A DNA stretch of 64,000 nt from Trichosphaerium sp. ATCC 40318. Its lineage: Eukaryota; Protista; Tubulinea. Under the pieces are notes generated by a model. The model ran no database searches. It was given only the letters and a program-made list of their open reading frames with translations, and was not told the DNA's origin. The stretch is taken from assembly GCA_038496445.1 (NCBI GenBank), contig JALMLS010000354.1:496001-560000 (forward strand), in the 5' to 3' direction. Positions 1 through 64,000 of the stretch are shown in pieces; within the stretch, counting starts at the first letter, position 1, and every line of letters begins with the position of its first letter. The position numbers and the translations under genes were made by a program.

Positions 1-197
1 AACAGAAACACAAGCTGAAACCGATTCTTCAAAGTCCCCACGATTGTTGACACAGGAGCGTAGGACACGAGATACACTCATTGTATTTTCTGCAAGGTGA
101 AACGTGATACTTTGTGCTGATACTGTTGCACTATTTTTTATCTTTTGATCGGACCACCTTAGACTATTTTGTTTCGTCGGTAATTTTCTGCAATCGT

Positions 198-563
198 ATG
201 AGTAACAACTATTTATTCTATGGTGGTTTGTGGGTTTTGGGTACATCATTATTACATACGTTTGGTGGTCAGCGGGACCTTATTAACCCAATGATGGGCG
301 CATTCGACATAAACGACGATGCAAAGGCCCAATTAGTAGGTAGTTGGCATATAGTAACACTAACACTGTTTGCAACGTCGTATATACTGATTAAAAACGG
401 ATTAAAACGTGAAGAGTCTTCTCGTGGCTTGATACGCTTTCTGGGGTGGATGCATGTTCTGTATGGAGGTGTTTTTATGGTATCTAGTGTAGTACACCAA
501 GTGTGGATTCCTCAGTGGATATTATTGACTCCTGTTGGTGTTTTAGCCTTATTAGGTGCCTGA
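198..563 (+). CDS. Small intronless multi-pass membrane protein, bacterial-like hypothetical
   Basis: ATG at 198 lies in ORF 114-563. About four hydrophobic helices with the motifs LHTFGGQ, WHIVT and PQW. No introns. Confidence 0.7.
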   Translation: MSNNYLFYGGLWVLGTSLLHTFGGQRDLINPMMGAFDINDDAKAQLVGSWHIVTLTLFATSYILIKNGLKREESSRGLIRFLGWMHVLYGGVFMVSSVVHQVWIPQWILLTPVGVLALLGA

Positions 564-1015
564 ACTCAATAAAAGATCGTAAGTTACACAGTATTGCAAA
601 CAGCACGGTAATCAAAGTGTGGACATTTATGTAAGTGAAAGCGTTGGAAAACAATAAGGCTTGTAGTATTGATGAAGCATTTCAATAAAGTCACGTGTCA
701 TAGCTATTTTTGACAATGAAAAATTTAATTGTTTAAGCTCACTACGCAACTTCCCGCGAAAGCTTGAGAACCTACTTTACGCTGGCAATCTCGGCGGTAT
801 TGAAGCAACTCCGAACTTTCACCATAAGAAATACGACAAGCATGTCCGAAACCATCGTGGGCTGTTCTTTTAAATCTTTGGCGGTTCCAAAAAATTAGAA
901 GAAAAACTTTGTCAAAGAACTTCAAAAGCTAGCCTGTAGCTGACACCCAGCCTTGCTCATTTTTTCATACAATCAGGATTTATCACGTGTCTAACCTGTT
1001 CTGCGATAAAAGAAG

Positions 1016-3744
1016 ATGGAAAAAAGTGATCTAACCGAGAATACACCAAAACACTCTGGTTCGCTTGTAAATTATTGTAATTTGTTATTTACTACAAGTA
1101 GTTGTGTCTGCAGGAGAAGTTGTTTCGCCTTTTATTAGAATGATGTCAAACGATTTTGTACAGAGAACAATGATTAGCTGTTGTTCCTTTACGGAAATAG
1201 CTAAACTTACACTGTGCTCACATGTGTTGAGACGCCTCTGTCTTCGCTGTAACTGCAATTGTTATAAAGAATCCAGAAGAAGCCAGATTGATAAAAAAAA
1301 ATCAAATGGTAGCCGCTCTAAATGACTATGAGCCGGTTGAGGGAATACCTCAGTACTGTGACTCGTGGAGACTTGGAATACGTACTATCATGAGGAAAGC
1401 AGGTATAACATATCCAGGGCGATTGTTATATAGAACTGCGTACAAAGTTTGCTGTCATATTATCGGAAGGTGTGTTTTTTTGAATTTGCACTGATTGATT
1501 TTGTCTATTTCAGACAACGTTCAATTTTGATCACGTGTTTCAAGAGGTTTTTTAATGCTATAATTCGCTCATAATGTTTGTTACAAGATTGTTGTTTGAG
1601 GCAAATTATAGTCTGAATACTATTGAGGAAGTTAATATTATGAACTATTTTGGTATTGTACAAGCTGTTGAAAAAGTGAAAGAAGAAAGCATGTTTAAGT
1701 GCTTAAGGTTAGTTTCATGTTATCTAACATTAAACTGACAACGTGGTAGTTCATATACTGATGTTCCAGATACCTATGATGATAAACAAGCTTTGGAAAA
1801 GAGTAACAAATATCTTACTGCTCACGGCATTGAAAACATCCAAGATATTGTTTTATCGAGAAAACAAAGAGAAGACGAAGTTGAGGAAGCACAAGTATGT
1901 CAATTGGTGTTTTGTGTTACTCTCACACTTGATAGGAATCAAAATCACCCTTCTTTCAACCTATGGCTTTATTTCATCATATAAGCGCTTTGGGGTACCA
2001 CGTAACATTGAAGGCACTTGTGACTCTTGATATATGTATCCACGATTGTTTGCTATCAATGTTTTTAATTGCACACAATATCTCGTCTGTGAATAATTCA
2101 TGCATTGTCACCAATGATAGCTTTAAATTAGTATGGCATTTAATTTATAAGAACAGTGAGGAACCATGTGACAATCAATATATTCAAAACTTACCTTGTT
2201 TAACACAACCAGTAATTGAGTACGTATTGCCTTTTTAGAGCGTCAATTAACTATCTTATTAAGAGTGGACTTGAACAGTATAGAGACTAAAGTGTTACCG
2301 TGCATTGCTAGGGTTGGTAATTTATCGCTTTGTGATGTAACTTTTGTTGTGATTGATAAAGAGACACCATTGTTCCAAGTTAAATGTTCCAAATATACGC
2401 TATGTGCTAATAGCATGTACACAAAAGATGACCACTTATTTAATTGCATGCAACTTATAAAGGCTTATTAGGTATTTTAAAAATCAGTTGATAGGTGGTT
2501 TCAAAAAAGAAGATGTGATCCAATACGTTCTTGTTGATGATGAGACACCAGAATCTGCATTTCATTTCTTGAATATCATGACAAGTGTTGGATTTGATAA
2601 AGAAATTGAAATACTTAAAAAAGCAAAACTACCTTTTGAGACTCTTAAAGGTGTTATAGTAAAGCTTGGAGAGGTACTTCTATTTTTGTAACCCATTCAA
2701 CAATGTGTGCCTGTTCAGAAAGTCAACCTATGTTATTGTTACTTTTGAGTGTACAGTACATGTAGCTAAACGATACATTGATAGGTTCTTGCTGAGGATG
2801 CACAATATGATTTTTTTTGGTCTGTAATGTTGGACTCTGAATCAAGTATTTTGGCTCTTCTGAATCTTACAGGAAGCTTATTAAAGCAAGCTACTCGTTA
2901 TCACTGTAAAATGTTATTTTCACACATATCTAAAAAGTATAAAAGAGGATATATGTTTATGGACGCTATTATTGATGGGAACAAAATAGCTATTCCAAAG
3001 CGTTTGCTACAATTGTTTATTGAGTCTTATTCAACTGATAAGTTACCCTACTTTGTATCACCAGCACATTTGTGGATACTTGCTAGTACGATAAATTCTT
3101 GATTAGTATTTGTTGTTTACAAGGCATTTACCAAATGAATTAGGAATGGGACAACACCATGATATTGCTGAAAAGTTAGAACCATATTTGCCACCTACTT
3201 TTGCATCACATCTTTACTTGTGTAAGGACAACCCTGAGCAACTTTGGTGGCATAAATACTTGGGTAGTATCGTGACTAAAGAACAGCTTAACAAAAGCGC
3301 AATAAGAATCAAGAAGGCGTGTACTAGTAAGCAACTCAAAAGGTACCAAACCATCTTGGTTTTCGAATTGTTAATTTAGTTGATAAGAGAAGTAAAGTTG
3401 ACTGGATACACTATTACGTTTGAGAATGAATCTGATTGTTTTCTACTTGTTGCAGGAGGTCTAATGTGGTACTGTTCATATTGTTTGGTTAATTTTAAAC
3501 CTTTGATAGGGAGATATCAAAAAAAGACAAGAACATTATTGTGGATCTAGAGAACGGAATTGCTGATAATCTCTTGTACATGAAATACACTGTAAAGGCA
3601 ATGTCTATGGTCAAAAAATTATGTATTGAAGAGGTGGATGGTAAATGTGTTGTACAATTTATTGTACCTATTGATGATGACGATGATACAGAGTTTAAGA
3701 TACAAATAACTGGAAAATCAGTGGCTGATATAAAGTGCTTGTAA
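1016..3744 (+). CDS. Multi-exon protein: F-box-like motif, H4-like fold, H3-like fold, BTB/POZ domain (paralog A)
   Basis: Joined by hand across GT-AG introns (e.g. 1470-1513, 1895-1935). BTB signature CDVTFVV...KYTLCANSMYFKNQLIGGFKKE. Needs one frameshift in the A-run at about 1293-1301. Confidence 0.75.
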
Positions 3745-4626
3745 CAACTTTTCCAGAAGCTGTAGTACTAGCAGACAACATCGCAAGTAAACTAACATGG
3801 CTGACTTTGTTTTATGCATTAGTACTCTTTGTTGTTGCTAGCAATAGTAAGTCACTCCAATTGTTTTTGAGCCTGTCACGTGGTTAAGTAAGTTACATGA
3901 ACGAATGGTGGCTACCCATTCCCAGCTTATCACTTCGTAGCTATGGTATAAAAATGGATATCCACAATGTGGTGATTGACATACCCTTGACAACAATTAC
4001 TGTTGAACGTCCAACAACAAGTCAAGTCTATATAAATAGACTAAGTGGGTGATAGTACGTTAACATTACAGAATTTGGTTCGACTAAATTACATAAAAGC
4101 GTGTGAATGTTTGCTTCATGCGGTGCGACGTTTAGTAGGGGTACCCATCGCGGTGATTGAGCGCATAATCAGCCCTATGCTTTGTTTTTAAAGATTTTTT
4201 TTTTTCACCTCTTTCGGACACAGTCACAAATTATAAGATTGTGACAAACACGGGACTATTTTACAATATTTAACGAGGTCGCCTGCAGGTGGAGAGTAGA
4301 TTTAAACAGGATACAAGATAATTTGTATTTGTTGAGCTTATTCATCCGACAGTGATGATGATTTGCTTATAAAGCTCTAGCGTCGCTTCCGAGACAGTTT
4401 TAACACTTGTTTGACAAACATTGCAACGCCTGCCAGTACTTCTCTTTACGGCACTGACCGAATCACAACCCTGTCTATATTATTAGGCCCAAGGGCATAC
4501 ATATTGAACATAGGAAAGCGATAGTAACGCACGTGACGCTAACAAACTTTTGTTTGAAACGGTGTTGAATTGTGTTTGACCTTACAAACAAACCACTATA
4601 AGACAGGTGACATTACTTTAAAGAAA

Positions 4627-6639
4627 ATGGAAGTAGAGCCAACCAGGAATATACTTCGGCGAGCGGGTTCGTATTCATTATTTTAATTTAAATTGTAATT
4701 TAAAGTGAATACTAGCTGTCGCTCGAAATGATTATGGGTTTTATGAGGTCATTCAGCAGTACTGTGGCTCATGGATACTTGGGATACCCATCACAGAGTG
4801 AGTGTTTGTTTTATTGCTACATTTTCATTGACAAAGAAAGCATCAAATCACATGTGTCTGAAGAGTTTTTCACTGATGGGCGATTTGGGTTTTGCGCTGA
4901 GAATATTCGGGCTTTAAACTCAATTTCTCATCAAATTTTTTCACGCAGTTTTATTTAGACGCTGTTGTATTTTTCGTAAAGCTTTTTGTTTCAAAGAATG
5001 ATATCTCGATTCTTATTTTTTTTTACTAGGTCTTTGTTTCACTCAATGTTGTCAACTGCAATACATTATATCGCATCAATGAAGAAAAGGTTATTTATTA
5101 GCTTTAAATATGTATGGCGTTTAATTAATAAGAACAACAAGGAGTTGTGTGACGTTCAACCAGTAATTGAGTACATACATCACCTTGTTTGCTTGAAAGT
5201 TAATTGTTTATTAAGAGTGGACTTGAACAGTATAGAGACTAGATTATTACCTTGCATTGATAGAGCTGGTAACTTATCTCTCTGTGATATAAGGGTAGTG
5301 GTGATCGATAAAGAGACACCATTGTTCCAAGTTAAATGTTCCAAATATACACTATGTGCTAATAGCGTGTACATGAAAGATATCTTTTTAATTGACTGAA
5401 GTTTGCTAGGTATTATAACTGCCTGTTAACAGGTGGTTTCAAAAAAGAAGTTGTGATCCAACATGTTCTTGTTGATGATGAGACACCAGAGTCTGCATTT
5501 CATTTCTTGAATATCATGACAAGTGTCGGATTTGATAAAGAAATTGAAATACTTAAAAAAGCAAAACTACCTTTTGAGACTCTTAAAGGTGTTGTAGTAA
5601 GACTTGGAATGGTACATTCTTTTTTTCGGTAAATATCACCTTATGTTGTTCATGTGTACCTAAAATATATCTTGTAGGTAGTCACTGAGGATGTACAATA
5701 CAATTTTTTTTGGTCCATGATGGACTCTGAAGCAAGTATTTTGGATCTTCTGGATGTTGCAGGAAGGTTTTTAAAAAAGCAAGTTAGTCCTGATGACTGT
5801 GGAATCTTACATTCACGTGTATTCCACAAGTATACAACAGGCTTTCACTTTATGAATGGTGTTTTTGAATGTGGGAAAAGCATAGCAATTCCAAGGGGCG
5901 TACTTGCGTTATTCCTTAAGTCGTATTCATCTGAATCGCCATTCTTTGTATCAATAGCAAACCTATGGATACTTGCTAGTACGATAAATACTTGATTATT
6001 ATTGTTCTGGTTGTACAACACATTTACCAAATGAATTAGGAATGGGACAACACCATGATATTGCTGAAAAGTTAGAACCATATTTGCCACCTACCTTTGC
6101 ATCACATCTTTACTTGTGTAAGGACAACCCTGAGCAACTCTGGTGGCATAAATACTTGGGTAGTATCGTGACTAAAGAACAGCTTAATGAGAGCACTATA
6201 CGACTTCGGCAGGCATGCACTAGTAAACAAGATAGAAGGTACTTTATTTGTGTTTTGGTATATGCATTATTAATTTGCTCATAAAGAGAAGTAAAGTTGA
6301 CTGAATACACTATTACGTTTGAGAATGATAAAAATTGGAGTCCATTTGTTGCAGGAGGTCTTATGTGGTACTACTGAAATTTTAGTTGATTAATTTTAAA
6401 CCTTTGTTAGGAAGATATCCAAAAAAGACGAGAACATTATTGTAGCTCTTGAGAGTGGAATTGCTGATAATCTTTTGTACATGGAATACACTGTAAAGGC
6501 AATGCATAGGGTCAAAAAACTACGGATTGAAAGGCTGGAGGGTAACAGTGTTGTACAGTTTTTAGTACCTATTTCTGGTGATGTTACAGAGCTTGAGGTA
6601 CAAATAACTGGGGAATCAGTGGTTTGTATGTGTTTGTAG
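4627..6639 (+). CDS. BTB/POZ-domain protein, tandem paralog B, with a shorter or degenerate histone-fold-like N-terminus
   Basis: Same exon layout as 2259-3744, with near-identical blocks (VDLNSIET, GGFKKE, MGQHHDIAEKLEPYLP). N-terminal exon model is uncertain. Confidence 0.7.
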
Positions 6640-6745
6640 CAACATTTTAAAGAAGCTCTTAAAGGCATTTGTAGTATCAGTAATTCAAATCTAATTTAAT
6701 AATGTTGACAAATGTAGTTTTATTTGAGTAACTAAATTAAAACAA

Positions 6746-9700
6746 TTAATGTGGCGCCCATTTACCACATATACAACAGTTTGTTTTACCACTACCAAAT
6801 GCACAACTATTACATAATTTTGCTGGTATTTTCGTACTTCCACACCACTTTCCACATTTACAACAGTTATCTGCTTTTGAGCCGAATCTACAGTCATGAC
6901 ATCTTATAGCAAATGTTGTACTTGTTGCTATCCATTTACCACATCTAGCACAATTATCCTTACCAGAACCAAAGCCACAACAGTTTCCATAGTAAGCTGC
7001 CTTTTCTTCTCTTTTTTTATTTTCATTGTAAATCTTTTGTCTGTTCCTTCTCCATGGTGGTATCTTCTCTAGTGGTCCACGACATATAGCAACAAACAAA
7101 GCCTAAAACAAGTTTCAGAAGGTTATAGTGAATATGTTATCATACACATAATGGAGGTACACCATCATCAACGTTAATAGAATGCTCAGAATAGTCAACG
7201 AGCTAAAGACATTGTCAGACGTCAAGAAATTCAGTGAACTCTTTCTTTACCTTCGATTCGTCTCCTTTTACTGTCAGCTTTCCGTTCTCATTAAGAGTCC
7301 AACATATTCCATTATTATCTTCAAGGAAAGACTTTTTATCACATGAGTACACAGCATAAGTCCATGTTTGGTCTTGACGAAGAATGTGAGTTTGTTGAAA
7401 AAAGTATAAAGTCGCAATAAAAGGTACTTGCCTACAGCATCAGCCTTTAGTCTGAATTTTGGACTACCATCATTATCAACCAATTGGACATATCCGTAGT
7501 CTCTATGATTTGTTGCTTGGTCACTACAATGAGATAGACTGAATCCTCTTGTAGTAGCATGCCATTTATACTTCTCTTTTACATCATTCATGTCTACAAC
7601 CAACATCAGAACACAGATAATAACAAATCACAATAGATCTCATGTATCACTTTGGCAACACTCAAGAGAAAAGAAAAAAGAAGTTTAAAACCGAAATAAA
7701 AGCCATGACAATGAAGAAATTAATCAAAAAAACACGTGGCAAAACTGTTTTTTTCGTCTTGTAAAGAACGTACTTTGTAAGATACCGGCTTTGCCTCCAT
7801 CTTCGGCTGAGTAAGACCAACGCACTGATCCGGATGATATGTTACCACCCTTGTATGGATTAGAATACTTGGCACGTTGTACATCCATTTTTTCTTCATT
7901 GATGCGTTTCCTCTCTGCAGCAGCCTTAAGTCTTTCTGCTTCTTTGCGTGCAGCTTCTTCTGCCATTTCAGATCTTACTTTCCTTGATAATTCTCTGATA
8001 GTCTTGAGCTCTTCACAATTAGGGTATAATGCCTTGAGGTTCTTCTCAGCTCTAAAGTAAACGGATAAGTATGAGACGTCTTAAACTAGTTATTGTCGTA
8101 CTCATCTGCAGTGTACATCTCACATTCTCCAGCGAATTTCTTATGTACCTTTACACTTTCTTCTTTGAATGTGCATTCAATCTAACCACGGTTAAGTGAG
8201 CGGTCTTTCTTTTATATACGTACATCAATCTTCTTGGCTTCAATATCTTCAATAAGCATCTCAGAAGGTGAGTCATCATCCATAACGCCTTTAGTCAAAC
8301 TACATTTTGTCTCGGCACCTTCTAGGTATTTCAAAGCAGCAACTAATGGTGAAAGAGCACTAAAAAAGCGAACCAAGTCAGAAATTAAGTATTCAGGAAA
8401 GATAAAAGAGTGCGTACCTTGGGTATGTAACTGGTGTTTCTAATCTCTCATACTCGTACAAAGCCATATCATACAATCGACGAGCTTGGTACATGTAAGC
8501 AGAGTACTGGATCTTTGAAGGCCATTCTTTATTGACTTTTGTCATAAGAGCCTTAGCATCCTCAATATACTCTAATGTTACTGCGACCAATTCACTACCA
8601 GGTGCAACAGCTGACAACTCATCAACGTATTCTGTTGATATGATGCGTTAGGATAACAGCACAAAGAGGAACAAAAAAAAATAATATCACGTGCTTTGTA
8701 CAGTCGTCAAATATCTTGTTCTCATTGAACCTGTCTCTTGCTGCATTCTCTCCAATGTGCGTTGTTTATCAGTTGGTATTGAACCATCCAGAGCGACAGA
8801 ACTGCCAAGGAAATTGCGAATCTACAAAACGAAGTTATATAAGTATTGCTGTTTTGCTTTGGTGGTACCTTGTCAAGATGTTTGTTACAGTTTGCTAATG
8901 CGCTGTTGATGGACTTTAATGGTTTTTGAACGTTCAGTGGTAGTTTCCAGTTTACTTCAAACAACGTCATCTCGAACTGTAGTTGCATATTAGTACTGGA
9001 GGTTCAGTAGGGCGAGTGTACCTTTTCTTTTGGAAGCGCACCAAAGACACGCATGTTAAGTTTATCGACTTCTGTGATAAACTCTCTAACAGGGCCACAG
9101 TGTAGGTACAGTTTACGAAGGTCTACAATAAGTGCATTGATGTACTTAAGTTTCCTTCCAGCAACTTCAAAGTCTCCTTTACCCAGTGCATTTGAGGCTT
9201 CTTGTAGATTTGGTTTTTCTTTCTCTAAAGTTTCTGAATAGAGTTTAGAGTCTATTGCTTTACCTAGATGGAAAATCAACCTACAGTATTGGTAACATGC
9301 TAAGTTATAACTTACAAACATTGTCATTAAACTTTGCATTTGTGGCATCAACCTTCGCCAAGAGGGAAGCTGCTTGTTCGTTTTTAGGATGACAAACTCT
9401 CAACTTATGAACAAGACGGTTCAATTGTAAGAGCAATATTAGTCCTTGATTCTCTTGAGCAGTATCATAGGCTGTTTCAACCCACGTGATCAAGGCATTA
9501 GCACGTGTTTGTACAGATGAAACATCCTATTAAATAACATAAGACGAGGGGAGAAAAGCAAGAGGCTTACGTGTTTAGCAATAGTGTCTGCCATTGATTC
9601 ACTCTTTGCAAGAGCGGCATCAACCTGTTGTAGGGTTGTTTTGGCTTGTGCTACGCTTGCATACTTCCTTAAGTCTGCAGAAGCTTTCATAATAGATTCT

Positions 9701-12554
9701 CTAGTTTCTAAAACCTTATCAATATTACTGTCATCTACTGCAAGATGTAACAACTTCAAAGGTGTCTAAAAAATAACAAACGTTAGAGGGGCTTTTATAA
9801 TGTTCACAAACCTGAATCTTGCGGACTAGAACGCTAATATCGTGTTGCTGTATGATAGCTCCCATTTGTTCTTGTACATCTTTCAATAATTTGCTACCTT
9901 GGGCGTAAAGTCCTGATTTGGTGAGTTGGTTAGAATGTTTTGTTTTTTGAAAGTTTTACCTGATAGTTGTGATTCAGTCTTAAGGCTTTCCATTTGTTCT
10001 AAGCATTCAGTAACTTGTTTTTTGTAAACAGAACAGCGTCGAATATCTTTCTTTTCTAAAGCAGCTTTTAGGTTGTTTGTAGTACTATTTCCAAGAGCAA
10101 CAAGTTGTTCAATCTTTCTTTCTAAGAAAGAGTTAGCATGAAACTTCTGATGACGTTTTTTCTCGAATTGTTCATAACCAGTTTTCTTATTGTACTTACT
10201 CTTTACTAATCCTCCAATCTGTTTATCTACTTCTCTTTCTACTGTATCAACTTGTTTCAAAAAATCTTGTACTTGTTGAACAGATGCAAATGACCTTTAA
10301 CCATAGAGTCAACCAAAAAAAGTGTATTCATTTCCTTTCGAAAAGACGTACGTTCTAAGCTCTGCAGACAAAGTACGTAATTGGTCCAGGCTCAGTATGC
10401 ATTTTTCTACTTCTTTTTGTTCCAAGTAAGTAGCTACCCAATGTATTGCTTGAGCTGCAGGTTGAAGCTAAACCATATGAACAAATGAACGAAATAAAAA
10501 AAAACCAAGATAATTACCGCCCCACTGCTTGCTTGTCCCCAAAATAAAAAGACTACTGTAAACATACCACCAACATTGCTCTTGCTGCAAGAAGTTTAGG
10601 TCCAAGTGCCGCAATAGAAACCTCCAATTCCTTGGTATGTGTCTTACATAGTTCAACAGCGCTTTCACTTGCTAAAAGTTGTACTATAAGTACACAAATA
10701 ACCCTTTTCATACAACGTACTGAATGCTGATAGCTCAGTGACTAGTACTCTGAATTGTTCTATGCTTTGCTGCGCACGCACTAAGTAACCGGTTCTCATA
10801 CTACTATCCAAAGAGCGCTTAACACTCTGAATTTTGCGAACAATCTGGCTGACTTTAAGTTCTTCCACAATTTTGGCTAAATAACATATCAGCGAAAAAG
10901 GCTTGGTGCTCTTCCCATGGTACGTACGAACTTCTACTTCGATTAACTTCTTTTTCTCTTCGTAGTTTGTACGAAATTCATCCAGGAGTGGTATTTTCAT
11001 GCCATCAAAACGGCAAGGTGAGATAAGCTGTAGACAATCACGTGTTAGTTTTGGATACATCCGTTTGAAGTTTGTGTACCTCTGAAGCTGACTCTTGACA
11101 TCTTTCCCAGTAGTTAAGTGCTTTTGGCGCATCCTTCTTGTTTAAATATGATTCAATCTGTCTCAGGAACATATTGGCTTTTGTAGAAAGCTTCTTGACC
11201 TAAAGCACAAAAGTATTAGTATAACATTGATATCAGGCAAAAAACCATCCAGGAAAAACTAGTCGTACTTCATCCTCACATTTGATAGCCTCAAGTTCTA
11301 CTTCTTTTTCTTGCATGTATTTAACAGTTGTATTCCAGTATATCTTTCCATTATTAGAACTCAGTAGCTCCTCTTTAGCCTTTGCAACAGCTTGTTGAAG
11401 CTTTTCAAAATACTGTTGTAGGCGTGTTGGGTTACCACGCTTCATATTACTCTCAAGAGACCGCTTTGCGAGTTCAATAGGAGATGTAACCTTTTTCAAA
11501 CTCTGTGCAACAACAGCTAAGTCGAACCATCAGTATAAATACGTCATGCGTTATCAGTCTTACCATGTTCCAACTCGACAAAACTTTGGCGAACCTCTGC
11601 TAAAAAGGTTCCTTCCGCCTCCAAAACATCAATGTTAGGACCGATTATGGATTCTAGAGTTTTTCTGTACTGAAGTGCACGTTTTGCATCACGTGCAATG
11701 TAGTTTTTCATGAAGCTCAACTGACTTTGTATTCGAAAGTTAGTATTCCTTTTGTTACGCAAATTATTACCTTTTCATTTTACCATAGACAACCTTAAAG
11801 AGAGCAGCTTGTTCAGCTGGTAGATTACTACCTGGTGTTTGTTGTGCTGTTTTAGACGTTGAAGTCGGTTTTGGTGAAGAAGCAGTACTTCTGGACGTTT
11901 TAGTAGCGGCAGGTTTGGGAGCAGGAGCATCACCTTTTTTGAAAAGTATGAGAAAAAGACTTTTTGCTCGTTTAGGTTTGGAGACTTTGACAAATCACGT
12001 GGGTTATTACCTGGTTTGATGCCAACTTTTGCGAGATTCTCAAGCAGTTGCTTGCCAGCGTCATCTGATTCGAGGATAGCAACGCTTTCTGGTGTAAGAA
12101 GCTTTGCAATGTTCACATTGTATTGCTCTACACGTCTTGTGTTATTCTTTTGGGCATAGCTGTTTCTGAAGCGAAGCTTGTAGAAGGTTAAAACAAAAAA
12201 CAGCTTAAAAATGAGAAGTGTTGAGAAACGCTTACTTGATTGTTAATTGACTTTATTACTTTCTCTAGTGCTTTAGCTGCTACTACTTTCTCTACTTGTG
12301 CTGGCGCATCTGCCATAAACGTTTCTAGTTCAGTCTTGTATGCTTTTCCCTAAAAACGCGTCAGACGCACTAAAAAAGTATGGGTATACTTCAGGAGTTG
12401 CTTCTAGGAGGTCTGCTATTGATGCCAGCTTGTCGTTTATTTGACCCAACGCACGGTTAACTCTATCAGCATTACCTTGCTTTGTGTAGGTCGTAACGAA
12501 ATTACGTTGCGATCTAATAGAGTTCTGCACCGTTCTTAGCTTACGGTCTGCCAT
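6746..12554 (-). CDS. Large multi-exon protein: N-terminal helical-bundle repeats and coiled coil, C-terminal triple PHF5-like zinc finger
   Basis: Exons checked join in frame (e.g. VPPLC|ALFVAICRG). The C-terminus has three CxxCxFGSxxxNCxxCGKW-type units. Confidence 0.7.
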
Positions 12555-13036
12555 ATTGTCAATTCCGTTGTAGCAATGGGTTAGTATTCCTTTTTACGGG
12601 TTTCAAACGTGGCAACGATCTTCCACTGTTGCTTTTTGCTGAAAATAGGTTCACTGTTTGGCAATTTCTCATGAACTGACAGAAAAGCAACTCACAAACT
12701 TCTTTTAACTCATGTTACCCTTTAGAGCAATTTATACTAAATATACTATTAAGGGTTCAATAAAAATTCGTGTTTTCTGAACCTATGGCAATTTTATTGT
12801 AGATTGCTTTTTTATTGATTAAAACGTATTTCTTTCGCTCAATTTAAGCGTTACGAGTGTTTTTATTACCTTTGCTTTGCAGCAAACCTTTTCGTTATTT
12901 TTACATTCTTTTCTACAGCAATAATACCCCTGGCACTACCTCTAAAGTACAATAACGGTGTTTAATCGTTTGTTTGGTGTTGTTACTGGTCTACAAAACC
13001 TGTTTTTGTTAATTGTGTTGCTTCAGTTCCTTGTTC

Positions 13037-13478
13037 CTATAACTGTTGTTCGTAGCGTGTTACAAACATTAACACTATCGTAGCGCTACTTTGTGCATCT
13101 GCAAGAGGAATTGCTGCGTCTCGAATGTAACCACGCCTGAAAAATGCTTTCGTTACTCTCATTATTAGTGCGACGCGTAAATCAAGGCCTTTGTCTGTTG
13201 GCAATTGCAAAGCCCACTTATCTTCCTCGCTGATAAATTTAAACTTTAACACCTTACTTACCCGTTGTGTTAGTTGCAATTCAAGCACGTAATACGCTAC
13301 ACTTACTTTTTTTTACAAAATACTTCACAAGTCGCTTCTAATTGATTTAGTATATCATCAGGCACTGGCGCTGTAATATCTATCCGTTTACGGCCAACTT
13401 GAACAACTACAACGTCAGCAACTTCCATTGATACTGCTCTCATATCTGTAGAGCGTGGTGTGGCAGAATCATCCATTT
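13037..13478 (-). CDS. Hypothetical protein
   Basis: MDDSATPRSTDM... joins ORF 13037-13288 through one A-run frameshift. The 3' end is uncertain. Confidence 0.4.
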
Positions 13479-13898
13479 TGTGTTGATTTTCAGCTATTGT
13501 ACGCTTTTGAGAGATTGATAAAATTAGGTATTCCAGAAAACCGAATTAACTTAATGGCGTTACCCTTAATTGGAACTGGTTAATTGTTATGTTCGGTACT
13601 AATGACATTGAATGAAACATACATCAGGATTAGTGCATTCACATAGGCTACACATATTTTCGAGCGGAATTGACAGTATCCAAACCGGGAGTCTTTTGAG
13701 TTCGTTGTACCAATTTCGCGAGTATGTCATAACAAACCCATCCTTATGAATGTGATCAAATAGATGTTATCCTACAGATACACGAACGTTGTACATGTAG
13801 GGGCAACAGCGAGCGTGGGGTGGACAACACCTTTTTCTCTTGTTCTTTTTTTTCTTTCTTTTTTTTTGAAGGTTGTGCTCACGTGTTCACCAAAAGGG

Positions 13899-14124
13899 CA
13901 AGAGGAAATAACATACCTATTATTTTGATGGTAATAAAAGTGACCTAGAAGATGAAAGAAAGGTATCTAAAAAAGAAGGACAGAATTTGCAGAGCATTCC
14001 GGATGTATGTTTTTTAGAAACATCAGCAAAAGACAGCATTAATATTGATGAAAGCTTCAATCATATCTTGAAAACAATCATATTGAATATAAGAAATCCA
14101 AATACCAGTTGTACAACAGTCTAA
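13899..14124 (+). pseudogene. Ras/Rap/Rab-type small GTPase, C-terminal fragment
   Basis: With two frameshifts it reads IPIIL-GNKSDLEDERKVS...FLETSAKDSINIDESF...CTTV* (G4, G5, CAAX-like end). No G1-G3 motifs seen upstream. Confidence 0.7.
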
Positions 14125-14255
14125 AAAAAAACACACAGAAAAGTACTCTGTTATCTAATGTAGCAATTTAAATATAAAGTGATTGTTGTTAGTGTATTGT
14201 TTTATATTACATCTCTTTAGAAACTAACAAAGTACTCTAACATACGTTTATTTAG

Positions 14256-15102
14256 TTACACTTCAGTATAATTGCCACGCTTTCCTAGAGAGTTGTTTTA
14301 GTGCTACAAAGGTTTTTAGAAAGGTATGTTACCTCGATTTACAATAAACATGACACCGTCCAAAACAAGGCCAGGGAATCCGAGCCAAAACTCCTGTACC
14401 TGTTGTCAATGATAAACAGAAACGTTCTATAACGTGCAGTGTTTGGGAATATTGTTCCTGTCCCGCGAGCAACATTGTAAAATATTCCTCCAACAATGTA
14501 AAGTACAACACCGACCAATAACACAATACAAAGAATAGAACCAATACTGATTCTACCGCCTTTCTCTACTGGAACATCGCTACTAATAGCACACGCAGCG
14601 TATGACTCAGCGGTAATATGAATGTTCGAGGAACGGTCTTCAATTTTCAAGTTATCGAGCTCTGAGAGCAAGTCAATTGGAATTAAAAAAAAACAGTTCA
14701 AAAAAAATGCTAGCGAGTCATTAATCACGTGCCTCCAGCACCTTTTTTGCATAAAATTTCAACTGAAAATAGATTAGTTTGTTTACATCATACTTAGTTT
14801 CGAACCTATTGCACTCCTTCCAAATTCGCCTCCGTTGTATCTGATACCGACACCTCTACCACTTGATAAACCACTTACGCTCACTGGAACGAAGTTACCA
14901 ACAACTGCCTGCGGAAAATGTCAGGTGGTTTTCAAAACAAATCAGTCGCTCAATCGAGCTATGAATGGTCTAGTACGCTTCTAAACATGTAGAACCACAC
15001 ATTCCAATACTGTCATTTTGACTGGAAGCTCTAGATTATCAATAAAAAAGATAAGCAAAATCTATTTTTGGTTAGAATACCCCATGTTGTTGATATTAGC
15101 CA
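14256..15102 (-). CDS. ATG27 / cation-dependent mannose-6-phosphate receptor-like type I membrane protein
   Basis: IRYNGG...VEILC...AAC, then TM segment GSILCIVLLVGVVLYIVGGIFYN, PNTEFW...LDG and C-terminal YTEV*. Contains two GC-AG introns. The 5' end is uncertain. Confidence 0.75.
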
Positions 15103-15475
15103 TAGTTAATTGAGTTAATGTGTCTTCTGTTGAGATCAATGTTGAGCTTCGGTCTCACGAATTCAAACGCCTGAAATGATTACATATTCATCCATAAATT
15201 CCAGCGATTTTTTTTTGTTTGATATCGGAAGAAAGTTGAAGTTTGCAATGTCAGCTTTGCAACTGTTTACACTTTTTAAGGACAACAACACCTTAGCGCG
15301 TTCATTGAAAGAATTGAAGTCAATTTTGTTAGAGTTTGTGGTTAGAGGCTCTCTACTCAAAACACGTGACCATGTTGAAAAATTAAAGAAAAAAATAATA
15401 CAAAAGCAAAGCTGTTTCGAAAAAAAGCAACAACTGAGCCCAACAGCTTAAGCATATTCTATTGGGTCTATTTAA

Positions 15476-16680
15476 ATGTCAAAGCGCACTGCTGTTACAT
15501 TCCACAAATCCCCAAACCCCGTTTTCTCAATACCAGAGCTAGTGTGCCACGTAATAGAGTTTGTAGATGAAGTTTCGGATGTAATGGCATTATTGGGCGT
15601 AACGGCAACGTGTTGGCAAATAACACATTCCAAATCGCTATGGAGAGATATGTCTCTTCGATTTGGTATTGACATTGACTGCCTTGCTACTCTCGCATTG
15701 ATAGAATCTAATAATATTTGGCGATCTCTATTTATACATGGTACATCAGTTAGATCGACAAAAAAAACCTGTCTTCATTCACTGTCAGTCTCTTGTAGTC
15801 TCATTGATAGTGCATGTTACAGTTCCAATATGGTGAATGGCCTTGTAATAGAACAACACAACTCATGTCTCACCAAGCCAGAACACTAAACTACTTTACC
15901 ATTTAATCCACTGCTATTAATTATGAATTAGGTGTATACAGGTTTGCTATTGGCAAATGTGCCTCTTGTAATTCAGATTGGTACAGGGTTGTCGTAACAT
16001 CTGTCATAGTTTCAAAAACAAACATAGAAGTATCTGTTGAGCTAGAATACAACAAAAAGAAATATCCTTCTCTCATAAACTTATTGGAGCGGTTGGACAC
16101 CCCAATTCATAGTAAGCTTGCTAGTAGTTTAACTAACTTTACTTACTCTGAAGTGCCACATATTTTATACATGATTGGTACATTTGGGATGGTGGAGAGA
16201 ACTTGTAACAACTATGAAGGGAGTGACTTAAATCCACGAAAAGGTGTGTTCAGCAAAACAGTTTTTTTACTATTTGCTACTTCTCTGCCGGGATTATTTC
16301 TTATTTAAATGTAAGGTACCTTCTTTTTCGATTCAAATATTCCACAAGATGCTGTTGGTGTTTTGTTTGGATTTGATCATGGGTATGTTAAGCAATCTTA
16401 TCAGAATGTTGATTGTCTTCAATCCAAAGTCCTTATAAATGATAGGTGTTCTGAAGCTCAGATACTGTCCTGTAATGCTGAAACAAAGAAATACTCTGTA
16501 TACACAAACTGGCCGCCTTTTGTAAATGAGTACTGGATATAACAACGAGACATGGTGGTAGAAACATAGTTGCAAACAAAGAACAAACAAAGAAAACTGT
16601 GTCCACTTAGACTCAAAACACTTGTTGAAAATGAATTCTTGTCAAATCAATGTACCTTTTTATAAAACTCAATAAACTTG
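15476..16680 (+). CDS. F-box-like protein
   Basis: VFSIPELVCHVIEFV...VTATCWQI...LWR is F-box-like. Downstream exons are fragmentary. Confidence 0.55.
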
Positions 16681-17536
16681 TGGGTGTGACTCTTTACCGA
16701 GCGTTTGAACGAGCTAAATGTAGATCTTTCTACTAACCAAAATGAATCTAGGGCAAGCACAAGAATGAAACAGGTTCGTGACAAGTGTATCCGACAGCAA
16801 CAATTGGTAAAAAAAATTGTTTGCTCAACAGTGTTTTAGACCTTGCTTTATCAGGTCTTTCTTCGCACTCCTACAATCCAAGACAGGCAAATAGTGGCCC
16901 ATCATGTTAGCTATTAACCTCCTTTGCATCGTATTTTATTGGCATAAATGTACGAATTCGCTTTCGTACCAAGAGAAACTTCCATCAACCACTCAAGAAA
17001 ACTACAACGTCCATTCTGTTAAAATAAAAAGAACAACTTTTTTAGCAGTGGAACTTTCGTAGTTGTAATCTCATCTGGGGCAGTACTTGTAAATGCGCCA
17101 ATTTAAGAACAGTGTAAGTGATATGAAATGCGTATATGTAAACTTCGTTGCGATTAGAAAACTAAGCAAATGATTCGAACAAACCGTTTTTTTGTCTTTT
17201 ATTTTTATTTTGAATTTGAACCACATGACACTATTGTTGACATTAAAAAGGACAACCTTTGTCTAAATACGCTGTTGGGCACTACTAACACTAGGTTAAA
17301 ATCACGTGCTTCGTATCAATAAAAATACCGTCCCTTTCCTAACCCAAACGCTAGGAAATAAGAATCTCAAAATAAAACGAAAACACGTGATGAATTAGCC
17401 TTATTTTGGAAGTAACACTATCTTGCGCACCAACAGTGGGCTAGCGCCAGCAAGTGTTTACTAGCGCGCTAGTTTTTGGTGAAACAACATTTGTTTTTTA
17501 AACTTTATCGTACCACAAGCGCAACAACTGCCGAGA

Positions 17537-19021
17537 ATGACTAGAAGTCTCTTCGTCACGCTTGTTATCGCATTTTTATGTAGTTATGTGCTTGGCACGT
17601 GGAACACTCCAACCATTACCGACAACAATCACTATTGGAAACAACAGATAAACGCTGGTAACGTTCAACGAGACTGGGGAGAACAATTCTCTGCTCGAAC
17701 AAAAGCTGACTTAACAGACTGGGTTGATCGAACCGGAGACGGTTTCATTGGTCGAAACAACCAGCACTTTAAGCCCGATGGCACGTTTCTTGGTGATACA
17801 AGAGGGCAAGACAACAATGATGGCTTCTTAACACTAAGATGTGGTTACTTACCTTCAAACGAACACTACACGTGGACATACAACGGGCAACAACAAACTG
17901 TTAAGTGGTACTCTGGTTTCTTTAATACAATCGATCCTGTTTGTATTCCACAAAGATTTTATGAGGCTAGAATGCGTGTATCAGCAGTCGGAAACAACGC
18001 AGCTGAAAACCTCGCTCATAGTTTTTGGATGATTGATAGAGGTCCTATTGGCGCCGCTGAGATTGATGTCACAGAGGTGGTACCCTTTGAACCAGATCGT
18101 ATGCCTACGAACGTACACAGCACCGACAACAATATGGGATACAGAGCTCCAATAACTTTGGATACAGATTGGAACTACTACGGGATGTTGGTTGAACATG
18201 ACAATATTGAATGGTTCTTTAATGGTAGACGTGTTCGTAGAATCATCAAAGTAAACGATAACCCTCTACAGTATCAATCTCTTCCAGATAATAAGTTACA
18301 TTCTGGACACACAGCAACACAACTATTCTATATTACAAGATCAGCTAAGCGTATCATTTTTGACCAAGAAGCTCTTCATGGACCTATTCCTGGAAATCCA
18401 CCTAACTTTAGAGACTCTAGATTTTATGATCTGCAAGTTGACTACGTCGCTAGATACACAGTAATAGGTACGCACCGAAAACTCATGATACCTTTGTTTG
18501 TAAATGGATGCTTTTAATAACGTTACTAAGGTCGGCCTCCACCTCCACCCTCTCCGATACCACCACCTGTAGGCGGTATATTCGCGTTGAGGAAAGGGAA
18601 CGCTCTTGACTTTGCCCTCGATGGTGGGAACGGAGGTGAAAACAATCAGAATGTTTATTTGTGGAAGTATAGCAAAACAAATGCAAACCAACACTGGATA
18701 GAGGTCAGCAGAGATAACAACTACTTTTTGTTACAAAAGAGGAATACACTCTTTTGTCTGGATGGAGGAAACGGTGGAAGCAATGGACAGAACTTAAAGC
18801 TTTATCAGTGTAACTACGGAAACGGAAACCAACAATGGAGAAAAGTTTCAATAGGAAATGGAAGATTTAGATTAGAAAAAAGAAACGCAGCTGCTTACTC
18901 TATTGATGGTAACAATGGTGGTTTTAATTCACAAAATGTAATATGTAATAATGTAATGTAATATTTGTGGTCTTCAAATAACGGTAATCAAAACCAACAG
19001 TGGCTGTTTGAAAGTGTTTAA
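17537..19021 (+). CDS. Secreted glycoside hydrolase family 16 with C-terminal ricin-B (QxW) lectin domain
   Basis: Signal peptide, GH16 catalytic motif EIDVTE, Pro-rich linker, three NQxW ricin subrepeats. One intron at about 18468-18529. A 21-nt insertion carrying an in-frame stop lies at 18941-18961. Confidence 0.85.
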
Positions 19022-19206
19022 TCACGTGCTTCTAAATAAATAGTTATAGAACACATCAAGTTGTACTTCTTGTCTCCTTGCTTTGTTACTACTTTAGTAA
19101 CAAAGATTCTCATTCTCACCAATATCTGTTCAGATACCAATAGTTCATTTGGTTGAGTCATATAGATATCGATCTAATAGAGTACAGCTGAAGTAATTTT
19201 AGTATT

Positions 19207-20935
19207 TTACAATGAATACAATAACTTGGCATTCTCGTTTAATATCTTAGACCCAATTGACTTTGCTTCCTCTAATGTCAAGTCACCATCTTGTATAAGA
19301 TCGTCTAGTACATCAGCAAGATTTTCAATACCTGTCAAAGAAAATAATGAGAAAAAAAATTAACGCTGAAAAAAAACAGTACCTCGTTTAACACCAATAA
19401 AAAACAGCTCTGGAATTTGAGAAGCATCGGTTGAAAACATTATTTTCGACATCGGAGCGAGTTCTAGTAGTGATTTGTATGCTTGTTTAATGCCTGTAAA
19501 CATGAGTAATCACTCACAGTCAAGAACTCAATGTTGAAGGTTGGAACTTACCAGATTTAGAAGCACATAGCTGTACAAGACCGCAATCCAAGTATACATT
19601 ATCATATACTGACGCTAGATAACTAGCTTCACGTGTATAAGGATAACTTGCTAATGTAATTTAAGTTAAAACTCTACAACAATTAAACCCCTAACCATGC
19701 AATAGTACAACAGGAGCGTCTTTGTACGCCTCATTTTTAAGCAACTTGCGAAGATGAAGTGGATTTGCCTTGAAAAAAAAATCACGTGTCAGCCAAAAGG
19801 TGCTTCGCTTTTTACAAAGAAACTTCGTACATAAAGAAGGTCTTCATCTGTATCTCCTAGTCCTGTATGGAACTTGCTCAAGGCGTCAGTTTCTTAAGGT
19901 ATTCTTGTTTGGATTTTGTACCTGTATAGGCAGCTTTAATGCAGCTGAAGCTGCCATACCCTTGTGGACGATGTACGCAATGAAATCCTTATGTGATATC
20001 CTTGTTGATTTTCCTGATTTTTGGTTTTCCTTCAGCTCGTTAAAGCACGCTCTAGAATAGGCTTTATTAGCTGATATACGTATTATGAGGTACAGTCGCA
20101 TACTCAACAAGGTTCTGTGGTGGCATTTCTTCAACGTTTAGGCCCGATCTGTAAGCACAAATGGATTTGAAGCCAACTTTGTTTATGTTTAGTATTTGGC
20201 GATAAAAGTGATGGGTTAACGTACCAACATTATTTGGTGGCGAATTGATGAGTGCTGTGAAGGTTTTGTCGAATTCTACAAATGACTTTGATTGTTTTGC
20301 TGTTTCTTCTGCGACATGCTGTTAAAGTACTGTTAGCGCGTAGGTAAGATATACTGGACGTCTATTTGAACCTGAACGTACTTCAAGTCTCAAAATGCGC
20401 TTTACACATCTAACGAATTTGCCGTGGTCTTCTGTTGCTATTACCGTACCTGGTATGAAGCCATCGTCGATTAGAAGTGTATCAATCTGGTTAAAGTTAA
20501 TCGCAACGGAAAACTTTTTAAAGCTTTCGAAAAGGTCCAGTTTGCGTTAAATAGCTTCGTACGTTGCGAAAGCAAGCGGAATTTAGTTCATCTGTAGAAA
20601 AAGAGCACCTCGCTTTAAGAATCTCTTCCTCTGTAACGCCTATGGACTCAAATAGTACTGCAAGCTAAAATAAATAAGGTTTGGCAACTAACAAACAAAA
20701 GTTACCTCTTTTAGAGCACGGGTATAACTGAGCGTCGTTCTCGCGTGTTTGACCTAGTTACAGTGTCAATAAAGTGATTTGACGTATAAAAACTCACCAT
20801 GGATAAATCAGAGCACTCACAGAACATTAGCGGGTATTTAGCTTGTAAATCGTCATCTTTGAGTACTGTGAGATTGTGGCAGTGTTGATCAATAATTGGA
20901 ACACTGTTTAGGTGCTTCAGCAAGTTGTTTGCCAT
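19207..20935 (-). CDS. FluG/NodGS N-terminal-type amidohydrolase (no glutamine synthetase domain seen)
   Basis: PIIDQHCHN, LLIDDG, RILRLE, GFKSICAYRSGL, LPIQVHTG, ASYLASVYDNVYLD, KIMFSTDA. Confidence 0.85.
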
Positions 20936-21311
20936 GACGGATAAATTTGGAGTTCACGAAATATTAAGCCACTTTTGGAGAAAAGGCACGTGCAGTATTT
21001 TGTAGAATATATCAATGGATAGGTTGCGTTCAAAACCAAGGATACTGTCGCACACAAACCGTTAAGGTTAAGCAAAGCATGACCTTTTACCATGTCTGTG
21101 GTTTTTTATGGCGTACAAACCTGGTTTTATGGACGCTCGAGAGGATGTCAGCGACTTAACGTATAAGTCAACAGGATCTCAGGCTTCGTGACCAAGCGGT
21201 CAAGAGATAGGTTCTCCAATATGTGTTGTTTGTAGGAGCCAATGTACGATAGGAATCCAACATTGATGCAAAAGGAAACGGTATCTACTTTATTGGATAG
21301 TTTGCTACAAA

Positions 21312-21789
21312 CTACATAATAATACAACAAAAAGGCTTAACTTTCGTTATTGCCTGGTTGGTAATATGCATCTCAAGACCATCTCCATTATTTACACCAA
21401 CTGATTTCAGCTGAGCTTCCTTTTCTAAAACACCACCTTTGAACATTATTTTCGTGATTGTAGGTGTTTGCGACATCTTTATTTTTGCTTGGCGCATGTG
21501 AGTTGTTTGGCCTCTACCTCCAAGGCAAACTGCCACCGCTTTCACTGCGTCAGCACATGTGCCGTCTTCTGCTAGAAAAACATCTACCGTTTGCGCTAGG
21601 TATTTGTTAAGAAAGCTTGCATAAACTAACAACACGAAGAAAAGGTAGGATACCTCCACCTAAACCAAGCCCTGCTCCGATTCCAGTGCCTCCTGATATT
21701 AGTTGCGCGTAAGGTCCGTTAGGCAGACTGTCAGTGAAGTTAATCTTAGCGATACAAGTGCTGTTTATCTCTGTTTTTACTTGATGCAT
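21312..21789 (-). CDS. Ubiquitin-like domain protein with C-terminal CAAX motif (CCIIM)
   Basis: Two exons. KIMFKGGVLEKEAQLKSVGVNNGDGLEM matches the ubiquitin-fold pattern. Ends CCIIM*. Confidence 0.6.
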
Positions 21790-22280
21790 TGCCGTCTGAG
21801 TATTTGTTTGTTTGTATTGGTTGTATAATTGTTAGCAGCTCACAACGGAATAAGTAGTGCAGTTTGTTAGTTCAGAGAAATATTCCTATACCCGATACCT
21901 TCCTGCTTACCCAAACGTAATAGGAACTGTTCGTAAACGTTAATACAGAGTAACGATGGTACCTACAATTGTTTTGTAGTTCTAAAGTCACGTGATTGAT
22001 CGCAATGAATGTGCTTGTTTCTTTGTTGGGTACCCGAAACCTAAGTATTACTGGTTATTGCGTAGGCATCTAAATGCTTAAGGTTTATACTCACTCAAGA
22101 TAAATTTTAAATGAGGTAAATTCACTAAGTGATGGCTTTTTTTTATAGAGCAATGCTGATTTAGCGACATTTTGTTACTTAGTTTACTGTGCTTGACTAT
22201 TTCTGGTTAACACGTTAATAACATTAACGATAGACGAAATAACCTACAACTCCCGAAACTAAAAGGCTGTTGTACTACAC

Positions 22281-23132
22281 ATGACAGCGAAACGTGAGGT
22301 ACCCAAAGTTCAAAACGAAACTGCATCTTGTACTTACCATCAAGCTTAGATTAAACCCTCAGACTCTGCTCTAGAACAACCGTATTTGTTGAATCTTCCA
22401 CTTGAGCTTCAGCTGGATATTATAGAGCTAGACTTTGAAGTATACGTAAAGTGGCCTCTCTTATCTAAGCGCACAGCGACTGCGACCAGATTTAACTATT
22501 ACCTTGAAAAACATGGTAAATGGTTTAAAAAAAAGGGAGGCTACGATGGCCACATTATCGAAGAGAATACTTATTTACACGGTAAAAGAGAAGGACAATT
22601 CAAGAAGTGGAATTGTAGCAATGTACTGATTGAAAAGTGTAATTTCTATAACGACGTCATTCACGGAGATTACATGTCTTGGGACGTAAATGGTTACCCA
22701 AAGTATCAACTTCAATACGTACACGGTGTTCTCGAAGGAGAGGCCAAGTATTGGCGTGATGGCCAGCTAAGGTTCGTAAAGAATTATGCGAATAACAAAC
22801 GCGAAGGAGAATACAAATGCTGGAACGCAGAAGGTCTTCTGCAGCGTCACTTTCATTACGTTAATGGTAATCTTGAAGGAGAGGCAAGGCACTGGTATAG
22901 TAACGGACAAATATACGCACTAATACGATATGTTGAAGATAGTCCTTCAAATGAGTATACGTATTGGTACAACAACGGACAGATGCGGAAACAAAGTAAG
23001 TCTAAAAAGGGCAGAAAAGGTAAAGAAATCATTGATATTCGCACGTGGTGCCGTAACGGGCAGAAAAGGCATTGCAAGCGCAGAAAAAGGAGAAGCCGAC
23101 GTAATAAACCATCTAACGTAAAGAATCTATAA
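22281..23132 (+). CDS. F-box-like plus MORN-variant (YwqK-like) repeat protein with basic C-terminal tail
   Basis: A short first exon (MTAKRE) is spliced to LLNLPLELQLDII. Repeats of GxxEGxxKxWxxNGQL. Confidence 0.8.
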
Positions 23133-23433
23133 ACTAAGTTACAACAAATAAATTGAAGTTTACCCAGTTTACCCTATTGTGTAGCTTTTTTTCAGTTTTT
23201 GTTCATTGTAATTACAACTTCACACTTTAATGGCCAAAGAGCACAAGCAAAGACATACAGCTGGCCGTCATATCAGCACTTGTCTTGAACGAGAAGAAGG
23301 ATGTCAACTCTTTGCCTATGCCATTTTACGTACTTTGTAAAAAAAGGAGTGGATGTAAACTTAGAGTAGCTGCCGAAAAAACTTTATTGTTGTACAAGAT
23401 TAATTTTTTTGTTGTTTGTTCAGTCATTTACTT

Positions 23434-26400
23434 CTACAAGTCTACTTTTACGTCTTGTGTATCTACTATTTTTTTGAGTCGTGTTATCTCTGCTTCAAGG
23501 TCTGCTATTTTAGTGTACAAGTCTGATTTAGCGGTATCCATCACTTCCAGTGATTTATTGTTTTGAGAATGTTTCGAAACATTGAATCTAGTGCCTGTGC
23601 TTCCTGTAGCACTCTTAATTGTTTGATTCATATAAATCATCTTTGGTATGAGTATAGATAATATAGATACAAGAGGTCCAAGAAGAAAACATAGCGATCG
23701 AATAATATAAGCAACTTTTCTATCTTCTCCTCCAGCAACAAACTAAAATCAAAAAAAGAATTAGTTTTACTCTCACTGAAGCTTTCTTTAAAAACTTTTC
23801 TTACGCCTAGTATAATCACAAGAACTATGAAGAAAGCTAGTGTATACACAGCGAATCCTATAGACCTAGGATAGTGTTAGTATCAACAGAGAAACAACAT
23901 TCAAAAAATCTTGAAGCAGAAACATACTTTGATTCGTTGTAGAGTACTGACTTTAAGTGCCAAATCCTAACGACATAGTACATTCCAAATAACAGTACTA
24001 TCATCTAGATTATATAGCATAAGCAAACAACGGTCATGAAGAAGAGTGACTTACATTCAAAGAAATGCCAACAATTACAAAAATCAAATCAGTGCTCGAA
24101 AATCGACACCTGAAGTAGTCGTCTGATAGAACATATCTATCATTTTCTATCAACACAGCTTCTCCCGGGCTTACGATAGTCCAAACAGTCATTAGAATTA
24201 TATTTACTGCTACTATAATAGCGACAATCGGAATTATCATCATGTCTGTTACTTTGAATATTTCAAGCGTTTTTACCAAGAAAATTTGAGCAATCCGATA
24301 AATACGTGCAAACAAAGCACCATAAAGGAGCTAAAACTAGTTAGTACACACTTACAGGTAATCAAGATCTGCGAAAAGGTGAAACGTACAGCGAATCCGA
24401 TGCTTGGGAACCATCTTACAAGAGTACAATGAAGGTTTGATGTGTGTAAGCTCCAGAAGAATACAGTACAATACATTATTATAGAACCAACCTTGCAGTA
24501 AAATAAGCAAAAAATGATCAGTTTCGAGGTCGTTACGTACCATTGCTATGACTACAAATATCGGTTGAGAAGCTCGAACAATTTGATGGTTTCTGTATAT
24601 TAAAAACCAAGTAATAAGTCCAAGAGTGAATATAATAACAGCAATAGTAAGAGCGGCCATTACGTATTCGCTAGAGTACACTAAAAAATATAAGAATAAC
24701 GACGTGAAACTTTGCGTTGGGTTTTACGTTGATAGCAAAGAATCACGTAGGGTTTAATTGCGGCTACATACCATACCAACCATAAGTTGTAATTCTTTGC
24801 TTCCATGTTGGCACAGGATAGATAATAGGATTGGTTATAGAAACAAGAGGTATCAAAATTTGTGGTTTGAGGTTCTCGTCATATTGAAGTGAAACAGGAA
24901 TTATACCAATATTCTGTCCATACACATCAAATTGAACAGGTCCTCCAGCTCCTTTGATACTTAAACTATTTATTGCCATTCTTATTGCTTCCGGATCGGT
25001 TGACCTAAAATAGAAACAATTAAGAAAAATTTAAGAAAAACATAAAAAAACCGCTTCAAATTATCACGTGATAACCAACAAAGCAAAGTTGCTATTCTAG
25101 ATTATTTTACCCTGCAGTCTCCACGCCATGTTGAACTACATAACCAGCCATGTAGGCTATCATAGCATACGAAATATCGAATCTAGCATCTGGAAAACGT
25201 TCTTGAAATTTTCTTTCAAATATTCTTGCAGAAGTTTCAGTGCCATTACTAATAAAGTGATGATAAGACGCTTGATCTAAAGCATTCTCATCGAATTGAC
25301 TTCCTCTCAGTCGCGGATCCCACTGAAATGATAAACAACGTTAAAAGCCAAAATAAGAAAAAAAGGCTATTCGTACGACTGCCCCTGAACCGAATATGTA
25401 ACGACCGTCTTCTTTGAGTGTTGAAGGTATTCTCGCGTAACAAGGATGAGGCATAATAAACGCCTATGCGGTATAAGTAGGAATGATGAGAACCAAAAGC
25501 GCAAGTGATTTTAAGTCTATCTAACCTTCGCATTAAAATCCATTTCTTTTGCCAGTTTCATAAAGGTTAAGCATGATGTAAAACTAGCCCCAATGACTAT
25601 ATCTACCGCGAAACAATCTTGAGTATTCATTACATTAAGATACACATACCTGGCTTTTTAATTTTTAATTTGTTGATAAACTCTATAAGTTCTTGTCGCT
25701 CTTTCTCTGGATTGGCAGTCACGTTAACTAGTCTCAAAGTCTCCACCAATTCCATGTCTGCAAAATCAGTAGTACGTTGTGTACCACGCGCTATTTCTTC
25801 AGTAATTGCGATATCTATAAAACAGATGTTGTAAGAACACCTTAGTTGAATTGTTTTTGTCATTTTTTTCTCGAAATACTCACTTTCATAAAAAAGAGCT
25901 GCTTTTTGGCCTCCATTTGTCTTGAGCAAGTTGATAACATCGCTAACGAACTTATCAACGGGGAACGACTGTCCAACACTCCAAGGAAACCTTCTACCAT
26001 AAGGTACTTCGCATGGATATAGCATATCCTCATCACAAATGAAAGCGTTAACGGCGGAAGTGATCACTAATATTGTTGTCGTTAAGTCACGATATTATTC
26101 ACAAAGAAGAGAACATTTAATCATGTTCGTACACATGTTTGAGTTAATCGAGTGGTTATGAGCAACCTTCGCAGCTGCGACACCGAGTTCTGTCGTGAAT
26201 GGCTAATAGGAGTTAAAAAACTGCAAAATACTTCACGGGTCCTTAGATCACGCCCTAAAGCGCCCGTTGTGGTATAAATCTCAAATGCTAAACACGAAAA
26301 AAAGTGGTTTACAACAGCTTTTGCGCTTATAAAAGTTAAACACGTGCCAAAAACAGGTAGTCTGGTTTATAGTCTAATATAAGCTCTTCTGTTGCTTTCG

Positions 26401-26761
26401 CTGCTTCTTCTTCTGTTGAGTCTGAATTAATAGTTAGACAGCGTAAACTACGTCATAATTACATACTTGTTCCTTTGTAGATAATTTCTACCCTGTACCG
26501 CTCTGCCCCAATGAGGAAACCTCCTCTTTCAGGCAACCCAGAATTAACCTGAAAAAAGTTAGAGAAAGTAAAAATCACGTGGTGTCTGAAGATCTTTTGT
26601 TCTCGTACATTCTCTGCCCATAGCTCGTAACCATTTCTGTTCATTTGCCCAACTAGAGTGTTTACAAAACCACTGACAGGGTACAGTGCGCCAATACGAA
26701 AAACAGGCATAGTAGCTACTGCTACAACACATAATGCCAGAAGCAGCGCTTTTGTTGTCAT
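23434..26761 (-). CDS. Class C (GABA-B-like) GPCR with periplasmic-binding-fold ectodomain
   Basis: Signal peptide, FRIGALYPVSG ectodomain, YRNHQIVRASQPIF, LFARIYRIAQIF, LMTVWTIVSP, coiled-coil tail. Confidence 0.85.
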
Positions 26762-27686
26762 TGTTTAGCAGCTATTGAAGTATTTGCGCTAGAAGTTTAT
26801 TTGTAGGTATGTTTAATTTCCTCTAGAGATAACCAGCGATGAGTTGTGGAGTACACACGAGAGAATTGTTTGTGGTTAAGCCTTGTGTTACAGGGATTAA
26901 AAAAACTGTGAAATTTAAATAAATTTGGTGTAGCAATTGTACCTTGGTGAAGTAAAGCAATACTTAGGCACTTGCGCATTTTTTGTTAATCTGTACAATT
27001 TTTAGCACTGTATTATTTAGGAAAGGCGATTAAATTTCTCTTTTATTCCCGTAGACCTATATCAAGGCGTTTGATGGTGCTTCATGAAAAAATAGAAGTT
27101 ATTTTACATTAAATCACTTTGAACACTTTTATAGCTGAAAGTAAACTCGCCGTTAGTTCTTCTTTGTCACGTGTAATTTTTCTATTGAAGCGATCAAAAG
27201 GGTACATTTTTTACATTGTCAGAAAACCAACGAACGTTCTGGCGCTTCCACACGCATAATTCAGTTCTCTACGCACATTACTTGATATTATAAATTCTTC
27301 TGTGTAATAAAAAAAATTGTACCTATCCGGACATATTAATCGTCCGTATGATGCATTTTTCGTTACGTAGAAGGATTATTACGGTTTAATCCTTTATGTC
27401 ACAATTGTAGAGCCTTGGTGAGAAGAACGTATTTCAAACCGTTCAGGCGGAGTACATATGTGAGTCACTACTGCACTACGTTAACCATTCCGCTCAATTT
27501 GTTATTGTTAAGAATTCTGGAACACAGCTTGAAAAAACTTACAAAAAAGGGGCAGTTATGAAAAGTCTGGCGAAAATAATAGTTTGATGGTTGGCTTAAA
27601 GCCTAGCTACTGTGCCACACAGATCAAATTTAGCGCGTTTGAAACTGGTTGCGTATAAAAAGAAACTTGAACGGTTGGTGTCTAAT

Positions 27687-30600
27687 TTACATTGTACTGA
27701 CAGTTACATCAACTCTATTGATTTGCGCCCTTTTTCTACGAGCAACTTCTTGCTAAAAATAAACCAGTAAGCCACAACCAGTACTTACAAATTAAACGTA
27801 CAATATTGTGTAAGTCCCAGCGTGTTATAATACCAGCAACTTTATTTGAACGCGTCACTAAGCAAAGGGTTTTAGTTTTTTTTTGTGGAAAGATTTTTGG
27901 GGTTTTGTGTTCTTCGTACCAACAACAAGATGTCTTAATCCCATAGTTCTGAATAGTCTAAAAACCCTTAATAGTGTATAATGTTTACCAACAGTATAAG
28001 GCATCGTATTCATATATGGAGCAAGATCAATATGTTTGTTTTTATCACTGTCCGTTAGACTAACTGTATCTAATGATGGGAATCTTGGATACTCCTCCAA
28101 GAAGTCTTCAACCTTAAGTTGTGCTTGGTAATAGTTTCTATGTATAGCTTGGAGTTCTTCAGCATCAATGAATTCTTTCTTTTGTAGAATCTTAACAAGC
28201 TGATACCTGTAATATCGCATGTCAATTTATAACAAAGTAAAGAAGAAAAAAAAACCGAACAAACCTTAAAATTATTCCTCTAAAATTGCCTGCAGTATCA
28301 GTTACGGGAAATCCACTGTGTGATGTATTTTGAAGCATCTTTGGGAATAGGTTAATATAAAGCTACGAATGCTACCAAATAATGGACGTTTGAATGCATT
28401 GGGCAACAAGAACTGTAAAAAATTTAAAACAATGACGTACAGAATATACAGTACTAACAGGCAAGACTTCACGAACTACATGACAGCCCTTACTCATTAC
28501 ATCAGCAGCTGTAAATTTTCTCATCCTAAAATCTGCTTTCCAGTGCATGAAAGGAATATCCTTGAACTCTTTTAGCTTAAAAACACGCAACTTGAACGAT
28601 ATTTTTGTCTGCTACAAAATGGCAATTGAACAACCTTGGTTTTGGCCTACCTTAAGCTCAATATGCTCATCGTAGATGCCTTGCGTAAACAAGTCACCTA
28701 CCCATTTTGCGACCAAAAGTACTATCATAATAGGCACACCATAAGTTAAATCTAGACAAAAGTAAATAAGATTCAACAAAACAATAGAAAAGAAGTGAGC
28801 AATCTTACCATTGGTTGATTCAAGCATGATAACAGTGAGGGATCTAGGTTATAATAAGCGAAATTATTGTCACTATAGAAAATAAACTTATTACATAGTC
28901 ATGCGTACACAGCCACCTAAAAAGGAGGCTGCACCTATCAAAGCAAAAGTTCCTGCGTCTGCACCAAGCCCTGGAATAAAATGTATAACAATATTACCAA
29001 CTAAGCGACCCAACGTTGCTCCAGTTAACATACAAGGAACAAACCTAGAAAAAAATGAGCCAATAAAACAGCACGAAGTCAAATGGACTTACAGACCGGA
29101 TGGTACAGATATACCGTAAGTGATACATGTCAACAAGAAAAAAACAATAAGAAATAATCCAAGCGTTAAAGGATTGAATATCTCTTCACTATCTTCAGCA
29201 TGAAAAAGCATGAAAATCGCATCTTCTTGTGTAGTAAAGAATATTGTTGCCATATCATTATAATATCCCTTGTTTTTTTGATAAGCATGTGATACACGTG
29301 ATAATTAAAACAAAAGAGGAAAAAAAATTCCAAAAAATACTAAGAGTTTTAGCCGGTGCTGCTGATGCCGCATAGCAAAGAGATAACTTACTGTTGGACA
29401 ATAAAACTGGAATCTAGTGAATTCTAAATTCTTAGTTTGACTAGAAGAAGGAAGAGGCCTTAAAAGAGTTTAAGTCTTTTAACATTTATGATTGATAAAG
29501 ATTGAAGATCGTACTTGCACTCGTGAAAGTAATAAGATAACCAAAATGATAAACATGCTGTCAACAAACCAATAACAATCGCCTACAATACCATTAAGCG
29601 CACATGTGGAAAATAACGGGTCATTGTTTGCTACCTCTATGAAGCGACCGTATTTCCATGTTATGTATTTGTTACGTAATTTACTTATACGTAAGTTAAT
29701 GAACACTAAAAGAGCGCCAGCTAAGCCACCCAATATGCCAATCAAAACAAAAAATGGAAGCATTTGGATAGTCCATCCATGGTTATTCTGCTGTGTGAAA
29801 TCGCCGAAATTGGTGAGCCCTTTTTGTTTGTTAAACCGTTGTATTCGCTTAAAATAATATACCTGGTGATGTAAGAACTCCCCAAGTTCCTGTACTTCCA
29901 GATAAGAGAAAATTTAGTGTAAAGGTGGATGTCATGGAACAAAAGAAAGAACGCCAAGTCAGCGACTAAAACTAGCATTAACATCAAACAGAGTCCTTTG
30001 TCGTACTTGGTTCCAGAATGATGCTCCTTCTTCCAAACTAAATAAAACACCTCCAATTGGTGCTCCAAAAGCTGCAGCAACACCAGCAGCTGCACCACCA
30101 GAAACAAAATCACGTTTTTCATGATCATTGTGAAAGTATTTCAAAACATCTAACAAAGAGTGTAAGAAAAAAGACAACGTATTGTGCAGTCATATACTTG
30201 TTTCATAGCATGGGAAGGTTGCTGATTTTCCTTGACTAATACCAGCAGCAACAATAGCACCACTGTGAATCATAGGACCTTCTTTTCCTACAGCTAAACC
30301 ACCAGATACTGAAAATAGTACACCTATTGCCTTTGCAAATAACGTTTTCATTCTAGCCACGTGAGGAACCTTAATACCGTTCAAATAGCTTTTTATCTCT
30401 GGTATTCCAGAACCTCCAGCAACAGGCTAATAGGCTTAATTAACAAAACACCAAACACTTCAACTGAAAAAAAAAAATCAAAAAAAAACACGTGCCTCAA
30501 TGATGGCTACAAGATAACTAGCACAAGCAACCAATGCCCCATTAATTGTCAAGTAAGCCAAAAATGGTGGCCAAACACATACTTTACATTTAGAAACTTG

Positions 30601-31097
30601 AGAAGTCAAGGAAGTCAAAAAAAAAAACAAAAGTAAGAAGCTTTTTTTAGGTTTTCTGTTTCGGAAGTGGCAATGTCCAAAAAAGGTCGGATACGCAGTT
30701 CATTGACAACCCAGAATTTTCCTTTTACTATATACTTAACACCCATATCTATACCGTAAGCTATAACTGCTGTAAAGACGCCGATGAGGAATGAAAGGAC
30801 CCAACGATAGAACTCTTGTCTGAGATACCACTATTTTCGATTTTGAGAAAAGTCGTTTTAACAATCCAGTTGTACTCACCGATCTTGTTTTGCTTGCCAG
30901 GTCTTTTCTATACACCTCATTCTCTATATCATCGTAGTTTAAGCTCTGATTCGTACGTTACAATTTTATTTTCTTAAACAGCTTCTAATTAGGCGTACGT
31001 CGTATATTTTGTTAACATTAGCGTGCTCTTTAGAGCTAGAGGTGCCATCAGTGTTTATTAGAGGTGAAATATCTTCATCTAGTTCTGAAGCACTCAT
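27687..31097 (-). CDS. CLC-6/7-type chloride/proton exchanger with CBS domains
   Basis: [56 protein letters not shown]. Confidence 0.95.
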
Positions 31098-31336
31098 TAG
31101 TGCTGGATTTTGTTTCTGTTCGTGTAGGTGAGCGATGATAAACAAAATAAGCGTGTGTAGCATTGTTTGCTAACAGCATCAGACACATATCGATGTTCAC
31201 GTACGTATTCTAAAACTAGTGCTTGTGCGTACTTCACCACAACATACAAACGGAATACGTCAAAATGTTAAAATTGACATGTTGGTCTATCAATTTCTTC
31301 ATTTTTGTTTGAACAGGCGAGCAGATTGCTCTTGTT

Positions 31337-34300
31337 ATGGACTACATTGACATACACAAGGCGATTTTTGAGGTAACTGACCCAAAATACCTAAAATCGC
31401 CTGTACCACTGGCATTATACCAAGGGTATGTTAATTACGCATGTATTATGACTCTAATATAATAAAAGTCGAAAAAAACCGACACCAGTGCGTTATGCTC
31501 CACACAAATTTTGTAAGAACACAAATGACATTGCGCCTGTATCTGGGCGTAGCCCTGCAACACCAAAGCGGCCTCCGCCGTTAAACATGATGTACAGCCC
31601 ACAACCTCGTGTGGTACGCAATAGCAAGCCATTATATACACTAACGTGCGTTAAGCTTATGACTTACAATTCGCGCCAAGCACCAAAACCGGCGCAACAA
31701 ACACCAACGCCGTCTAAAAAGTCTAAACAGCCATTAAAAGCGCAAGAGGTATGATTTTTAACGATACATGAACGACATTTCTTTTCTGACTGACAGTAGG
31801 TTATTTCATCTAAGAAGAGCGCCGAGATACCAACCACGCCAATAAGAACACCACAGAGAGCGCGTACGAATTTTATATTAAAAATGATCGTCACAAAACC
31901 ACAAACCGATGTCTAGCGCCTTTGACTACTTCTTAGTCATCTAAATTAAGTGTTAACTTGTTTACTATAGCAGCTTTGAGTATTTCTCAATGTGTAGTCG
32001 AGGATGATGACATTTTGTTATCAGCAAGCGAAGATTCAGAAAAGGAAAAAAAAAATCAAAATGACAGCGTCAAAAATGTTTCTTCTTCTCTTCCTGCACC
32101 TTCTTCTTCTTCACATGCTACCTACATATCAAATAATGAAATACCATCAATAATAGACAACGACATGCCTATGCACACTGAATTAACAAAAAAGCAAGAA
32201 GAAAACGAAGATGACGATGATATCGTTATTCCAGCAACTCCAGAGAAGACTAGCACTTCAAAGAAAGAGAATGGATCTATATTTGATGGAGAAGAGTCAC
32301 AGGATGAGCAACCAGACTCTCAAGAAAGTGACGAAGAAATGGAGGACGCATCTATTCCACAAATGGCAGACTCGCCTTATAAACCAGCACCTAAACGCTC
32401 AATACCTCAGAATGCTTCTACAAAGCGTAGGCGTCTTGGTATGCCTATAAAAAGGACAAAAAGCGGTAGCGTTGGCGCTAAACTGAAGAAACCACTACAA
32501 GCAACAAAGAAACCTTCTCGACGTTTGTCTGTTAAATCAAGCGCAAAGAAACTTCCAAAGACGTATCTCAAAAAGACAGTGAGTAATTCCAAGAAGTCTG
32601 GTAAGCCAGTATGGCGCGCAGCCAAGTCAGGCATTACTGTTCTACCTAAGAGGAAGCCTTCATTACGCAGACATATGAAGCAATTGGAATCAGGTACCAA
32701 AGTCTTTTTTCTTCAAAGTATTTTTTTGAAGAAAATTTAATTGGTTGTTCCTCTTCTTCTAATGATGTGTTTAGGTTCTGATGACGAAATTGAGTTGGTG
32801 GATGATGCCATAGAGATTGATTATGATAGCACTGATAGTCAAGATGAGACGGCCATAGATGATTCAATGTTTCGAAAGAGTAAAGCAGATGGTACGATAA
32901 TTTTTTCAGTGTTTTTGACATAATTACTGAAAACTTTTTTAACATATTGCTTTAGAATCTTCACTTGAAGAAGATTTTATAGATTTAGAGGAGGAAGAAC
33001 ATGCTGTCAAAAGTACACATATAATCTTGTAAGGAGTGTACTCTAAATTCTTGATGTATTAGGGCGAAGAACTCTTGACGAAGACTTTGATATTTCTGAT
33101 GATAAAGAAGACGATGTCCCTTTGAAATCGAGCAATGACAGTGAATATGAACTTGATGATATGGATGAATGCAGTAGTGAAGGTATGGAGATTGGTAAAA
33201 AATGTTAAACAAATCTTTACAGTATTATAGATATTGAACAGCCTGAAGAACTTGTTGTCACGAAAAGAAAACAAACAAAAAAAGTTGCACCTAAAAAAAC
33301 AAAGCCAAAAGGTTTGCGGACTAGAGCACCAAGAGGAAAGGGTGCTAACAAAGCACCTCAACTAAAGACCACAATAGTCAAGAAGTCTGCTGCTAAAAAA
33401 GGTCCACCTAAGACGTACATAACTTATTTTCTTTGCTTACCAACTAAATGACTTTTTTTAGGATTCGTGTGAGAAAGCCAAAAGTACCTCTTGCTTCTGT
33501 TAGGCGATCTACGTATGCTCTTTTGTTGTATGTAATTTACTAATGGTTGTAATTTAGAAGGTTGGCAAAGGTAGAAAGCGAGTCATCTCAGTTATCTCAA
33601 GAGGTAGTGGAAGTTTCTAGTAAAAAAAGAAAACGTGCTTCAGCCGAAAGACAACAACCACGCAAAAAGGCTAAGGCTCCTACAACTGCTAAGAATACTG
33701 ATAAACCCAAAGGAGGTCATAAGCCTCCTATAACTCTACGTAATTGGCATATTCAACTACGAGCTGATGCAGATAGTAATTATCTAATGGTTTGTTTCAG
33801 CAAAAGGTTATTCATTATTGACATCTTTCTTCTTTAGGTTGAAGGCTTCCGTTCTGATATTGAAAAACAGTGGCACAGTAGTCGTATTGTTTATCGTGAG
33901 AGCAGTGATGTTGTCACTACAAAGTCTGGTACGAGACTGTTACAACTCGTGTACCTTTGTAGTTATTTATTTTCTTCTTTTTCTTTGACGTCTTTGTTGT
34001 ATTTTAACTCTATTCTTTGCTAGGTACACGATACGTTCTTCAAGGTACTATTGATAGTGATAAGTGCCGAGAAGAAGGTTTAGATGATTATTGTATTGCA
34101 CAGTTCCGTAATGGCTTTCCTGGAACGTGGAAGTCTTTCTTAAACATACATGAAGGTTTGTCAACTTGAAGGGTTTTTTTTTAGAGGGGATCATCTTTTG
34201 TTGATTACCTTCCTGGTTTAGGTGCTAAGAGTGACTCTGATCCTAAGTTTGAAGATATGGAAGTTGATGTTGAGCAGGCACCTAAAAAGAGTGATGCAAA

Positions 34301-36133
34301 GAAACCGTCAACGAAACCTAAAAAAGCGCCAGTCGCTCGTAAAACAGCAAGAAGAAAAAGGTACCTAATTTTTTTGTTCGTACTTTGTTTTGAGTTTGGT
34401 GGCGTTTACTGACTATTTTAAAGCGTTAAAACACCTAAAAATAAGGCTACCGTAGCTTTAGAACCTACCTCAGGTCCAGGTGTCTTTAAAAAGCCGACAA
34501 CTGTTGCGTACGTTGCATTTCGTTCAGCTAAAAAAAGGCTGAGGATGAACTAAAATGTAACTTACATTTTCTTAGGCGGAAGAGAGCACGGCGGCGTCCT
34601 AAGACCCCAAAGAGTCTTGGAGTCAAAAAAATAGCAAATGAGCATACAGCACGTTCACCAGGTTCCTTATCAGCAGACGTACGTTGTTTTGATGTAGATA
34701 TTTTTTTTTTGTTACTTACTTTGTTTCAGGATTTTACAAAAAGTCGATATGGTCGTCCTCGTGTACCACCTCTAGCATATTGGTGTAACCAAACAGTAAG
34801 ACACGATGTATATGGTAATATGATAGAGGTGACAAGTGGTTCATCACCTACAAGTACGTATCACACCGTTTTTTGTTACTGACCTCTTTCTCTTTTTTTT
34901 TGTTTTAATATGTTGTTGCAGCGATAAGTCCTTCTGTATCTTCGAGGAGGAAGAGAAAGTCGGCCCCTAAAAAAGGTAAAGCTAAAGCTAAGAAAGGCAA
35001 AGGTGGTAAATCCCCTCCTTATAAGCCATTACACTCACCTGACAGCATGAAAAAGGAAAAATGGTCGGCAAAGGTACAGTTGATTTATTCATGTTATTAA
35101 CACTAAAACGTTTCAAGCAAATTGCTGCTTTAGAGAAAGCTCATGCTTCTACTGATCCTGCAAATCCACAATTTTGGACTGTTGTTGGCCGATCTGTACC
35201 TGGGAAAACGGCGATGCAGTGCGTTCATAGGTGGAACTCTGTTTTTAGTACACCTATAAAAAAAACAACAAAAAGTAAGTCAGACTGTTTGCTTGTCACC
35301 TCTTTTCTAGTCAATGCTATCAACGTTTTGAGGTCTCTAACTAATTTAGGAGGTCGTAGAAAGTCCCTATCGCCTATTAATATTGATGCAAAAGCTGCAT
35401 CGCGAAAGACTGCAAAACATAAAAGAAAAATAAGAAAACTTGTTAATGAAGTTGACGCAAAACACACAGAAGATGCATTTGATAGTACTCCTCTAAAACA
35501 ACGTTTTGGTGATATTGATGAAGATTCTTCTTCATCAAGTGATGATGCTGACGATAGTCAGTCCTTGTTTAAAGATTTTACAGATGTTGTCTCTCCTGCA
35601 TCATCAAAAGGTGGATCTCCAAAAACATCAGTATGTACCTCTTTTGAACAATTTTATGGATACCATGTATACCTATGTGCTGGCGTTTTTGCAAAATTAA
35701 ATGCTTGTTTTAATGGTTTATATTAGGTCAATTCTCCTGGGTTACTCAAAGGTATTACAGAGCGCCGTGAAAAAGTAGACGGGTACGATCAAAAAATTTT
35801 GCTTTTTTTTCTTTTTTTTGAATGTGTTTGGTCTTTTGTTGCCTTGTTGCCTTTGAGGCATTGATTATTTTTAGATATATTAATCGGTTACAACGTGGTA
35901 AGACTACATTGAGGAGATCTCCAAGAAAGAACAAAGGAAAAAGAAGAGCACCAAGGAATGTTTATAGTCATGGAAACTTTGAACAACAAGCTGTTGATGC
36001 AATGACTGCACTTGAGAAGAAGCAAAATAAACTGAATGAGCGTCAAGAGCGCGATATTGATAGTGATGATAGCGGTGGAGAGGAAGACGAGGAATATAGT
36101 AGCGATGATAGCGCTCGGTCGATGGATTTTTGA
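31337..36133 (+). CDS. KNL2: KNL2 / M18BP1 (Mis18-binding protein 1), centromere licensing factor
   Basis: SANTA domain (LRNWHI...VEGF...WHSSRIV...GTRYVLQG...FRNGFPGTW), CENP-C-like motif SRYGRPRVPPLAYWCNQ, SANT/Myb domain (FWTVVGRSVPGKTAMQC). Start is approximate. Confidence 0.88.
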
Positions 36134-36319
36134 TTACAATCCACTTTTTTTTTTCCTTAATTGTAGATACATGTACACTAGTTAAATAACAAAACAAAAT
36201 ACACCCTACGCAACGTTGCTAGTTTTCTTACGACGAGTCGTTGTTCTGGCTGCAAATGAATCGCGTGGTCTTGGTTGGTCATCAACGGTTTTTGTACTGT
36301 ACAAAAACAACTCTACAAC

Positions 36320-38510
36320 ATGTTGGCTGCATTAAAGAATAGGAAAGCTTTGAAAAAGACTGCTCCGCCTAAAGATAAGACCAAAAGACCACCAAAGGAT
36401 GTAAAAGGTGTTTATTATTGGTTTAATAGCGTTGAAGGTGCTTTTGAACGTACGGTTTAACGTTTTAAATTGAATAAGACATTAACGGGTTTAGCAACAC
36501 AATGGACTGATCAAAAGGATCTCATGAACTCTTTATTCAGTAAGGAGGACGTTCGTTGCGTACTTGTTGACTTCTTCGCGTACAGCTGTACAAACTGTAT
36601 CAGAACTATCCCAGTACTCAAGTCATTGCATGAGAAGTACCATAAGCACGGTATGGATGTCTTTTGTATAAAATGTACTAAACCGCTCAAAAGGTCTACG
36701 TATCGTTGCATTCCATCGTCCAGAGTTCGCTTTTGAGCATGACGCGTTCAATATGGTTGATTTTATTAAACGGAGCAACATTGAGTATATGGTCGGCCTA
36801 GATAACGAAGATAAGGCCTGGAACGCTTGGGGGGTTCGTAGCTTTACAAAAAGCACCCAACACTGTCAGTCCTGATTTTTTTCTTTCCTTTTTTAGGTGG
36901 AGTTTTGGCCTCAACACTTTGTTGTGACTAGAGATGGTGACAATAAGTTAAAGATATCTTACTCTCATTTCGGAGACAGAAATCATCATAACCTTGAACA
37001 ACATATTGTCAATAACCTTCTCAAAGGTACAAAGGAATAGACAGGATAGTTTAGTTTTTTTTAAAAGTCACGTGATTTTGTTATTGATTGGTTGTAGGCG
37101 CAAATAACCCAAAAATAGCACCTATGAACCATGAAGTTTATTATGATGCTGAGATCTTTTTGGGTAAAGGTCATCGCGCAAAGAATACGTCCGCTTCTGG
37201 TAGTCACTGTGACGAGGGCGCTTGCAAAATTCAGACCAAAGGAAGTATTGGTTTCGAAGGCAAAATGGCAAAAAGGGATGACAAAAAGTAAGTTATTACT
37301 TTTGCTTTATTATGACTCAATTTACTTATATTCGTTGTAGAACATTTACTGTCTATGGAGCCGCTTGGTGTAAGTATTGTCGCACAGCTAAGCTACTATT
37401 AAAAGCGGTATGTTGAGAGTGTTAGTTTGAGGGAGCTGAATGTTTACTTAGCTTAATGTTTCGTTCGATTTTATTGATATGGATGCATTTGGTGGACCAA
37501 AAGCTGTTAGAAACTACTTAATTAACACCGAGAAGTCAATACCAGAAACGCATACAACAATTCCTGTCATTTTTAACGAGGTACATTCACAAACTGTCGA
37601 AAAAAAAAATTATAAACAATACTGTAGGGTAAGTTTATCGGCGGTTTTACGGATTTAGAAACTCTGTTGAGACAGAATGGTACTCTCAAGGACGACTCCG
37701 TTTTAGAAAAAGTGCAAAAACAAGTCAACGAGAGCCTTATAGAGTTCAATAAACCTAGAACTGCAGCAACTATAAAAGTTGATGATACATGTACGTAAAA
37801 AAAATTTCAGTTCAACTCTTTGTTCGATTTACTTACCCCCTTTGTTACAGCCATGTGGGATACAAATGATGAATGTATGATTGCTAAATGCGATAATGCA
37901 TCTTTCAATGTTCAATTCAACATGGAGTCCGATGGAGCCAATGTGACAATGTTCATTGTTGGTGAACCACCAAAGAAAAAAGAAACTTCTGAGGCTCATG
38001 AAGCTTTATACGCCAAACAAAAGCAAGGTGCCTCAAGTGTCATTTTTAATAATGATAATACAATTTCAATGGATGGAAGCCCATATGAGTGCAAGGGAAA
38101 TACCTTTGAGGCGAAAACTATCGTGTACGTTGCAATCGTGTTTTTTTCTTAATTTTTTTTATCTTATACTTGCACTCCTTGTTAGTTTGTTCAAGTCGAC
38201 TTTTACCTTCTACATTGCTGTATCATAACATATTGTTATAAAAAATCATATCTTTTAATTCTTTTTTTATCACCATTTGGTGAGAGGTTAACCGGAATCG
38301 GAATTTGAATTAAGGTTGATTTGTAGGTGTAAACAAAACGATGTTGATGATGTTAAAGTACCTTTAAGTTTCGCTGATAGACACTTTGTATACACATTCA
38401 AGAATAAGAATACATCTATCAAATCATGTGTAGGAGAGTGTAAGCTATACTTTGAGAGCGGATCAAGGATATATGTCGTATACCTCACATCTGAGCCTTA
38501 CACCAAATAA
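36320..38510 (+). CDS. DipZ-like thioredoxin-fold redoxin fused to glutaredoxin
   Basis: LVDFFAYSCTNCIRTIP...HRPEFAFEH...WP resembles DipZ. WCKYC...TIPVIF...IGGFTDL is a glutaredoxin signature. Confidence 0.85.
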
Positions 38511-39060
38511 AACACTATTTTTTTTTTGAAAAAAACAGAAAATTTTATCAACTCGCCTAGAATTGACTTTGTGCACTTACAAGCACTTTCTTATAGCTTT
38601 TCGTAACATATCATTCAACTACTACCTTGAGCCATTGCTGAAACAAGAACGTGCTCAAACAATTGTTCTACTCTACGTCCTGGAATCCATGGAATCATAT
38701 TTAATTTAAATATCCTTACAAAATTAGTTCAGTGGTTTCCGTAAAGTGTTACCTTTTCTCTAGTTACATTAATATTTACTACGAGATGTCACACTTTTCA
38801 AGCGCTTGGTTGGACTAGAAAAGACTGATAATACAAAGTCAGACACGATTGATCGAACAATGGCGAGTAGCAAACAATAAAGCCTACAATATTTTGTCTT
38901 TTTGTAAAACTGCTTTTTCGTTTTTCTTTCAACAACATTGCATATCACATGAGTGTCTAAAATGTAGGATAAGTTGGCTTGAGTGGCTACGCCAGAGCCA
39001 TGACAGACTGGGTGTCTTTCCTCGCAGAGCCCTTGACTGCATTGTCAATGCCAGTCCAAT

Positions 39061-39939
39061 CTAACGGAAAATACGAGATGCTCCATCGAGTGCTCTTACT
39101 CCCTCATCACTTACTGAGGTTTCCCAAAGATAAATAGTATGTACTCCAGCAAGTGTTTTAACTCCTTCATCTGTTACTGAAGTATAATTAAGATAAATAG
39201 CATGGACTCCAGCAAGTGCTTTGACACCTTCATCTGTTACTAAAGTATTACTAAGACCAATAGTATGAGCTCCAGCAAGTGCTTTGACTCCTTCGTCTGT
39301 TACTGAAGTATCATTAAGATAAATAGTATGGACTCCTGCAAGCGATTTGACACCTTCATCAGTTACTGGAGTGCCATTAATGTAAATAGTATGAACTCCA
39401 GCAAGTGCTTTGACACCTTTATCAGTTACTGAAACGTTACTAAGGTAAATATTATGAACTCCAGCAAGTGCTTTGACGCCTTCATCAGTTACTGGAGTAT
39501 GACTGATGTCTATAGTATGAGCTCCAGCAAGTGCTTTAACACCTTCATCAGTTACTGAAGTAGCATGAAGGAGAATAGTATGAACACCAGCAAGTGCTTT
39601 AACACCTTCATCAGTTATTCCTGACTTGAGATTAAGGTTAATTGCATGTGCACCAGCAAATTGCTTTACAATGCTGTCATCAACACGCCCAATTAAGACT
39701 ATGTTGGTGTTTTTCAAAATACCCACGTGTTGTCTAGCTTCTTTTGCTTGAGTTAATGTGCGAATCCTAATAGTATGGTACCCAATAATATCATGAACGA
39801 TAGAAGCAAGGAAATGACATGTTTGACAAGCTGCAAATCGTGATTTGGTTGTTTGACGCAATATATGAGCTAATATCTCTGTAGGTAGTTGAAACATTGT
39901 TGTACAAGTGGTATTGTCACACTTTGAGGCAGATAGCAT
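39061..39939 (-). CDS. Intronless F-box plus leucine-rich repeat protein
   Basis: LPTEILAHIL F-box motif (probable start at MFQLP). About nine 22-aa repeats of VTDEGVKALAGVHTIYL. Confidence 0.9.
   Translation of the reverse strand: MLSASKCDNTTCTTMFQLPTEILAHILRQTTKSRFAACQTCHFLASIVHDIIGYHTIRIRTLTQAKEARQHVGILKNTNIVLIGRVDDSIVKQFAGAHAINLNLKSGITDEGVKALAGVHTILLHATSVTDEGVKALAGAHTIDISHTPVTDEGVKALAGVHNIYLSNVSVTDKGVKALAGVHTIYINGTPVTDEGVKSLAGVHTIYLNDTSVTDEGVKALAGAHTIGLSNTLVTDEGVKALAGVHAIYLNYTSVTDEGVKTLAGVHTIYLWETSVSDEGVRALDGASRIFR
39075..39660. repeat. 66-bp coding tandem repeat (LRR units)
   Basis: ccagcaagtgctttgacaccttcatcagttactg recurs with a 66-nt period. Confidence 0.9.
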
Positions 39940-40490
39940 AATAACGTTGTATTTTAGACAAAAGAATGGAAATAATTACCAACACACGGTTCTTGCGATG
40001 TTCCAAATGAATAGAATACCAAATCTATCGCCAAAATGTTAGAAAAGTCGGAAATATTTATTTGGTTTTCAGAGAATGTTATCAAAATTACACGTGATGC
40101 AAACTGCCATGTCAGTGAATGTTGTACGAGTTTTCTATAGTTACACACGCTTTGCTTCACATGACAAACTTCCTAAATTGCTCTCTGTAGTTTATGACCA
40201 TCTTGATGATTAAGATGGCGTTTACAAGTGCTGCTATTGTCGTGTATACAGCAAGGCGCTGGTAGTGGGACATAGTGATATTCTTGAACTGTCTCCTTTC
40301 CATACGTTGGTGGGGGTCACTGCTGTTGAGAGATGGGTATAGTGTTGTTCAAGGGGTTCATAGTACGGTTCGAGAGCCAATGCATCAACTTCTAATAGCT
40401 TGCGAAGGATACTGTTCAGAAGGCTCGTGAGGTTCTGTATTATACGGTGTATCAAGTTGATACGTAATAGACAATAATTCTTTTTATTTA

Positions 40491-41796
40491 CTATTGAAAC
40501 TCAATTGGTGTTATTAATATCACTCCAATATCAGATAGTTTACCCAGTCTATGAGCAGCAGTGACTTTATGATGACCGTCTAATAAATACCTAGAAATAA
40601 AGAAATCAGAAGAACAGATAAAAGAGGAGCATCATCAGGTTCAGAAAAATCATTTCTTTGTTTTTGTTTATCTTACCTTAGTTTTCTGCCATTCTTATAG
40701 TCTCTTGTTTCGACACATATTGCTATAGGCTTGTACTGCAATGACTTTTTCTTTGAAAGTTTAGCAATATATTTTTTGACTATTCCCTCGTCTAAGAACT
40801 CTTGAAGCAAAACACAAGCATCTTCCCAATCATCATTTTGGTTTGGATCTTTTTTTTTAAAGTAAGTGATTTGTTTCTCAAGTTGTGTAGGAGTTAGTTA
40901 TTAGTACCTTCCTTTGTTAGGTGGAGAATTTTCCAACGACCTCTAGCAAATTGGGGATCATATTTTATACTATACTTACCAGGTTGAAACAAGTAAAGAA
41001 GAGGATTTAATTGTTCTTCAAGTGATAATCCAGGTATTAAAAGTCCTTGACTTAGCTGTCTTTCTATGACATCTAACTTGATGCTTATCTCGTATAGTTT
41101 CTCATGGTCAATAGTTCCCACACATGTGAAACATCTCAGTAGCGTTGTAGCATACCACCACGTTAAAATTTCCTGTGTGGAGAATCAATAAGAAAAAAGT
41201 TGGAAATCACTGTGCGAAAAAAAAAAAGAAGTAAAACACAACTGCACGTGTATCACCAAAAGACTGTTCAAATGTTTGAACTTACAGCCCTTTTGTGTTT
41301 TCTATGCGCGCATTCATATATCTTGTGTCATTTTGTTTTCAAAGCTGCACGTGTGATAACAACCCAAAGTTCTTTGAAAAAAAAAAAACTGTACCTTTTG
41401 GTTAAAGAGCAGCTGGTAGTTTTTTTTCCCCTTGAAAGAAAATACGCTATAACTATCTTCAGGTGATATAGTAATAGTCTCAGTCATATTTACTGGGTTT
41501 GCACAGTGTTTGAGAACACCTCGTAGTATTGTTTTGTAATTCCCAGTTTTTGTATTTTGGTGGCCAAAGAAACGCCTGTAGATATCTTTCCAAACAAAAG
41601 AAGTCGATAGAGCAATATTATTGTTTAATGCTTTACATGAACACCCAACCTTTTAATAAACCATTAATTACGCTAAATTAAACTAACGTACAGCGTAAAC
41701 AGTAGGGAAAACGCCGAAAAAGTCAGTTGAGTCTTGAGTATACTCCATAACTAAACTAAGCATCTCAGGAGGTAGATTACTCAGTGTTGTAGCCAT
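40491..41796 (-). CDS. F-box plus ParB/sulfiredoxin-like (DGHHK) domain protein, possibly disrupted
   Basis: N-terminal LSNLPPEMLSLVMEY and C-terminal YLLDGHHKVTAA. The middle exons (about 41170-41345) do not join cleanly. Confidence 0.55.
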
Positions 41797-42003
41797 CTTT
41801 GGTTATAAATGCATGAAATGAAAGGGTTTAAGCCAATAACGCAAAATCAACGATTTTCTACGCTTGCAACTGAAACAAAAGGCCTCTTTGAGCGATTAAA
41901 AGGTTTTCGCTGTGTTGAGTTTGCGTCTGAGAATACAGAGCAGTTGTTGGACAGAGTTGTCAGGTATATACTGGCTTTTATTTTAGAATACATTAATTTT
42001 TTT

Positions 42004-45000
42004 TTAGTCTTCCAACTGATTGGAGAGTGCACGTATAAGTGCTTTGTGACCTTCAGGGTCATCACTAGAATCTGCTTCATCATCACTTAGGGCAGCATAT
42101 TCTATAAAAGAGAAGAAAAAAATGAGAAACAAAGGGCAAACGAGTAAAAAACATTTTACAATGTACGTACGAGGTAATCGTTTTAATTTGCGTTCTAATC
42201 TAGCAATAGCACCAAATAACATAGCAAAATTACCGCCTTCGCACTAAAGGAAAAAACCGGTTAGATGAAGACAGATAATGGTGACTCCTTTGTAAAGAAA
42301 AAAGTTTGTCAAACTAAAAAATTCCTTCTGAAAAAAAAACAAAAAGTGTCCAGTGCTTACATCTTCAGCGTGCTTTTTCATTACTTTTACAAGGTAGTGT
42401 TGGTAAAAGTCATCAAATGCATTATCTGGAATCAAGCCAGTTCTAGTTAAAACCCCATGTAAGCAAGAAAGAAACAAAAATTAATACATACTTTCTAACT
42501 TCTTCTTCTGTAAGTAGGTCCCACGCTTCAGGGTGAAGTTTAAGGAATTTCTTGACTTTGTGTTTCATTAGTTTGTTCTTTTTGCCTAATACTCATAAGC
42601 ATCAAAACAAAGACAACCAATAAACGTACGTAGAGCAGACTTGTCCTTCAGTTTTTTACCAACTTCTCTGCCATCCATAAACCATCTTCCATACATCCTC
42701 TTCATCTTAATCCATATTTTATGCGCCGTTTTCTTAGCTGATTCTGCAAGAGTTAATACTTCTCTTTTATGCAATTTTTCTCTATTCTTGTGATACGCAT
42801 CATTAACAATAGCAATAAACATGTTTGTCAAGATGAGGAAAATCAAGATACAGAAAGACATGTAGAACTACACAAAAGCATTAGTATTAGCCTTGGAAGG
42901 TTATTTGTATGATCATAAAGAGTTCGTACTAGAGGTGCAAGAACACGATTAGAAAGAACCATTTCATCATATTCTGCAAACTCGCCTAACATCATTTCAA
43001 AGCACGTGATAAAAGCTGTGATAAAGTTTCGGAAACCCTTTAATTAAGAAAAAATCAGAAACGAGCTAGGTTAATAAATAGAGAACGTACAGATACATCC
43101 GGACCAAAGAGGAGCATTCCTGAACCAACAAACGCCAGGAAGAGAACAAAGAAGAAAAATCCAAAGGCAACTAAATCAGGACCAGCCTATTTAAGAAAAA
43201 CAATCAGTTTTTTTGTCAAGCAACTTTTTTGGTCCAAAAAAAACTGTAAATCAAAACGTACATATTTAAGTGTAATCCACATAGACTGCATACGTTCATT
43301 CAGTTGAAAATACTTGAAAACAGATAAAGTAGAAACAAATATATTGAGAGAAGCAAATCCAAAGATAAGCGAGAACGAAAACCTTTGAAAAGTGTAAACT
43401 TCTTGCAATATTTACAAAAAATGTAAACAGTTTATTTGCCAAAGAAAACGTACCCAAGCTCTTCCATGATAGTAAAATCACGTCCTTGACTTAAATCAAC
43501 TATATTATTAGTGAAACTAGTGAGCTGCGATACGAACACGCAGTACCAGGTACACAAGATAAGGTACAACTAAACAAACTTGTAAGATTTTTTCATCCAA
43601 ACGAAAGAGTATGCAACGTACTACACAACTCACTACTGACACTGAGTTCCATATAGGATCAACAAACCACTTTAATATACCTCGTCTAGGATTACGTGCT
43701 GCTTTTATCATCTACAATGAAGGGTATTAAGCACCTGTTGTTGAAGACAAAAAAACCAAAAGGCCGTACTTGGAAAACAAGATAAAATACTTGATAAATA
43801 AGACAGATAACAAAAACACACTCAAAAAAAGCTCGCACATAATCCTATAATACCATTAAATACTAAAACATAGAATTATATTTGTTACCGTGTTGGTGAG
43901 GTATAAATCAGCAGGAAAGCTACGCCATGCTGAACTTAGCTGAAAAGATCCTGTTGGATGCATTTCAATTGTCTAACAAAAACATGTCTTAGTTCAGTGA
44001 TACACTAATCAATACGTACAAAGAGAATCGTCATGAAAAGATTCAATCCTGGGTTGAAAACATTCAGAGTAATGAATAAAGCTCGTGTAGGCTCATCAAG
44101 CCATGCTTCACTCTCTAATTCTGCTATTTGTTTCTCAGCAACTTGTGGATTGTATTCAAGATCAACAACATAACCACCACTATTACTATGTTAACAAATT
44201 GTTTCTCTTTCATTCACTATCACAATGGTACCTTGTATATGTTGTATCAAATCCCCATACTTGTGGGGAACCTGTTTCTTCGTATTTGTACTTCGTTGGA
44301 TCACCTTCTGGGCCAAAAGGAGCTCTTTGATTCGCACCACTTGTCCAACTACAAAAAGAAACTGTGTTTTAGTACACCGAACTGCGTTTACTTAACATAC
44401 GTTGAGAAACAGCCTCCTGATACAAGATCGTTTAGAGGAGGTGGTATGTCACAAGATGAATCCTTGACACGTAATTGACGCATTCTAACAGAACCAAGAA
44501 GCCTATTATACTGCAGAATAAAAACTAAAGAAGAAAGTCATTATCAAGTTTTATCATTTTTTTTGCGAACACTGGTACCTTCTTCAGTTAACGAAAGCGA
44601 GCTGATTGCGCTTAACAAAGGTCCCCTAAGAAACTACAGATACAATAATAAGTACTTGCAACATAAAGCAAACTTCAAAATGCAAAAAGTTCGTTTGTTG
44701 TTGCTCCAAAAAAAAAAATACGCACCTGCCACAACTCTTCCATTGATCCTATATCATGAAATGTCTTTTGGACGTGTGTAAATTCGGGCGCGTACTCTAC
44801 GAGCACGTTAATAATCGTCAAAAAAAAAAGATACGGCTAGTTTTGGTATAATTCGCGTATAGGAGTACAATGAACGCCAACGAGGCGCGTTTGTCACAAA
44901 ACAAAAAATGTACCTTCAAACAAAAAAACATCTTCTAGGGATGCCTTCATGAAGTAGCTTGATGTCACTCGACGCATCATAAACACTAATACAGTTTTGT

Positions 45001-45446
45001 GAGTGACTCCGACGGAGTAACATATGTGTAAAGATTGTATCGATAGATACATCGCCACTGTGTTTGCAATGTACAGCTCCCAACCCCAATTCAGGGATAA
45101 TTGACAATAAAGTAATATAAAGCGTACCAACGACCAGAAACATAGTAACGAACATCAAGAAAAGCAAAAAATCGCGAAACAACTTCATCTTTTTGTTTTT
45201 GATTTTAGCCTTGCGTACATGGCTAGTCACTGTATGAAATCCATTACTATTATCATTACTATCAAGCCAAGCAGCTTCTGGAGCAAAATCATCTTTGTAA
45301 GACGTAAACCGCTCAATACGAGCTGGCTCTTGCGTAAAAGTTACAGAACGGTCTGTTTCGATGCCATTTTCCGTTTGGGTTGGATGATCTGTTTCTTCCA
45401 CCACTTCAATGTCCGCCACAGAGCCTGCACTGTATTCGTCCGTCAT
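42004..45446 (-). CDS. Polycystin-2 (PKD2/TRPP)-like cation channel
   Basis: LLGSVRMRQLRVKDSSC, WLDEPTRALFI, VFKYFQLNERM, LGEFAEY, LTNMFIAIVNDAY. Confidence 0.9.
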
Positions 45447-45656
45447 GGACCTTCCACACTGCCGTTTGTGAACAAATCAGGTTGTACTTAATTAACGTTA
45501 CCATTTCTTAACTTGTGAGGTCTAGTTAGCACCCTAAAACACGCGAATTGTAGTACAATTAAAACTACATTACTTGGAGGTATAAGTGCCTAAAAACGTA
45601 CAGAAAATAGCGAAAATTTTAAAAAGTGCGGAAGTGTCTTCAAAACCCGATGCGGT

Positions 45657-48600
45657 ATGTCCTCCACGCCCAGTAACACCGGAGAGAAGCGAAAGAGTGT
45701 AATAACAGATGATCACCCGTCAAAAAGACAAAAGCTCGAGGATTCTAGCGAAACAAAACCTAAAGCGATAAAAACAGATCAAATGGATGTTGATGCCACC
45801 GAAAGTGTCCCTGAACAGGTTATCGCGCCAAAACAAGACTCAGATTTAATAGAAACGACAAAAGAAGAGGTACATGCACCCACAGCGCCAACGACGCGAG
45901 AAACAGATTCTGAGAAAACAGCAATGGCATCTTTCAACATACTTGAACTTCCAGACGTACCACTACTCCACCTACTTTCGTTATGTTCATTCGCATCAGC
46001 AGTGCGGTACGTTTTTTTAATGCTACGGCGAGAAAAGTACTAATTTGCTTTTTATTCAGTTTGGGAGTAACATGTACACGCTTCAAACAGTTGTACCCGG
46101 CTCGTAAGTTATTTGATAAACTAGCCGAAGAGCTAGGTGAGTACGCCAACAGCAACGAATCCGGAAAGAAACATTTGGCACTGAATCGTTTGGGCGACAT
46201 TGAGAAGCTTATATACGCAAAGTTACGTCAAGGTTTAGCACAATCGTTTGAACCGGTAGAATTCAAGCGTATGAGGTATGAGATATATTTTAACGACTAT
46301 TTTATGTTATAACGCCTGTTTAACACGCTTAATAGTAAAGAAGCAAAAGAGGAGGCTCCTGGTTTAGCTTCAAAGTTGCACTATCTCCAATACGAACCTT
46401 TCACAACTTTTGAGAATTATGGTCTTTATTGTATGCTACAAGTTAATGTTCCTGGTTTTGGAGGTATGTACTTGCGGTTGTACTAAAACGAGACTTGCAA
46501 AACAATTTTGTTACGATTTTTATTTTCACGTCACCAAACATTGTTTTTTTTGGATTCTATACGTCTATTACAACATAAAAACGATTGTGAGACTAAGGAG
46601 AAAACTGTTACTAATCTGCAAAAACTGCACTCTTTGTTGGACGAAAAATAACGAAAATTTCACGAAATGTACCTCTTTACGCATAAGAAAATGCTTATAA
46701 AACTGCTGTTAGACTATTAGGAGAAAACTGAATTTTTTGGCTTAAATCACAATTGCCTTTCGTTTTCTTTGCCTTTGTAACTATTTTAATAGATCTATAT
46801 ATAAAGCAGAGGTTTATTTGGGGGTATAATAACAGAGAGGAGACGTTTGAACACATTTATCATTTACTTTTTTTCACAAACGGTAAGCAAAACAAAAACT
46901 ACGTTAAACGCATTTTTATGAGTTAAAACCACGCTTTCCCCTTTATCACCCAGAATTTTAATAATATTTCGATACTACAAACAAATACCCTCAGTACGCT
47001 TTTGGAGACACTACTACGACTGAACATCAATTTTGGTTTTAAACTCATGAATTTTATGCGATTTTCCACGCGAAACGTACAAAAAACTGATGTAGGCGTC
47101 ACACTCGCTCTTACTATTTGTTATTAGACGCTAAACTCGCTGAGAAGCTTAGTATACCACGAGCTGAAGCACATATTGCATTGTATTATTCTGATTATCG
47201 TGCCAACAAGCATAGAGCAATATCACCATATTATGACGAAGAGGTACAAAGAAAAAGCGGGATACACGCCATTTCATTTCAGTTTTCTTGAAAAAGTTTT
47301 TTAAACTATTGTCGCTTTTTACAAGCTTTTCCTTTGACTGTGGTAGTAACAACCGCTTGGGTTTGGTTGTAACACATTCGAATTGCTTACTCACTGTAAA
47401 ATTAGTTATTTTCGCGTGTGTCCACGGCCTTAGGATACAAGTGGTCTTCTACAGACACTACAATATTTTTCATGATTGCAGGAGGTACATGTGATTGGTA
47501 GGTTTGTTAAAAATGCTAAAAAGATGTGATTTTAGGTGCTTACTTTATGGCTGAGCGTTTTTGGGCTGAAACTCGACCTAAGGGTATGTTTAAAAGATAT
47601 TTAAACGAACGGAAAATTTACGTGATACATAACGTGATTTTTAGTTTTGTGTTTTTGCTAGTGACCCGTACTAACGCAGTTATAAGGCTTATTTGGCAAT
47701 GAGAATTCAAGAAGGACCAAGAGTTTAACAACTGAACAAGCGATGGGTAAATACTACTTTTTGGCTGGGATTGTACAAAATGACGTCCGAGAGTATTTCG
47801 ACGCCCTAGTACCAACTGATGCGTGCGTTTTACTAGTTTTTTTTTGTGATCCCAAGTAACCCTTTTTGTAGAGTTGATTTTTCCTTAACGCTAGTGGATT
47901 TTGTCATTGATGCTGTAACGCGAGCTACAACAAAGGTGTGATACCCCTCTACTTCGTAAAATCTTTTTTTATTATTTGTAAACTTGTTGCTTTTTGATTT
48001 GTACGAGAGCCGCTCTGAAGTATCTTAGAAAACAAGCACCAGTGAAATGACAAACGTGATCTTTGAATCTTCGGAAGAGATCGCGGCTTCTTGGGGTATG
48101 ACCGACAAGGGAAGAGATTGGATCAAGTCTGTACGTGATCACTACTTTATAGTGGCGTTTGAGGCTCACCGGTCTAACTCGCAAAAAAGGATAACGTAGT
48201 TGCAGTTTTGAAGAGCGTCAAAGAGCTTAGCTCTCGTTGTACGGTAGTGGACGCTGGTGAGTTATCCAATTCAGCAGAGTATGAGTCCAGGTAAACAACA
48301 TCCAAAACACATTAATTGTTAGCTAACTCCACGTATAGTTTTGTATTAGATGTACCAGGCATATCAAAGCGTTTAGTATTTACAATTAGTGGCGCTGAAG
48401 CGTTCAGGTATCATACTGACGATGAGCCTTTTCACTTTGGCGTTTATTGTAACAAAACAGATGATACAGGTGCGTGTGGTGTTTTTTGGTGAATAGCACT
48501 TTTTTTCCTTTCACGTTCTTTTCTCTTACGTGTTCTAGAACTTAATAAAAAGCTCAACATGGTTTCTAGTGATATATCAGAAACAATTTTTTACGCTGGA

Positions 48601-49807
48601 CGTGATGAAGACTCACTGCTTAACCCAGAATTCTTTATGTCTCTAAACAAGTTCTACGGGTTTGAATTTAAACCATCTGAATGGATGACAATACTAGTAT
48701 CTCTTCCTAGTACGTCAAATCTACAAAGAAAACAAATCATTAAATATTGACTTAACGATTTTTCCTTTAAGGCTCTGGTTTATGTTGGTCATCTGGATTA
48801 GATGTTAGTAAATATACAAGCTCATTTGGATGCGCAGGTGAGTTCTCAGAGAATGCAGAACGTGGGTATATCGATAGATGTATGATGCGTTTGATTAAAT
48901 CGGAAGTACTGCATATGGATGCTGCTGTGAAGGTAACTTCAGCTCGAAGTGACAGAGCAGGTCGTAGGCAAAGACGAAGTGAGCAAGCCGCAATCGTAAG
49001 TGTATTCATATGTAAAACATCACAATGAGTTAACTCTCCTTGTAGAACCGAAAAAAACTACAAGCGCAACAAGCTAATGTCAACAGGTAATTTTTTTTTT
49101 TCCTGACCAAATTTTGTTGCGTATTTTTCGACATTAACTATCAATTCAGTATGACCATGCAATTTGTTCAACCAACCAGACAGTTATCCCATGCACCTCC
49201 TCCTGTATCTACAACACACAATGTTGCCCAACACATGTTCCCTGATCCATACCAAGCGCGGATGTCAAATCATATAGCACCGCCACCACAACACATACAA
49301 CCTTCACAACCACCACAATCAAAGATGCATCAAATGCATCCTACACAACAAAACGTAATGCATGAACGCCAGCAACATCAACAACACCATTTCTCTCCAA
49401 TGCAGAGGCCGGGAATGCAAAGTCTTTCTTTAAATGGAGGATACTCACTTCATAGGGATATGGATCCTTTTGGATCACAAAGAATGAATCCTTCTACAAC
49501 CACTGTTTTGTCACGTGATAGAATGCAAGAACATTACAATAGAACACTTCCTAGTATTGCTGATCCTCGTCATGGAGATGTTGGTAAGGCCCCAGACAGG
49601 CGTGTACAACTACCTGGCTCTTTGACGCATCGAATGGCACCTGTTCCACATCAGGGTATAACACAACATCAACCAACAGCACCGTCACATAACCCAACGC
49701 AGCCACAAAGGTCAAATCTCTTTTCTTTGTTAAACGGACCATCTAATACTTCTCCACAACCACACACGTTCGGCGGTCCGCCAAGGCATCTTGGTAATGG
49801 GTCGTAG
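45657..49807 (+). CDS. Multi-exon locus (one or two genes): N-terminal F-box, C-terminal Q/H/P-rich low-complexity region
   Basis: ILELPDVPLLHLLSLC...LGVTCTRF is F-box-like. A chain of short exons runs to the Q/H/P-rich ORF at 49151-49807. The junction at about 46.9-47.3 kb is unresolved. Confidence 0.5.
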
Positions 49808-50488
49808 CATATGGTTTAGTAAAAAAAAAGGAAAAAACCCATTCGGTGTATTGTAGAGGCTACCAGATCACTAGTGAGCAAGAGAAATAAAAAAAACCAA
49901 AACGTACAGTAAAATCGTACAGAGAATAAATAAAACAGTTTACTACTTTTATTGTTTTTACCTGACTTAGTAAATTATCTTGGGGAACGTTGACTTGTTT
50001 ACTGACATAAAGACGTGCGTAACCGCACAAACAATCTAATTCAATGTTTGTTTTCGCCGATATTTTGAAATTCAACAAACTTAATATGGCTGGTTACTGG
50101 TTTTAATTTCACGTGTATTTTTAGTGTGCCAACATAGTGGAAGACACAACTTGGTGTCATTCCTAGATACAGAAATGGAGTGTGTATTATCTTGTAGCTA
50201 TTCTACAATCGATTTAATCCCTCATGATACAAAAAAAATTTGATGTCAATGCATCAGCTTCATTTCGCTCAGCGTTGCTCAACATTAGTTGCATTATTGT
50301 GTTTATCCGTTGAGTACCATTGAAGGTGCTACTGAAAAAGACCAAAAAAGACCGTGAACAAATAGCACAGCGATCATTGTACTTTGCACAAAAAACAGGG
50401 TAAATTTACATAATTTATAATTGAAATAGCTTACAACCTGGGCAGTATGTTACAGGAATAAACAATACACTTTAAGAAACAGAACATG

Positions 50489-50573
50489 ATAGGTTGTCAC
50501 GTGCCAGTCAAGCATTACATTGTGAGAAGACTCGAGAATACATTGACAGTGCTTGCTTTAATCTGCTTGTACA
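50489..50573. repeat. Direct repeat, copy 1 (about 85 bp)
   Basis: ataggtt.tcacgtgccagtcaagcattac.ttg.gagaagact...cagtgcttgctttaatctgcttgtaca matches 52460-52530 apart from a 14-nt indel and a few substitutions. Confidence 0.85.
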
Positions 50574-50973
50574 TAGCTAACAACCATTGTTTTAATCCAC
50601 TTTCTAATAAACTATCTACTAATAAGAATACCTCCCGGGTTGCTTATATCTACAGAACCGATCAATACATACCACAACAGTAGCTAGGTGGGACAAAAAT
50701 CATCTTTCACACCATATTCTATTTTTACTTTTCCGTTCACGTGCACTCATAGTAAAGACCTGATCCTTATTATCCACTTGATACTTCAACCATTAATTAA
50801 TCAGTTTTGTGACAAAATATGCTGTTGATCTATAAAGCTTTTGTTGGCAGAAGCCTGCATATGGAGTCAAAACAACTACATTGGTAAAAAGAGTCTAACT
50901 GTAAATTTTGTTTATTTCACGTGCTTGTCAACAATCACGTTGCACTTTTTAGCCATCTTCAAGTACAATTACT

Positions 50974-52278
50974 TTAACAAAAATAAGGCCATAATGCTTC
51001 CCTTCTATCAGTATTTTTACATCGTAGATAATTAACCACCATTCTCTTTGTTATTTGAGTGCCGAGATATTCAATGTAATTAATACTTGTTAATTTAATG
51101 ACACCCTCGTCTGTGATTTGAAAGCAGTCTGTGAGGCTAATTTTCTTAACACCGATAAGACTGCTCACTCCTTTGTCTGTTATCTTTTTGCAGCCACAAA
51201 GACTAATAATTTTAGCACCCCTCAAAGAGCATAAGCCCTCATCTGTCACATTTGTACCATTAATATGAATTGTATGCACTCCAGTAAGTGCCTTTAAAGT
51301 ACTATCATCAACACAGTCAACATGAGAAATATCAATCACTTTTACACCTGCCAATTGTTTTATCACATCATTTGATATCAATTTACAACTATTCAAATCA
51401 ATATGATGTACACCTGCAAAGCATGATAGAGTATCGTCTGTTAATTGTGTACACTCACAAAGCTCTATACAAGGTATACCAGCCAAAAGTTTCAAGATAT
51501 TGTTTGATATTTGAGTACAGTCATCAAGACCAATTTTTTTAATTTTGTGAGTTGTTTGATTTTGTGTTAACAGATACTTTACTCCTTCATCTGTAATTCT
51601 CTTACAGTTACTTAAACATATGAAACTTGCGTTTGTTAGTGCTATGACGCTTTTATCCGTTATACCACATCCATCAAGATTTATCTTGTGTACATTGCCT
51701 GAAATGGCAATGACACCTTTGTCAGTGATTTTGTCACAACAACCTAAGTTAATAGTATGAACTCCAGAGAGTGCCGCAAGTCCTTTATCTGTTATGTCTG
51801 TCAATGAAATATCAACAATATGAATAATTCCAAGCTCTTGAAGCCACTCATCTTTTAAATAACTGCGTGGTACGCTTAATGTATGAATACCTTGAAGTGA
51901 CTTAAATCCCGATCCTGTCAAGTTGCATTCATGTTCACGTATTTTCGTTTCCAGATGATGTACACCTGAAATATGTTCTAACATAACATCTGTTAATGAA
52001 ACACTACGCCTTATTTCAAGTTGATGAACACCAGATAGATTTTTAAAGTCATCTTCAGTCATTGTAAAACCATCAATAATCACTTTTGTATTTTTTAAAA
52101 GAGGACTTTTACGTAGTTTGTATAGACTTTCTCTTGACTTTACGTTCACTGTTAAATACCCCAAATGGTTTAAAATGATTGTAGAAAACAGTTTACAAAC
52201 AAATGTTGCTGATATACGACATTTCTTGTCTAAAAACGCCAGTATACAAAACATAATTTCTGTCGGTAGCCAAAGCAT
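50974..52278 (-). CDS. F-box plus LRR protein; coding part intronless from MLWLPTE
   Basis: LPTEIMFCILAFLD F-box motif and repeats of ITDKGLAALSGVHTINL. Related to 39061-39939. Confidence 0.88.
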   Translation of the reverse strand: MLWLPTEIMFCILAFLDKKCRISATFVCKLFSTIILNHLGYLTVNVKSRESLYKLRKSPLLKNTKVIIDGFTMTEDDFKNLSGVHQLEIRRSVSLTDVMLEHISGVHHLETKIREHECNLTGSGFKSLQGIHTLSVPRSYLKDEWLQELGIIHIVDISLTDITDKGLAALSGVHTINLGCCDKITDKGVIAISGNVHKINLDGCGITDKSVIALTNASFICLSNCKRITDEGVKYLLTQNQTTHKIKKIGLDDCTQISNNILKLLAGIPCIELCECTQLTDDTLSCFAGVHHIDLNSCKLISNDVIKQLAGVKVIDISHVDCVDDSTLKALTGVHTIHINGTNVTDEGLCSLRGAKIISLCGCKKITDKGVSSLIGVKKISLTDCFQITDEGVIKLTSINYIEYLGTQITKRMVVNYLRCKNTDRREALWPYFC

Positions 52279-52459
52279 CTCAAATGTCCTATGAGTACGG
52301 TTAGCCAAAACAGAGGAAAAATAACATGTGCATAAGGTGATTATGCAGAATACATACTCTGGTGGCTCGGTTAGTGTATGAAACATGCCTTTAGAGCAAT
52401 CGTCTATGAATTGTTGGGAAGCAACTGTGGTATTAAGGCAGCCCTTAAGGCACTTCTCC

Positions 52460-52530
52460 ATAGGTTTTCACGTGCCAGTCAAGCATTACCTTGCGAGAAG
52501 ACTCAGTGCTTGCTTTAATCTGCTTGTACA
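52460..52530. repeat. Direct repeat, copy 2 (about 71 bp)
   Basis: Matches 50489-50573. Confidence 0.85.
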
Positions 52531-52814
52531 ATAAACTTCTCTTGTAAGAGTACCTTGTTCCGTCTTGTCTATGGACCACCCAGGATTATTGTACCAAGTC
52601 TTGTTCAAAGAAAACATTGGCACCATGTACCCATCAGAGTGTGATGTCATTCTAAAGTGTCTGTGGTTCACTCCGATTCCTTTGTACGTGTTCGAGGTAC
52701 GTTACTGGAATTTACTGCATTTTGAAAACACATGGTCTTATTGTTATGGTCAAAGTAAATCATGCTGTATGAACATCACTTTGAATTTGTTTAAAATTTC
52801 TTTCACACTCAACA

Positions 52815-53150
52815 ATGCCAAGAAGAGCAACGTCACCAACAAAATCCGAGCCTGTAGGCTTGAACATCACCAATCAAGGTAGAGCTGGTTCTTTCAAACA
52901 AGCTGTTCGCACGCTGCTTCAAACGCAACACGGACATATGAATATATCAGCTGAAGCTCTTACTCTCATTGACAGTTTCGCAACTCACATGCTCGGAAAG
53001 ATAACAACTGAAGCCTCTCGTAGTGTTACCCCCAATGATGGAGCAACTCGTGCTCATGTTGCCTCGGCTGCAAATACAATATTGTCAGCTGAATTATCTA
53101 GATTGACTGCATTGAATGCGCTGGAAAACGTTGTTGTAAAACAAGAATAA
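52815..53150 (+). CDS. Divergent histone H2B-like protein
   Basis: SFKQAVRTLLQTQH..NISAEALTLIDSF...KITTEASR...ILSAELSR aligns with H2B SYSIYVYKVLKQVH..GISSKAMGIMNSF...RIAGEASR...LLPGELAK. Intronless. Confidence 0.82.
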   Translation: MPRRATSPTKSEPVGLNITNQGRAGSFKQAVRTLLQTQHGHMNISAEALTLIDSFATHMLGKITTEASRSVTPNDGATRAHVASAANTILSAELSRLTALNALENVVVKQE

Positions 53151-53773
53151 ATAACTTTTGCTATTTTTAAGTGGGATTGTGATTCATCTCACATCATGCT
53201 TCATTGTCCTGCGTAACAGTGACTATTGGAGTTATTGTTACAAGTGACTTACAATACAAAATTGTATTTCTCTTTTAAGCCCATTTTATTCTTTGATTGC
53301 ATCGTCTCTTCGGATTATCACCCACCCACCATCCCGACTAAATTACAACATATACAATAACAGAAAAAACAACAAAAACTAAAAATCAAACAGGATTTCA
53401 AGTCACGTGCCAAGATGTCTGTTTTCATCTCGAAATTACTCTTTATGGTTTATTCTTTGTAAGTGGCTATAATTGTATGACCGGTAGAATAAATACGGGG
53501 TAGCCCAATTATACCCTTCTCCACCTCCTCCTATTAAGGATAAATATTAGCGTGTTATCACCAAACCCTACAATAGTATCTTGTAACAAAGCACAATAAC
53601 TATCGGCACTCATTTTCTTCCTTGTTTCGCTATAGCAAGTTCAATGCATCCTTGAGGTTTGAATAAACTCTTTGATTCTTCAACCATGTCTGTAGCAGAT
53701 TTAACTAGTTAAAATAGATTTTTTTTGCAATAGACGATAGCAGTTTATTTGAGTGCTTCAAGGTTAACTCGTG

Positions 53774-56274
53774 TTACAAACTTTTACAAATTGAATAAGA
53801 TAGTGTTAAAGATAGCAGGTATACAGTGCTAAGTGCAGTAGAAAAAGACCTAGAATGCATTGAATTAGGAGTATTTGTTGTTTGTGTTGGTTCCGAAACA
53901 GGAGGTTCGATAAATAGGTCTTCCTTGTCTAGGGCTGTATCTATACATGTCAATGGTTCTTGAATAAATTTGATAACTTCAGTATCAGGTCCGTCTAGAA
54001 GGCAATGAAATTAGTCCTTCAAAAAAAAAATGGGGTAAAGACAGAAACAACTCACCACTGTTGCCTAGAGGAGGGCTATCGCTGGCTACGAAATCATAAA
54101 TTCCGCCACAAAATAGGTACTCACTGTTTCCATAAGCACAATATCTATTCAGGTTCAAGGAGATGAGATCTTCTTTTTAGGAAATATGTTAAACTAGTAC
54201 CTCATTTTCGGCATTGCCGGATAGTATATCAAGTATGCTTGGCACATCTCCTCTGAAGAAGCACCACCTATGGAGATGTTTGTACTGGAGCTCTCAGTAT
54301 TGAAATAGCAGTGTAAATTAATGCGGTCACCCCGGGATATAGTGTAGTTGACAGGTGTAAATTGTTGGAACGCTAAAGAGTCAAAGACGTAAGCAACAAA
54401 AAAATCAAAACGTTCCCATACCGAAATCCCAAAAGTTAATCCGATTAGATGACGCAACAACTTGACCGTCACGTGTTATCTTTGTATAAATCTTCGACCC
54501 TTTTAGCTCGTTAGTTCTTAAACACGTGTTGTGCTAGTACTACCATATTCATGCATGTGCAAGAAGCTTCCTATGACTGTAATCTCGTTTTCTGTCCATT
54601 GATCACTTGCCGTGCATGCCGGAGAGCATGTAGTTTCAATATGATGCTACAAAAATAAGCAATGGTGCTAAGCACTTTTCCAAATAGTAAAAATCACGTA
54701 CATCTATAGATTTAGCAGGAATAGGTGGTAGTTCTAGAACCGGATCACCAATGCTTATAACCCCAGCTTCAGTAGGTCTGAGCTTTGTGGTAGTAAAAGC
54801 AGCAATGCCTGAACTAGAAACAGTTTTAGACATGTTGAGGGATGGTTTAGCCTCTGCGTACTTGTCACGAACACCAGTATCAAGGCTAGGATTGTCATAG
54901 TGAATTTCGACAACCAAATCTGTTGCGTCCATTGGACCTCCCATGGGAATGCCTGTATAGTTTTTGTGAGACAAGAACGTAGGTTTAGTATAGAGTACTT
55001 ACCAACATTTTCAGGGAGTTTGTATGCAAGACCACCTTTTGCCCATCCCCACACCATCATACACCCAAAGGTGCCCTTAACCTGCGTTCAGTATAAACAG
55101 TTATATTGCTCTTATTGTACCTGAGGCGATTCACATTCAGTACCAGAGCCAGCTAATGTTGCAAGATAAGCGATAACATAGCAAGTTCTGAGCAATCATG
55201 AAATAGCATATGATGTACATATTTCTCGTTGTCAATCACAGGTTCAAACTTTCATATAAAGTTAACTAGACAATAAAATCCTCCTTTAGCTCGTACCATT
55301 ATTGCATGAACTTTTGTAACGTTAGATATTTTCCTGTATTTGCATGAATAGATTGTATCTTTTGCTGGAATTTCATAGTCTGAAAACACGTGAATAAGTT
55401 AAAAAAAAACACTGTATGACTTTATAATGTAGTACCGTCCATAACAAAAGACTCTTTTACTGATCCAGTTGGTACTGTAAGCGGAGAATCACCATAAAAC
55501 ACAATAGCACTAGCAACTAAAAAAGAAAACAGTTAAGTCATAGCACCAACGGCACTAGCTTACCTTTGTTTTGTCCATGGTATGAGAATGTATCACTTTG
55601 ACCCCAAGCAGCTACAACTCTATTCACTCCAGTAGTAATAGCCCTATCCTATTTAACAGAGATCAGCAACAGAAAGTTCTAAGGCAGATAAAAAATCGTA
55701 CGTTTTGGTCTTTTGTATCAAGCTTTCTCCTCACTTCAATTATTGTACTCGAGTTGTATTGTTCCCCAGAAATAATTTTCCAATGCTGACAAGAGTCTCT
55801 TATTGGTGTAACACCAGTCTAAAGATAAATAAGCTCAACGATCATCAAGAAATCGTAGTGTACTTTAGTACAGTACATATCGTTTACTTCACATCTACCA
55901 GTGTTGTCTAAACAATAGCAGTCAATACAAACGCAAAATACATCAACTAATACCATCAACAAAGCCATAGACCATGTCAGCACCGCCCATGCTAAAAAAC
56001 TTAAGTGTCAACAACAAAAGTTCTGGTGCAACTTATAAATCACGTGCCTCCCGCTTGTAGGTTCCCAATACCAAAAGAAATGTATCCAGTTGTTTTTACT
56101 TCAAACGCCATGTTTATTTCGTCGTTTGCTTCATCAACCCTCCAGAATAGTGTAAAAGTCGCGTGATAAAACTTGTTTGTTCGGGTATGACATTGGATCG
56201 AATTCAGCCGATACTAACAAGTACGGTAGTATACAAAAGAAAGCAGTTAACAGATGATGAGTTGTGGTAGTCAT
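53774..56274 (-). CDS. DOMON plus copper type II ascorbate-dependent monooxygenase (MOXD1/DBH-like), possibly GPI-anchored
   Basis: Signal peptide, MGGADMV, YVHHMLFH, WGWAKGG, EIHYDNP, LHMHEYG, EEMC and a hydrophobic C-terminus. Homopolymer frameshift near 56155. Confidence 0.9.
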
Positions 56275-57019
56275 TGTGGTTGTTAATGTTGTATGCCTTG
56301 ATTACAATTTTGCTAATTTTATTTTTCATATAAAATGCATTGTCGGGTTGACAACACGTGTCGTAAACGCTGTATTTATGGGTTCTTATTGTTTTGAGAA
56401 ATATTCAGGTACAGTGACACGCGCCATGTAACTCACAAGGAGAATCTCAACAGCCATTTAGATTCTGTTTTAGAGGGAGCTACCTACGTAAGCTTAATGG
56501 AGAAACCTGGTTGTTACGAATGTCAGCGCATAGTTGGCCACAGTGTGCTACAAAAAGGTATCCTCGCAGCTACTCCTGTTTGTTGTCGAGCCATAGCTAC
56601 GCCTTGTATACGTAAGTGATTAAAACAAATCAAGCATTGCAGTAGAAGAAACAAGACTTACAAAGAAAATTCGTGATCGCACTAGATCGCTATCAAACGA
56701 ATCTTAACAAAGCAGGATTTGAAACTTCGTATTCAAGCTACGCTAATAAACGGCTATAGTTTTAATCAAATATGTAGTAACTATCCTTTAATCTAAATCT
56801 TTTTTTACAAATTCTAATTCCGTGCCAAAAGTTGTAAGCATCAATGTTATTTTCTTGGTAGCGAGTTACAAGACGATCCTATAGAGGCGCTATATGTTGC
56901 AGACTTCCTACCGTAGCATGTAGTTTAAGATAAATGTAGGAGAAGGAGATCCAGAGGTATCTAATATCTCCAAGCACTGCAATGGTCTAGTCAACATTGC
57001 AGTTTATCGATCAGCTAAC

Positions 57020-57400
57020 TGGTATTTTCCATTAGATGGCCACTCCTTGGTTCACCATGTCGTTAGTCATTAACCCGTGACCTGAATCTCAAGTTGTCTG
57101 TTCTCATACCAGCGTTTACTTCACCATTACCATTGATAGTTACGTGTACTGCTGGCTTGATGTCCATTCTTTACAAACCATTTCTTTCGTGTGACTTTAC
57201 TTTTACACCTTTATACCATCGTATCCATGTTCCTTTTCTTTCTAGCGTTACATCAAAAAGTGTGTTGGTTGCTGCTCTCTTTGATAGAAGTGGAATTTTG
57301 TGATGAATACTTCCAAATTGAAGGTACAAAACATGAGTTTGAAGTTCACGTGGAATCGATATAACCAAGTTTACGATCCGGTTGTTTGAACTTGAAAGAC
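57020..57400 (-). pseudogene. Degraded paralog of the F-box/MORN gene at 22281
   Basis: KIPLLSKRAATNTLFDVTLERKGTW resembles KWPLLSKRTATATRFNYYLEKHGKW. A remnant RWYENRQL lies among several stops. Confidence 0.65.
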
Positions 57401-57615
57401 TTAGAAAAAAAAAAATGTTAAATACAGCACAAGCACAATAATATTGCAAAGTCTCACACAAACAAAAAAGGTGTCCTGTACTCGTATCAATGCATCGCTA
57501 CTGGTTTGAACTATTTGGAAAACTGTCAGACACGGTCTTGCGGAAGTTATGATGAAAGCTGACAAAGTCAAGAAATGTCGCGAAACGACATTCAGCTACA
57601 GCCTTAAAACTGTTA

Positions 57616-59645
57616 ATGAAGCGAAAGCTAGGAACGAGTGAAACTACAGCATCAAAAAAACGCAAAATGGAGCCTTGGCAAGTTTTACAAAAGACACTAT
57701 CAGCGGAAGAAGCTGCAAACGCACCAGAAATACTCGAAGATAACTTTTTAGAGGTTTTATTAACGTTTTCTCAACGAAATAACGCTTATTCCTTTACAAG
57801 GCTTTTGCGTATCCTCTTAAGCCTGAAGAGTTCATGTCGAGCGTATACAAGCGTAATATACCGCTTGTAGTACGCGGTTCAGGAATAAAACGCATCCAGA
57901 CGCTTATAGATGACTACATGTTCGAGTTAGACACTGAAGAGCTTCTAAGCAACTCTGCTTCGGATAGCATACACTTATGGTTCAAAGTACACAGAAACAC
58001 ATCACAATAATCCCTAAACGCAACAGGAAGGAGAAAACGGCGAATTAGAGAGCGAAGAGCTTACATCAATAAAAGTAGCCATGATGTGCCATAAAAGCGG
58101 CGGAACGCTTTACTTTCGGTATGTTACGCGTATTCTTAGATGTAGACAAACGAACTAACAAAAAAACTCTTCAAGTCCTTCAGAAACGATGGAAGCAGCG
58201 TTTGTTAATGGGTGCGCACGTGACCTTGGAATGAACTTTGCTCAAATCTATCCTGATGGTAAAGACAAGGTACATAAAGTGATTTTGCTTTTTGGGGTTT
58301 TTTTCGGTTACAATTAACGTACTGACTTTGGTGAAGGGTGAGATCGAGGTTTTCATGTCAAAGCGAGGTCACTTTACACCTTATCATTTTGATTTTATGC
58401 AAAACTTCACAATTCAGTTGAAAGGAAGTAAGACGTGGAAGCTTGCTGATAGTGGTGTTCATTCCCCTATAAGAGGCTGGACACCACATTACTTTCAGCC
58501 AGATAATCTAGAACAACAGATGAAGCTTCATAAACTACACAATCCGTAAGCATCATCCTCGCTGATTCACGTTTTACCAATTTTTTATTTTCTTCGACAG
58601 AGAGTTCAGCGGTGAACCGCCTGCAGATGATCAATTCACATCAATCACATTGGAACCAGGAGACGTCCTTTACCACCCACCAGGAGTCTGGCATAGCGTG
58701 AGGTAAGATTCAGATCAAAAGAGTCGAGGTTCATGTTTTTTTGTATAGTGCTGGTGCTGACTCTATATCGATTAATATATCTTTGGTTGGCTCCACTTGG
58801 AGTGATATCCTAATGAATGGACTTCAAATGTCCCTATGGAAACAAAAGAGCTTTAGAAGCTTTGCTCATAGTATGCATGATGTTGAGAAAATGCATAAAC
58901 AAGCGACTGATATGCTAGAACAATTTAAAGCGTATGAATACTTTGTTTGTTTTTTGTTGGCTTTTTTTTTCAGTGGAGCACCTAGTTGACTTAATGCTTA
59001 TTTAGGCAAGTTGCACAACTCAAAGTAGAAGATATATTACCCCCTGGTATACTACAGAATAGAGGAGAAGTAGTTAATGTATCAAGAGAAAGCGTTAACA
59101 ATGAACTAAAAGAAGATACTAAATTTCAGTTAAATCCACTTTCTGTAATTATGCGCGAAACTTCACCTCCTGAAGAAGAAGGTATGTTTTTAGCAATCAA
59201 TTAAAAGTCTTTTGGTTAACATCCTATCTAGATATGGAAGAGCACATGGACGAAGGTTTTAAGAATTATATGGCTACTATGGGTAGAGCAATGCCAGACG
59301 AAGAAGATGAAGATGACGATGATGTTGAATCCGAATATTTTGGAATACAAGCTGGGTACACCCTTTTGTTAATATTTATATTGTTCTAGTTGTGTGCATT
59401 TGCTAACAAGTGTTGTATTAAGCTATGGTAATCAAGATATTGTTACAGAGTATCATGTTGTTCTACAAGTTCCTGAAACAGTAGCACCTATTTTACTTTG
59501 GATAAGAAGTCAAGGATCTTCTGTATTCACAATGAAGAAAGCAGTTGAAGAAAGTAATGTTAAAGTAGAAGATGATACCATAATCAATAAGTTATTTGAT
59601 CAACTTATTTTTAATGGTGCGATACACAAGTCACAACAAAAATAG
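57616..59645 (+). CDS. JmjC/cupin 2-oxoglutarate Fe(II) oxygenase (ribosomal oxygenase-like)
   Basis: TPYHFDFMQNFTIQLKGSKTWK and LEPGDVLYHPPGVWH give the HxD...H triad. Confidence 0.88.
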
Positions 59646-59874
59646 AATAAAAATAAATCAATCTCCTCATAACTCTTTCTGTTTTCTTTGCATATAATGT
59701 TACACGGTATTTCAGAGAGCGTAGTATTCACAAAGTATACAAGGTGTATATTTGAGAGAAATTACATGGCACCATGGAGTAGGACATCATTAAGATGGTA
59801 CACAAAACGTTTTGTTAAACAAATACAGCTGAAAGTCCTTGTTCTACTTATTTTCCATTAGCCTAACACGTTTC

Positions 59875-61158
59875 CTAGTGTGCCATTTGGTCCCAATAGT
59901 TTCTGCTTGCATTCACGTCATTTTTACCCAAAATAAGCTTTGACGACATCAAAAAAGAGTTCAAGTAAATGGTATTAACATCATAGCCCATGGTGACTGT
60001 CGCATTGTTAAAACGATTCTGTCTGACAGTAGATCCATAGCCAATTTCCACAGATCCGTAAAAATCATTGTCGTAAAGGTTAGAGTGTAGATACTTTACA
60101 GCAGTTTTTTCTGCTGCTGTAAACGAGTTACCATGTAATATCGTCGGTTGATACGGAGGGTCTCTGATATTATCTGTTACTATAAGCCTGTCACGTGCAT
60201 CAACAATATTGTCAAAGAATGGACCACCGTTAATGTAGATAGTAGAGTCGTTAACTGTTGTTTTGAATGTTGAAGTTTTGACACTTTGCCAAGGGTATAC
60301 GTGGATAGAGTCCCTGGCACTGCTTGAAAAATGATGAGACGCAGATGTAAAGGTAGAGTTCTTAGATCCAAAAATAGATACGAAATCCCAATCAGCACCA
60401 GGTGCTTGTCCAATCTTAACTTCACATGAATCGAATATCCCATACACGGAGTGTCCGGATGAGTTATCATTGTTTAAGAGGATTGTATTTATAAAATGAC
60501 ATGGACAAGGTTCGCTTCTGTACACATCTACTTCTGTGTTCGTAAAGACGATCAGAGTTGAGTTTTCAACTGTAACATTGTGCTTCATTGGCCTAAACGT
60601 CGTGAACTGTGTTCTAAGTGCATGTATTGAAGTAAAGTAGCTCCACCCTGTGACAGACGCGAAATCGAATGTTGAATCTTCTATTTTCATGTCTTTCATC
60701 GTACTTGGTTTCAATCCTCTCATGTACACTGACTGTAAGCTTCCAAATTGGGCGTTTAATGGTGCTGGTCCTGTATCATCGAATTGAAATAGGTACTTGC
60801 ATTTGCTGACGATATTGGGATTCCATTCAACACGTGCTTGATGAGTGGAGTTTCCAATAATCTCTAGACGAGCTTTTCCTTTGAAAATAATTGTTTCGTT
60901 GTTGTTGTGTTGCCCATGATTATCTGATGAGGGTATACAAAAAGGAGAGCTAGCGACAACCAGAGTAGCGCCAGGTTCGATGGTTAATACTGCGTTTACA
61001 ACATAGATGGTTCCGTTGGCATAGTATGGGCTTTCAGCGGCTGTTAAGAACGTGTTGGTGTTATAAATGCCATGAAGTATTGTGTCAGAGGTTACACGCG
61101 GTACTATTGTCACAATGACCAGAGCTGTTATTATCGTATGTGAGAGGCGTTGCCACAT
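59875..61158 (-). CDS. Secreted parallel beta-helix (pectin-lyase-fold-like) protein
   Basis: 427-aa ORF with signal peptide, SPYY...LTIEPGATL, Asn-rich periodic strands and NASRNYW. Confidence 0.65.
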   Translation of the reverse strand: MWQRLSHTIITALVIVTIVPRVTSDTILHGIYNTNTFLTAAESPYYANGTIYVVNAVLTIEPGATLVVASSPFCIPSSDNHGQHNNNETIIFKGKARLEIIGNSTHQARVEWNPNIVSKCKYLFQFDDTGPAPLNAQFGSLQSVYMRGLKPSTMKDMKIEDSTFDFASVTGWSYFTSIHALRTQFTTFRPMKHNVTVENSTLIVFTNTEVDVYRSEPCPCHFINTILLNNDNSSGHSVYGIFDSCEVKIGQAPGADWDFVSIFGSKNSTFTSASHHFSSSARDSIHVYPWQSVKTSTFKTTVNDSTIYINGGPFFDNIVDARDRLIVTDNIRDPPYQPTILHGNSFTAAEKTAVKYLHSNLYDNDFYGSVEIGYGSTVRQNRFNNATVTMGYDVNTIYLNSFLMSSKLILGKNDVNASRNYWDQMAH

Positions 61159-62082
61159 TTGTACACTTTACAATATATTGTTCTTTGGAATACCAACTTA
61201 GGCGAAAGAAACAAGCAGCACAAGCAAGTGTTTTATGAGGTTTTGTTTGCCACCAAGGCTGTTTCACTGATTATTTATTTTATTGTGCTGCACAAATCAC
61301 GTGATTTCTTAGAAATATATCTTAACGTATGTTGTGAGATATCTATGAATAAGATGCCTCAAGAAATTGATTGACAATTGTACGAGTTTTCCAGAGACAA
61401 ATTGGTGGCAAAGTCTTGTAAACAGCCAGTTGCATGTGATTGTAAATCACCTCTTTGTTGGCCTCCAAAACAATTAGTGCAGCGCTGGCGGTGCATTTTA
61501 TTGGCATTACTGTATTGTCTTCACTGCTAGATACATTTTCGAATACGTCCATAAAATATGACTAACACCACAAACCCATGCCATTTGTACGATTATTGAT
61601 GTGTACGGTTGAGAGTAACATTCAATTTGGTATCAATAAGTGCAAAATTTAGGTTAAAATAAAGGACAGGGCATGAACGCAAAAAAGTAGCCAACAGCGG
61701 AAATTTACTGTTTTCCATTTCTATTATCACGTGCCATATTCATTCACTATGATAAGCAAGAATAGAATTGAACGCACCTCAGATGTTGCTGTCAAGGGTT
61801 TAGGTACGCAGTTTTGATAGTCCACGTGGCGGAGCTCGTGCTAAAAACAGGTTTAAATTCTTACCTTTTCCGTTGTCTTTATTGTCCGTGGGCTATTTCA
61901 CAAGCAATTTGTTCTCAGAACAGAACAAAACGGCTCATTTTGGTTCGTTAGAAACACGTGATGACAATTCGAAATTATATTCCGTAGTCCGAATATTAAA
62001 ACAACTAGCAGACTGCGGGGTCAAAATAATTAAACCCCGAAATGCCTTGTTACGTCACGTGATACAAAAAAGGAATAAGGTA

Positions 62083-64000
62083 ATGCAAAGCTCTTCTTTT
62101 CTATTCTATTTCTTGTCAAGTACGTACATTCTTTTCGGAGCTTAGTACCGATGTTGTCCTTTAGCGAGCCTTACACTTCTTTTAGTCCTAATTGGCTTAC
62201 CACACGTGTATTCAATAATTGAAGGGGTATCACCAATCAACATGGTAAATAAAACAATTCAAATATGGCCACAAAAATACAGTGGTAACACTGTAGACTT
62301 TGATCCTATCATAGGAGAGTTAGTAGATACAACAGATACAAACAAAACAGGTAAGTTAAAATTACCAACACTTTTTATATCGAAGTGTTTTAAAAACACC
62401 GAATCAGTGTTCAAGGGACATTAGGCAAGATAGTACTGATAAGGGACTGTAAAAGACCATACGAACCTAAATTTCGCACTCTTATTTTTGAAGGAGCTAA
62501 GGCTATTTTGTGTTCGCTTGCTGGACGCCCAAGCGATGTACCTGGGAACGTATGACCTTCACAAATCAATATTAAACTCAACTCATGTCAACACAGGAGA
62601 TGTACGCTATTGATGGAAGTGATCGCTCTAGTTTGACAGTACCAATTGCTACAGTCGTTACTAAGGATATAGAGGAGATATTTAGTGCAAACGGAACGAT
62701 TATTATCCGGGTTATTACAGGTATGCAAAATTTTTGTTTGAAACAAAACAAATGTCAATCAAAAGCACTTACATTCTCCGATAAGAACCGAACGAATTTA
62801 TGCAAGTCTATGAATCTATGTGGTTGTGGCTATGGCAAGTGTCTTTGACTTGTGTAATATTCGGCAATATTGTATTCGCATCCTACAGGCACGTCATTTC
62901 GAACAGACATGTGCCATTTTATTTGTAAAGCTCATGAAAACAATCAACTGTAGCGCCTTTGTCGCTGGTAGAATGCTTTCATTTTTTTAGCACTCTATGT
63001 TACCTATTTTGTGTTAATTACTTCTGATGAAGCCTCTATGAGCTAAACTGTCTTAGATTGCTTCAGCTTCTTTCATTTTACAGAAGGTTTAAAATTTCTA
63101 TTGGCGTTGTGAGTGTGGTAATATGTCTCACTTCATCTTTGTGTACAGATCATATAATATAAATGTAGCTTACTTTTTTTATATTCTAGTTATGTTCCTT
63201 GGTCTATCTATAGATCCTTTTGGAAGTCGCCAAATAATGCCATGGTGGATGAGGAATTTTTTATTTTCGTTGCCTCTACCTTTTGTTATTGCTCCACTCT
63301 TTCTCATGGCACTGTGGTGGTATGCTTCAGTGCTATAGTGTATATAATACTTATTATATCTAGGCACTCGTTACTTGTATCGCTAAAATTTCAAGTACAT
63401 CCAGGACTTCCGAAATTCAAGTAAGTTAAATTCTGATTTTTTTCTTGCTATTGAAACTCCTTTTGTACTAACAATTGTGGTGCTAAAGGTGGGTTGTTTA
63501 TATCTGGATATTTATTCTTTTATTTCAACAAACAATGTTTGGAATCCTTACTTCATTGAAGCTGGTGAGCCTTTATTTCAGAAGAACTAATTTATTTACT
63601 CTTTTCTAGTTGCCAAGAATAGTATTCGTATTGTCAACACCAACGATTACTTTTATTTCGTTTGTCGCTGTTCTAGTCTATTGCATAGTAACATTATACC
63701 TTTTGAGAAAACGTGTTAAGAAAGTTAAACTTCAAAGCAAAGAGCAAAGGATACAACTACGAAGGGTACAACAAGTTGAATGTTATCAACTAACATCTAC
63801 GTTCAGATTCGATTCAGTCTTTCTGCTGTATCTGTATCACTGGCAGTAATGATAGCGTTATTTCTATGCTTCTTGTACAGATACTCAGTGTTACGCAAAA
63901 CTAACAATTACTTAAGGGCAGACATCTCATTTCCTGTGATTGAGGTTGTTTACTACTGGTTCTTATGGTTAGGCATGGCTGCGCTTGTCACTATTGAGCT
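62083..64000 (+). CDS. Membrane protein with PA-like ectodomain and several TM helices; truncated at the window end
   Basis: EGAKAIL...DVPG...LTVPIATV is PA-like, followed by TM exons (SIDPFGSRQIMPWW, LWW). Confidence 0.6.

Follow-up and report, generated by a model that had tools for sequence, protein, structure and literature searches.

In most eukaryotic genes, the GT that begins an intron is among the most conserved signals. A 64-kb stretch of DNA from Trichosphaerium sp. ATCC 40318 (the window; 64,000 nucleotides) raises the question of how this signal can change, as an earlier note made from the sequence alone described five introns and a probable sixth that all begin GCACGT, reported a preference of GT donors for GTACGT, and proposed an altered recognition code in the U1 or U6 small nuclear RNA. 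We asked whether the GC-AG introns are real, what they share with the GT donors around them, and whether a changed U1 or U6 explains them.

Gene model and transcript evidence

Introns were placed with a self-trained gene model, seeded from RNA-confirmed introns, in which GC, GA, GG, AT, CT and TT donors were allowed one at a time and GC donors carried a 3-nat penalty. The model yields 26 genes and 201 introns with a median length of 55 nt in the 64-kb window, a density of nearly eight introns per gene, and recovers all nine RNA-confirmed GT donors. Intron starts were not placeable with a donor-neutral version that permitted eight dinucleotides. Transcript evidence consisted of small shares of two RNA runs (X1 and X2), whose contigs were compared with positions 25300–31300, and homology searches were run exon by exon. 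The GT-AG introns seen in transcripts are:

25323–25376, 25464–25525, 25603–25649, 25815–25883, 26067–26132, 26422–26466 and 26549–26608, minus strand: seven RNA-confirmed GT-AG introns (transcript contigs)
28207–28264 (GTTTGT) and 28561–28650 (GTAGGC), minus strand: GT-AG introns in the CLC gene (run X2 contigs)

The donors of the first seven read GTACGA (three introns), GTATGT (two), GTTAGA and GTGAGT.

GC-AG introns begin with a common GCACGT

A check of the window sequence confirmed that all six proposed GC starts read GCACGT on the given strand. With GC allowed at its penalty, the gene model takes five minus-strand GCACGT introns and one ambiguous GCAAGT intron. The five coincide with the minus-strand introns of the earlier note in every donor, but at 14437 the model prefers an acceptor at 14400 to the proposed 14394. 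The sixth proposed intron, on the plus strand, found no support, the model skipping the site and calling the region intergenic.

26203–26347, minus strand: GC-AG intron, 145 nt; donor GCACGTGT; RNA junction and gene model
30427–30495, minus strand: GC-AG intron, 69 nt; donor GCACGTGT; homologue junction and gene model
14662–14732, minus strand: GC-AG intron, 71 nt; donor GCACGTGA; gene model only
14400–14437, minus strand: GC-AG intron with an ambiguous acceptor (14400 in the model, 14394 in the earlier note); donor GCACGTTA; gene model only
8632–8694, minus strand: GC-AG intron, 63 nt; donor GCACGTGA; gene model
7373–7431, minus strand: possible GC-AG intron; donor GCAAGTAC; ambiguous, with GTAGGC 4 nt upstream and GTACCT 4 nt downstream
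62889–63056, plus strand: unsupported GC-AG candidate; GCACGTCA; flanking frames open only briefly

Two of these introns, and only two, are confirmed independently of the gene model. The 145-nt intron is the third of a receptor-like gene (23434–26761, minus strand) that combines a ligand-binding domain with a 7TM region. An RNA contig of run X1, 100% identical to the window, stops matching at 26203 and continues with 15 letters that are the same as those at 26349–26363, which connects 26202/3 with 26348/9; the junction is therefore GC..AG, and an alternative GT located 6 nt downstream of the donor is ruled out by the same contig. The 69-nt intron is the fourth of a CLC-7-like chloride transporter gene (27687–31163, minus strand), whose exon 5 starts exactly at P195/P199 of the solved CLC-7. 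Exon 4, aligned alone against homologues by script, runs ungapped through its last residue in nine homologue fragments, with the junction directly after E, and exactly four residues (PVAG, PLAA or PAAG) precede GSGIP in the homologues; exon 4 alone gave no match in the PDB. The ungapped alignment and the four-residue spacing together exclude both candidate GT sites, which lie 6 nt downstream and 15 nt upstream of 30495. With this donor disallowed, the model loses 3.4 nats, the 3-nat penalty already counted.

The other three GC-AG introns come from the gene model, with good support at 14732 (a loss of 7.1 nats if this donor is disallowed) and modest support at 8694 and 14437 (1.2 and 0.9 nats, respectively, after the penalty). 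Intron 14662–14732 lies in an ATG27/mannose-6-phosphate-receptor-like gene, exon 4 of which matches positions 162–220 of the Pfam ATG27 family; a word search with this exon, bearing on the junction at 14437, returned no homologues. Intron 8632–8694 is intron 18 of a coiled-coil gene of 1451 aa (6746–12554, minus strand); read-through hits a TGA within the donor motif itself, and a CTAAC branch-like site lies 16 nt upstream of the AG.

If the junctions were mis-modelled, the true sites would be nearby GTs, such as the one within CACGTGT that lies 6 nt downstream, and the need to keep frame would have produced the GC-AG calls as artefacts. In-frame GT alternatives do exist at small cost for 8694, 14437 and 26347 when GC is forbidden, and an unspliced ORF, which starts at the ATG at 14752 and passes in frame through 14662–14732, crosses both introns of the gene near 14400–14750. 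However, the RNA and homologue evidence removes the downstream GT at 26347 and both GTs at 30495, and GC gives more calls and a larger score gain than the control dinucleotides, which yield one to four calls each, several merely patching the real acceptor at 26203. We regard such an artefact as highly improbable. The observation of GC-AG introns with a common GCACGT is confirmed, two of the introns being established independently and three supported by the gene model only.

The introns are not of the U12 type, which is ruled out by donors reading GCACGT instead of GCATCC and by the absence of the branch site TCCTTAAC. Their 3′ regions contain CTAAC/TTAAC/TTGAC-like sites, as do those of the GT introns, and comparison by eye found no common sequence, such as the trace of an introner or transposon, past the first seven letters.

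C is the preferred letter at +4 of GT donors

The preference for GTACGT and GTACGA donors described in the earlier note holds across the window as a dominance of C at +4: the 195 GT donors carry C.53, A.23, T.23 and G.01 at this position, a three-fold enrichment of C over background, and C still accounts for.48 among the 83 donors for which no other GT would keep the frame. The remaining intronic positions favour A at +3 (.82), G at +5 (.64) and T at +6 (.50). About half of the introns begin GTAC, and the commonest hexamer is GTACGT (29 donors), with GTACGA found 19 times. The eight example donors cited previously are all predicted donors, reading GTACGT at 2220, 34508, 34679, 34854, 37791, 46007 and 48710, and GTACGA at 35783; one of them opens the following intron:

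34508–34575, plus strand: example of a GTACGT donor, the commonest class (predicted)

The same preference appears in a model-free count, where AGGTAC occurs 64 times against 22 expected and GTACGT 58 times against 22. Within gene spans, each of the 29 sense-strand GTACGT hexamers is a predicted donor; inside predicted exons the hexamer is found six times in antisense and never in sense, with GTAAGT present seven times in sense. Donors with C, A or T at +4 have equal frequencies of +5 G and +6 T, showing no compensation among the three classes. Given the dominant C at +4 in GT donors and the GCACGT common to the GC introns, it is fair to infer that the spliceosome reads +4 C well.

The letters at +2 and +7 are coupled in GC donors

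GC-AG introns account for about 2.5–3% of the introns here. ACGT occupies +3 to +6 in all five secure GC donors versus 29 of 195 GT donors, a uniformity that covers detectable GC donors, as weaker ones, with low scores at the remaining positions, would escape the model. At the exonic –1 position the GC donors differ from one another (A, T, G, G, G), in agreement with the earlier note, and positions –1 and –2 are no better than average. A feature overlooked in that note is that four of the five read GCACGTG: a G at +7 is present in 4/5 GCACGT donors versus 2/29 GTACGT donors (Fisher p = 0.0015). Expressed by the seventh letter, GC opens four of six GYACGTG donors versus one of 28 in which GYACGT is followed by A, C or T. 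The sample is small, with five GC donors and six GYACGTG donors. Among GT donors, +7 G falls below background (5/56 in GTANGT donors versus.147), and because the model matrix penalises this letter, its presence in GC donors is no detection artefact. A literature search for GC-AG introns together with CACGTG, or for GCACGT, found nothing relevant.

CACGTG is over-represented across the window

The palindrome CACGTG, completed by the +7 G of a GCACGTG donor, occurs at 61 sites in positions 1–64000 against 9.9 expected from an order-1 model, a six-fold excess counted on both strands that becomes 2.1-fold against the maximal-order expectation. Sites are densest between genes, at 1.9 per kb, followed by introns at 1.45 and exons at 0.41. 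CACGTG has the character of a HIP1-like element, a dispersed palindrome several-fold over expectation on both strands, and it occurs in each of the three sequence classes. It is most often extended to ATCACGTG / CACGTGAT. Window-wide, C precedes ACGTG in 122 of 183 cases (67%), the same share as at donors. Neighbours with a single mismatch are not clearly depleted (TACGTG/CACGTA, 19 versus 23 expected), and a strong mutational drive toward CACGTG is therefore not demonstrated. Separately, CACGTG is kept just upstream of the ATG in two paralogous F-box genes.

Origin of the GCACGTG donors

We favour, with a probability of roughly 55%, an explanation in which the GC sites are ordinary U2-type donors, tolerated only on the best intronic consensus, and their C at +2 is linked to a pressure for CACGTG at the DNA level. 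The introns would be of the ordinary U2 type, in a protist rich in introns with the 5′ splice-site consensus (A)(G)|GTACGT. As elsewhere among eukaryotes, a GC donor would function only at an otherwise optimal site, here one with ACGT at +3 to +6, and the secure GC donors would for that reason all read GCACGT. A pressure acting on DNA, which could be selection for a site bound by an E-box/G-box type factor or else repair or modification biased by sequence, may favour CACGTG and convert GTACGTG donors to GCACGTG, which the spliceosome would tolerate because the remaining intronic letters match the consensus. The introns, the letter frequencies of the donors, the link between +2 and +7 and the surplus of CACGTG are observations; we infer both the direction of this change and the action of the pressure on DNA. 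An effect of the palindrome on +2 fits better than simple compensation through U1 pairing, given that +7 G is unfavoured in GT donors, the exonic side is unstrengthened, and the six-fold excess of CACGTG lies mostly outside genes. The palindrome account is independent of what reads the C at +4.

Searches of the 64-kb window with Rfam models, run with both gathering and permissive thresholds, detected no snRNA gene, and hence no U1 or U6. An RNA-level explanation, which we consider doubtful, would give the host U1, or its main U1, a G facing +4 (ACGUAC, perhaps CACGUAC), so that GUACGU(G) is fully paired, GC donors survive only with full intron-side pairing, and the CACGTG excess elsewhere is unrelated. 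C as the top letter at +4, three-fold over background, and the absence of sense GTACGT, but not of GTAAGT, from predicted exons are consistent with such a U1, as are the ACGUAC of Mastigamoeba balamuthi U1 and Rfam-supported metagenome U1 genes with ACGUACCUG (70 bits on contigs L004, L007 and L011; 57 bits on L010, where the gene begins UCACGUAC), none of them assignable to this organism. However, pairing-based compensation predicts a favoured +7 G in GT donors and a favoured –1 G in GC donors, and neither is seen. A and T are equally common at +4, without compensation at +5 or +6, a standard U1 is kept in Thecamonas (+4 C), in Mamiellales and in 69 yeasts (PMC10581693 for the yeasts), and this reading offers no account of why the donors coincide with a DNA palindrome that is six-fold over-represented. 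A host U1 starting CACGUAC, as does the first U1 on L010, could read +7 G, in which case the coupling might arise at the RNA level. For the narrower proposition that the host possesses some U1 copy with ACGUAC, we place the odds somewhat against.

The +4 letter could also be read by several U1 paralogues with G, A and U facing it, pairing C, U and A donors fully, leaving +4 G without a partner and confining GC donors to the perfect site of the commonest isoform. This is improbable, even with a natural example at hand in L010, which encodes three U1 paralogues (ACGUAC, ACAUAC and ACUUAC; 57, 66 and 68 bits) adjoining two U5 genes. The rarity of G compared with C, A and T at +4 in the window and the uniform +5 G and +6 T across the three classes agree with it, but L010 is not assignable to this organism and does not share the CACGTG excess, the lack of compensation also fits a +4 letter unread by U1, and +7 G goes unexplained. 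A change on the U6 side, whether in the ACAGAGA box itself or because SNRNP27K or the m6A mark set by METTL16 is missing, would move the +4 preference off A. Among yeasts, METTL16 and SNRNP27K are associated with the letter preferred at +4 (PMC10581693), but the switch described goes from A to U instead of to C, and we give this mechanism very little weight.

Returning to the favoured palindrome account, we advance, as a tentative extension that we hold less likely than not, that CACGTG pressure overrides a near-invariant +2 T to create a GC-AG class, and/or that +4 is read by a few related U1 isoforms, which place G, A or U opposite it. The +2 letter appears to yield where CACGTG gets completed; if so, a DNA-level force can reshape a core RNA-processing signal. 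The +4 C preference, at nearly eight introns per gene, also makes this organism a good test case for the co-evolution of splice-site consensus and U1, which to our knowledge has been documented so far only in Entamoeba and Mastigamoeba, two amoebozoan lineages. The three-isoform cluster on L010 suggests a possible multi-reader 5′ splice-site code instead of a single consensus.

Comparison with known systems

HIP1-type palindromes of cyanobacteria are short, many-fold over-represented and dispersed through unrelated genes. CACGTG differs from HIP1 in having a eukaryote as its host and in being a six-letter, E-box/G-box-like palindrome that overlaps a splice signal and reaches its highest density in non-coding DNA.

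The GC-AG introns resemble the U2-type GC-AG introns of animals and plants in the replacement of T by C at +2, the 3′ AG, and a donor otherwise nearer to consensus. That GC donors match the consensus more closely than GT donors is an established rule (Sheth et al. 2006, PMC1557818). GC-AG introns make up 0.37–0.86% of introns in five model species (PMC1557818), versus 2.5–3% here, and the introns described here differ further in carrying ACGT instead of AAGT at +3 to +6 and in an extra +7 G that completes an over-represented palindrome. Their exonic positions are unstrengthened, and with merely average –1 and –2 letters they are unlike the U1-compensated GC donors of animals (PMC1557818).

Among species with an unusual +4, Mastigamoeba balamuthi is likewise an amoeboid protist that prefers C. 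Its U1 reads ACGUAC, the variant predicted by the earlier note, and its donors read GUGCGC (Roy and Bowser 2022, bioRxiv 10.1101/2022.06.08.495308). The U1 gene was found in that species; here the preference is seen in the donors, which read GUACGU, and the genome has about three times as many introns per gene. Thecamonas trahens (+4 C) and the Mamiellales (+4 pyrimidine) share the preference and are known to have a standard U1 (bioRxiv 10.1101/2022.06.08.495308), so +4 C need not mean a changed U1. In the Saccharomycotina, +4 switches between A and U without a change in U1 or U6, in association with METTL16 and SNRNP27K (Parker et al. 2023, PMC10581693). As in those yeasts, +4 is the donor position that varies most between species, but the switch there is between A and U, and the +4 C of the present donors falls outside that model.

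Gene organization of the window

Short exons and introns crowd the window, whose G+C content is 37%. With RNA-confirmed introns as seeds, a gene model trained on this sequence yielded 26 genes and 201 introns with a median length of 55 nt (10-90% range 43-100 nt); 36.7 kb of the stretch is exonic, 13.1 kb intronic, and 14.2 kb intergenic. Neither tRNA genes nor Rfam families were found across the 64 kb, also at permissive Rfam thresholds. Identified genes include:

27687-31163, minus strand, CLC-7-like chloride transporter
23434-26761, minus strand, seven-helix receptor with a ligand-binding domain
elsewhere in the window, a GH16 protein, F-box/LRR proteins, and an ATG27/mannose-6-phosphate-receptor-like protein

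A 1451-aa coiled-coil gene carries four cysteine-rich CxxCGKW-type repeats in its last exon (6746-7102, minus strand), with no Pfam match.

The model recovered all nine RNA-confirmed GT donors. Its acceptor calls are less reliable because one RNA-confirmed acceptor was missed and AAG makes up 22% of the predicted set (TAG 124, AAG 44, CAG 28, GAG 5; RNA-confirmed acceptors: TAG 5, CAG 4, AAG 1). Most predicted acceptors have a branch-like YTRAC motif 8-20 nt upstream.

Five GC-AG introns share the donor GCACGT

The earlier note listed six sites reading GCACGT, five of them minus-strand GC-AG introns and the sixth a probable plus-strand intron beginning at 62889. All six read GCACGT, and the gene model, when allowed GC donors at a penalty of 3 nats, picked all five on the minus strand; the sixth intron found no support from the model or the flanking reading frame.

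8632-8694, minus strand, GC-AG intron, modest gene-model support
14394-14437, minus strand, GC-AG intron, donor picked with modest support; the acceptor may lie at 14400 instead of the proposed 14394
14662-14732, minus strand, GC-AG intron, good gene-model support
26203-26347, minus strand, GC-AG intron of the receptor gene
30427-30495, minus strand, GC-AG intron of the CLC gene

Two of these five donors, all from one window, have evidence independent of the gene model. An RNA comparison covered positions 25300-31300, where contigs of the transcriptome run X1 are 100% identical to the window and show seven GT-AG junctions in the receptor gene. One X1 contig stops at 26203 and continues with 15 extra letters identical to 26349-26363, so the junction corresponds to the GC-AG intron 26203-26347; the same contig rules out a GT located 6 nt downstream, inside CACGTGT, as the donor. 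In the CLC gene, homology with solved CLC-7 structures sets the start of exon 5 precisely at P195/P199. Exon 4 alone, compared with homologue fragments from a word search, aligns without gaps through its final residue in nine cases, and each time the stretch before GSGIP is exactly four residues long (PVAG, PLAA or PAAG). Thus, neither neighboring GT, 15 nt upstream or 6 nt downstream, is the donor at 30495.

At the 3-nat penalty, the model called one further GC intron, an ambiguous GCAAGT (7373-7431). In the same test, the control dinucleotides GA, GG, AT, CT, and TT gave 1-4 calls each and improved the total score far less than GC; several of these calls do no more than patch the real 26203 acceptor. 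Without a penalty, calls of all dinucleotide classes climb to noise level.

An ATG-started ORF of 137 codons (14339-14752, minus strand) runs in frame across the two GC-AG introns of the ATG27-like gene; intron retention would therefore lead to another open product, not to a stop.

GT donors favor C at position +4

We tabulated letter frequencies at the 195 predicted GT donors, a logo that rests mostly on predicted introns.

Donor letter frequencies at 195 predicted GT donors (negative positions, exon; positive positions, intron)
-2: A.56
-1: G.51
+3: A.82
+4: C.53, A.23, T.23, G.01
+5: G.64
+6: T.50

The top hexamers are GTACGT (29), GTACGA (19), GTATGT (15), and GTAAGT (12). Because the model applies its own donor matrix, we recounted the 83 GT donors with no in-frame alternative GT, where C still accounts for.48 of +4 letters; it occupies this position in three of the nine RNA-confirmed GT donors. 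In the raw sequence, a model-free count gives AGGTAC 64 times versus 22 expected and GTACGT 58 times versus 22, with no enrichment of GTAAGT (52 versus 48). Inside predicted exons, GTACGT is absent from the sense strand versus six antisense copies, and GTAAGT occurs seven times on the sense strand. GT donors thus favor C at +4 without being restricted to it. The +4 C, A, and T classes carry +5 G and +6 T equally often, which indicates no compensation.

Contigs of a second run, X2, derive from a relative with 90-99% identity. At 25603-25649 (minus strand), an X2 contig has a junction unlike that of the X1 transcript (a skip of 42 and one extra letter); splice sites therefore differ between close relatives.

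C at +2 is coupled to completion of CACGTG

Four of the five GC donors read GCACGTG. GT donors seldom carry G at +7 (2/29 GTACGT and 5/56 GTANGT; intron background.147), and the contrast between GC and GTACGT donors (4/5 versus 2/29) has a Fisher p=0.0015. This excess is not a detection artefact, since the gene-model matrix penalizes +7 G. Conversely, C stands at +2 in 4/6 of GYACGTG donors (Y, T or C) versus 1/28 of GYACGT donors followed by another letter.

The palindrome completed in this way, CACGTG, is the most over-represented hexamer of the window, with 61 sites versus 9.9 expected, and is frequently extended to ATCACGTG. Per kb, intergenic sequence holds 1.9 sites, introns 1.45, and exons 0.41. 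Of the 27 intergenic copies, about 19 are no more than some 500 nt upstream of gene starts, although the spacers themselves are short. Across the window, C precedes ACGTG in 122 of 183 cases, the same two-thirds share as at donors.

The exonic letters of the five GC donors (AAA, ACT, GAG, TTG, GAG) are of average quality at best, unlike those of animals and plants, where a GC donor is strengthened in its exonic as well as its intronic part (PMC1557818). GCACGT(G) by itself is insufficient for splicing, because ten sense-strand copies sit in predicted exons, several within long single-exon ORFs.

Two copies of a conserved element with CACGTG, at 50498-50503 and 52469-52474, each immediately precede a minus-strand ATG. 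The element reads TGACTGGCACGTGA, followed by AAACCTAT or CAACCTAT; the copy at 52469 precedes an F-box/LRR ORF (50977-52461). CACGTG in this setting looks like a promoter or leader element retained after duplication.

A proposed DNA-level origin and the U1/U6 alternatives

We read the GC-AG introns of the window as ordinary U2-type introns. They follow the known rule that a GC donor requires the best site of the species, here ACGT at +3 to +6, and their C at +2 is in addition tied to completing CACGTG. In the simplest account, whatever enriches CACGTG in DNA would also act on GTACGTG donors, where one T-to-C change creates the palindrome and the spliceosome may tolerate it. Both the direction of this change and a pressure at the DNA level are inferred. 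Single-mismatch neighbors of CACGTG show no clear depletion and so give no evidence of a strong mutational drive; a binding site under selection would account for the CACGTG excess just as well.

From +4 C, the earlier note predicted a changed U1 5' end (ACGUAC), a changed U6 box, or a changed m6A status. That exact U1 variant exists in Mastigamoeba balamuthi; U1 is standard in Thecamonas trahens, which has +4 C, and in Mamiellales and 69 yeasts (Roy and Bowser, bioRxiv 10.1101/2022.06.08.495308). Switches at +4 also occur without a U1 or U6 change (Parker et al., PMC10581693). A Rfam search of the 64 kb found no snRNA genes, and we scanned metagenome contigs for U1 with ACGTACCTG. Identical U1 genes with a AUACGUACCUG 5' end pass the Rfam threshold on three contigs (55% G+C), which come from three samples and have tRNA genes flanking U1:

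L004:1638-1803, U1 gene, Rfam 70 bits
L007:1960-2125, U1 gene, Rfam 70 bits
L011:1584-1749, U1 gene, Rfam 70 bits

With these contigs, the Mastigamoeba-type U1 change is present in a second environmental lineage. Another metagenome contig holds a set of U1 isoforms:

L010:224-1410 (Ga0115011_10117186), three U1 paralogues on one strand, adjoined by two U5 genes and a tRNA gene: UCACGUACCUGG (57 bits), UCACAUACCUGG (66 bits), and CCACUUACCUGG (68 bits)

The L010 paralogues differ at the base facing +4, which is G, A, or U (ACGUAC, ACAUAC, ACUUAC). Their expected partners are C, U, and A, respectively, and the donors of the window use just these letters at +4; G, which has no matching isoform, is nearly absent there. 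We found no published report of such an isoform set. L010 does not share the CACGTG excess of the window and could not be linked to Trichosphaerium, so it is a lead only.

The first L010 paralogue starts CACGUAC, whose full complement is GUACGUG, and a similar U1 here could read +7 G as well as +4 C. An RNA-level reading is thus a rival, though a less likely one, to the DNA-level account; the absence of a +7 G preference among GT donors argues against it. A changed U6 is the least likely cause of the +4 shift, as the known U6-side effect is a switch from A to U.

Comparison with known systems

GC-AG introns and compensation in the rest of the donor are textbook knowledge. No paper was found on GC-AG introns coupled to CACGTG or on GCACGT donors, and the near-exclusive tie of GC donors to a hyper-abundant palindrome appears to be new. 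For one amoebozoan, a donor consensus with +4 C and the corresponding U1 have both been published (bioRxiv 10.1101/2022.06.08.495308). GC donors begin 5-6 of the 201 introns of the window, a share severalfold above the 0.37-0.86% recorded in five model species (PMC1557818).
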